Assembly: GCA_965285935.1 (NCBI GenBank)
Contig: OZ260663.1
Coordinates: 100,626,001-100,690,000, forward strand
From: Ophelia neglecta
Lineage: Eukaryota
Length of the DNA stretch: 64,000 nucleotides
Reading direction: 5' to 3'
The notes below the pieces were generated by a model that searched no databases, was not told where the DNA came from, and saw only the letters and a list, made by a program, of their open reading frames with translations. This document shows, in pieces, positions 1 through 64,000 of this stretch; positions within the stretch are counted from its first letter, which is position 1, and every line of letters begins with the position of its first letter. The translations under genes were made by a program, and so were the position numbers.

Positions 1-1301
1 AATTCCCGCCTCCACATTTCTATTTCCTTGTTCCCCATCGACTCCCCCCTGAGTCTATTTTAATTGATGACACTGACAATCCGAACCCACAAAGACTCCC
101 CCCAAAACAAACATCAAATACTTTATGAATGGCCACGAATGATACGATATATGATTTTGTAATAGAGGTGTGCTGAGAAATTGAGGTTGATAAACCGGGT
201 CTCGTTCACACTTAAAAGGGCACAAAAACCCAAACGGACACAAAGTGGACTTTTACATCGAATGCGGAGACCATTTATTTGTTACCTTTCATTTTACATA
301 GTCCCAGAAGAGACCAAAAGGTTTTTATCACTCAATGTACCTGGACCGGGCAGACACCAAGTGGTTAAACCAATCACTAAACCTGAGCCCAGTAGAGACC
401 AAGTGTTTATTAAGACTCACAGTAACTAGGCCCAGCATGGACCAAGTGGATATTACCACTCACTGGGCCGTATTTATATTTATAAAGCCAAAGTGACCAA
501 AATAACTCCAAAAAGGGAAATAAATTTGTTTGGGTTTTCTCTGCATTTTAGGTTTTCTGGATGTTTTTAGGAAAGGAATAGTTCATCAATAGTCTACCAA
601 TCACCTTACCACTGTGGTTTCTCTGAGTCCTGTGCTTCCAATAAGGCTTTGTTACCCAGGAACCCATCAACATAGTCTATATAAACTGGTCGCCTGTCGT
701 GTCCCACCTCTGGGTTATATATCTTGATCTGTTTATTCTAATGCTCTGTAAATTCTGAGCATAGTTAACACGGCATTAGAAGGATGTTTAGACTTGGGAC
801 ATTACTTGATTTTTAATTATTGCAAGAAGTAAGGCTTGGCTACTCGGTAGGCGTACATCATTATATATTACGGCGATACTGCTTAGACCTGTTTACTTTT
901 TTTTTTATCTCGAACCGATGTTCAAGGAAAACTCATTGTTAAAATCATCATTTCAGTCTTAATAACAGGGGTTAGAATCCGCATTGGAAGTCTATAGGAA
1001 GCGACAATTTGCAAACCTTATCAAATTCTCAAATTGTGCGCATTTTCAAATATAAACCACTAAAATATAATGTCTGTCTCTATTTTAGCAGCTACAGGCC
1101 AGTACTACACAGATGGGATTTTGATACAAGCGAAAATTCAGTCTGGTTATCATAGCCTGTTTTTGTTTTGTGTGACAACATAGCTTATAAAACATTTCTG
1201 GTTAATGTATCAACAAGCCCGACAGTGAGTATTTTATGGCACCTTTATTCGTCGACATGCATAGCTGTCACAACTGATATATAAAATGTTTTATAGGAAA
1301 G

Positions 1302-2697
1302 ATGGCGGCGTATGATCCACGTCATTCGGTGATAACAGACACTATGGCAAGTGACCAATCGGAAGGTAATTCCATTAACATTTATACCATTATTTGGCTA
1401 TACATATATAATTTTGGAAGGTCACATATTGCATAGATGATTTTAATATATAACAGGCATGTCAAGTGCTGCTGTATGCTCCATGTTATTTGAAACCTGA
1501 TCAGAAAAACAAAAATTGCCGCCACGACTGTGATATATTTTCCCACCAATGAGAGTAGGCGATTACACTGTCATAAGGTAGCAGAATGAAAGGTGACTAT
1601 ACGGACTCTTGAGGAAGCCCCTTATTCGGACGGAGTTTGACTAAATAAAGCGAGAAAGGAAACATACTTACATTAAAATCATATAAACAACATCCAAGTC
1701 AGCCAGAGTGTATGCCATGTTATGATTACCTTAAATCACAAATCGTTCCACCAGTTCAAGTGTTTAGCAGAAATGACATTTATCTACATTTGACAAAGTT
1801 GACGTCAATTCATTACTTTATAATTGATATATTTGGGATGTTCATTGTCGTTATGATGCTATTTATAGTAGTCATAAGAAAAGAAGTCCGTTTCGTTGGC
1901 TTGTGAATATAATATCAATCAAAGTCCAATGTTCGATTTTATTAAGTGACCATGATTGTAGCACTCTAAATCTTCGATAAGCTTCGTGCGCTTAGCATTA
2001 TGATATTGGCTAGATAATATGATGATGCATTCTAGCCTATGCATATATTTTTATTGTCATTTTCTGTGGAAATTCATAAATTATAAATCCGTTTGTGCCG
2101 TCGTGAGAAGAAATCTAAGACGCCTATTGCAAGGTTGAGTTATAATTTGAGTTTTGATTGAATTTTGTTTTGATAACAGTGCCTTAAACATTTCAGACCA
2201 AGATCTTCCCCTGGGAAAGGACACCAAGGAGCGTATTACAGCAAACTGGGAATATCTTGTTGAAAATTTAGACGCTGGCCCTTGCGTAGATTACATGAAG
2301 GCAAGGCAATATATAACACGGCGGTTGGAGACTGAGATTATCTATGAAAAAATCCCGATGGAGAAGGCAAGGTTGCTTTTGGAACATATAAAGAGAGGGT
2401 CAAAGGGGCTCTTTACTGTATTTGTGGCTGCTTTACGCGCGAGCAATCAGCTTGCTGTTGAAGACAGACTCGAATCATCGGCCAGTTCAGGTACATATCT
2501 TATGCAAGTGCTTCAGATCAAAGATGAAAAACATGTTAATTAAAATAGTAGAATTGATGGCCAACTGATAATTCTACTCCATGAAAACCATTAACAAATA
2601 TGGAGAGTTTATATTTCATTCCCGTCCCTTTACAGCTGTTATGATTTCCAATCCAAACGAGATCCTAAGTCGATGCTCCCCATCGACTCCCCCCTGA
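1302..2697 (+). CDS. Putative CARD-only product of the upstream duplicate (exons 1302-1365, 2197-2490, 2636-2697; 139 aa)
   Basis: Intact copies of the start exon and CARD-A exon; the truncated CARD-B exon reads VMISNPNEILSRCSPSTPP then TGA at 2695-2697 across the duplication junction. Confidence 0.5.
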
Positions 2698-3946
2698 GTC
2701 TATTTTAATTGATGACACTGACAATCCGAACCCACAAAGACTCCCCCCAAAACAAACATCAAATACTTTATGAATGGCCACGAATGATACGATATATGAT
2801 TTTGTAATAGAGGTGTGCTGAGAAATTGAGGTTGATAAACCGGGTCTCGTTCACACTTAAAAGGGCACAAAAACCCAAACGGACACAAAGTGGACTTTTA
2901 CATCGAATGCGGAGACCATTTATTTGTTACCTTTCATTTTACATAGTCCCAGAAGAGACCAAAAGGTTTTTATCACTCAATGTACCTGGACCGGGCAGAC
3001 ACCAAGTGGTTAAACCAATCACTAAACCTGAGCCCAGTAGAGACCAAGTGTTTATTAAGACTCACAGTAACTAGGCCCAGCATGGACCAAGTGGATATTA
3101 CCACTCACTGGGCCGTATTTATATTTATAAAGCCAAAGTGACCAAAATAACTCCAAAAAGGGAAATAAATTTGTTTGGGTTTTCTCTGCATTTTAGGTTT
3201 TCTGGATGTTTTTAGGAAAGGAATAATTCATCAATAGTCTACCAATCACCTTACCACTGTGGTTTCTCTGAGTCCTGTGCTTCCAATAAGGCTTTGTTAC
3301 CCAGGAACCCATCAACATAGTCTATATAAACTGGTCGCCTGTCGTGTCCCACCTCTGGGTTATATATCTTGATCTGTTTATTCTAATGCTCTTTAAATTC
3401 TGAGCATAGTTAACACGGCATTAGAAGGATGTTTAGACTTGGGACATTACTTGATTTTTAATTATTGCAAGAAGTAAGGCTTGGCTACTCGGTAGGCGTA
3501 CATCATTATATATTACGGCGATACTGCTTAGACCTGTTTACTTTTTTTTTTATCTCGAACCGATGTTCAAGGAAAACTCATTGTTAAAATCATCATTTCA
3601 GTCTTAATAACAGGGGTTAGAATCCGCATTGGAAGTCTATAGGAAGCGACAATTTGCAAACCTTATCAAATTCTCAAATTATGTGCATTTTCAAATATAA
3701 ACCACTAAAATATAATGTCTGTCTCTATTTTAGCAGCTACAGGCCAGTACTACACAGATGGGATTTTGATACAAGCGAAAATTCAGTCTGGTTATCATAG
3801 CCTGTTTTTGTTCTGTGTGACAACATAGCTTATAAAACATTTCTGGTTAATGTATCAACAAGCCCGACAGTGAGTATTTTATGGCACCTTTATTCGTCGA
3901 CATGCATAGCTGTCACAACTGATATATAAAATGTTTTATAGGAAAG

Positions 3947-4010
3947 ATGGCGGCGTATGATCCACGTCATTCGGTGATAACAGACACTATGGCAAGTGAC
4001 CAATCGGAAG
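3947..4010 (+). CDS. NLR first coding exon (MAAYDPRHSVITDTMASDQSE)
   Basis: Acceptor TTTATAG ends 3941, AAGATGG Kozak-like ATG at 3947, donor G|GTAATT at 4011; phase 1 fits the next exon. The whole exon 3942-4010 is 69 bp and also open as a 1-1 internal exon. Confidence 0.65.
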
Positions 4011-7000
4011 GTAATTCCATTAACATTTATACCATTATTTGGCTATACATATATAATTTTGGAAGGTCACATATTGCATAGATGATTTTAATATATAACA
4101 GGCATGTCAAGTGCTGCTGTATGCTCCATGTTATTTGAAACCTGATCAGAAAAACAAAAATTGCCGCCACGACTGTGATATATTTTCCCACCAATGAGAG
4201 TAGGCGATTACACTGTCATAATGTAGCAGAATGAAAGGTGACTATACGGACTCTTGAGGAAGCCCCTTATTCGGACGGAGTTTGACTAAATAAAGCGAGA
4301 AAGGAAACATACTTACATTAAAATCATATAAACAACATCCAAGTCAGCCAGAGTGTATGCCATGTTATGATTACCTTAAATCACAAATCGTTCCACCAGT
4401 TCAAGTGTTTAGCAGAAATGACATTTATCTACATTTGACAAAGTTGACGTCAATTCATTACTTTATAATTGATATATTTGGGATGTTCATTGTCGTTATG
4501 ATGCTATTTATAGTAGTCATAAGAAAAGAAGTCCGTTTCGTTGGCTTGTGAATATAATATCAATCAAAGTCCAATGTTCGATTTTATTAAGTGACCATGA
4601 TTGTAGCACTCTAAATCTTCGATAAGCTTCGTGCGCTTAGCATTATGATATTGGCTAGATAATATGATGATGCATTCTAGCCTATGCATATATTTTTATT
4701 GTCATTTTCTGTGGAAATTCATAAATTATAAATCCGTTTGTGCCGTCGTGAGAAGAAATCTAAGACGCCTATTGCAAGGTTGAGTTATAATTTGAGTTTT
4801 GATTGAATTTTGTTTTGATAACAGTGCCTTAAACATTTCAGACCAAGATCTTCCCCTGGGAAAGGACACCAAGGAGCGTATTACAGCAAACTGGGAATAT
4901 CTTGTTGAAAATTTAGACGCTGGCCCTTGCGTAGATTACATGAAGGCAAGGCAATATATAACACGGCGGTTGGAGACTGAGATTATCTATGAAAAAATCC
5001 CGATGGAGAAGGCAAGGTTGCTTTTGGAACATATAAAGAGAGGGTCAAAGGGGCTCTTTACTGTATTTGTGGCTGCTTTACGCGCGAGCAATCAGCTTGC
5101 TGTTGAAGACAGACTCGAATCATCGGCCAGTTCAGGTACATATCTTATGCAGGTGCTTCAGATCAAAGATGAAAAACATGTTAATTAAAATAGTAGAATT
5201 GATGGCCAACTGATAATTCTACTCCATGAAAACCATTAACAAATATGGAGAGTTTATATTTCATTCCCGTCCCTTTACAGCTGTTATGATTTCCCATCCA
5301 AACGAGATCCTAAGAGACATCAACCCTATCTACCCCCAAATAATCGACAATCTGAGATTTGAGGACCACTTCCTCGCACGCCTGGAGAGTAAGAGAGTGG
5401 TAACAAAGGCCCAGATAGAAGAACTCGAGACCGTATCAGGCAGAAGGGAGAAGGTGGCCAAACTTCTCAGAATGATGGAGAAGGGAGATAATACAGAGAA
5501 AAGAAGAAGGTTCATATCAGCTCTCAACCAGACGAAACAAACACATATCGCCCTTCTGATAGAACACGGAGGTACAAACTAGTTTTGATTTCATAATATC
5601 CTTAATATTGTCAATTTTAAGTAAAATGACAACTATCAAACAACGATTTGTTATCTTTCGATTGGCGTTTAACGTGTATTCAGTGCGGGATTATCAGTCA
5701 ACACTAGTGAGACCAGTTACTGGAGTTGTTATAATTACTCTTCATTATATAGTTTTTGTTAGTTAAGGTAGTTATAGATTCGGTAGTTACGTTAATTAAT
5801 TATCAACGACGGTAATATCTTACGGTGGAAGGTACGGTAGTTACGTAACGTGCAACACTGACCTTAATGCAACTCAAAAGTACTTACAGTAGATACAAGA
5901 GTTGAAGTGCTCACAGTGCTTGTGGTCCTTACAGTATCATTTTCATTTACTGAATTTCAGATGCATCGCAGATAATTCCAGAAAACCAGAAGATTTTCGC
6001 AACGGAGCATAAAGTAAAATTCCTTGAGTCAATCCGAGACGAAGTAAAACGCACTTCTCTGGCTTCCGTGTTGGCGAGGCTAGAAAACAGCCAGATACTA
6101 TCGAGTGCCCAGAGCGCGGCTGTGAAGGCGACAGTAGACCCAGAAAGTCAACATGAAAAGTTATTTAACATATTAACATGTCGACCACTGTCCGTTATAC
6201 AACAATTGATGTTGACCAACAGAGAGACGCCAGAATGGAGGTTAAATATACGGGCTCTTGAGGAAACCCCTGGCCAAGAAAGAGGTGACCAAGTGATGCA
6301 AGGGTCGAAGATCAATATACAAGCCTTAGAGGAGGCCCCTGGCTCCGACGGTGGTAAGTCTGTTAATCTTCTTGGGTTTCATTTTTAAGAATCTGTTCAA
6401 GATATATATCTGGGGGGGGGGAGTTCTTCACATTGTGTACACGGGGGAGTCTGAGGTTCTGAATACCCAACCCAACATTGTCGCTGGAATTGAAGATGAA
6501 TATACCGGCCCTTGATGAAACCCCTGGCCCGGGCAGAGCCAAGTCTGTTGCTTCTTAATAGTTTTGATTGTGTTCTGCTCTAGATAAATATGTGCAGGAA
6601 ATTACAGATAGTATATGCGTCAATCATCATTACAGTTTGGTGTTAAGCAATTCACTCATGCCGTTGCACTACTACTTATGATTTTGCTGATCTGAAATTG
6701 TTTCAAACCTGCTTGCCTGTCTCAGTAATATGTGATTTCTTTGTTGATGTTCAGTGATAACCAAGCTGCATCCTATATTTGGGCGTGATATGGGCTTTTT
6801 CATTATGCCCCATACGTAGTAGGGGGGGGGGGGGCATGATGTTTCTCAAGCAATCTGTAACCATATTACACTTTTTTATGATCGCTGGAATATGGAATAT
6901 GCCAAAATCTAGCATTTGATTATGTTGGGGCAGCATTTTTAAACAATATGGCCGCCTATACCTTTTCCTCTTTCTTTTGCCATTTGATAAACTCTTTTGA

Positions 7001-10000
7001 TTTTGGGAGACATTAAAATGTATTTAGTTTCCATCGCACTTAATAGAACAAATGTAGAATTCTGTATGCACACCAAGTTCTTTATTAAGCAGTGAGACCT
7101 TGTTTGAAGGTTTACAAATGTGTGTGCTACAATTCCAATATTGCTTTTAGATATGCCCTCGACTAATATTTACAAAACCTAAGTGAACAGAATAACTTCA
7201 AAAAGGAAAATAAATATTGTGGTGTTTGATTTGCATTTAAGGTGTTCGGGATGTTTTTAGAAAAAGAATAGTTCATCAACAGTCTAACCCTCAGCCTACC
7301 ACTGTGGCATCTCCGAGTCCTGTCCTTCCAATAAGGCTTTGTTTCCCAGGAACCCATCAACATAGTCTATATCAAACAAGTCGCCTGTCGCGTCCCTGCT
7401 CTGGGTTATATGAATAACGTAGACTTGCCTCATTTTTTCTTGCGTTCAATGCAAGTCCTAGTTAAAGGCTGGGCGGGAACATGCATTTCTGGATGTCTTT
7501 TTTTTTATTTTGCCTGTTTATGCTAATGCTCTGTAAATGCTTGACATAGTTAACCGAGCATTTGAAAAATGACAATACTAAAAGTCCATATTTTCTTTAA
7601 ACTTACAACATTGGGGGAATACAAATATATGACACCAAAACGTACTCTCGATCGGAACCTAATGTACGTCACTTCCCCGGGGACCAACCAAAGCAAAGCA
7701 CAAAAACTTGGCTCGTCTTTATTAACTAAGCAGTCGTAAACTCCGGTGTTAGCACCTTTCGGAAAGAATTTTCTATTAGCTTAGCAAAATCCCGTTTGAA
7801 CGGGGTTTGAACGTTTCTATCTCCACAATTGCCTAAACTACCGATTACCAACAAATGTAATGGCTTGAGAGTTATGCAAAGTAATGCACGAAAATATTGT
7901 CCTTTAAGCTCTCCGAAATCCCCTAGTTTTCGAAGCTTTTATTTCTGGAACCGTAAGTCACAGCGACATCTTCGGCATGTACTAGATTATTTGTGAAATG
8001 GCTGCCGCGCATGCGCAACAAAGTAATTAGTTTTTTTTTAATTTTGTCATAAAGTGAACATAAAATGAAAAAGCTAGGTATCTCTGAAAGAAAAATGCGT
8101 TTTTAAAGTAGCATGTATGAATCCCAAACCGTGCTGACCTGGAAAGTCGGGCAATAAGTTCAAGTTCAAATGGACACCTGAAAATCAAATGTTTCTACTA
8201 AAATTTGATTTTGACAAAAAACTTTCAATCTATTGGACCCAGAGCCTGGAAAGTAGAACACCATTAAAGCACATTTCGATGCACAAGTGGCCCTCGTGGG
8301 GGGGGGGGGGGGGTTGCGCAAAGAATTTTCGATTTGACCCTTATTTTCTGAGATATCAGCCAAATCTCGCTTTAAGTCTCGTTTGGCACTAGTGACATAA
8401 CTGAACTTTGTGGCCACGTGCAGCAAATACTAAAATGATCGTCATGTTACCTTTAGTAAGATATATCGCAAGCAACATTCCTTCTTGCCAAATACTTCGC
8501 CCAATCTCGTTACAGCCTCGTTTTCATGGGCTTCTCAACAGGTTTTTGGCAGTGGTTTGTTATTTGAGTTATTTTTAATACATATTGCGTAATTGTGACG
8601 TAACCGGTCGTGCTAGAAATGTCTAGTTAAAATCAAAATGGCCACAATAAGATGCACTGTCAGTCTCTACCCACAGTTCTGTTCCGCGCATGCGCAAACA
8701 TAAATAACTTTTCCAATGCTTCCCGACTTCTCTATGTTTGACGCCATTTTGTAGAGAAAAGAACGCTAAATTTTGTGAAACCATTATGTGAAGATTTGAT
8801 TTTGAGCATGCGCCAAGAAAAAACCTTGCTTTCGGATGTTTTACAATTTTCGATGTTCTACATACTTTGCTAGGGCCACCTGGCAGTATGATTAAGAACT
8901 ACTATACGTTTCCTGTAGTTTTCTCTTTCCTCTACCTAGTGTTACCATTAATTTGTCTCTTTAGCCCCATTTTTATGCATTTCTAATAGAATTTTAACCC
9001 CATGAGCGAATGAAACCGGGCATTAGCTTTCTTGCATGACCCGTCCTACCTGTCTGATGTTACACGATGTCACATATGTTACGTAATATTATGTTTTAGC
9101 GATACCTAGCTTCTTAAATAGTTATCATTTGTTGAAAAAAAATACTTTTTTGTTTGCTTATAAGCTTTGGCCTTTTTCACAAATAATTTAGAAGAGGCCA
9201 TGGTGGTTTTAAACTGGAAATCATATGTCGCTTTGACTTCCAATTTCGGAGATATAAGCCTCGAAAGCTACGAGGCTTTTAACGAGATTTGGGCTGTATC
9301 TCGCTAACTAAGCGTCGGAGGGCTTAAAGGACGATTTTTACTCGATGGCAAACAGAATGCCACCGGCTTATTTCGTTTAAGCTTCATCGCAATTTGGCAG
9401 TTACCGGAACTGACGCTACTGATTTTATTGTGTATTTCATCGGGTGCTCTGTAGCCGGCGTCATTGAACCGAGAATTCTGAAACTTAGCACAGATGTAAC
9501 CAGATGCTAGTATGTTTACTACCTGTGACACCCTCTCACATAGGGTTAAAGTTGTGTTGTATGGTATTATGAGTGGTGACCTCCCTATAGCTAGGTGTTT
9601 CCTGTAAAATAAAGAGGCTGTCTCCAGAGTGAGATTGTTTGGCCAAGCTGACCAATTAGAAGGCCAGTCTTAATCACTTCCTCTCTGGTCAGGGCAGGAA
9701 AATAATTGAAAGGTAAACTCAGAAGCCATCCAGCCAGCAGACTGTTAGGGTCAGAAGTTTTCTGTTAGAAATCCGGTATCTTGGGTAAGCCTATTTTAGC
9801 TTGCAGTACACAACTATCAGAGTGGAAGTCTATTTTATAATTAGCCAGTTGTATAGCTACAAATGCAGCATTGAGATATCTTACAGCGTATTCCTTTATT
9901 CTCTTGATCTAAATGTGGTTGGACTCTTGATTTGTTGTAGGTTGGTCAAAAATATCCCAAGTAGATATGGCTAAGGCTCCAGATTGTAGTACACCTGAAT

Positions 10001-13000
10001 CCCTCCTTTCCCCAAGGGTATGACGAGTGTTCTCTTTAGTTACTATGTTCTAAACAGCTTATCATTTTGGTTTAGTACTCATTATATAAACTATTTGAAA
10101 GGTTGTATAAGTGTAATAGTAAATGCATGTTGTAACTGGCCAGTATGTATGATAATGTGTATAACCGAGTAAATGTTAAGATGAGAATGACCGTATGAAT
10201 GTAATTGTGTTATCTGTGTATGCAGTGATTAATGTGTATATAATTTGTTATATTGTTAATTCCTAGTTTCATATTATATTTTCAGGGGTATTAGCCTAAA
10301 TTAACTTGAAACACCAGTACTTGAATATGACTGTAGTAATGACCTCTGTCAAAATAAATATTTTGTGAACTAGCTCACCCAGGCGTTATACAAGTCTGTA
10401 CAAACCCCTAGTTTACAATGGAGCCCCCAGTGAGATTTGAGGTCACTGCTTTTGTATGTAAGTGACTGAGTCATGTCAGTGTAGACTGGAAGACTGCCCA
10501 TGGTGACGAAGAGTGAGAGTTGAGTGTATGAATGGGAGACAAAAGAAGAAAAGGGAAGAGAAGACTGGTGTGTGTTAGTGACTGTGAACAAGATGTGTTA
10601 TGAACAATGAATGACTCTGAGTGACAAGACTTGTGTGTATGGCCAGCTGTATGTACAGAAAGTTGTGAACATTGACAAACAGGAAGTAGTTTGAATGGAC
10701 ATCTTGTGGTGAATGAAGGACAAGTAGAGCTATAGTACAGCTGAGTATGACTGATTTTGTTTATGTACACATGTGAATTGTAAAGGCTATGTGGTCATTT
10801 AACATTACCTGGGCATCTTGCAGTCAATTGAGAATAATGTTAGATAAACTAACCTAATTAATTTTGTTTTGGTTTGAATTTAGTCCACTAATTGACAATT
10901 AACAATTCCTAAATCTTTATTAGTTACAATGTCATATGTGTGTTGAAAACATGGTGATTGGTAGTGAATGTCAATTGAACATAACAAAATGTGGTTTTTT
11001 GTCAGTCACCACAGCTCTACACACATCCTGTAGTGACTGACGTCAGATGCTTTTTATAATATTTTTGTATGTTTGTGTTTGCATGTTTGCATTAATACCT
11101 CCTGGCCTTTAGAATTTAAAATTGTTTTTTGTAAACCCTCAACTTAGTGACAGCAGATTGATGTTAGGAGACAAATTTAGCTCATGGACACACACACTCA
11201 CATGTCAATACTTGTCAACATTTTTTTTCAATTTTTTTCAATTTTTTTACATCTACATTCTACAGACATCTAGCCACATTTAGAGTACTACCGCACTTAT
11301 AAACACATATTACACAGAAAATCCTTATGTAAACACATACACTTTTGAGAACAGATTCTCTTGTATTACCACTTATTCATAAATACACTAACAACATTAC
11401 ATACAGCCTTACTTACACATACATTCCCACACATGTACTCACAATCAAAATACACAATGGAGTTTACTGCGGAGGAAGTTAGTGCCATGGCAGAAGCATT
11501 TCAAGCACTTGGAGTTAAACCGAAATGTGACTCGCCAGAATCTTTGAAGGCCTGGATACAGGAATTCTCGACACAGACAGAAGCACAACCAGTTTTAAAT
11601 AGAGATGGCCAAGTCAAGAAGTAACCATTGGGACCATTACAACCACAGCTACCAATGCTACCAAAGATATCAATATTTTCTGGCATTAATGGCAGGGATT
11701 CATCATATGATCTGTGACGCTGCGAAGTGACATCACTTCTCAAAAATCACTCACATCCAGATCACATACTGGCACACCAGATGAGGAAATCACTGCGAGG
11801 TGATCCAGCCCGAGTAGGAATGAGACTTGGTGAATCAGCCACCACAGGCGAATTACTGGAAAAATTGGACAATTTATATGGTTCAATACAGAGCAATGAA
11901 GATTTGTTAGCCGAATTCTACAATGCTAAACAAGGGGAGACAGAAACAGTAGTCCAATGGAGCGGTAGATTGGAGGATCTACTTCTTAAGGTAAAAACTT
12001 CAAAAAATTCCTTTGCTTCTACAACCATAGATGAGATGCTGCGCACCAAATTCTGGACAGGATTACGTCCGCAACTAAAAGAAAAGACCAGACATAAGAC
12101 TCATAAGTTCGATACTGTTACTGACTTCGATGATCTTAGGATTCAGTTACGCCAGGTGGAAACTGAAATGGAGAAAAATAAAGCAGCCAAGATAGTCAAC
12201 AATGCCCAAGTGAGAGCAAGTACTGAGGTAGACCCAACCATGAAATCTATCCAACACCAACTTAGCAACTTACAACAACAAGTCACCCGACTCGTCGAAG
12301 GACCAGCAACACCCTCGAGCAGTGGCCCATCAAATTTGCAAGCACAACCCAACCATCCATCAACTAGACGTCATAACCACAATAACATGGGGAGACAGCC
12401 GACACCCACTCAGCTGAATCCACAGGCTCAGCCATACTTCCCAGACGATATGTACTATGCGTGCCAATCAAACCATACCACTCAACAAGGATACCATTCT
12501 CAACCAAGTACACCTAGAGCTCCTAGTCCACCTCGTCAATGTTGGCGATGCGGGGAATGGGGCCATATCCAGTTCAATTGCAGAGTAAGGACTGATCATT
12601 TAAACCAGACACGGCCTACAACTTCCGGGGGACGTCCGTAGGCCATGCATCAGGAAAATCCACCCCCAAATTGGTAGGTGAAACCACCTTATCACCTATA
12701 GTTTTCACATTTCCTCAAGTCGACATCCATGATAATGAAACAGTACAGAATACTCCACAAAGGGAACATGCCACTATATCGACAACAACACTGCTGGACA
12801 CTGGCTCGGGTGTGTCTACAGTAAATCACAGCTTCTACAGGAAATACCTGGAACCAAGAGGAATCGTATGTCAACCGTTGGAGACTGTGTTGGAAATTGA
12901 GACTGCAGCTGGACATCCTCTCAGTTATGTTGGGGTGGTGGAAGTTTGGTTACAGGTACCAGGGTTATTGCCAAATACAGCCCTCCCAAGCTTGATGCTA

Positions 13001-16000
13001 GTTATACCAGACACACCATTCAGTAGCGAAGTACCTGTTAATTTGGGTACAAACTTCCTCAAAACAGTAAAGGAAAAGGCAGAAGAAACCTATGGTGGAA
13101 GATTTCTCCAGACAGCCCAAATTCCAGAATCATGGAAACTAGCTATCAGTTGCATGTCTCTACAAGAAAAGAAGCTGACACGCCATGGTAAATTGGCAAT
13201 TGTCAAGAGCGCGAGGGAAACATCACTGATCATACCTCCCAATAAGACAGCTACAGTAAGTGGTTTTACATCAGATTGTTTACCTAGCCCAGCTTGTACT
13301 GCCATGATGCAACCTACAAAGAAGAGCTCGCTTCCAGACACAGCAGAAATTATGCCAGCAATAATAAACTACCCACTTGGCCTCCATCATCATGTCCCAG
13401 TAACAATAGCCAACCATTCGACCCAGACGTTGGTGATAGCACCAAGAGCAACACTTTGCGAGTTACAACAGGTGACCATCCAGTCGAATGTAGCTGATAA
13501 CTACCAACCTATAGAGAAGCCCAATAAGCCTCAGTACAAGTCTACTTCACAAGAGGAAGACTCACAAGGTATTGATCTGCACTATAATCCTGACGTTCAT
13601 TCCACAACGGGACAACCGTTCGTACAATTCCAGGCATTTATGAAAGATTGGAGTCATGTTTTCTCCAGAAGTGACACAGATGTTGGATGTCATCCTACCG
13701 AGCAATTTGAAATTAAGCTGACCGATCATCAGCCATTCAAGCAAGCCTACCGCCGAATACCACCTCCATGTTACGAAGAAGTGAAACAACACCTAGAGAT
13801 GCTACTGGACGCAGGTATGATCAGACCATCAAGAAGCCCTTGGGCATCAAATATGGTAATAGCCAGACGGAAAAATGGAGATATCAGGTTGTGTATGGAC
13901 TACAGACAGTTAAACCAACGCACAATTCGGGACTCCTACGCACTACCAAGATTTGAAGATATCCTAGACTGCCTTTCAGGAGCCAGGTATTTCTCCGTTT
14001 TAGATATGAAGGGTGCCTATCATCAAATAAATATTAGAGAATCTGATAAACCATACACAGCCTTCACTGCAGGCCCCTTAGGATTCTGGGAGTGGAACAA
14101 AATGGCGTTTGGTCTAACCAATTGCCCTGCCACCTACCAGAGGATGATGGAGGAAATGTTTAAAGACCTCAACCACAAAATATGCACAATCTACTAAGAT
14201 GACATCATTGTCTACAGCAGCACATTTGAGGAACATTTGATCAACCTTGCCAAAGTGTTTCGTAGAATTGAAGAATGCAACCTCAAGTTAAACCCCAAGA
14301 AATGTAAATTCCTTAGAAATAATGTGCCATTTATTGGACATGTGATGACACCAGAAGGCGTCCAAACTGACCCAGATAAAATAGAGAAAGTGAGAAATTG
14401 GCCTACACCAACTAACGTCGGAGAAGTAGCCAAATTCCTTGGATTTGCTGGCTACTATAGAGGTTTTGTTGAAAATTTCGCAGCAAAGGCAAAGCCACTA
14501 AACGAATTGAAGAAAGGAAATGATAGAAAAAGGAAGAGGAAGACAATTAACGGCGAGTCTGAGAGAAGAACATGGAAATGGGGTAAAGAACATGAAGAGT
14601 CATTTCAAGCACTGAAAGCAGCCCTAATCAACCCTCCCGTCCTAGCTTACCCAGATCCTTCAAAACCATATACACTACATATTGACGCGAGCTTTGATGG
14701 TCTAGGTGCAATCCTCTACCAAAACCATAATGGCCAAGAGAAACCCATAGCATATGGCAGCAGAGGCCTGAGAAAGTCTGAGAGACACTATGCAGCACAC
14801 AAACTAGAATTTCTATGTCTGAAATGGGCTGTAAGTGACAAGTTCCATCAATACCTGTAGGGATTGAAGGAATTCACTGTTGTTACTGATAACAATCCCC
14901 TGACCTATGTTTTGACATCCGCGAAGCTTGACGCCACAGGCCATCGATGGATCGCAGCACTAGCAAATTACAACTTTCAGATCAAGTACAGACCAGGTAT
15001 TAAGCATACAGATGCTGATACAATATCAAGACTACCAAACAACAGTTTAGAGGAACAAGAGAGCCCAACCGAGGTAATCGGCAGCCAAACTATTGCTACC
15101 TTATGCCAGAGCACACAAGTCCCCAGTGGTTTCATAGAATCGATCTGCCTGGCTCCTAACTTCCTAGAAGACGCCGAAATAGATCCAGTAAGAGATACCA
15201 GGTTGCTGAGACAAGCACAGCAACAAGACAGTGGAATCAGCGAGATAATTAAATTGATCCAGACCAATTACCAAGGGCCAATCACATCTGAAGTAGTACG
15301 TCCCTACATCAGAGAACAAAAACGTCTCTTTATCAGAAGAGGACTCCTGTGTAGACATACAGAAAGAAACGGCGCCCAAAAGCACCAAATAGTATTACCA
15401 GAGTCATTGCAGAAACCTGCACTAGAAGCATTACATGACCAAATGGGACACCCAGGGCAAGAACGCACGTTACAGCTAGTCAGAGACCGATTTTACTGGC
15501 CAAGCATGTCGGAGTCCATAACCAAGAAGGTGAAACAGTGTGAGAGATGTCTCCGAAGAAAAAGTCCTATATCAAGAGCCCCACTGGTAAATATAAAGAC
15601 CACACAGCCTCTTGAACTGGTTAGTATGGACTTCCTTACTTTAGAAATGTCGAAGGGTGGCTACGCAAACAATTTGGTCATCACCGACCACTTTACCAGG
15701 TACGCATTAGCAATTCCAACCAAGAACCAAACCGCTAAAACTACAGCAGATGCCTTGTTACACTATTTTATCAACATATTTGGGTTCCCAAGCCGCCTCC
15801 ATAGTGACCAAGGAGCCAATTTTGAGAGTCAAATTATAGCAGAATTATGTAAGACAACAGGCATCCAGAAATCCAGAACTACAGCTTACCACCCAAGTGG
15901 AAATGGCATGACAGAGAGAATGAACAGAACATTACTAAAGATGCTAGGAACACTTGACCAAAATGAAAAATCCAATTGGAAGTCTCACCTTGATTCTCTA

Positions 16001-19000
16001 GTTCAGGCGTACAACTGCACTCCCCATGACAGCACTGGCTTTGCACCCTACTACTTGATGTTTGGAAGGCACCCTCGACTCCCAATAGATCTCGCACTCG
16101 GCCTAGATGAGCCTGAACCAGAAAACCAGCTACTGTGTGAATATGTCAGAGACCTACGGAATCGCCTCCGTGAGTCATACAAGATAGCCATGAAGCATGC
16201 CCAACAAGCAAGAGACAAGCAGAAACATCATTAGGACTTGAGAACCAGAGGTGCCATTTTGGAACCTGGCGACAGAGTACTAGTTAAAAAATGGGTTTTT
16301 GAAGGGAAGCATAAAATTGCAGACAAATGGGAAGAACCAGTATTTGTGGTATGTGAACAACCAAATTCTGAAATACCAGTGTACAAAATAAGAGAAGAAA
16401 GTGATCCTGAGGCTCCCACCAGAATAGTCCACAGGAACAATCTACTCCCAATAGGATACTTACCAGTACATGACTGTGAGCAAATTGAGGAAAGCGTAGG
16501 GACTAAACACAGCCAGAACAATAACCAGATTGACTCATTTTCATCTGAGGGGGGAGAGAGTGAGGAAGAAAGTGACCCAGAATTTGACGCATACATTTCC
16601 ACAGCTGACGGCAAACCAAATATTTCTCAAGAACATGAACTGCTACAAGAAATAACAGATACAGAATCTATAGCATTACCAGAAACAAACCACAAAACAC
16701 AAGTAGAGTCACCTGAAACATCAGAAGAACATGATACAATAACAGATACAGAATCACAAATACAACCTGGGTTGCCTAATACTGACCAACAAGACAGTGA
16801 AGTCAAAGAAACAGATACAACTACAACTAATACGAAACACCAGAAGAAGAACATTGTCCCTCAACACAGTCAGTGAGGCAAGATGCAGATATTGCTTGCC
16901 AACAAAGCATCCGACCAACACGTACTCGTAAGCCCCCACTTCATTTAAGAGATGGCACATATGAATCAAAATTTACAATATCAAAATTGATTCATGTTTT
17001 GTACAGTATGACTAAGGACAGTCATAATAGCGGTATAGGCCAAGTTTGTGTAATATAGGTTGAATTGCTGGTTTTTTTTGTTTAATTTAATTAATTCCAA
17101 TTAAAAATGTATATCAATGTGCCATTAACAAAGTTAATGCCAATGTAATATTTAGCCAAAGCAGGGGAGGATGTAACCAGATGCTAGTATGTTTACTACC
17201 TGTGACACCCTCTCACATAGGGTTAAAGTTGTGTTGTATGGTATTATGAGTGGTGACCTCCCTATAGCTAGGTGTTTCCTGTAAAATAAAGAGGCTGTCT
17301 CCAGAGTGAGATTGTTTGGCCAAGCTGACCAATTAGAAGGCCAGTCTTAATCACTTCCTCTCTGGTCAGGGCAGGAAAATAATTGAAAGGTAAACTCAGA
17401 AGCCATCCAGCCAGCAGACTGTTAGGGTCAGAAGTTTTCTGTTAGAAATCCGGTATCTTGGGTAAGCCTATTTTAGCTTGCAGTACACAACTATCAGAGT
17501 GGAAGTCTATTTTATAATTAGCCAGTTGTATAGCTACAAATGCAGCATTGAGATATCTTACAGCGTATTCCTTTATTCTCTTGATCTAAATGTGGTTGGA
17601 CTCTTGATTTGTTGTAGGTTGGTCAAAAATATCCCAAGTAGATATGGCTAAGGCTCCAGATTGTAGTACACCTGAATCCCTCCTTTCCCCAAGGGTATGA
17701 CGAGTGTTCTCTTTAGTTACTATGTTCTAAACAGCTTATCATTTTGGTTTAGTACTCATTATATAAACTATTTGAAAGGTTGTATAAGTGTAATAGTAAA
17801 TGCATGTTGTAACTGGCCAGTATGTATGATAATGTGTATAACCGAGTAAATGTTAAGATGAGAATGACCGTATGAATGTAATTGTGTTATCTGTGTATGC
17901 AGTGATTAATGTGTATATAATTTGTTATATTGTTAATTCCTAGTTTCATATTATATTTTCAGGGGTATTAGCCTAAATTAACTTGAAACACCAGTACTTG
18001 AATATGACTGTAGTAATGACCTCTGTCAAAATAAATATTTTGTGAACTAGCTCACCCAGGCGTTATACAAGTCTGTACAAACCCCTAGTTTACAATGGAG
18101 CCCCCAGTGAGATTTGAGGTCACTGCTTTTGTATGTAAGTGACTGAGTCATGTCAGTGTAGACTGGAAGACTGCCCATGGTGACGAAGAGTGAGAGTTGA
18201 GTGTATGAATGGGAGACAAAAGAAGAAAAGGGAAGAGAAGACTGGTGTGTGTTAGTGACTGTGAACAAGATGTGTTATGAACAATGAATGACTCTGAGTG
18301 ACAAGACTTGTGTGTATGGCCAGCTGTATGTACAGAAAGTTGTGAACATTGACAAACAGGAAGTAGTTTGAATGGACATCTTGTGGTGAATGAAGGACAA
18401 GTAGAGCTATAGTACAGCTGAGTATGACTGATTTTGTTTATGTACACATGTGAATTGTAAAGGCTATGTGGTCATTTAACATTACCTGGGCATCTTGCAG
18501 TCAATTGAGAATAATGTTAGATAAACTAACCTAATTAATTTTGTTTTGGTTTGAATTTAGTCCACTAATTGACAATTAACAATTCCTAAATCTTTATTAG
18601 TTACAATGTCATATGTGTGTTGAAAACATGGTGATTGGTAGTGAATGTCAATTGAACATAACAAAATGTGGTTTTTTTCAGTCACCACAGCTCTACACAC
18701 ATCCTGTAGTGACTGACGTCAGATGCTTTTTATAATATTTTTGTATGTTTGTGTTTGCATGTTTGCATTTATACCCCCTGGCCTTTAGAATTTAAAATTG
18801 TTTTTTGTAAACCCTCAACTTAGTGACAGCAGATTGATGTTAGGAGACAAATTTAGCTCATGGACACACACACTCACATGTCAATACTTGTCAACATTTT
18901 TTTTCAATTTTTTTCAATTTTTTTACATCTACATTCTACAGACATCTAGCCACATTTAGAGTACTACCGCACTTATAAACACATATTACACAGAAAATCC

Positions 19001-22000
19001 TTATGTAAACACATACACTTTTGAGAACAGATTCTCTTGTATTACCACTTATTCATAAATACACTAACAACATTACATACAGCCTTACTTACACATACAT
19101 TCCCACACATGTACTCACAATCAAAATACACAATGGAGTTTACTGCGGAGGAAGTTAGTGCCATGGCAGAAGCATTTCAAGCACTTGGAGTTAAACCGAA
19201 ATGTGACTCGCCAGAATCTTTGAAGGCCTGGATACAGGAATTCTCGACACAGACAGAAGCACAACCAGTTTTAAATAGAGATGGCCAAGTCAAGAAGTAA
19301 CCATTGGGACCATTACAACCACAGCTACCAATGCTACCAAAGATATCAATATTTTCTGGCATTAATGGCAGGGATTCATCATATGATCTGTGACGCTGCG
19401 AAGTGACATCACTTCTCAAAAATCACTCACATCCAGATCACATACTGGCACACCAGATGAGGAAATCACTGCGAGGTGATCCAGCCCGAGTAGGAATGAG
19501 ACTTGGTGAATCAGCCACCACAGGCGAATTACTGGAAAAATTGGACAATTTATATGGTTCAATACAGAGCAATGAAGATTTGTTAGCCGAATTCTACAAT
19601 GCTAAACAAGGGGAGACAGAAACAGTAGTCCAATGGAGCGGTAGATTGGAGGATCTACTTCTTAAGGTAAAAACTTCAAAAAATTCCTTTGCTTCTACAA
19701 CCATAGATGAGATGCTGCGCACCAAATTCTGGACAGGATTACGTCCGCAACTAAAAGAAAAGACCAGACATAAGACTCATAAGTTCGATACTGTTACTGA
19801 CTTCGATGATCTTAGGATTCAGTTACGCCAGGTGGAAACTGAAATGGAGAAAAATAAAGCAGCCAAGATAGTCAACAATGCCCAAGTGAGAGCAAGTACT
19901 GAGGTAGACCCAACCATGAAATCTATCCAACACCAACTTAGCAACTTACAACAACAAGTCACCCGACTCGTCGAAGGACCAGCAACACCCTCGAGCAGTG
20001 GCCCATCAAATTTGCAAGCACAACCCAACCATCCATCAACTAGACGTCATAACCACAATAACATGGGGAGACAGCCGACACCCACTCAGCTGAATCCACA
20101 GGCTCAGCCATACTTCCCAGACGATATGTACTATGCGTGCCAATCAAACCATACCACTCAACAAGGATACCATTCTCAACCAAGTACATCTAGAGCTCCT
20201 AGTCCACCTCGTCAATGTTGGCGATGCGGGGAATGGGGCCATATCCAGTTCAATTGCAGAGTAAGGACTGATCATTTAAACCAGACACGGCCTACAACTT
20301 CCGGGGGACGTCCGTAGGCCATGCATCAGGAAAATCCACCCCCAAATTGGTAGGTGAAACCACCTTATCACCTATAGTTTTCACATTTCCTCAAGTCGAC
20401 ATCCATGATAATGAAACAGTACAGAATACTCCACAAAGGGAACATGCCACTATATCGACAACAACACTGCTGGACACTGGCTCGGGTGTGTCTACAGTAA
20501 ATCACAGCTTCTACAGGAAATACCTGGAACCAAGAGGAATCGTATGTCAACCGTTGGAGACTGTGTTGGAAATTGAGACTGCAGCTGGACATCCTCTCAG
20601 TTATGTTGGGGTGGTGGAAGTTTGGTTACAGGTACCAGGGTTATTGCCAAATACAGCCCTCCCAAGCTTGATGCTAGTTATACCAGACACACCATTCAGT
20701 AGCGAAGTACCTGTTAATTTGGGTACAAACTTCCTCAAAACAGTAAAGGAAAAGGCAGAAGAAACCTATGGTGGAAGATTTCTCCAGACAGCCCAAATTC
20801 CAGAATCATGGAAACTAGCTATCAGTTGCATGTCTCTACAAGAAAAGAAGCTGACACGCCATGGTAAATTGGCAATTGTCAAGAGCGCGAGGGAAACATC
20901 ACTGATCATACCTCCCAATAAGACAGCTACAGTAAGTGGTTTTACATCAGATTGTTTACCTAGCCCAGCTTGTACTGCCATGATGCAACCTACAAAGAAG
21001 AGCTCGCTTCCAGACACAGCAGAAATTATGCCAGCAATAATAAACTACCCACTTGGCCTCCATCATCATGTCCCAGTAACAATAGCCAACCATTCGACCC
21101 AGACGTTGGTGATAGCACCAAGAGCAACACTTTGCGAGTTACAACAGGTGACCATCCAGTCGAATGTAGCTGATAACTACCAACCTATAGAGAAGCCCAA
21201 TAAGCCTCAGTACAAGTCTACTTCACAAGAGGAAGACTCACAAGGTATTGATCTGCACTATAATCCTGACGTTCATTCCACAACGGGACAACCGTTCGTA
21301 CAATTCCAGGCATTTATGAAAGATTGGAGTCATGTTTTCTCCAGAAGTGACACAGATGTTGGATGTCATCCTACCGAGCAATTTGAAATTAAGCTGACCG
21401 ATCATCAGCCATTCAAGCAAGCCTACCGCCGAATACCACCTCCATGTTACGAAGAAGTGAAACAACACCTAGAGATGCTACTGGACGCAGGTATGATCAG
21501 ACCATCAAGAAGCCCTTGGGCATCAAATATGGTAATAGCCAGACGGAAAAATGGAGATATCAGGTTGTGTATGGACTACAGACAGTTAAACCAACGCACA
21601 ATTCGGGACTCCTACGCACTACCAAGATTTGAAGATATCCTAGACTGCCTTTCAGGAGCCAGGTATTTCTCCGTTTTAGATATGAAGGGTGCCTATCATC
21701 AAATAAATATTAGAGAATCTGATAAACCATACACAGCCTTCACTGCAGGCCCCTTAGGATTCTGGGAGTGGAACAAAATGGCGTTTGGTCTAACCAATTG
21801 CCCTGCCACCTACCAGAGGATGATGGAGGAAATGTTTAAAGACCTCAACCACAAAATATGCACAATCTACTAAGATGACATCATTGTCTACAGCAGCACA
21901 TTTGAGGAACATTTGATCAACCTTGCCAAAGTGTTTCGTAGAATTGAAGAATGCAACCTCAAGTTAAACCCCAAGAAATGTAAATTCCTTAGAAATAATG

Positions 22001-25000
22001 TGCCATTTATTGGACATGTGATGACACCAGAAGGCGTCCAAACTGACCCAGATAAAATAGAGAAAGTGAGAAATTGGCCTACACCAACTAACGTCGGAGA
22101 AGTAGCCAAATTCCTTGGATTTGCTGGCTACTATAGAGGTTTTGTTGAAAATTTCGCAGCAAAGGCAAAGCCACTAAACGAATTGAAGAAAGGAAATGAT
22201 AGAAAAAGGAAGAGGAAGACAATTAACGGCGAGTCTGAGAGAAGAACATGGAAATGGGGTAAAGAACATGAAGAGTCATTTCAAGCACTGAAAGCAGCCC
22301 TAATCAACCCTCCCGTCCTAGCTTACCCAGATCCTTCAAAACCATATACACTACATATTGACGCGAGCTTTGATGGTCTAGGTGCAATCCTCTACCAAAA
22401 CCATAATGGCCAAGAGAAACCCATAGCATATGGCAGCAGAGGCCTGAGAAAGTCTGAGAGACACTATGCAGCACACAAACTAGAATTTCTATGTCTGAAA
22501 TGGGCTGTAAGTGACAAGTTCCATCAATACCTGTAGGGATTGAAGGAATTCACTGTTGTTACTGATAACAATCCCCTGACCTATGTTTTGACATCCGCGA
22601 AGCTTGACGCCACAGGCCATCGATGGATCGCAGCACTAGCAAATTACAACTTTCAGATCAAGTACAGACCAGGTATTAAGCATACAGATGCTGATACAAT
22701 ATCAAGACTACCAAACAACAGTTTAGAGGAACAAGAGAGCCCAACCGAGGTAATCGGCAGCCAAACTATTGCTACCTTATGCCAGAGCACACAAGTCCCC
22801 AGTGGTTTCATAGAATCGATCTGCCTGGCTCCTAACTTCCTAGAAGACGCCGAAATAGATCCAGTAAGAGATACCAGGTTGCTGAGACAAGCACAGCAAC
22901 AAGACAGTGGAATCAGCGAGATAATTAAATTGATCCAGACCAATTACCAAGGGCCAATCACATCTGAAGTAGTACGTCCCTACATCAGAGAACAAAAACG
23001 TCTCTTTATCAGAAGAGGACTCCTGTGTAGACATACAGAAAGAAACGGCGCCCAAAAGCACCAAATAGTATTACCAGAGTCATTGCAGAAACCTGCACTA
23101 GAAGCATTACATGACCAAATGGGACACCCAGGGCAAGAACGCACGTTACAGCTAGTCAGAGACCGATTTTACTGGCCAAGCATGTCGGAGTCCATAACCA
23201 AGAAGGTGAAACAGTGTGAGAGATGTCTCCGAAGAAAAAGTCCTATATCAAGAGCCCCACTGGTAAATATAAAGACCACACAGCCTCTTGAACTGGTTAG
23301 TATGGACTTCCTTACTTTAGAAATGTCGAAGGGTGGCTACGCAAACAATTTGGTCATCACCGACCACTTTACCAGGTACGCATTAGCAATTCCAACCAAG
23401 AACCAAACCGCTAAAACTACAGCAGATGCCTTGTTACACTATTTTATCAACATATTTGGGTTCCCAAGCCGCCTCCATAGTGACCAAGGAGCCAATTTTG
23501 AGAGTCAAATTATAGCAGAATTATGTAAGACAACAGGCATCCAGAAATCCAGAACTACAGCTTACCACCCAAGTGGAAATGGCATGACAGAGAGAATGAA
23601 CAGAACATTACTAAAGATGCTAGGAACACTTGACCAAAATGAAAAATCCAATTGGAAGTCTCACCTTGATTCTCTAGTTCAGGCGTACAACTGCACTCCC
23701 CATGACAGCACTGGCTTTGCACCCTACTACTTGATGTTTGGAAGGCACCCTCGACTCCCAATAGATCTCGCACTCGGCCTAGATGAGCCTGAACCAGAAA
23801 ACCAGCTACTGTGTGAATATGTCAGAGACCTACGGAATCGCCTCCGTGAGTCATACAAGATAGCCATGAAGCATGCCCAACAAGCAAGAGACAAGCAGAA
23901 ACATCATTAGGACTTGAGAACCAGAGGTGCCATTTTGGAACCTGGCGACAGAGTACTAGTTAAAAAATGGGTTTTTGAAGGGAAGCATAAAATTGCAGAC
24001 AAATGGGAAGAACCAGTATTTGTGGTATGTGAACAACCAAATTCTGAAATACCAGTGTACAAAATAAGAGAAGAAAGTGATCCTGAGGCTCCCACCAGAA
24101 TAGTCCACAGGAACAATCTACTCCCAATAGGATACTTACCAGTACATGACTGTGAGCAAATTGAGGAAAGCGTAGGGACTAAACACAGCCAGAACAATAA
24201 CCAGATTGACTCATTTTCATCTGAGGGGGGAGAGAGTGAGGAAGAAAGTGACCCAGAATTTGACGCATACATTTCCACAGCTGACGGCAAACCAAATATT
24301 TCTCAAGAACATGAACTGCTACAAGAAATAACAGATACAGAATCTATAGCATTACCAGAAACAAACCACAAAACACAAGTAGAGTCACCTGAAACATCAG
24401 AAGAACATGATACAATAACAGATACAGAATCACAAATACAACCTGGGTTGCCTAATACTGACCAACAAGACAGTGAAGTCAAAGAAACAGATACAACTAC
24501 AACTAATACGAAACACCAGAAGAAGAACATTGTCCCTCAACACAGTCAGTGAGGCAAGATGCAGATATTGCTTGCCAACAAAGCATCCGACCAACACGTA
24601 CTCGTAAGCCCCCACTTCATTTAAGAGATGGCACATATGAATCAAAATTTACAATATCAAAATTGATTCATGTTTTGTACAGTATGACTAAGGACAGTCA
24701 TAATAGCGGTATAGGCCAAGTTTGTGTAATATAGGTTGAATTGCTGGTTTTTTTTGTTTAATTTAATTAATTCCAATTAAAAATGTATATCAATGTGCCA
24801 TTAACAAAGTTAATGCCAATGTAATATTTAGCCAAAGCAGGGGAGGATGTAACCAGATGCTAGTATGTTTACTACCTGTGACACCCTCTCACATAGGGTT
24901 AAAGTTGTGTTGTATGGTATTATGGGTGGTGACCTCCCTATAGCTAGGTGTTTCCTGTAAAATAAAGAGGCTGTCTCCAGAGTGAGATTGTTTGGCCAAG

Positions 25001-28000
25001 CTGACCAATTAGAAGGCCAGTCTTAATCACTTCCTCTCTGGTCAGGGCAGGAAAATAATTGAAAGGTAAACTCAGAAGCCATCCAGCCAGCAGACTGTTA
25101 GGGTCAGAAGTTTTCTGTTAGAAATCCGGTATCTTGGGTAAGCCTATTTTAGCTTGCAGTACACAACTATCAGAGTGGAAGTCTATTTTATAATTAGCCA
25201 GTTGTATAGCTACAAATGCAGCATTGAGATATCTTACAGTGTATTCCTTTATTCTCTTGATCTAAATGTGGTTGGACTCTTGATTTGTTGTAGGTTGGTC
25301 AAAAATATCCCAAGTAGATATGGCTAAGGCTCAAGATTGTAGTGAACCTGAATCCCTCCTTTCCCCAAGGGTATGACGAGTGTTCTCTTTAGTTACTATG
25401 TTCTAAACAGCTTATCATTTTGGTTTAGTACTCATTATATAAACTGTTTGAAAGGTTGTATAAGTGTAATAGTAAATGCATGTTGTAACTGGCCAGTATG
25501 TATGATAATGTGTATAACCGAGTAAATGTTAAAATGAGAATGACCGTATGAATGTAATTGTGTTATCTGTGTATGCAGTGATTAATGTGTATTTAATTTG
25601 TTATATTGTTAATTCCTAGTTTCATAATATATTTTCAGGGGTATTAACCTAAATTAACTAGAAAGACCAGTACTTGCATATGACTGTAGTAATGACCTCT
25701 GTCAAAATAAATATTTTGTGAACTAGCTCACCCAGGCGTTATACAAGTCTGTACAAACCCCTAGTTTACACAGGTACATCTGAACGTCTAGGTTCCATGG
25801 GTGAAATTTTTTAGAATTCTATTTCCTTTATAGAAGAAAAACAACAATACGTAATTTATTGACATTAAAGTGGCTAATCTATCGCGATGAGAGTGTAGCA
25901 AGCACCAGTTGAAGTAAGTTGTCCTGTAATGACACTTCCCCCCTTTCAGCCTTCGGTGTTTCCCGAGGGACATATCACAGGAGTACCCTGCTTAGTTGAT
26001 GATAATTTGAAGGAGACATACACTTTAGGTTTTTTATTTGGTTGAAAAGCCTTCCATATAGTACTCATGGATCCACAATATCATTCTCACATATCATGTT
26101 TTCTATCAGCAACCACACCGTTGAAACAAAAGCCGCCGAAAATTCCTTCATTGTCTCCATTGACCGATTCCAACGAAGAAGGGACCAAATCAGAAAATCC
26201 TGCCAATTTGATTCCAGAAGGTAAGAGTATTACTGGTCGGACAAACATCCTGAGGTGTTACAGAACTGAGTGTATTCTGGTTCACTAGAGAACAGTCGTT
26301 TATTCCATGCGTCTACTAAGGCTATGTCTTATTAATATTGACTTTCAGTAGCGCCGGTGACAGGCAAGCGCTTTCTGATACTGATAAACAAACATGTGGT
26401 TTCTTTAATGCTAACATTACAAAATCCAGATTTTTCAGAGCAGACCAACCGAACTTTGAGTATAATTTTAAATCTCGTTAAGCAACGAGATAACACAAAT
26501 TTGTTAGTTTCTATTATGACTTCCCAACTTCCCCCAATTTAAATTGGTTGGACTATCATCTGACCACATGCTACTGAGTTTATGAAACCAGTTCACGGGG
26601 ATATCAGTGACGTTTTCTTCATTTTAGAAATGATGCTCAAATTTAACCCCTAGAAGGAGCATCGTATGTATTTAACTGAAATGACTCCAAAAAAATATAT
26701 AAATAAAATTTTAATATGTTAATATTAAACAGTTACTTGAAGACACGGCCATACCTTTTCAGAACGAGATGTTATAAACCTCAGTTCAAATAATAATTTG
26801 ATTTTGATGATAAAAATGTTGTATTTCATAAAGCATTTCTAATGGTTTTTTAGAACAATTCGAGGAAGGAAATTATCACAGATCACTCAAACAGTTCCAA
26901 CAAAAGGAATCTCGAAATTCAAACCGCCAAATTCAAAGAGTATTCGGTCTTGATGTTGGAAAAGCTGTTTTTTTTATCGCACTTCTATTGGTGCCAAGGA
27001 ACGTCCTGGTCCATGGACAAGAGAAAGTGAAGCAAGGCTTTGAAGAGAAACACGAATGGTACGTCGATCTGCCTAGTCTGTTTACATCTGATAAAAAGGC
27101 AACTCACTCTCACAGAGTGCTGATTATCGGAGCCGCCGGCTCCGGAAAGAGTACGTTGGTCCAACATGCATGTGAACAATGGGGTCAAGGAAAATTATGG
27201 ACAGAATTCCGTTATGTTTTCAAATTGACTTGCCGACACTTTAAATCGATGGTCGAGAACAAAACTCAAATAAGCATGCTGGATTTACTTATAAATGAAG
27301 GTCCAGAAGAATCGAATGATAAAGAAAGGATCGCACGGGAAGAATTGTTCTGCAACCAGAAAGACATTCTGGTTGTTGTTGATGGCATAGATGAATTGTC
27401 CGGCTGGACTGAATTCACCCCAGGTGAAGGTCCTCCTATCAGGAACATGCACAAAGCTGGAGGTATCCTTGAACTCATCAACAGTTTACTGGTTGGAAAT
27501 CTGATGGAAATATGTACTGTATTGTTTACATCAAGGCCCATTGATAAGATTGACCCTGATACATTTGATAAGACAGTCAAAATATTCGGGTTCAGTAGGA
27601 CTTCCATCGAGAAGTGCATTCTAGCTCTAGCAAAAGGGAATCCAGATAAACAGAAGACTGTTTTAGAATATCTAGATCATCGACCACAGTTGTATTTGTT
27701 CTGCACCCTGCCGCTTGGATGCATCATGACAGGGCGAGTAGTATTAGATGAACTGAGTCTCAGTCCTGAGGGCCTACAGGAACACGAAGTTATCAACTGT
27801 GCAACAATACTTTATATCTTTGTTCTTCTGAAATTCCTCAATAGACGCGGAAAACAAACAATAGGCATTAGGGACAGGTTTGAAGGTGTCTTTGTGTGGT
27901 GCGAAACATTATTGAAAATGATGAAACTGGCAGCTTGGGGTATGCTTCAAAATTCACCGAGTATTATATTCAGCAGTCAAGCACTGAGAGAGCACGCCAT

Positions 28001-31000
28001 TAACGAAAATGATCTTCCATGCGGACTCCTGGACATTACATCCGGCGACAAAAACGTCATCAGCGAGCTGGAGTACACAACCGCCTCGTTTGTTCATTTC
28101 ACAATCCAGGAATTTCTGACCGCCCTGCAAATTGCCATCACGTGGAAGCCAGCCGACATCAAAATGATAACCAGTCGTAAAGCCTCTCACAATTTTAACA
28201 TGGTTCTCCTGTACCTGTCAGGGCTTCTGGGAAATCCACTTGGAGGGAAGCTTATTGGAGCTATTGACGAGAATATATCACCGAAAACTCTTAGCAAGCG
28301 ACTTACCAAGCTGTTTGATACTTTGGTTTTGAAATATGAAGGACGATTTCGGTTCCTACCAACTCTCACCAAAAAAGGAAAAGACAACACTAAACTGGGG
28401 CGACTCCAGCTGCTTCGATGTGCGGCTGAGGGTAACCACAAAGGCATGATTAAAAAGATCGAGCGCTTAGTGCTAAAAGCAGAGGGGACGTTGGATTTGG
28501 CAGACATGCCTGGGGGGCTCCGCCCAGAGCATATGCAGGCTGTGGCTTTCTTTATTCAATGGACAAAGGCAATGCAAACTCTAAGGTAAGTCAACTGCTA
28601 AACACATTGTACTTATATTAATTTCAATGTAATTGCGGTGTGTTAGTCGATAGCAATGATTTACCGACTTTAGTTGTAAGGAAATAACTTAAATAATTTA
28701 ATTTTTTCGCATCTATTGACATTGTGTAGCGATATTGGCCCTTACATATTTAATTTCCAAATAGCATGATAGATGTTTTATTGCTTCTTGAGGGGTTATA
28801 TCCACTGTCCCCCGTTGATCGTCTTAAATCAAAGCTTAATTTATTTTATATAAACCGCTCTTGTGTGCTCGTAACTTTTCTGATGATCACTGCATGTCGA
28901 TTTACAAGTTGTATTTGCATCCCTTCATTATTAATGGACCAATTACTCCTATTTTTTCTTTATCCCTGGTATGTGAGCATTTATAACTGTGCGCATACTC
29001 TGTTTTCTATGGATATTGTCATTGCTTTGCTGTGAAAAGGAAGCTTTTCTCTGTATTTGCTGTTGCCATGCCCCCCCCCCCAGCCGCCCCCCCCCCCACA
29101 CACTCTGTTATTTTTTCTATGTGTTCAACATTTACAACGTTATTATGTATGAATCATACTGACGTTTATTTTCGTACGTTGAATCTAATCTTTACAGCAT
29201 AGTTTTTTAAATGTTTACCTTTGATGAACTCAATGGATTGTGTATGTGTTTGCAACTTGTAATCACCTGCCTTTATCCTTCCCAAGTGAGTTTGTCATCC
29301 CCCACACCCCCCCCCCCCCATCCACCCTTCACCCCCTATCCCGGTCATTGGCTATAAGGCCTTCAACACACACGAATGACCTAAGCTAATTCTTTCTGCA
29401 TTTTAACTGAGACAAACACCTCCAACGTGTCACAGCATTATATGACTGATGAACCTCCTACGTCTACTAGAAAGAGAAGGATGGCTATAGTACATCGTAG
29501 TCTCGAGTAGTCTGTCACGTGCCTTGGAAACAGTCTTCGGTATTCTCTCATATGGTCAGTGCGGAGGTCTGGCACATGTCTGGTGAACACGATTGGCTTC
29601 CTCGGCAGTGTTACACATGACTGGTGACCACACTGAGCACCCTCGGTAGACTTATACAAGAGTGATGACCACCTTTTGCTCCGTCGGTAGTTTGGCGCAT
29701 GACTTGTTAACCAGTAGGGCCACTCTGTTGGCTCCCTCGGCATGACTAGTCACATGACTAATGACCCTTCTTGACCCCCTCGGCTGTCTGACACATCACA
29801 TCCTTGGCTATCTCGGTAGCCTGACACACGACACATGGCTTATGACTCCCGTGGATCTCTTGGTAATCCGACACATGGCCAATCCACCCTCTAGGCTCCC
29901 TAGATAGTGTGACGAATGACTGTTGACTCCCGTGGCTGCCTTGGTAGTTTGACACATGACCAATCAATCCTCTTGGCGCCCACGGTAGTGTAACATATAA
30001 CTGCTGACCCCTTTGGCTGGCTCATTAGTCTGACACAGGACCTATCAACCCACATGGTTCCTATGGTAGTGTGACATATAACTGTTGAAACCCTTCGCTC
30101 CCTCGTTGTCTGACACATGACTGACAACCCTGTTGGGCTTTAGATAGCCTGACGCATGACTTGTTAATCTCTTTGATCTTACGTGCTCTGTCACATGACT
30201 GGTGAATCAACATAGCTCCCTCAGTTGTGTAACACACGACTTGGGACCACCCTTGGCTCCCTCGGTAGTCTGGCACATGACTGGTTGCCCCCTTCCCCCC
30301 TGGATCCCTCGGTATGCTGATACATAACAGGTGAGCCCCTTTGGCCACATCGGTAGTCTGATACATGATTTTTAAATATTTTGGCTCCTAAATAGTGAGA
30401 CCCATGACGTGTGATCCCCGTTGTAGTCAGGCACATGGCATGTACCCACCCCCCTCCGGCCCATCTGTAGTCTAACACATGACTGGTGTCCCCTTTGCTC
30501 CTTCGGTAGTCGAACACATGACTTGCGAACCCCCTTGGCCCCCTCGGATGTTTGACACATGACTGGTGACCCCATGACCCCATCGGTAGACTAACACATG
30601 ATTTACCCCCTTGACCCAAATGGACTCGGACTGGCTCCCTCTGCAGTCTGTAATATTACTCCTGATCCCCTTGGCTCCGTCTGAAGTTTGACACGCGACT
30701 GATGACCCCCTTTGGCTCCCTCTGTTGTCTGATACACGATTTGTGACCCTCTTTGGTTCTCTCGGTAGCCTGACACATGGCAGGTTACTCCTCTTTGTAA
30801 CTCGCGGTAGTCTGACGCGTATTTTATCAACCCCCTTAGCTCCCTCGGTAGTCTGACTTTTGACTGGTGACCCCCTTAACTCCCTCGGTAGTGTGACACA
30901 TTACCAATCAACCACCTAGGCTCCCTCGCTTATATGACACATTGCTGACCCCATTGGCCACTCGCCTGTGTCACATGACCAATCAATCCCCTTGGCCCCT

Positions 31001-34000
31001 CGGTAGTCCGACACATGACTGGTGGCGCCCTTAGCTCCCTTTGTAGCCTGATACATGACTGGTGATCCCCTTAGCTTCCTCGTAGTCTGTCACATGCCTG
31101 GTGATCCCCGGGGCTAACTCGGCAATCTGACCAACCGCTTTGGCCCGCTCTATAGTCTGACACATGACTGACGGCCCCCTCGGAATTCAGACACATGACT
31201 GATCAACCCCCTTGACCCCTTCGGTACTCAGACGCATGACATTTTTCCACTCGGTAGTCTGTCACATGACTGGTGATCCCGTTAGAAGGACCAAACCACC
31301 ACCACACAATCCCCCTTACCCCACCCCAGCCCCCAATCCCATAAATATCCATATGTCAGATATATATGACATGTGGGTAGGCTACGTTGTTTTTACCTGC
31401 AATGTATTATGATGCACTTAACTTGGTTGACCCCTAATGTTAACATGCTCAAATATGTTTGACCCGGGCTCTAATTCCTTTATTTACCCGCACTCAACGT
31501 GTCATAGGATATGAAGCAATTAATCTCAGACTTTACAATATTCTTGCAAGCAATACATTGATGTTACAAATCTCATGTGCTTAGGCCTACTATAGCCGTA
31601 TATATGCTGTGCTCCCCAAGTTGTGTGTTACTTGTTTATTTTTACACTTTAGAAATTGGGCTTGAATGTTTGTGGATTGTTTCCTCTCGAATTTGATAAT
31701 GACTTTTGCCAAACTATGATAAACAAAACTAATTTACCTTTGAAATGGCTGTGGTCACCCAATCCTCTCAATAATTCATATTATTATTTTAACGTTGGCT
31801 GTAACTTTATTTATCCTTGTTGATTTACAGGACCTCGGTAGAAGAAAACAAATGAAGTACCCACAGAACACGCTTTCATAATGATATTTGTGTCACTTGG
31901 TCATACGTATATGATTCAAATACATATATTTGCGATAGGCATAGTCAATACTTGCAGATTGGAGAAGCAGTACTGTGTCAGTTTGATGAGGATGATAACT
32001 CCCGAGAACCAGGGCCGTCTGGTACCTCTGTTAGACGGGTGTGTGTTAAAGAGAGGGGAGGACGTAGACACAGAGCGAGGTGGGGAGTTTGATCTCCAGG
32101 GTATGACACTGACGGTGGAGGACCTCCAAGGAGTGGCCCAGTATGTCACACACTCCACGGATATATCCCGCCTCATGTAAGTCAAATGAAGTTCCTGATT
32201 AACATATTCTTAGATTTTTTACACATGCTGTGATTCTACTTTGATGTCTTATTTCATGTTAATCGTTTTGTTCTACTATAGTCGCGCATTTCAATTCATT
32301 CCCATTTCTCAACCAATATTGATCACCAGTATATAGTAGGTCAGACTTTAGAAAATTCTTGCAAGCAATACATTGATGTTACAAATCTCATGTGCTTAGG
32401 CCTACTATTGCCGTATATATGCTGTGCTCCCCAAGTTGTGTGTTACTTGATTTTTTTTACACTTTAGAAATTGGGCTTGAATGTTTGGGGATTGTTTCCT
32501 CTCGAATTTAATAATGCCTTATATATATAATTATGCATTGTCTCCCTTCTATCAACTACTGGCTTTTGTTAAGTTTTACAGTTGCTATATTGTTAGAGCA
32601 TTCCTGGCTATAACTCTGGCATTCATAAAAAGGGATCATAAACACGTGCTTCACACGTGTCATATATATTAACCAAACAACATGTGTTCCACGGAGAGCG
32701 ATATAGAGTTAAGAGGCAAATGACAGTTTTGCCAAACTATGATAAACAAAACTAATTTACCTTTTAAATAGCTGTGGTCACCCAATCCTCTCAATAATTC
32801 ATATTATTATTTTAACGTTGGCTGTAACTTTATTTATCCTTGTTGATTTACAGGACCTCGGTAGAAGAAAACAAAGAAGTACCCGCAGAACACGCTTTCA
32901 TAATGATATTTGTGTCACTTGGTCATACGTATATGATTCAAATACATATATTTGCGATAGGCATAGTCAATACTTGCAGATTGGAGAAGCAGTACTGTGT
33001 CAGTTTGATGAGGATGATAACTCCCGAGAACCAGGGCCGTCTGGTACCTCTGTTAGACGGGTGTGTGTTAAAGAGAGGGGAGGACGTAGACACAGAGCGA
33101 GGTGGGGAGCTTGATCTCCAGGGTATGACACTGACGGTGGAGGACCTCCAAGGAGTGGCCCAGTATGTCACACACTCCACGGATATATCCCGCCTCATGT
33201 AAGTCAAATGAAGTACCTGATTAACATATTCTTAGATTGTTTACACATGCTGTGATTCTACTTTGATGTCTTATTTCATGTTAATCGTTTTGTTCTACTA
33301 TAGTCGCGCATTTCAATTCATTCCCATTTCTCAACCAATATTGATCACCAGTATATAGTAGGTCAGACTTTAGAAAATTCTTGCAAGCAATACATTGATG
33401 TTACAAATCTCATGTGCTTAGGCCTACTATTGCCGTATATATGCTGTGCTCCCCAAGTTGTGTGTTACTTGATTTTTTTTACACTTTAGAAATTGGGCTT
33501 GAATGTTTGGGGATTGTTTCCTCTCGAATTTGATAATGCCTTATATATATAATTATGCATTGTCTCCCTTCTATCAACTACTGGCTTTTGTTAAGTTTTA
33601 CAGTTGCTATATTGTTAGAGCATTCCTGGCTAAAACTCTGGCATTCATAAAAAGGGATTATAAACACGTGCTTCACACGTGTCATATATATTAACCAAAC
33701 AACATGTGTTCCACGAAGAGCGATATAGAGTTAAGGGGCAAATGACAGTTTTGCCAAACTATGATAAACAAAACTAATTTACCTTTGAAATGGCTGTGGT
33801 CACCCAATCCTCTCAATAATTCATATTATTATTTTAACGTTGGCTGTAACTTTATTTATCCTTGTTGATTTACAGGACCTCGGTAGAAGAAAACAAATGA
33901 AGAACCCACAGAACACGCATTTCATAATGATATTTGTGTCACTTGGTCATACGTATATGATTCAAATACATATATTTGCGATAGGCATAGTCAATACTTG

Positions 34001-37000
34001 CAGATTGGAGAAGCAGTACTGTGTCAGATTGATGAGGATGATAACTCCCGAGAACCAAGGCCATCTGGTACCTCTGTTAGACGAATGCGTGTTAGAGAGA
34101 GGGGAGGACGTAGACACAGAGCGAGGTAGCAAGCTTGATCTCCAGGATATGACACTGACGGTGGAGGACATACAAGGAGTTGCCCAGTATGTCAAACACT
34201 CCACGGATGTATCCTGTATCAAGTATGTCAAATGAAGTACCTATTTACCATATTCTTTCACTGTTTACACATACTGTGATTCTATAACTTTGATGTCTTA
34301 TTTCATGTTAATCGTTTTGTTCTACTATAGGCGCATTTATTTCATTTCCATTTCAACCAATATTGATCATCAGTATATAGTAGGTTTACGTCCAGGTCAC
34401 ATATATAGCTTTGCTCTACAAACCAATATCAGATAATTTTTATTACACTGTTCTGACTGATATTTGGCAGCTGTAGGGCACAGTGCACATGTTATTGTTA
34501 TCAAAGTTACAAATTCCAGCCCCATCGCTTCCCTCGGTATTATGAAACCTGACTGGTGAACATCCTTGGCTATCTCGATAGACAAACACATGGCTGAATA
34601 TTCCTCTTGGCTCCCTCGGCAGTCTGATACATGTAACATGATTGATTAACGCCTTTGGGCCCCTCGATAGAGTGACATGTGACGGGTGAATCCCTTGTGC
34701 CCTTCGGTGGTCTAACACATACTGGTAAACCTCCTTGGGACCTTCGGTAGTTTGACACGAATGGTTAAGCAGCTTGGCTCTGTCGGTAGTTTGACACAGG
34801 TTTGGTGAAACCCTTTTGCTCCCTCCGTCGCCTAATATAATATAATTAGTGTACCCCTTAGTCTCCTATGATTATTTGGCACATAACTGATGAAACACCT
34901 TGACACCCTCAGTAGTCTGACACATTACCGATCATCCCTCGATAGTCTTAAACTTGACGGTTGAACCCGCTAGGGCCCCGCGGGAGTCTGACATATGTTA
35001 AGTGAAACCCCTAGTTTCCATCGGCATTCTGGACCATGAAACATGACTGGTGAGCCCCCTTTGCTCCCTCCGTAGTCTGACACACGAATGGGTACCGCCC
35101 TCGCCTGTCTCGTAAGTCTGATACAGAACTTGTGAATCCTTTTGGCTCCCTCAGTTGCCTTGCACATTCCGTGTGTTCTCCTTCCCCTGCCTCGGACCCC
35201 CTTGGGATCCTCGGTATTTTGACAAATGTCAGGTGCCCCTTCTTGGGACGTTCGGTGTTTTAACACATGTCAGATAAATCCCTTGGAACTCTCGATATGT
35301 TAACACATGCCTGCAGAACAAGCCACCCTCCATTAAAGGCAGGTTCATGACTCGTGAACCGTGGCTTCCTCGGTGTTATTATACATGACTAAAGGGCCCT
35401 CTTGGCTCCCGCAATAGTCTGAAACATGACTTGTTAACCCACTTAGCTCTATCAATAGTCTTATTTATCATAGGCTGTCAACCAGACGAGATTCAGGCAG
35501 CACACGTGTGGAATTCGATTGGATCCTGGGCGAATGTTGATTTCATGTTCCGATCCATGTTTTCCGGATTCGAAGCGAAAGCTTGTGTATAGAAAAAATT
35601 AGACTGATGCTGGACTTGTATCAGAAACACTATTTGCTATTGAAACAGAGCTAATATTTGCTTGTACTTTATGCCGCGTGCTTCGCGTCTGCCGCTCCCT
35701 TGCGATTAATCAAGCTTTGTACAGAAGTTAAGCAGTTTACAGTGTAACGGTAGTAGAAATAGAAAAATAAAATGATCTTATAATGGTTCAGTAAGAAGAA
35801 AAACCAAAGCCAATCATTTATTGTAAATATTACGCACAACCTGTAAAAATAAAATTTCAATTATAGTAGCAATACACTGAAGGTATAAATTAATGAAAGA
35901 AGTAGAATAAGCAAGGCATTGGTGAATAAGCTAAGAATGCTCATTTGCCCCATTGCAGGTAATTTACAATAAGTAATTTACGAGTTCAATAAGAGGGCAT
36001 AAACTTTCTGCCACCAGATACTGGAAACAGACAGTAACCAATAAAACGACAACGTTTTTCATGCAGAGGGTAATTCCGGAATCAAAATACGCCTTCAAAT
36101 GCAAAGCTTAAAACAAGCCTAGTGGTAATATTTAGTCGATTATTACTGACGTAGACGTTTAAACGCTTAGACATTTTGCTATGATAATAAATAGTACACA
36201 TCCATGTGGGTTACTTAACTGTTACTACTACTCTTTGGCTATTCAAACCATGTGCACCCATTTATAGGATGTGGAAACACTTAATGTATGCATTAGGGTC
36301 CCCAATGTTGAAACCCATAGGGACTTGATATTGAGGCAAATTGGTTTGGGGACCAATTGGCATAATTATATATGGTTATAGTTTCCAGTGGCTAAACCAA
36401 GAACAAAGGTTTTGTCATAGCTGCACAAACGGCTGATCTAGGTAGTCCCATTGGTTGTAATTTTATATACGACCAGATAGACTGACATTAAGACTGACAA
36501 ACACACATACGCATCATGCACTATTTCACATATGTATATTTACATATTAGTGACAGCGGTGAAACCCAGGTCATAGTGGGCTAGAGCTGAGTGATCTTTG
36601 AGCAACTGACACGAACAAATATGCGACAATAATGACCAGCCCCACAATTGGACCATATAATTGTACAAAGCGAAGTTGTTATCACCCTTTAGGCACACAT
36701 ATGCGATGCTTTACTCGATGTTCTTTAATTTAACTTGACTTTTAATCTCGAGCCTCGAATATTCTTATCGATATTCTGCAAAAGGACACCCTCGATCACA
36801 AGTATGCTGTAGTCTGTTTCTGTTTATCGCTGCTATACTCACGTTTGAACTTTGCACTTGTGAATGTTTGCGCGCGATCCTTCTAAGATCTGAGATATCA
36901 TTTTTGTCGATATTTAGGTTAGCATATTTTATGCTAGGCCCTCTGTGCATTGTGTGATCTCAGTGAGATAGTGTATCAGTGTTTATGGAAATTGGCATAC

Positions 37001-40000
37001 TATGTTTTACAACATACTATTCTTCTTTTGTGGTCTCACATTCTATAAATGTCCTCAAAAGACACTATGTCTTTATATAACAGTGACATATATATTATCT
37101 AAATTGATGGGAATAAGGCGTATCTGACAGAAACATAGTCAATAGCGATGCCTAGATTCCTCTTATGTGACTTACATATTATACCCTTAACTTCCTTCTG
37201 ATTTGCCTTCCAGCTTGAGAGGGAACAATATTACAGATCAGGGGATGGAGAGTCTGGGCTCCGCTCTGAAGGTCACAACATCCCTGAAGGATCTTGTGTA
37301 AGTCTAATATCCACATTCATCGAATTGTGCAAAAAACACGTATTGTCTATGACCTTATTGTTCTTTAACAGCAGACTCGTGCCACAATAAATTACGTTAT
37401 ATATGAGTAACCCGTGTAAAAAGACGAGCATAAGACGAATCTGACCGAATCCAAATCCAAGGAGACGAGTTGATTCCTGTTATGTAACTAAATACTATAC
37501 ACATCACTCTAAATTATTATTTACTTTCCAGCTTAAGCCAGACCAATTTAACAGATCAGGGTGTTCAGTGGCTGGCTTCCGCTCTTGGGGTGAATACCTC
37601 TTTGATTGTAATAAGGTTAGTATCACACTGTCTACATTCAGCTCTCTCCAAAAGAAGATATTTTTTAAGTACGAGGATTCATTGTCCGTATTGGCATTGA
37701 AACATCGCAGTTAGTGTTAGATTAATATGTGTTTTTCATCTTGTATATTCTTTGTATGCAACCCGATAATAGTATGTAACTTACTTCTTTGTGTTATGTG
37801 CGTAAACAAGGAATTTTCAAGAAGTAACGAACTGGTATATCTAACATTATTTACAGGGATTTATTTAGAATTCGGACAATATTTATATTAGCATTTATTA
37901 CATAATTTACTTTAAAGAGTGTGTTTTATAGGCCTGAATATGGAAGGATGATAGCGTATCGGCTGGGCTATGTACTGGCCTTCCCCTTGGCAATAGGGAA
38001 TTTTTATTCCATTGTTCTGACTGATATTTGACATCTATAGGGCACAGAACACCCCTCCGCCGTTTGCGGTGGACCACAAAATCCAACATTGTATATTGCT
38101 CTATGTTGTCCTCGCCAGGCGCAACCAGCGTGTTATTTTTTTTTACTAGTTTGCTTTGTGCTTTGACTTTCACCATGGAACACTGTAGACAACATTGGAA
38201 GTAATAGTTATCTTTTTTATTTCTTTACTTATTTACACTTTGGAAACTGGGGATTAATGTTTGTGGATTGTTTTATATAAAAATAACATGGCGTTATATG
38301 GGTTCAGTAAGAAGTAAAAGCAGATTTTTTTTGTAAATATTACACACCATATATTAAAAAATAAAATTCATAAAGTATAATAGCAATACACTGAATGTAT
38401 AAATTAATGAAAGGAGTGGAATTATCAAAGCATTTAGGGAAGAAGCTAAGAGTGCTTCTTTCATTACAATTAATTTGTAATAAGCTCTTTACAAGTGCAA
38501 TACGAGAGCATAAACAGTAATGGCTCATATAGTTGCGAATTTTCTGCCACACGAACATAGCCTCCGATACAGGAAACAAACTGTGAGCAATAAAACAACA
38601 ACGTTTTTCATGCAGCAGGAAATTCGGTAAATGAAAATACTCTGTCCGTCACATGCAAAGCTTAAAACAAACTTGGAATAATAATTTGTTGTTTATTGCT
38701 GACGAAGACGTATAATATCGTGGACGAAGTTCATGACAATGTAATCACGTTTGATAATAAAACTGACACTTTGATGCCGGCTACTTAACTTTTATCTAGC
38801 TACTCAAACCATGTGCACCCATAAATAGGACGTGGAAAACCTTAATTTATGTATAAGGGGCCCTTATGTTCAAACCCATAGCAAATTGATATTGAGGCAA
38901 ATTGTATTTGAACCAATTTGCTTAAGTAAATGTGGCTATATTTGCCAGCTGCTAAACCAAGAACAAAGGTTTTTATCACAGTTGCACAAACGGCTGATCT
39001 AGGTAGTCCCATTGGTTTTTTTTTATATACAACCAGATAGACTGACATAAAGACTGACAAACACACATACACATCAGTGCACAGCGGTTAAACCCAGGTC
39101 ATAGTGGGCGAGAGCTGAGTGGTTTTGTAGCAACTAACACAAACAAATATGCGACAATAATGACCAGCCCCACAATTTGACCATATAATTGTACAAACGA
39201 AGTTGTTATCACCCTAGGTACACATATGCGGTGATTTACTTGTATTTTTTAACTTATCTTGACTTTTAATCTCGAACCTCGAATATTCTTATCGATATTC
39301 TGCAAAAGGACACCCTCGATCACAAGTATGCTGTAGTATGTGTCTGTTAATGGCTGCTATACTCACGTTTGAACTTTGCACTTGTGAATGTTTGCGCGCG
39401 ATCCTTCTAAGATCTGAGATATCATTTTTGTCGATATTTAGGTTAGCATATTTTATGCTAGGCCCTCTGTGCATTGTGTGATCTCAATGAGATAGTGTAT
39501 CAATGTTTATGGAAATTGGCATACTATTTTTTACAACATACTATTCTTCTATTGTGGTCTCACATTCTATAAATGTCCTCAAAAGACACTCTGTCTTTAT
39601 ATAACAGTGACATATATATTATCTTATTTGATGGGAATAAGGCGTATCTGACAGAAACATAGTCAATAGCGATGCCTAGATTCCTCTTATGTGACTTACA
39701 TATTATACCCTTAACTTCCTTCTGATTTGCCTTCCAGCTTGAGAGGGAACAATATTACAGATCAGGGGATGGAGAGTCTGGGCTCCGCTCTGAAGGTCAC
39801 AACATCCCTGAAGGATCTTGAGTAAGTCTAATATCCACATTCATCGAATTGTGAAAGAAACACGTATTGTCTATGACTTTATTTTTCTTTAACAGCAGAC
39901 TCGTGCCACAATAAATTATGTTATATATGAGTAACACGTGTAAACAGACGAGCATATGACGTATCTGACCGAATCCAAATCCAAGGAGACGAGTTGATTC

Positions 40001-43000
40001 CTGTTATGTAACTACATACTATACACATCACTCTACATTATTATTTACTTTCCAGCTTAAGCCAGACCAATATAGCAGATCAGGGTGTTCAGTGGCTGGC
40101 TTCCGCTCTTGGGGTGAATACCTCTTTGACTGTAATAAGGTAAGTATCACACTGTCTACATTCAGCCCTCTCCAAAAGAAGATATTTTTTAAGTACGAGG
40201 GTTTATTGTCCGTATTGGCATTTAAACATCGCAGTTAATGTTAGATTAATATGTGTTTTTCATCTTGTATATTCTTTGTATGCAACCCGATAATAGTATG
40301 TAACTTTATTCTTTGTGTTATGTGCGTAAACAAGGAATTTTCAAGAAGTAACGAACTGGTATATCTCACATAACATGGTGTCATTTACTACCCCGAGGCA
40401 ATGCCATTCATGACACATAAAACACTGCTTAAGAGTAGCTTAACCCCCCCCCCCCCCCCCCAAACTGCTAAACTATCAAAAGGGACTGATTCGGCAAGTT
40501 CGGCACGTTGGACTCTATGTTATGTACAATGTAAACATCAACATTGCAGATAATGCCCAACAAAATCAACACAGAGAAAACGAGTGTATTAGTTTAGTTT
40601 GGTTTAAACATATTTATTCTGTTGGTTTCCTTTTATAGCTGAGAGCTAATCGAGCAGGGTTGCCAAAGATAAATATACAATATCAAAATACAATATAAAG
40701 TAAGAAGAAATAATTACAACATATAATTGTATACGTATGAAGCGTCAAACCAAAATATAAATGGCAATATGTTAACAAAAAGCTTTCTAAATAAGCCTAA
40801 TGCGATGTAGTACCGGGTGCAAATTTTAGATAAAGCAAAGGAAATGATAAGAAAATAAAGAAAAACCAAAAGTGGGGTAATGGCGGAGATGAATTAAGAA
40901 ACTATTGTAACATAATACCATGAAGAACAGAAGAAACAAAGGGAGATAATCCCAAAAAAATACTATTAACAATAATAAAACAGTAAACAGCAAATAAAAT
41001 TTGGTAACACATGCTTACAAAGTCACGATTTAAATAGAGATGAGAGGAGATGAAAATGAGTTATAAGAGGAGTGAGAAAAACCTTTTCAAGTAGTAATGA
41101 CCATAAGTTGTTGGGTGTTAAAAGCGTTTGGTTTTCTGGAGAAATAGTTGTAGCGCATCGATAATCAAAATGTCCCTTTCCATGTCATGTGGCCAAATAA
41201 GGATAATTTGAGCTGTCATGGATGAGTATTGATACACCTCTACTATGAGAAGAATCGGTTTTTATATCTTTCCTTTCCAGCTTTTGTTAATATATGATAC
41301 TACCTTTTTTGTGCAATATGTTTATTGTTACAATGCAACATTTATAGTTTGGTCATTTATCCATTTGAATATATTTGTACGCTTTCCCAGATCATTTATA
41401 CCCCTTACGTTTAGGGTAGCTATGTTAAACTCATTCACTTTGTCTTTTTGTGCTTTTATTTATTTACCATCTTTACTTTTATTGTCACTTCTAAGTCTTG
41501 GAACCATCAATGCTAATTCAGCCAAGCTTTGACCCAGTAGATTTCTCCTGGCCAATACTTCACCTTGACTTGACTGGTCTGATCAGCTGTGAGCCCTTTT
41601 ATCCATCACATGTTGTTAATTCATGAGAGGCCTGCTCCTCATCTCTCTTCATTGCCTTGGAGTATTGAAAGGCTTGTTCTACACTGTAGAAGTTGTGACC
41701 AAATACATTGAATTCTTCAAAATGAAAGGTGGATAGTGGATCTTCTTTTTCACTAATGTCAATAGATTTCACACTGTTACATGTTTACATTCACTTTTGA
41801 AGCAGTTTGTGCAGAGTTTCTGCCTTGCAAACGTAACTTGTCCGTTATGGAAAATTCTGTCATCATTGTCACCAATTTTTGAATGCCTGGGCAACGGGTT
41901 TTTTTTAGCTCATCTATATACACAATCCGGTCACCAATGAACCAGTCAGACATTTTCTTTGTAACAGTTTTACGAGCAATTATATACTGCATTGTTTTGA
42001 TCAGTACACCTTTCTGCTCTAGGTATTGCGTAAGCGAGTCATTTTCTTTTTAACTGTCAAAGGTATATCTTTGACAGTTAATTTTGTGAATTTATCATCA
42101 GGACTAGTCAAACCAGCCCGGAAGGAATTGCCACTACATTAATCTATGAGCTGGCCATCAATGTTGATTTTCACAGATAGAAATTTTACTTTTGCTTGTG
42201 CGTTCTTGACATACACTCTGTACAGCCCCTTTATGAGGAAGGAGCATGCGCGAGAGGTGGCACACGTTTAAACAGGAGCTCTTAAAACTAGCCTCATTAA
42301 CCACTCAAGGATGGAATAAGATCCCAAAAATTCGAGACCACGAGGAATGTAAATATAGTGTTCATCAGGTTGTAGTGTTATTTGTAGATGTAAGATATGT
42401 GGATAATCATGCCCACTACCCGAAAGGAGTCCGAACGGGCAAAGGAACATGAGACTTCTACTGAAGAAGAAGGTGACACGTCCATGGATATCAAGACTGA
42501 CATGATTACGCTGAGCACATCAGAGCTCAACAATCTGGTCTCCGATGCCGTGAATGCTGCTGTCAAAGCAGCCAGTGTTACACTGTTGACTGGCATTAAC
42601 GAGAAGTTAAGTATGCTTGAGACCAAGGTTAACAATCTTGAATCTAGTAGCTCCCAAACAGAAGACGACATCAACGAGCTCAAGTTGACCGTGACGAAAC
42701 AAGACCGGCTAATTAACAATCTGCTTAAACGTATGTCCCAATCTGAGGTCAACCACAATGACCTCGAAGCATGGGCGAGGAAGTCGACAATCAGAATATC
42801 TTGCCTTCCACTCCAACAAATTCACTCTCTTCATGTGGAGGTTTGTCTTGACCTTTTCAGGAAAATGGGGGTCAAGCTTGTGCCGGGAGACATATGCGTT
42901 GCTCATAGCCTCCTAGGAACAATCACAGATAGGAAAAGACAAGCCTCCTGTGATGCTGTGCAAACTGGTTTGGATTGACACGAAATCGGAGATTCTGCGG

Positions 43001-46000
43001 GCCCGCTGTAATCTCAAGGATTTATCATTGAATATTTTGATATACGAGGATATCACCGCGAAAGACGCAGAAATTCTTCGCACGCTGAAGAGCGGCATTG
43101 GTACGTCTAACGTAGAGAAGGCATGGGCGATAAAGGGCAAGGTGTTTGCCAGTGTCGGTGGCAGAGTGTCCGTGGTGAAGGCTGATAACCTACATGCCAT
43201 TCTTAATGGCTGTGCTTGTGATAATACGCCATCTATATTACACGCATCATTGGAATCATTATACACGGCACAGGTCAGGTATATAAGCCTATGGTTTATG
43301 CTTTGTCGTTATATATTGGAATTTATTAATGGTTCTTCTGGTCCCCCCCCCCCCACCCTCCAATCACACATACACACACACTCACCCAAATGGGTCTGTG
43401 TGACCATTGCTTTTCTTTTTTCTTTTTTCAATTGCTTTGCATTAGTTTTCAAGCACTAGCATGCACTATGTATTCGTTGTTTTTCCTGCTGGATGTAAGT
43501 ACTGATTCTTCCAGCATCCAAGGCCAGAAAGTAAAAACATATTTTGCCTATGTACATATTATTTTGTTCTTATAGTGTTTATTCCCTTCTCACTTTGTTC
43601 CATGGCTCTATTAAAGTGTAGAACGTGTTACAGATGTGTCCTCTCACATTCTTATCACATTATGTGCTCTTTTTGTGATTTACCTACCCATGTTAACTGT
43701 TTGCCGGAAGTTGGCAGAACCGACTCTATTTACACTGAGCATGACGCTAACACATGGTTATGTTCTGCATGCTCAACAGACATTTTCTCTTTCAACCATT
43801 TTATTGAAGACACAGATTTTCTCCTTTTACTTAAGGAGTCTGTTAATGACTTTAAGGCATCAATTGAAGACTTGCAAGGTATTTTGTTTGACCCATTTGA
43901 TTTTAATGTAATTGTAAATTCACCTTTGTGATCCAGATCCAGACATCCGATACTTTAACTCAATGGGTTTGATTTCACCTTCTAATTGCAATTATTACAT
44001 GGAGGATTCATTTATCCAAAAATGTAATGATTTTGGCATTCAAGGGGAGGGTTTCTCTGTGGTCCATTTAAATATCCGAAGGATCCAGAAGAACCTTTAC
44101 GGCTGTGTAAATTATCTTGAGGGATTGCATTTTGACTTTTCCATTATCGGGCTATGAGAGACCTGGCTGAATGGGGACAATTTCGACCTTTTTGACAGTT
44201 TTAATGGAACCCTTGAGACTATCTTTGTTGAGATTGAGGGCAAATCTATCGGCAAAACCAAAAATTCTTTTGTTAATTGATAAGATCTCGACAGCGCTTG
44301 ACCGTGGCGACTGTGTCTTAGGCCTCTTTCAGGATTTTTCGGAGGCCTTCGACACAGTCGACCACGATATTTTGATCTTGAAGCTTGAGAAATACGGCAT
44401 ACGGGGTATGGCCAGTCAGTAGGCTAGGAACTACTTGCGTAATAGAAACAGTTTGTTGATTTAGATGGGTCCCTTTCAGCACTTTTACATATGTCGCACG
44501 GTGTCCCACAGGGTTCAATTCTCGGACCACTTCTCTTCCTACTTTATATAAATGACATGTCCAATGTTTCTAATACATTGTTTCTTTTGTTATTTGCCGA
44601 TGCCTCAAGTGATATTATCACGGGAAGTTATATCGATGACATGATTGCTGCCATGAATGTCGAAATTGAAAAAATTACACTGTGGCTACAAATTAATTAA
44701 TTAACCCTCAATGTGAAGAAACACCCACTTCATTATATTTCATAATCCAAAAAGTAAGATACTTTTTACCCGTGACCTTGTTATTAAGGTTAAAAAGCTG
44801 GAACATGTCAAATCAACTAAATTTCTTGGTGTTACAATTGATGAATCATTAAACTGGAAAGAACACATTCTTACAACTAAGGGTAGAGTATCACGCAGCA
44901 TCGGAATTATTTGAAGAGCTAGGAATTTGTTCAATAGGGATACTCTACCCACCCTGTTTTATTCTTTCATCTACCCCTACATTAGTTACTGCATTGAGGT
45001 CTGGGGTAGGGCATTTGACAAATACTTGGCTCCCCTTAAAAGACTTTAGAAACGAGCACTTCATTTGGTGACTGGATCTTCGAGAAACTCTCCTTCTTTG
45101 CCTCTTTTTATTGATACGAATATTCTCCCACTATGTGAAATCTACAATATAAGTCTCTAGCTTATTATCTATAAATTGTTTAATGGTGTGCTCCAAGAAG
45201 TACTCTCTTCACTTTTCTCAATTCTGATGTCTAAAATCACAAAACTAGACAATCATCCAATCTTCATTTATTACCTCCCAGAACTTCAACTATGCAACGC
45301 ATTCCCATTTACCAAGCAGCCTTGTCCTACAATTTGAGCCTTGATCACATTGATTATAATTGCTCACTACACTCCTAGTTCTTCACTAAAAAGCTATTAT
45401 TATTTCAATCTCTGTAGTTCTATTCATTAAGTCTCGTGCCTTGACAAATGCTGGTGTCACCTCAGATCCAAAGTTTTCTATTTCTGCAGCACTGAGATAA
45501 TCACAAATGTCACTATCCAGAATATTGTGAATCCAAACACAGATATTTATCCGAATGGATGTTTACACATACTACTTTACAAAAATTATTCCTCTACTTC
45601 GCCAAAATAGGGCTAGAAAGGAACAATTTTCTCGAGCATTCTCACAGTGTGTCACCTCTGTTCATTCGTGAATCATTCTCATCGTTATCTGATATATGAC
45701 TGGTGACCCCCCTTGACCCCTCGATAGTCTGACGTATGACTCGTTTACACTCTTGGCTCCCTCGATAGTCTGATACATGACTGGTGACCCCCTTAGCTCC
45801 CTCGCTAGTCTGATACATGACTGGTGACACCCATTGCTCCGTCGGTGGTCTGTCACATGACTGGTGAATCCCCTTGTCTCCCTCGGTAGTCTCATACATG
45901 ACTGGTGATCCCTCTTGACCCCCTTGGTAGTCTGACGTATGACTTGTTTACACTCTTGGCTCCCGGGACAATGTGACGCATGACTGGTGACCCGGTTTGG

Positions 46001-49000
46001 CACCATCGCTAGTCTGTTACACGAATCGTGACCCTCTTTGGCTCCCCAAGTAGCTAGACATACGGCAATTGATCCTCTTTGGCTCCATCGGAGTCTGCCA
46101 CATGGCAGGTGAGCACCTTTGTTCCCTCGGTAATTTGAGACATGACTAACCAACCCCCTAGGCCCCTCGGTCGTCTTACACATCGCTGATGACACCCCGT
46201 AGCCTCTCTGTAGTTAACACATGACTGGAGACCCCCCTTTTCCCTCTATAGTCTGACACATGTGAAACCCCTTGGCTTCCTAGGTTGTCGGATATCTGGC
46301 TGTTAAATCCCGTTGACACCCGTTGGACACATGACTGAAGGGGCTCTTGGCTCCCTTGGAAGCCTTTCACATTACTGGATACTCCCTTGCCTGCCTCGGT
46401 ATTCTGATACATGACTGGAAACCCCTCGGCCTGCCTCGGTAGTCTGGCACATGGCTGGTAACCTCTCTTGGCTCCCTCGGTAGTCAGACACATGATTAAT
46501 CAACTCTTTTGGCCCATCGATAGTCATGCATCACATGTTTATCCTCTTGACCCCTCAGTCGTCTGATACATAACTGGAAACCCCATTAGCTCCTTCGGTA
46601 GTCTAATACATGAGTGATATCCCCCCTTGTCGCCCTCTGTAGTTTTACGCAGGACTTTTTTATCCTCAGGGCCCCTCTGCAGTTTGGTACATGGCAGGTG
46701 ACCCCCTTGGCTCCCTCGGTAGTTAGACACATGACCAATCAACCCCTAGGTTCCCTCGGTAGTCTGACCCATGACTGATGACACCCCTTGGCTTCTATGT
46801 AGTTAACTCATGACTTGTGACCCCTTTAGCTCCATAGGTAATATAAAAAGTTACAGGTGACATCCCTCGGCTCCCTTGGTAGTCTGACACATGACTTGCT
46901 AACCCTCTTGCACCTCTGCACATGACTGGCGACCTCCTTGAATCCCTAGGTAGTATGACACATGAGAGGTGAACCCCTTGTCCTCTCAGGTTGTCTTATT
47001 CATCACTAGTAACCCCCTTACCTCCCTCGATAGTCTGATACATAACTGATGATCCCCTTTGGCTTCATCGGTAGTTTGACGCATGGCTTGTTTACCCTCA
47101 GGACCCCTCTCTGGTTTGATCTATGACTGACAAAACCCCCGTGGCTGCCTCGGTAGCATGTTACATGGCTGGCCCCCATTCGTTCCCTCAATGGATTGAC
47201 CCTTAAGTGGTGCTTCCCCTGGCTCCATCGGTAGTAAATTGCATGACTGAAGAACCCATTTAACTCCCTCGGTGGTCTGACATATGGCTGGGGACACGCA
47301 TTTGCTCCCTCGGCAGTCTCATACATGACCCATCAACCCCCTTGGCCCCCTCAGTAGTCTTGCTTACACTCATGGCCCCTCTGCAGTGTGATACATGGCA
47401 GGTGACACGCTTTCGCTTCCTCGGTAGTCTGACACATGGCAGGTGACCCCATTAGCTCCCTTGGTAGTGTGACACATGACAATCAACCCCCTAGGCCCCT
47501 CTGTAGTCTTAAACATGACTGGTGAACCCCCTTGGCATCCTCGGTAGTCTGACACCTGCCTTATCAACCCCCCCCCCCTGGTTCCCTCGGTAGTCTGACA
47601 CATGACTGGTGAACCCCTTGTTCCCTCAGTAATCTGGTACATGACTGGTGACCACACTGAACTCCATCGCTAGTCTTATACAAGACTGATTACCCCCTTT
47701 AGCTCCGTCGCTAGAATAACGCATGTCTTGGTTACCCGTAGGGCTACTCTGTAGTTTGACACAAGGCTTACGAAGCCCCCTTAGCTCCCTCGGTAGTCTG
47801 ATACATGACTGCCCCCCCCCCCTCCTCTCTCCCTCTCTTGGCACCCTCGGTAAGATGATACATGACTTGCTACCCCCCGTGGCCGCCTCGGTAGTATGAC
47901 GCGTGACTTGTTTACCATCTTGTCCCCTCTGTAGTCTAATACATGACTGGTAAACCCTCTTTGCTCATCCGGTAGTCTAACACATAGCTGGTGACCCCCG
48001 TGGCTCTCTGGGTAGTCTGACACATGCCTAAACTATACCCTTAGCTCCCTCGGTAGTGCGGCAAGGGACAGTTGGCCCCCGTGGATGCCTTGGTAGTTTG
48101 ACACCTGACCAATCATGCAGGTTGGGATAATGTTAAATGCTATGTGGGCAACCCCCTTGGCTCCCTCGGCAGTGCGACAAAGGACAGTTGGCCCCCTTCG
48201 CTCCCTGGGTAATCTGGCACATGACTGATGGCCCTCTATTGCTCCCGCAGAAGGCTGACACACGACTGACAAACCCCGTTGACTGGTAACCCTCCTTGGC
48301 TCCCTCGGTAGTGTGACACATGACCAATCAACCTCCTAGGCTCCCTCGCTATGCTCACATATACCTGCTGACCCCCCTTGGCTCCTCAGTGGTCTATAAT
48401 ATGACCAATCAACCCCCTTCACTCCCTCTTTAGTCTGATACATGACTGGTGGCCCACTTTGGCTTTCTCGGTAGTCTGTCACATGACTGATGACCCCCTG
48501 ACCCCCTCGGTAGTTTGTCACGTGACTGGTGGCCCCTTTTGAGGGAGCCAAGCTGTTCCCTGTTCTCTGGCAGCATTCTCTCACCATAGTCGGTGAGAAA
48601 ACTGAGTTTAAAAAATAATTAACGACAGTTTATTACATCAACACAATTGTACCATCTGAATAAAGGGTTAAATAGTATTAATGCCAATGTGAAGCAACCT
48701 ACTCCCTACCCCCCCCCCCCACCCCACCCCCCAACATATCTCTCCCAGTTCAATCCAGTAAGTCTCTGACCTTTAGATACTAGTTGATTATCCAATGGCA
48801 TGTACATACTAGTTTATTTTGCTCCCCCTATAAAGAACAGTGTATTCTTTTTGACTGAATGGGTTTGATGTTATCCTCCAGACCCAATCAATTGCGCTGA
48901 AAATGCACTGAATACCGGTGGCCTATTTATTCAATTACTTATTTTAAAGAGCCTGCCGCAGTTTTGATGACATTAATAGTATCTCCGTATATTTGCCAAG

Positions 49001-52000
49001 GTGTTCCCTGGTCTTTCTGGCACTGACCTGTATGCTTTGGACCACAGGTGCGCAGAGCGCCTGTCCGCTGCTGCCTCTGTTTAACTCGTCATGCATGGGT
49101 GGCCGCGGGAGGCCGTGTCGCGTGTTTGCGCGCATCGTATGGCTCTCTGCCTACTTACCAGTCTCTTGACGTTTTAGACTTGGTGACTCATCGGACAAAT
49201 CGCATCTTATATCAGTTAATTATAGGTATAGTAACTCCCTCATCTCATCATCTCATATTTTATCCCACGCATATTTGTAAATACTGCCTTAATGCATTAT
49301 ATGGAAAATACCCAGTTTAAGCACTAGGCTTCTGTAAAATCCAAATTATGTATAATAATATGTTTAAACCAGGTTTTTCCATTTGACAGTTTTATTGTCT
49401 ATATGAAACATATAAAGTATTAATGTGATCGAACGTAATCCTCAAAATTGATCAAAACTCAAGTTAATATGAAAAAATAAATATATTGACCCATAGCAGT
49501 TCATAGTGAATTTGACAGTAGCAATATTGTGTATGCTTATGTACACGCTGTCCGTGGAGGTATTCACAATACAATTCCCTAACGCAGCAGAGGCAATGCC
49601 TTGCACAGACCCCGACCCTTAACTGTGGATGCAAGAAGATCCCCCCCCCCCCTCCCACCACAAAGGGAATACAATTCCAAACCTCTAAGCGAGCATTAAT
49701 GTCTTAAAACGTCAATAGGCAGCAACCCCTTTGGCTCCCTCTGTTGTCTGATACACGATTGGTGACCCCCTTTGGCTCCCTCTGTTGTCTGATACACGAT
49801 TGATGACCCCCTTTGGCTCCCTCTGTTGTCTGATACACGATTGGTGACCCCCTTTGGCTCCCTCTGTTGTCTGATACACGATTGGTGACCCCCTTTGGCT
49901 CCCTCTGTTGTCTGATACACGATTGGTGACCCCCTTTGGCTCCCTCTGTTGTCTGATACACGATTGATGACCCCCTTTGGCTCCCTCTGTTGTCTGATAC
50001 ACCATTGGTGACCCCCTTTGGCTCCCTCTGTTGTCTGATACACGATTGATGACCCCCTTTGGCTCCCTCTGTTGTCTGATACACGATTGGTGACCCCCTT
50101 TGGCTCCCTCTGTTGTCTGATACACGATTGGTGACCCCCTTTGGCTCCCTCTGTTGTCTGATACACGATTGGTGACCCCCTTTGGCTCCCTCTGTTGTCT
50201 GATACACGATTGATGACCCCCTTTGGCTCCCTCTGTTGTCTGATACACCATTGGTGACCCCCTTTGGCTCCCTCTGTTGTCTGATACACCATTGGTGACC
50301 CCCTTTGGCTCCCTTGGGAGCCTGACACATGGAGGGTGACCCCCCTTTGGATCTCACGGTAGTCTGACACTTCGAGTTATCAACCCCCTAAGCCCGGTAG
50401 TGTGACTCTTGACTGGTAACCCCCTTGGCTCCCTCTGTAGTTTGACACATGACCAATCAACCTCCTAAGCTCGCTCGCTAATCTGACACATACCTGCTGA
50501 CCCCCCTTGGGTCCTCAGTAGGCTAGTCTTTAACATGACCAATCTACCCCCTTCGCTCCCTCTTTAGTCTGATACATGACTGGTGACCCACCTTGGCTTG
50601 GTTTCCTCGGTAGTCTGTCAGATGACTGGTGAGCCTGTTAGAGGGAGCCACTCTGTTCCCTGACAGCATTCTCTCACCTAGTAAGTGAGATAACAGAGTT
50701 TAAAAAAATAATAAATGACAGTTGATAACATCAACACAATTGTACCATCTGAAAAAGGGTTAAATAATTTTAATGCCAATGTGAAGCAACCTACCCCCCC
50801 CCCCCTCCCCCTAGACGTAACTCTCTAATTCAATCCAATAGGTGCCTGACCCTTTAAACACTAGTTGATTATACAATGGCATATACAAAATAATTTTTGC
50901 TCCCCCTATAAAGAACAGTGTATTCTTTTTGACTGAATTGGTTTGATGTTATCCTCCAGACCCAAACAATTGCGCTGAAAATGCACTGAATACCGGTGAC
51001 CTATTTATTCAAATACTTATTTTAAAGAGCCTGCCGTAGTTTTGATTACAATAATAGTATCTCCGTATATTTGCCAAGTTGTTCCCTAGTCTTTTATGGC
51101 ACTGACCTGTATGCTTTGGACCACAGGTGCGCAGAGCGCCTGTTCGCTGCTGCCTCTGTTTAACTCGTCATGCATGGGTGGCCGCGGGAGGCCGTGTCGC
51201 GTGTTTGCGCGCATCGTATGGCTCTCTGCATACTTACCAGTTTCTTGACCTTTTAGACTTGGTGACTCATCGGACAAATCGCATCTAATATCAGTTAATT
51301 TTAGGTATAGTAACTCCCTCATCTCATCATCTCATATTTTATCCCACGCATATTTGTAAATACTGCCTTAATGCTTTATATGGAAAATACCCAGTTTAAG
51401 CACTAGGCTTCTGTAAAATCCAAATTATGTATATTAATATGTTTAAACCAGGTTTTTCCATTTGACAGTTTTATTGTCTATATGAAACATATAAAGTATT
51501 CATGTGATCGAACGTAAACCTCAAAATTGATCAAAACTCAAGTTAATATGAAAAAATAAATATATTGACGCATAGCAGTTCAAAGTGAATTTGACAGTAG
51601 CAATATTGTGTACGCTTATGTACACGCTGTCCGTGGACGGTATCCACAATACAATTCCCTAACGCAGCAGAGGCAATGCCTTGCACAGCCCCGACCCTTA
51701 ACTGTGGATGCAAGAAGATCCCCCCCCCCTCCCACCACAAAGGGAATACAATTCCAAACCTCTAAGCGAGCATTAATGTCTTAAAACGTCAATAGGCAGC
51801 AACCCCTGCAGCGTAGGCTACTGGGGACACTGCCTTCAACCGGCGCAGGGCAGATCAATGATTAATATATTACCAATGGTTTCTTTCTTCTTACAGACTG
51901 GAGGAACAATATTGTATTGGTCTGATGAGACTTATAACTCCCGAGAACCAGGCCCGACTGGTACCACTACTGGACACCGCTGTCCTCAAGTCTGGTCACT

Positions 52001-60862: not shown

Positions 60863-62939
60863 TCTCCACAGATCCGGATATCCGAACCCCCCCCCCCCCC
60901 CCTTACTTTGCTCTCATGTTCATATATTCTGAATATCTGTATTCTGTTAATCACAACTTTAATATTACTGAGGAATACTAGTAAAATGATAATTTCGAAA
61001 AGGTTGACCGGGTTAATTAGATTAAATAGGGGAGATACATCCCTTGTCTCCCTCCCTCGATCAATTGCCCCAGCCCCTTCAGCCATTAATATTGACCGTA
61101 TGGAATCGACTAGGTGTATTGTACTTTAATATAGAAACATTAAACCTCTTACTGAAAATCGTTAATAATCGTTATCTCTGGATTGTATATGCCGCGGGGC
61201 GCCGTCTTGTAACGGGGCGTGTAAACGGTGAAATTGTGGCCTTTTCCCCTGATGCCTTCACTCACTCATATACTTATTATCTGGAATTGCGGATGCTGCA
61301 GAGTGCAGAGCATCGGTATCCTTGGAAAGGGCTGTGAAATTAAAAAAAAAATGCTACAATAAATTCCTGGACAATTGGGAGACTTTATTAACACATAACA
61401 CGGAATGCAGCCGTGTTATGTGTTATGGTGTGATGCGTCAATAGCCGACGTAAGAAGCCGTGACAATAAATACATATCTTATCATTTAAGGGCATAGGGC
61501 GAGCGACAGATTCAGACGCGGAATGGTTATCCCTACACATTCTTTTTTTTTAGCCATTCAACACTCATCAATCCCAAATTATACGCAGTCATTATGATTA
61601 AATTATATGCATAAAATTGTAGATTCCCAAAATTTAGGGACTTCAGCCTGATTCAGACCTCAACGGCTGTAGATCAGAATTGAATATATACAGGTCTCAG
61701 CTGGCAAAATAGCGGCGTTCAACATGTTAATTTCTAAGACTAAGCTTAAGAGAAAGATGTCATCAGTCCCGAGTTAGTTACTTTAAGACAACAAACGTGA
61801 TGCAAATATCTAGGTACATCCTGGCCTATATTAACAACCGTGTCCGCCCGGGTAGTTTGCGGTCGCACCCATCTAACATACTCATCAGTCCACTCATTCT
61901 CTTCATATAAGACAATTTGTTAGCCCCCAGCACAATGGAAAAGTCTTGAATCAGCGACATAGCATATAGTGTCCCCTCGAGTTAAGGCATTATAGTAATA
62001 AGGCCGTCGTGTTTTAAGGGCTATTTTGAGATATTAATAAAAAGAAAGAGGCTTCCATTTGTATTGTAATTATAGGAATGCGCGTTTTTTATTCTTAATT
62101 CTGATTGGCTTATAATACAGATGTACATACAAAAACGGTGACTTGACATCAAGTGTTCCTAACTTACGGTGAACACTGTGGCAGTAGTCCTGTGCGCTGC
62201 AAGCAGTTAATGACTATCACAACGGAAACACTGATAGCAATCATGGCCCTAGTGCTTTCCTGGCATGCTTCAATTATATCAAAATCTCCTCTAAGATGAA
62301 GCACCAGTGACCCAACTGCATATACTACTACCGCCGAACCCTGGATTTAGAATATAGCCGCCATTTTAAATTGTTTACAGCGGACAGCTGCAATAATAAC
62401 CGGTGAGCTAGAGAGAATGGCTCTGATTTTGTTTAGGGTGGTTTTTCATACATTTCTGTTCATAAAAATGCTCGATTTCCCAAGAACTTTGTCAGAGGGA
62501 AAGCGACGTCCGAACATTTTTCTACAAAATATCCTAAATCCAGCCATACCCATAAGGCGCCCGAGCTCTGGTTGTACTAGTCAGGAAATTGATGATGGTC
62601 TCTATCTTCGCTTCCATCCCTATCATTTCCCCCAATCAAACCACATGACTGGGAAAAAACTACTTTTGTTGGATAAAACTCGATTTAATAAGATCAGGTG
62701 TTAGGAAAGATCAAAATGCATGAATATGACATTTACATGTATTTTCGTCACGAAAGACATCATCTACTAAGGTTTCACAATTGTTCAAATAACGAGTAGT
62801 ATTATGAAGATACCTCTTGAGTTTTAGCAGGACCATTTGCATTCCAACTGCATCGCTTTATATTGGTAAAAAGCATCATGGGTAACCTGGAGGACTTGCC
62901 GAAAACCTTTCGGTGCGCCGAAAAAGTAAATAATAGTAT

Positions 62940-64000
62940 ATAATTATTATAATAATGAAGAATAAAAAGCAAATTTGATCAAAGTACAATAGAGAACATA
63001 TATGTGATTATAATGGAAGATGAATGCGATGAAATATGAAGCATAAAAGAAAAAGGATGAGTCAATGAGAGTCCACCAAATAAAGCAATCGGCTATTGCA
63101 AGGTGTACGTGAGACAAAAAAAAAGACTACATAAGAACAATATTACAGGTCATTAGTGGGACAATGATAGTCCACTACATAGAACAATACAATATTACAA
63201 ACTATAAGGGAGATCACATAGAAACTTTAGATTATCAGCTTTTTGTTGTGGAAATATAAATACAATCATAGCAATTAAGAATATAACATGTTTCATCATG
63301 CGAGTCTGTGAAGTATTTTTTGAGTAATTCGTGAAACCATAGAAGCTATGAGTGGAACTTTATCTAATATAATATTGGGTGTATGATACAGAAACTCCAC
63401 GATACTATGCCTGAGCGATTTGCTGGCAAATGTGTGTCTACATCGAGGGGGGGGGGGGGGGGGGGGTAGAATCTTCAAGAATGTCTAGTAGGGTATGAAT
63501 GTATTTCAGATTGGGGTTGCAGTGTATAAGGGGTAAAGAAAGATGGTAGTGAATTGCTTGCAAATTTATAGTAGAATTTAAGAAGATTGAGTTTGTGTTG
63601 ATCTCGAATTTTCAATAAGGCATTGGTTTAAAGATTGGTTCCGAATGTGCAATATAACTGCTGCCTGTAGCAATACGAATAATTTTTTTCTGCAGCTTTT
63701 TTCATCTACCAGTGTTGCGTCCCCATAGCGCAAAATTCCGCAAGTTAAATAAGGAATGACTAACGTGTTATATAAGGTTATTAGTATATTTTGAGGAGTG
63801 ATCTTTTTAAATCTGTTTATAATGCCAATTGGCTTTGATAGTTTATTCGAAATTTTATTGATGTGTGCATTCCAGCTTAAATGTCCGTCAATGCATATTC
63901 CAAGAAAATCAAACTCAAGTATCACTTCTATAGGAGTACCGTCAATAACAAGTATTGGGTTTAAAATATTTTTCTGTGGAGAGTGAAATACCATGGCTTT
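62940..64000 (-). mobile_element. CR1/L2-group LINE, 3' part, decayed, runs out of window
   Basis: MVFH...FDFLGICIDGHLSWNAHINKISNKLSKPIGIINRFKK...LITLYNTLVIPYL.CGIL is the RT C-terminus; followed by frameshifts and a T-rich UTR. Confidence 0.85.

Follow-up and report, generated by a model that had tools for sequence, protein, structure and literature searches.

How does a receptor gene built of small, frame-compatible LRR exons come to vary its predicted binding surface: by exchange of exons between genes in the germline, by alternative splicing of a single gene, or by drift? This question is raised by a plus-strand gene of Ophelia neglecta (GCA_965285935.1, contig OZ260663.1, referred to here as C5), for which we analyzed positions 100,626,001-100,690,000, a 64-kb stretch hereafter called the window. 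The gene belongs to a large NLR family whose paralogs differ in the number and order of phase 2-2 LRR cassettes. We consider it quite probable that unequal crossover and conversion in the germline add, remove and exchange these cassettes, while selection diversifies the predicted ligand-facing residues. All of the data come from one assembly, in which near-identical tandem copies could be assembly errors. The way in which an invertebrate with hundreds of NLRs generates diversity in binding is an open question, as is direct contact between the LRRs of animal NLRs and their ligands.

Domain make-up and exon anatomy

The window holds most of one CARD-CARD-CARD-NACHT-LRR (NLR) gene, with exons in the order ATG, CARD1, CARD2, third CARD-like, linker, NACHT-WH-HD2 and LRR exons (Table 1). 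Analysis of the NACHT exon against Pfam gave NACHT (PF05729) at 86.6 bits, NOD2_WH at 29.7 bits and NLRC4_HD2 only at an E value of 0.034, and a PDB search returned NLRP3 (E = 9e-19) and chain 5irm, NOD2 (E = 1.5e-16). The Walker A and B motifs are present (GAAGSGKS and VVVDGIDE). The third CARD-like exon had no Pfam death-fold match. With NACHT, WH, N-terminal death-fold and C-terminal LRR regions, the predicted product is a metazoan NLR. FISNA was absent among the Pfam matches, and the gene ends in a 25-codon terminal exon without B30.2; identity with fish NLR-C/NLR-B30.2, which would bring FISNA and a C-terminal B30.2, was thus ruled out. Word-indexed protein searches returned no match at E = 1e-10, and relatives found with HMMER were at most 35% identical over most of the length. 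By analogy with other NLRs, the gene would be expressed, sense ligands and signal through its CARDs.

The earlier note on this DNA had counted 11 exons after NACHT, each a multiple of three in length. The lengths (219 nt three times, 84 nt seven times and 585 nt once) and the open frames in phase 2-2 bore this out, as they did the phase 1-1 N-terminal exons and the range of first two bases in the split codon (AT, AA, GT, AG, GA and TG). However, one of the 11, E1, lacks a GT donor, and the 11 are not the complete post-NACHT set, as exon H and the terminal exon lie beyond the window. E1, with the boundary TG/TTAAGT, is probably an inherited exon that has died; the same lesion recurs in paralogs d and i, with framework changes in E1 there. 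The spliced model without E1 is open over 1597 aa. The 84-nt exons read LxxNxI...L..aL..N.sL..L, as in RI-like 28-aa LRRs, and Pfam support on single LRR exons was weak (one of three tested, E = 0.011). One LRR per exon had been called common in NLRs, in agreement with the frame-preserving LRR exons described in passages of PMC6642158.

No meaningful Pfam match was obtained for the A/D module. A profile of the A exons scored 14 bits where the NACHT exon ends and 31 bits over the region directly behind HD2 in P0001, a distant intronless homologue. The model of that region of P0001 runs strand-helix-helix-strand-helix, with pLDDT dropping from 87 to 47, and the whole P0001 model (a 34% identical homologue) is closest to NOD2 (E = 5e-23). 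Exon D folded alone was uninformative (pLDDT 50). Taken together, the profile matches after HD2 and the P0001 model moderately support the reading that A is likely an LRR unit of two rungs, rich in helix, whose usual place is right behind HD2 and which here recurs within the solenoid.

Table 1. Positions of exons, duplicated segments and repeats in and next to the window
Feature	Position	Strand	Details
First copy of 2645-bp duplication	29..2669	+	99.66% identity with 2674-5314
Parts of first 2645-bp copy	5' exon 1089-1224; ATG exon 1297-1365; CARD1 exon 2197-2490; CARD2 stub 2636-2669	+	
ATG exon	3942..4010	+	69 nt; compatible with phase 1-1
CARD1 exon	4842..5135	+	Phase 1-1; Pfam CARD 27.7 bits, above cut-off (identical first copy scored)
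CARD2 exon	5281..5571	+	Phase 1-1; Pfam CARD 19.7 bits, below cut-off
Third CARD-like exon and linker	5961..6353	+	Phase 1-1; CARD-like by eye only
Tandem LTR retrotransposon	9493..25770	+	Intron before linker exon; 3 LTRs, 2 internal copies 99.8% alike
Linker exon	26110..26220	+	Phase 1-1; in 9/9 paralog upstream regions examined
NACHT-WH-HD2 exon	26854..28585	+	1732 nt; phase 1-2; first LRR rung at end
41-bp intronic minisatellite	29506-31253; about 34536-35413; 45683-48509; 49742-50609	+	
Exon A1	31958..32176	+	219 nt; phase 2-2; helical two-rung LRR module (predicted)
Exon A2	32980..33198	+	219 nt; phase 2-2
Exon A3	34004..34222	+	219 nt; phase 2-2; donor GTATGT
LRR exon B1	37214..37297	+	84 nt; Pfam LRR_6 E = 0.011
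LRR exon C1	37532..37615	+	84 nt; donor GTTAGT
LRR exon B2	39738..39821	+	84 nt
LRR exon C2	40056..40139	+	84 nt
Exon D	51897..52481	+	585 nt; three A-like units via internal 186-bp repeat
E1, LRR copy	57561..57644	+	84 nt; TT replacing GT donor
LRR exon E2	57731..57814	+	84 nt
LRR exon F	59540..59623	+	84 nt
Exon H	64302-64385 (extended coordinates)	+	84 nt; beyond window
Terminal exon	At 73299 (extended coordinates)	+	25 codons; beyond window

Exon strings, duplications and repeats

The 762-Mb assembly contains at least 150 NACHT matches. Two groups were sampled for comparison: of 19 genes at least 81% identical on the query, the first 17, and of about 33 genes at 58-69%, six. Among the 13 close paralogs with full arrays (NACHT 91-99% on the query) 12 distinct LRR exon strings were found, each gene carrying between 5 and 23 intact internal exons and between 2 and 6 D units; for paralogs d and k the stretch stops short of the terminal exon, and their strings may be incomplete. 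The window gene reads AAABCBCD3(e)EFH, others AD5EFH or AAAAD2(e)EFHII, and one gene has 23 exons. Of the 172 exon copies counted across 17 genes, 165 had intact AG and GT at phase 2-2 and 7 were broken; the exon finder sought phase 2-2 copies of known exons, and exons in other phases could escape it. These differing exon strings back, at the DNA level and between genes, the earlier proposal of an accordion-like receptor evolving by unequal crossover. Exon-bearing duplications at least 99% alike were also present in several paralogs. A scan of four distant-paralog stretches (31-33% NACHT) found one LRR exon match, in phase 2-2, too few to generalise.

Several genes departed from the common plan. 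In paralog i (C5 93.47-93.49 Mb) some 3 kb separate the ATG exon from the linker exon, and this interval contains no CARD exon; this is a predicted CARD-less NLR, and the 1-1 phases would permit such in-frame loss of the effector. Close paralog b101646 is broken. Paralogs n and p (C5 3.27-3.32 Mb) end the NACHT exon in a GC donor (AG/GCAAGT), and paralog n has seven tandem 195-nt A exons. A gene with the second type of NACHT, at C12 61.685-61.692 Mb, has three D-type exon ends in tandem, spaced by 3 kb. At C5 102.18-102.23 Mb, D and F copies (98% and 90% like the window's) follow 28 kb without NACHT, and an assembly gap lies within.

Five exon-bearing duplications had been reported for the window and called fresh. 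Periods of 2645, 1022, about 2524, 186 and 170 bp are indeed present, but the 186-bp repeat is internal to one exon (D) and duplicates no exon, and the 2645-bp copy terminates in a 34-nt CARD2 stub, the acceptor of which runs into a stop. Nor are most of them fresh: A1 and A2 are 99.1% alike, A2 and A3 94.5%, the B/C pair 96.3%, the D units 94.1% and the E pair 89.4%, and these arrangements recur in paralogs. The corresponding regions of the best paralogs were mostly closer (96-99%), indicating that most within-gene copies were inherited and not made here.

False tandem joins of haplotypes or repeats during assembly could in principle account for the duplications. The 2645-bp copies (99.7%) and the 7.7-kb retroelement copies (99.8%) occur only here among the paralogs in which the region was seen, as such an origin would predict; the 2645-bp region is single-copy in paralogs a, d and f, and paralogs a and d have a single retrotransposon at the same place. 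Among the contigs listed, none bridged the 2645-bp junction and the loose ends followed its two ordinary continuations; with 38 further pieces outside the list, such a gap carries no weight as evidence. However, the 1022-, 2524-, 186- and 170-bp duplications, 89-99% alike, recur at independent loci, and we regard assembly error as a very improbable explanation of the duplications. The pol frame of the retrotransposon is broken by stops, the same ones in both internal copies, and its tandem state reflects either LTR-LTR unequal crossover or assembly duplication.

The 41-bp minisatellite seems to be private to this NLR family. An 18-mer of its core had 19 exact matches in the genome, and all 19 lay on the sense strand at most 25 kb downstream of a family NACHT. 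It occurs in cassette-sharing genes of either NACHT type, is missing from the three genes that do not share LRR cassettes, and in one paralog spans ~13 kb. A role for the minisatellite as the driver of recombination was unsupported, as most duplication ends fall outside its blocks. An exonless intronic duplication of roughly 2.1 kb (47573-49730 versus 49726-51807) is 80% alike with gaps, and amid it lies a very young 14-copy minisatellite stretch (97%). Decayed LINE-like intron fragments (42394-45400 and 63581-64000) are common to some paralogs and could serve as markers of exchange tracts.

Exchange between genes and change on the LRR face

The closest relative of the window gene changed along its length, being a/h for the A block, c/e for B/C, h around D and i/d from E on. 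In AU tests with 10 genes, a shared tree was rejected for the NACHT, F and terminal segments, and rejection of the D-end tree against the NACHT tree was weak (AU 0.028, SH 0.35). Genes with a NACHT of 64-68% protein identity carried A-F exons and introns 84-99% like the window's, with no second NACHT intervening, and genes with a NACHT exon ~71% identical had CARD and LRR exons and introns in common at 86-100%. The paralog at C5:13.24 Mb, for example, combined a 100% ATG exon, 93-96% CARDs, 87-96% introns, a 94% D end and a 93% D intron with a 71% NACHT; there and at C2:107.74 Mb, CARD exons and introns were 86-100% alike across from the 71% NACHT. NACHT fourfold sites differed by 55-59%, compared with 12-15% for the LRR-flanking introns, in all three such genes. 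By position, the 31 strong D-end matches fell in 13 genes of the window NACHT type, 15 of the other type and 1 without NACHT in the stretch retrieved. The opposite case, a closer NACHT (80-82%) with diverged LRR exons, was found in three genes. As the CARD and LRR flanks are common while the NACHT has diverged, the NACHT exon behaves as an old island. All 6 of the diverged-NACHT genes that were examined, spread over 4 contigs, show this discordance between NACHT and flanks, which also speaks against assembly error.

We then counted minimum changes per site in 104 intact 84-nt exons of 8 classes. The nondegenerate sites of the xxLxLxx codons, which we take to be the concave LRR face, were pooled with the first two split-codon bases; this set, fixed after the per-codon table had been viewed, carried 74 changes at 82 sites, compared with 32 at 121 fourfold sites and 215 at 586 sites in flanking introns. 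Concave codons including the split codon thus had ~3.4 times more changes than fourfold sites. The split bases alone had 18 changes at 16 sites, and the paralog comparison agrees with the earlier placing of a variable split codon at an exposed LRR position. The excess was found only in the distal classes E-J (1.10 per site versus 0.29 at fourfold sites), weakly in J and H; classes B and C had none (5/19 versus 5/28 fourfold), nor did convex exposed sites (0.26 versus 0.29). It persisted after dropping any one class (ratio 2.7-3.8), and none of 2000 random four-codon sets matched the concave rate. With a slightly different codon set, pN at the chosen codons was 0.205 and pS 0.117. Because sites in related paralogs are not independent, as the binomial test assumes, its P values are overstated. 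These observations suggest that diversifying selection has likely acted on the predicted ligand-facing residues.

Could the same pattern arise by neutral instability, with a repeat-rich young family duplicating and decaying by drift within an inherited NLR design? The dead exon E1 is retained in 3 genes, one paralog is broken, the CARD2 stub is of no use, fragments of transposons are numerous, and NLRs in general have the modular layout, all of which such an account would predict. It would not predict that merely 7 of 172 exon copies are broken, that framework nondegenerate sites are constrained (45 changes at 332 sites, 0.14 per site) or that concave sites change about threefold faster than neutral ones, and we find neutral instability quite improbable as the explanation.

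As the LRR introns all interrupt the gene in phase 2 at the same strand position and the N-terminal introns all in phase 1, a crossover within any intron would give an in-frame solenoid. Near-identical introns would supply the homology for crossover and conversion, and the two NACHT types, about 71% alike, would be too diverged to recombine and would remain islands. The variable binding face would be made up of the distal LRR classes, E-J, and the proximal A/B/C/D part is likely a scaffold.

Known modular systems and the question of exon skipping

Passages on zebrafish NLR-B30.2 (NLR-C) genes (bioRxiv 10.1101/027151; PMC11192531) describe hundreds of clustered NLRs with old NACHT exon groups, other parts exchanged across groups by conversion, a variable number of LRRs and shuffled N-terminal exons. 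Distinct NACHT groups with flanks exchanged across them are likewise found in the window family, in which the CARD exons, too, are common across NACHT types. In zebrafish, however, selection acts on the B30.2 surface and the LRRs are called 'not particularly variable' (same sources), whereas here B30.2 and FISNA gave no match and the excess change lies on the LRR concave face. The best reading is that the window gene evolves like zebrafish NLR-B30.2, with the LRR as the variable part.

Human NLR genes are few and their exon number is fixed. For human NOD/NLRC genes, passages of PMC6642158 describe a 28-aa LRR per 84-nt frame-preserving exon with its border at a fixed beta-strand position, a layout that the window gene matches; splicing is demonstrated there, whereas in the window family paralogs differ in exon number, and the solenoid is broken up by repeated helical modules of 219 nt or 186 bp. 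The brown algal LRR-ROCO genes, in the passages available (PMC3341825; PMC11378527), share with the window family phase 2 single-LRR exons, exon shuffling, dead intronic exons and positive selection or excess change at concave residues, and have documented alternative transcripts, but they carry a ROC-COR GTPase and 72-nt exons in place of NACHT and 84-nt exons. Tetrahymena LRR genes are described as phase 2 exon arrays with a 'junction' codon, exon number that varies among in-paralogs and ectopic recombination between genes, as in the window family; they are non-NLR, uniform in exon length and of unknown function. Passages on Capitella teleta (PMC3879445) report 55 NLRs with lineage-specific expansion and domain shuffling, as in the window family, and one gene with a NOD1/2-like multi-exon LRR; they held no exon-level analysis of copy number, exchange or selection. 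Each ingredient (modular LRR exons, phase 2 shuffling, invertebrate NLR expansions) has precedent, and searches of open-licence papers and bioRxiv turned up no invertebrate NLR that combines them, though supplements might hold exon-level analyses of such genes. In each exon of the distal LRR classes the variable surface can be narrowed to five codons, and the effector, NACHT and sensor parts are already set apart in chimeras that occur in nature. This opens the family to direct tests by mapping ligands, surveying haplotypes and sequencing isoforms.

Dscam-like receptors make many isoforms from one locus by splicing. That the window gene does likewise, by combinatorial splicing, had been part of the earlier proposal, along with the claim that every forward skip is stop-free. 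On this reading each gene would skip LRR cassettes in many combinations, and the split codon would add junctional diversity. Indeed, 0 of 66 forward pairs give a stop. However, a phase 2 junction stop requires an upstream exon ending in TA or TG, and only 3 of the 66 pairs are at risk; the probability of no stop was 0.53 if first bases are taken as uniform and 0.38 if they are shuffled. In a set of 16 genes with 1054 skip pairs, 33 pairs were at risk and 3 of these give stops, in 2 genes, and a separate count found 3 stops in 930 pairs with 2.0-7.3 expected. Stop avoidance as a selected trait was therefore rejected, and the splicing part of the earlier proposal, for which it was the one sequence argument, has no support.

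Every cassette is nonetheless frame-compatible, some donors are weak (GTTAGT, GTATGT), an in-frame CA/GTATGT occurs inside 14 of 14 A exons inspected, and LRR exon skipping is described in passages on human NLRs (PMC6642158) and algal ROCOs (PMC11378527). Against this, stop-free skips occur at chance levels, and the exons form ordered, dissimilar cassette classes rather than interchangeable arrays with a visible choice mechanism. We consider combinatorial splicing with many isoforms per gene rather unlikely. Three sequencing runs from one sample covered introns and contained no exon-to-exon joints, and thus behave as DNA. A wider scheme, in which at least 28 genes on several chromosomes form a recombining pool of three modules (1-1 CARDs, two ancient NACHT cores and hypervariable 2-2 LRRs) and exon skipping multiplies the repertoire, the split codon being a junctional residue, appears distinctly unlikely; were it true, an intracellular sensor of an invertebrate would have an analogue of VLR assembly that combines germline change with splicing.

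Some candidate splice sites within exons were also recorded. The AG acceptors inside exon D are in phase 0 and unusable in frame. Some paralog 219-nt A exons use the donor GTTAGT. The donor-like CA/GTATGT lies in frame at nt 183 of the A exons (window 32140/32141), and in A3 nine of its bases run identical to the terminal donor, making possible an A exon 12 residues shorter.

What the first reader, a model, noticed from the sequence alone, without database searches (positions are those of the whole stretch)
29440..50640. Switch-region-like layout: same-orientation minisatellite arrays precede the sensor exon blocks
Seen: order is NACHT-[S1]-T1T2T3-[S2]-L1-L4-[S3,S4]-T4-6-L5-L7. All arrays are the same strand-skewed (C-rich sense, G-rich antisense) ~40-bp family, 0.9-2.9 kb long, and none occurs in the CARD half. 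Recombination between any two arrays would delete or duplicate whole blocks in frame; S1xS3 would put NACHT directly onto the second T3-LRR cassette. One duplication breakpoint (49730) falls exactly in this repeat. The analogy to immunoglobulin switch regions is mine. Inference: repeat-guided germline or somatic swapping of NLR sensor cassettes.
Basis: inference. Interest (0 to 1): 0.75.

Follow-up and report, generated by a model that had tools for sequence, protein, structure and literature searches.

The report
Recombination-prone minisatellites in NLR gene introns
A 40-letter DNA repeat found only inside the introns of one family of immune-receptor (NLR) genes sits between their sensor exon blocks and has repeatedly been a breakpoint when those blocks were duplicated, deleted or exchanged in the germ line; nothing supports antibody-style switching in body cells.

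Summary
All sensor exons are phase 2-2 (219, 84 and 585 nt).

The repeat is not dispersed. All 72 of 72 genome-wide matches to its core lie 2.2-28 kb downstream, on the same strand, of 20 NACHT paralogs.

The sensor half has a different history from the NACHT exon: it is 85-98% identical in paralogs whose NACHT exon is only 64-68% identical in protein.

Of 9 rearrangements I could place, 8 have at least one end in an array and 4 have both. One of these is a sharp, in-register S3/S1 hybrid array on another chromosome. Another is a read-supported S3-tail/S4-tail junction that no assembled paralog explains. Other rearrangements and exchange-tract ends lie outside arrays, and the array-free CARD region is mosaic too.

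The switch-region analogy fails on the features I tested: the sense strand is C-rich, WGCW is depleted, and there is no APOBEC_N hit. Somatic events could not be tested.

Verdict: germline, array-associated cassette turnover in an NLR family. This is a new variant of a known kind.

The parts
26832..28585 (+). NACHT exon: open frame from 26832, listed ORF 26988-28589, donor GTAAGT at 28586, ends in phase 2
   Evidence: Pfam NACHT 1.9e-24 and NOD2_WH 6e-7. Sequence read.
29440..31285 (+). S1, a ~40-bp minisatellite array in intron 1
   Evidence: nhmmer and TRF. Collinear at 96-100% in paralog B and at 96% in paralog G.
31526..34385 (+). Tandem 1021-bp T units (about 2.8 copies, 93-96% alike) carrying exons T1 31958-32176, T2 32980-33198 and T3 34004-34222 (219 nt each, phase 2-2)
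   Evidence: Self-blast. Exon ends.
34530..35467 (+). S2, an array of the same family
   Evidence: nhmmer. It holds the breakpoints W35139 and W35392 of paralog B and about W35235 of K, P and Q.
35726..40371 (+). Two ~2.52-kb L units with 84-nt LRR exons L1 37214-37297, L2 37532-37615, L3 39738-39821 and L4 40056-40139 (phase 2-2)
   Evidence: Self-blast; exon scan and alignment.
42238..45398 (+). Non-LTR (LINE) reverse-transcriptase fragment. It is an insertion present in W and paralog D and absent in the C9, C and G paralogs.
   Evidence: Pfam RVT_1. Absence in paralogs.
45689..48540 (+). S3, the largest array. It is a positional orthologue in paralogs, and its units are individually recognisable.
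   Evidence: Collinear at 95% over W46689-49418 with paralog K.
48541..49725 (+). U, a unique 1.2-kb block. It contains a ~240-bp dispersed element at about 49131-49371.
   Evidence: 469 first-look candidates; hits on many contigs for query positions 591-831.
49726..50408 (+). S4a, a young homogeneous 41-bp array (14.4 copies, 97% matches)
   Evidence: TRF. Similar variant units occur in paralog Q (87-94%).
50409..50641 (+). S4b, a copy of the S3 tail (48279-48493) at 87.6%
   Evidence: Self-blast.
50642..51807 (+). U', a copy of U (92%)
   Evidence: No assembled paralog is more than 84% identical to W50500-51100.
51897..52481 (+). T4-T6 in one 585-nt exon (phase 2-2) with an internal 186-bp tandem repeat
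   Evidence: It is 83-95% nt identical (hits of at least 500 nt) in paralogs of all NACHT subfamilies that carry arrays.
57561..57814 (+). L5 (57561-57644, weak donor) and L6 (57731-57814): 84-nt LRR exons separated by an 86-nt intron

Best explanation
The arrays are an old, degenerate ~40-bp minisatellite family that lives only in the introns of one CARD-NACHT-LRR (NLR) gene family. It occupies fixed intron positions between the NACHT exon and the sensor exon blocks.

The arrays are inherited with the sensor half of the gene, and they move with it when that half is exchanged between paralogs.

In the germ line they behave as break-prone, recombinogenic stretches:
- Some breaks are repaired against another array, in register, giving hybrid arrays and duplicating or deleting whole in-frame T/LRR cassettes.
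- Other breaks are joined to unique sequence.

Together with ordinary unequal crossing-over between the 1-kb T units and 2.5-kb L units, and with patchy gene conversion, this yields paralogs with different cassette numbers. It also lets sensor halves be shared across diverged NACHT scaffolds.

Shown here: exclusivity of the repeat to the family, positional orthology of the arrays, the mosaic histories, and the junctions. Inferred: that the arrays cause the excess of breakpoints rather than merely tolerating them, and that the outcome is useful for receptor diversity.
For: (1) Exclusivity.
- A 34-nt core with up to 3 mismatches gives 72 matches in 762 Mb; the reversed control gives 0.
- All 72 of 72 lie 2.2-28 kb downstream, on the same strand, of 20 of the 52 NACHT paralogs entered.
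- A DNA search with S4a gave 122 matches in 21 places, all next to NACHT hits when checked by eye.

(2) Positional orthology. S1 and S3 are collinear unit by unit with paralogs at 84-100%.

(3) Decoupled histories.
- T4-6 block identity does not track NACHT identity in 22 paralogs: rho = -0.12, p = 0.59, means 89.3% against 90.2%.
- Paralog K on contig C12 has NACHT 64% aa / 73% nt, but T unit 95%, U 94% and T4-6 95%.
- The two members examined of the 80-82% NACHT subfamily have 0 arrays and only 36-54% aa T-like exons.

(4) Junctions.
- K 12424 to about 12612 matches S3 (W47398 to about 47590), and K 12588-12760 matches S1 (W30247-30419) at about 98%. The switch falls inside a shared stretch of about 16 nt.
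- Intron 1 of paralog C runs from S1 units into S3-tail units. From that point it is 96-97% identical to the internal junctions of its threefold [T-S2-L-S3] cassette.
- K, P and Q join S2 to S3 with no L block.
- Paralog B has breakpoints W35392|W31433 and W35139|W49103.
- The C9 paralog joins W46900 to W49162.
- A read joint 48389->50524 has side 138 and 11 shared letters. No assembled paralog is more than 84% identical to its U' side.

(5) Tally. 12 of 18 endpoints fall in arrays against 28% expected. 8 of 9 events have at least one end in an array, and 4 of 9 have both.
Against: - Arrays are not required. Paralog D's deletion (W28748-33951) has both ends in unique DNA. T-unit and L-unit copy changes use their own homology.
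- The 5' ends of the high-identity tracts lie in a T unit in P and Q and about 43 bp before the T4-6 exon in M.
- The array-free CARD region is mosaic as well: 94% identical to a paralog whose NACHT is 67%.
- Arrays inside exchanged tracts are less similar (80-93%) than the neighbouring exons (94-98%). They do not look like the centres of conversion.
- The event tally is post hoc. It rests on paralogs that I chose, and its endpoints are not independent.
- The array share differs between paralogs, so 28% is only a rough baseline.
- No hybrid junction in a paralog was checked against reads, so assembly error inside arrays is not excluded.
- The read joint could come from an unassembled paralog rather than an allele.
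Confidence: 0.65

Rival explanations
1. Passive passengers. The arrays are neutral intronic minisatellites that were simply copied along with the gene family. Breakpoints fall in them because they fill much of the introns, and because alignments break down in repeats. They have no causal part in cassette turnover.
For: - Native arrays of distant paralogs are only about 75-78% like those of W, as expected for unconstrained DNA.
- Same orientation follows from inheritance alone.
- Several events and tract ends lie outside arrays.
- The CARD region is mosaic without arrays.
Against: - 12 of 18 endpoints and 4 of 9 two-ended events fall in arrays, against 28% and 8% expected.
- The K junction is in register within a shared stretch of about 16 nt. 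That indicates homology-guided exchange rather than a random break.
- Five junctions are placed to within a few bases (and the read joint), so alignment failure does not explain them.
Confidence: 0.2
2. Somatic, switch-like recombination. In immune cells, transcription through the arrays leads to breaks and array-to-array joining. This deletes cassettes in each cell, as in immunoglobulin class switching.
For: Only the layout supports this: same-orientation repeat arrays in the introns ahead of each in-frame exon block. One junction between array tails is present in reads.
Against: - The sense strand is C-rich (27-43 C-runs per kb against 2-10 G-runs per kb; skew -0.13 to -0.21). Ig switch regions have a G-rich non-template strand (recalled knowledge).
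- WGCW is at 2-10 per kb in arrays against 15.5 per kb in the non-array intron.
- There is no APOBEC_N match in the genome (other deaminase families were not searched).
- The joint made it into contigs of 2 of 3 runs. Contigs drop rare variants, so it is a frequent, heritable-type variant.
- Every hybrid found is fixed in the assembled germline genome.
Confidence: 0.03
3. RNA-level role. On the pre-mRNA each unit offers a CTGAC branch-point-like motif, a C/T-rich tract and TAG. The arrays could then act as decoy 3' splice sites, or as platforms for poly-C or polypyrimidine-binding proteins that decide which in-frame cassette is included. This is compatible with the best explanation.
For: - The motif content of the consensus unit was read directly. 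The meaning of the motifs is recalled, not tested.
- All cassette exons share phase 2-2, so skipping any block keeps the frame.
- The arrays lie immediately ahead of the blocks.
Against: - There is no RNA data at all.
- Native arrays drift to about 75% identity.
- Whole arrays are lost in intact-looking paralogs: D lacks S1, and the 80-82% subfamily has none.
- Both points argue against sequence constraint.
Confidence: 0.1

Closest known systems
Immunoglobulin class-switch (S) regions
   Same: Kilobase-scale tandem repeats, all in one orientation, sit in the introns ahead of exchangeable in-frame exon blocks. Joining two arrays deletes what lies between them.
   Different: - Here the sense strand is C-rich, not G-rich, and WGCW is depleted.
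- No APOBEC_N homologue was found.
- All junctions seen are germline.
- The properties of S regions are recalled, not taken from a call.
Zebrafish NLR-B30.2 family: gene conversion acting differently on NACHT and C-terminal modules (PMC4852459; I saw the abstract and passages; supplements not seen)
   Same: The NACHT exon splits the family into distinct groups, while the C-terminal sensor modules are shared across groups. Each domain lies on its own exon, and the NACHT exon is the large one.
   Different: The passages I read mention no family-specific intronic minisatellite. Here the exchanged half carries such arrays, and some junctions lie in them.
Sea urchin SpTransformer (Sp185/333) genes flanked by GA/GAT short tandem repeats (PMC8634487; I saw passages)
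   Same: This is an immune multigene family in which flanking tandem repeats are proposed to promote duplication, deletion and conversion through genomic instability.
   Different: There the repeats are 2-3-nt microsatellites between genes, and the genes are not NLRs. Here a 40-nt minisatellite lies inside introns, between exon cassettes, and is restricted to the family.
Unequal crossing-over and conversion in plant NLR clusters (search listing only; otherwise recalled)
   Same: LRR copy number and chimeric genes arise by germline non-allelic recombination.
   Different: In plants the LRR-coding repeats themselves usually supply the homology. Here non-coding intronic arrays supply part of it.
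Hypervariable minisatellites as germline recombination hot spots (recalled; no paper read)
   Same: The unit size is tens of bases, the arrays are degenerate with recognisable variant units, and in-register unequal exchange yields hybrid arrays.
   Different: Classic minisatellites are scattered loci. This family is confined to one gene family and sits at cassette boundaries.

Membership tests
Immunoglobulin-type switch region | Tandem-repeat arrays, in one orientation, in the intron ahead of each exchangeable exon block | tested here: met
   Four arrays, all on the + strand, lie ahead of T1-3, L1-4 and T4-6.
Immunoglobulin-type switch region | G-rich non-template (sense) strand that favours R-loops (feature recalled) | tested here: not met
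   The sense strand has GC skew -0.13 to -0.21, with 27-43 C-runs per kb against 2-10 G-runs per kb.
Immunoglobulin-type switch region | High density of WGCW/AGCT deaminase hot spots (feature recalled) | tested here: not met
   WGCW is at 2.2-10.2 per kb in arrays against 15.5 per kb in the non-array intron. AGCT is at 1.1-3.2 per kb against 2.9 per kb.
Immunoglobulin-type switch region | An AID/APOBEC-type deaminase in the genome | tested here: inconclusive
   PF08210 (APOBEC_N) gave 0 matches, with 2 candidates scored. Other deaminase families were not searched, and the search works exon by exon.
Immunoglobulin-type switch region | Somatic deletional joining in immune cells | not testable with these tools
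   Only contigs of 3 runs from one sample were available, with no tissue contrast.
Recombinogenic minisatellite | Tandem units of tens of bases, in arrays of 0.5 kb or more, with variant units | tested here: met
   Periods are 39-41 nt. Arrays are 0.9-2.9 kb here and up to 9.2 kb in paralog M. Within-array matches range from 61% to 97%.
Recombinogenic minisatellite | In-register hybrid arrays or unequal exchange between arrays | tested here: met
   The K S3/S1 junction lies within a shared stretch of about 16 nt. The read joint 48389->50524 has 11 letters that fit both sides. The S1/S3 hybrid of paralog C has a 520-bp ambiguous zone.
Recombinogenic minisatellite | Length or structure polymorphism between alleles in a population | tested here: inconclusive
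   There is one candidate allelic variant lacking 2,134 bp. It comes from a single sample, and an unassembled paralog is not excluded.
NLR (CARD-NACHT-LRR) | NACHT NTPase domain | tested here: met
   PF05729 at 1.9e-24 (86.8 bits, cut-off 26.7), plus NOD2_WH.
NLR (CARD-NACHT-LRR) | N-terminal CARD | tested here: met
   PF00619 scores 27.3 bits (cut-off 23.9) for 2154-2543. The match is weaker, at 19.7 bits, for 5226-5582.
NLR (CARD-NACHT-LRR) | C-terminal leucine-rich repeats | tested here: inconclusive
   The 84-nt exons encode 28-residue units with an N-x-T-D-Q-G...L pattern. The pattern was judged by eye against a recalled LRR motif. No profile search was run on these short exons. The T units have no Pfam match.
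NLR family with module-wise gene conversion (zebrafish type) | NACHT groups stay distinct while sensor modules are shared across groups | tested here: met
   NACHT is 64-68% aa (73% nt) identical, against 85-95% nt for the T and T4-6 blocks. There is no correlation in 22 paralogs.

The most novel reading that the evidence does not exclude
The 40-bp arrays may be maintained as dedicated homology adapters. Ordinary intron sequence between diverged NLR paralogs is saturated. The shared minisatellite would then be the only long homology left. It would let sensor cassettes, arrays included, be copied or crossed over between diverged NACHT scaffolds, even on other chromosomes, always in frame. On this reading a non-coding repeat family has been recruited as the recombination grammar of an invertebrate innate-receptor repertoire. 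The same grammar might also be used somatically.
Probability: 0.2. Interest if true: 0.8.

Novelty: new variant of a known kind. Interest (0 to 1): 0.55.

Why it matters
Large NLR repertoires of invertebrates are thought to diversify by duplication, unequal crossing-over and conversion. The DNA features that steer these events are rarely pinned down.

Here a repeat family that is private to one NLR family marks the boundaries of in-frame sensor cassettes. It carries identifiable hybrid junctions, and its unit-by-unit signatures allow each exchange to be traced.

This makes three questions directly testable with long reads:
- How often do cassettes move?
- Are arrays true hot spots?
- Does any of this happen in somatic cells?

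It also gives annotators a practical marker: the repeat flags the members of this family that carry it.

Tried and rejected
- Cutting units out by an anchor motif failed because too few units were recovered. I replaced it with TRF consensus units per array.
- (DNA alignment) used wrong locus coordinates through my own slip. Its result is not used; one search repeats the comparison correctly.
- Whole-library protein searches with the NACHT exon found only distant relatives: at most 36% identity over long stretches, 49% for two short fragments, and at most 27%. They gave no full-length model for exon mapping, so I mapped exons from frames, splice motifs and paralogs.
- Pfam found nothing for the T exons.
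- A single-sequence AlphaFold model of the T4-6 exon was poor (pLDDT 51). I did not use it for a fold search.
- Transposon origin of the repeat is rejected. There were only 55 first-look candidate places, and 72 of 72 core matches are NLR-linked.
- Coding arrays are rejected. The unit is 40-41 nt, and the sense consensus holds TGA and TAG in all frames (read). The antisense ORFs are a by-product of a stop-free repeat.
- Selective constraint on the unit sequence is rejected. Arrays of distant paralogs outside the exchanged tracts are only 75-78% like those of W.
- The ORFs in paralog M's intron turned out to be a different, 28-bp minisatellite.
- Most joints have sides of only 20-47 letters. 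At least one (46046->46685/46689) reproduces a structure seen in paralogs K, P, Q and C. I count these as paralog contigs, not variants.
- Rows dropped before the counts:
  - T4-6 hits under 500 nt.
  - The hit at C5:102207595 (93%), which has no NACHT partner.
  - For T1, all but one unit per paralog, and hits without a listed partner.
- The 9 events come from 11 paralogs that I picked by their identity patterns (5 read over 11-40 kb, 6 only in parts), plus the read joint. They are not a random sample.
- Paper searches listed no paper on intronic minisatellites in animal NLR genes. Only titles and abstract openings of the listed papers were seen, and supplements were closed.
This call repeats it with that field added.

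Full report
WHAT IS THERE

The window holds no N. It is G000:C5:100626001-100690000 of a 762-Mb assembly.

A + strand gene begins with CARD-coding ORFs: 2154-2543, its duplicate 4799-5188, and 5226-5582 (Pfam CARD). It continues with one large NACHT exon (open frame 26832-28585; NACHT 1.9e-24, NOD2_WH).

Downstream I mapped exons from open frames, splice motifs and paralog conservation:
- T1 31958-32176, T2 32980-33198 and T3 34004-34222 (219 nt each)
- L1-L4 at 37214, 37532, 39738 and 40056 (84 nt each, one 28-residue LRR-like unit per exon)
- one 585-nt exon with three T-like repeats, 51897-52481
- L5 and L6 at 57561 and 57731

Every one of these exons starts with one base of a split codon and ends with two. 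Any block can therefore be removed or repeated without breaking the frame.

No RNA run exists for this stretch in the index, so the gene model remains a prediction.

THE ARRAYS

nhmmer with three S3 units finds matches only on the + strand. They merge into S1 29440-31285, S2 34530-35467, S3 45689-48540 and S4 49726-50641. Nothing above chance lies in 1-29438 (TRF).

Consensus units of the arrays where TRF found a 38-43-nt period (3 of 5 array pieces here, 11 of 12 in the paralogs tried) are nearly the same 40-mer. Old arrays are degenerate (61-70% matches between units). S4a (49726-50408) is young (97%).

The sense strand is moderately C-rich: skew -0.13 to -0.21, with 27-43 C-runs per kb.

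- A LINE fragment (42238-45398) lies between L4 and S3.
- A 1.2-kb block U lies between S3 and S4.
- A copy of U, called U', lies between S4 and the T4-6 exon.

The duplication 48279-49730 / 50409-51807 does end where S4a begins.

THE REPEAT IS PRIVATE TO ONE NLR FAMILY

A DNA search of the whole genome with S4a gave 122 matches in 21 places (40 of 55 candidates scored). A protein search with the NACHT exon gave 81 scored hits of 229 candidates.

A pattern search with a 34-nt core and up to 3 mismatches gave 72 matches; the reversed control gave 0. All 72 of 72 lie 2.2-28 kb downstream, on the same strand, of 20 of the 52 NACHT paralogs with at least 53% identity.

Same orientation follows from inheritance inside the gene and carries no extra weight.

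ARRAYS ARE OLD AND POSITIONAL

- In paralog B (NACHT 95%), S1 is collinear with W at 96-100%.
- In paralog G, S1 is collinear at 96%.
- S3 follows the same unique flank (W41213-42237, then W45399-45688) in the C9, C and G paralogs. Those paralogs lack the LINE.
- Units are individually recognisable, so array segments can be traced like unique DNA.
- Arrays outside exchanged tracts in distant paralogs are only 75-78% like those of W. I see no constraint on the unit sequence.

THE SENSOR HALF HAS ANOTHER HISTORY THAN THE NACHT EXON

The T unit, U and the T4-6 block match paralogs at 83-98% nt (hits of at least 430 nt) whatever their NACHT subfamily.

In 22 paralogs the T4-6 identity is unrelated to NACHT identity: rho = -0.12, p = 0.59. 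The means are 89.3% for 8 paralogs with NACHT at least 90% and 90.2% for 14 with NACHT below 70% (dropped rows are listed under Tried and rejected).

Paralog K on contig C12 is the extreme case. Its NACHT is 64% aa / 73% nt, yet its T unit is 95%, U 94% and T4-6 95%.

Two members of the 80-82% NACHT subfamily have 0 arrays in the 10 kb downstream, and their T-like exons are only 36-54% identical. Arrays therefore travel with the sensor half, not with the NACHT tree.

This pattern is known from the zebrafish NLR-B30.2 family, where it is explained by gene conversion acting differently on NACHT and C-terminal modules (PMC4852459, abstract and passages).

ARE ARRAYS THE BREAKPOINTS?

I read 11 paralogs at the sequence level. 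Five were read over 11-40 kb (D, M, K, P, Q). Six were read only in parts (B, C, G, the C9 paralog and two members of the 80-82% subfamily).

Events with array ends:
- K carries a hybrid array. K 12424 to about 12612 follows S3 (W47398 to about 47590). K 12588-12760 follows S1 (W30247-30419, about 98%). The switch lies inside a stretch of about 16 nt common to both. Upstream of it K is 82-92% like W, and downstream it is 92-99% like W.
- Intron 1 of paralog C runs from S1 units (to W30136/30711) into S3-tail units (W47645-47954). From there it is 96-97% identical to the internal junctions of its threefold [T-S2-L-S3] cassette. A 520-bp zone in between cannot be assigned.
- K, P and Q join S2 (about W35235) to S3 (W45970) with no L block.
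- B has a duplication junction W35392|W31433 and a deletion W35139|W49103.
- The C9 paralog joins W46900 to W49162.
- In W's own U duplication, the copy 48279-49730 starts inside the S3 tail.

Events and tract ends outside arrays:
- D lacks W28748-33951, with both ends in unique DNA.
- Copy numbers of the T units (W 3; D, K and P 1) and of the L units (W 2; D 3) change through the units' own homology.
- The 5' end of the high-identity tract lies within a T unit in P and Q.
- In M it lies about 43 bp before the T4-6 exon.
- The CARD region has no array, yet it is 94% identical to a paralog whose NACHT is 67%.

Counting the nine placed events (including the read joint described under READS below):
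- 12 of 18 endpoints lie in arrays, against 28% expected from the arrays' share of 28586-51896.
- 8 of 9 events have at least one end in an array.
- 4 of 9 events have both ends in arrays.
- The binomial P values are 0.0008, 0.015 and 0.004.

These numbers are post hoc, come from paralogs I chose, and use a rough baseline. I read them as a clear tendency, not a law.

Several events join an array to unique DNA. This looks more like breakage in arrays with varied repair than like pure homologous exchange.

READS

Only three runs of one sample hold the stretch. They are kept as contigs, and none is RNA.

I laid them on 46000-51950. Fifteen joints are listed and 14 more are not shown. Most have sides of 20-47 letters, and at least one copies a paralog structure.

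One joint stands out: 48389->50524.
- It skips 2,134 bp (U plus S4a).
- It has 138 letters on the shorter side, and 11 letters fit both sides.
- It lies on contigs of 664 nt (X1) and 539 nt (X2), with 5 + 6 and 5 + 2 differing letters.
- It is not seen in X3.
- Both ends lie in array tails.

No assembled paralog is more than 84% identical to W50500-51100. The contig is therefore an allele or an unassembled copy.

It is S3-tail-like on one side and U'-like on the other. That pattern fits an exchange between the two copies.

Contigs cannot show rare somatic events, so the somatic question stays open.

THE SWITCH-REGION ANALOGY

The layout resembles switch regions, but the tested features do not:
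- The sense strand is C-rich. Ig switch regions are G-rich on the non-template strand (recalled).
- WGCW is at 2-10 per kb in arrays against 15.5 per kb in the non-array intron.
- There is no APOBEC_N match (other deaminase families were not searched).

I therefore do not file the arrays as switch regions. The claim that they work somewhat like them holds only in the germline sense.

COMPARISON AND NOVELTY

Known:
- NLR families evolve by duplication, unequal crossing-over and module-wise conversion.
- Tandem repeats have been proposed to destabilise an invertebrate immune gene family, SpTransformer (PMC8634487, passages).

What I did not find in two paper searches (listings only) is a minisatellite family private to an animal NLR family, sitting at cassette boundaries, with traceable hybrid junctions.

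EARLIER NOTES OF THIS SCAN

- One note describes the 62-73-residue repeat modules of this family and their varying number. This agrees with what I saw for T units.
- Another reports fast-evolving last LRR exons and orphan gene ends.
- Another calls the genome annelid. I did not test that.
- The scan had not noted the minisatellite before.

LIMITS

- The exon model has no RNA support.
- Hybrid junctions in paralogs were not checked against reads.
- The genome search scores only its best candidates, so its counts are lower bounds.
- Supplements of the papers were closed.

Noticed in passing
window 9493-25770: A Ty3/gypsy-type LTR retroelement lies in sense orientation in the intron between the CARD exons and the NACHT exon. 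Its structure is LTR-body-LTR-body-LTR (7,677-bp period, 99.8% identity; LTRs 9493-10417, 17170-18094, 24846-25770). The gag-like, RT, RNase H and integrase ORFs are separated by stops. I observed it only.
   Followed up: partly
window 29-5314: A tandem duplication of 2.64 kb at 99.7% carries a CARD exon (2154-2543 and 4799-5188). Only 10 places in the genome match the CARD region. Some belong to paralogs with a distant NACHT exon, so the N-terminal half is mosaic too.
   Followed up: partly
L035 5847-7855 (G000:C5:558049-560057): Paralog M has a different, 28-bp minisatellite (72 copies, 85% matches) in the same intron. It lies between a small 40-bp array and a 9.2-kb homogenised 41-bp array. 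This paralog has no first T/L cassette: NACHT is followed only by arrays and then the T4-6 exon.
   Followed up: partly
window 51923-52334: A 186-bp tandem repeat lies inside the T4-6 exon (62 residues per unit, 95%). Paralog matches start at query offsets 1, 116 or 302, so the number of in-exon units varies between copies.
   Followed up: partly
window 57480-57857: A 170-bp tandem unit consists of an 84-nt LRR exon plus an 86-nt intron. The donor of the first copy reads TT, or a shifted GT, so this exon may be skipped or shortened.
   Followed up: no
window 58130-58440: A G-rich stretch (GC skew +0.24) with 15-nt and 28-nt repeats follows L6. The matching place in paralog M is expanded to about 1 kb.
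   Followed up: no
window 49131-49371 (and copy about 51210-51450): A dispersed element of about 240 bp lies inside U. There were 469 first-look candidates, and 80-83% matches occur on many contigs. Two deletions end at or near its edge: W49103 in paralog B and W49162 in the C9 paralog.
   Followed up: partly
G000:C5:102204400-102209420: A copy of U and the T4-6 block (93-94%) has no NACHT hit upstream in the list. It may be an orphan 3' gene half.
   Followed up: no
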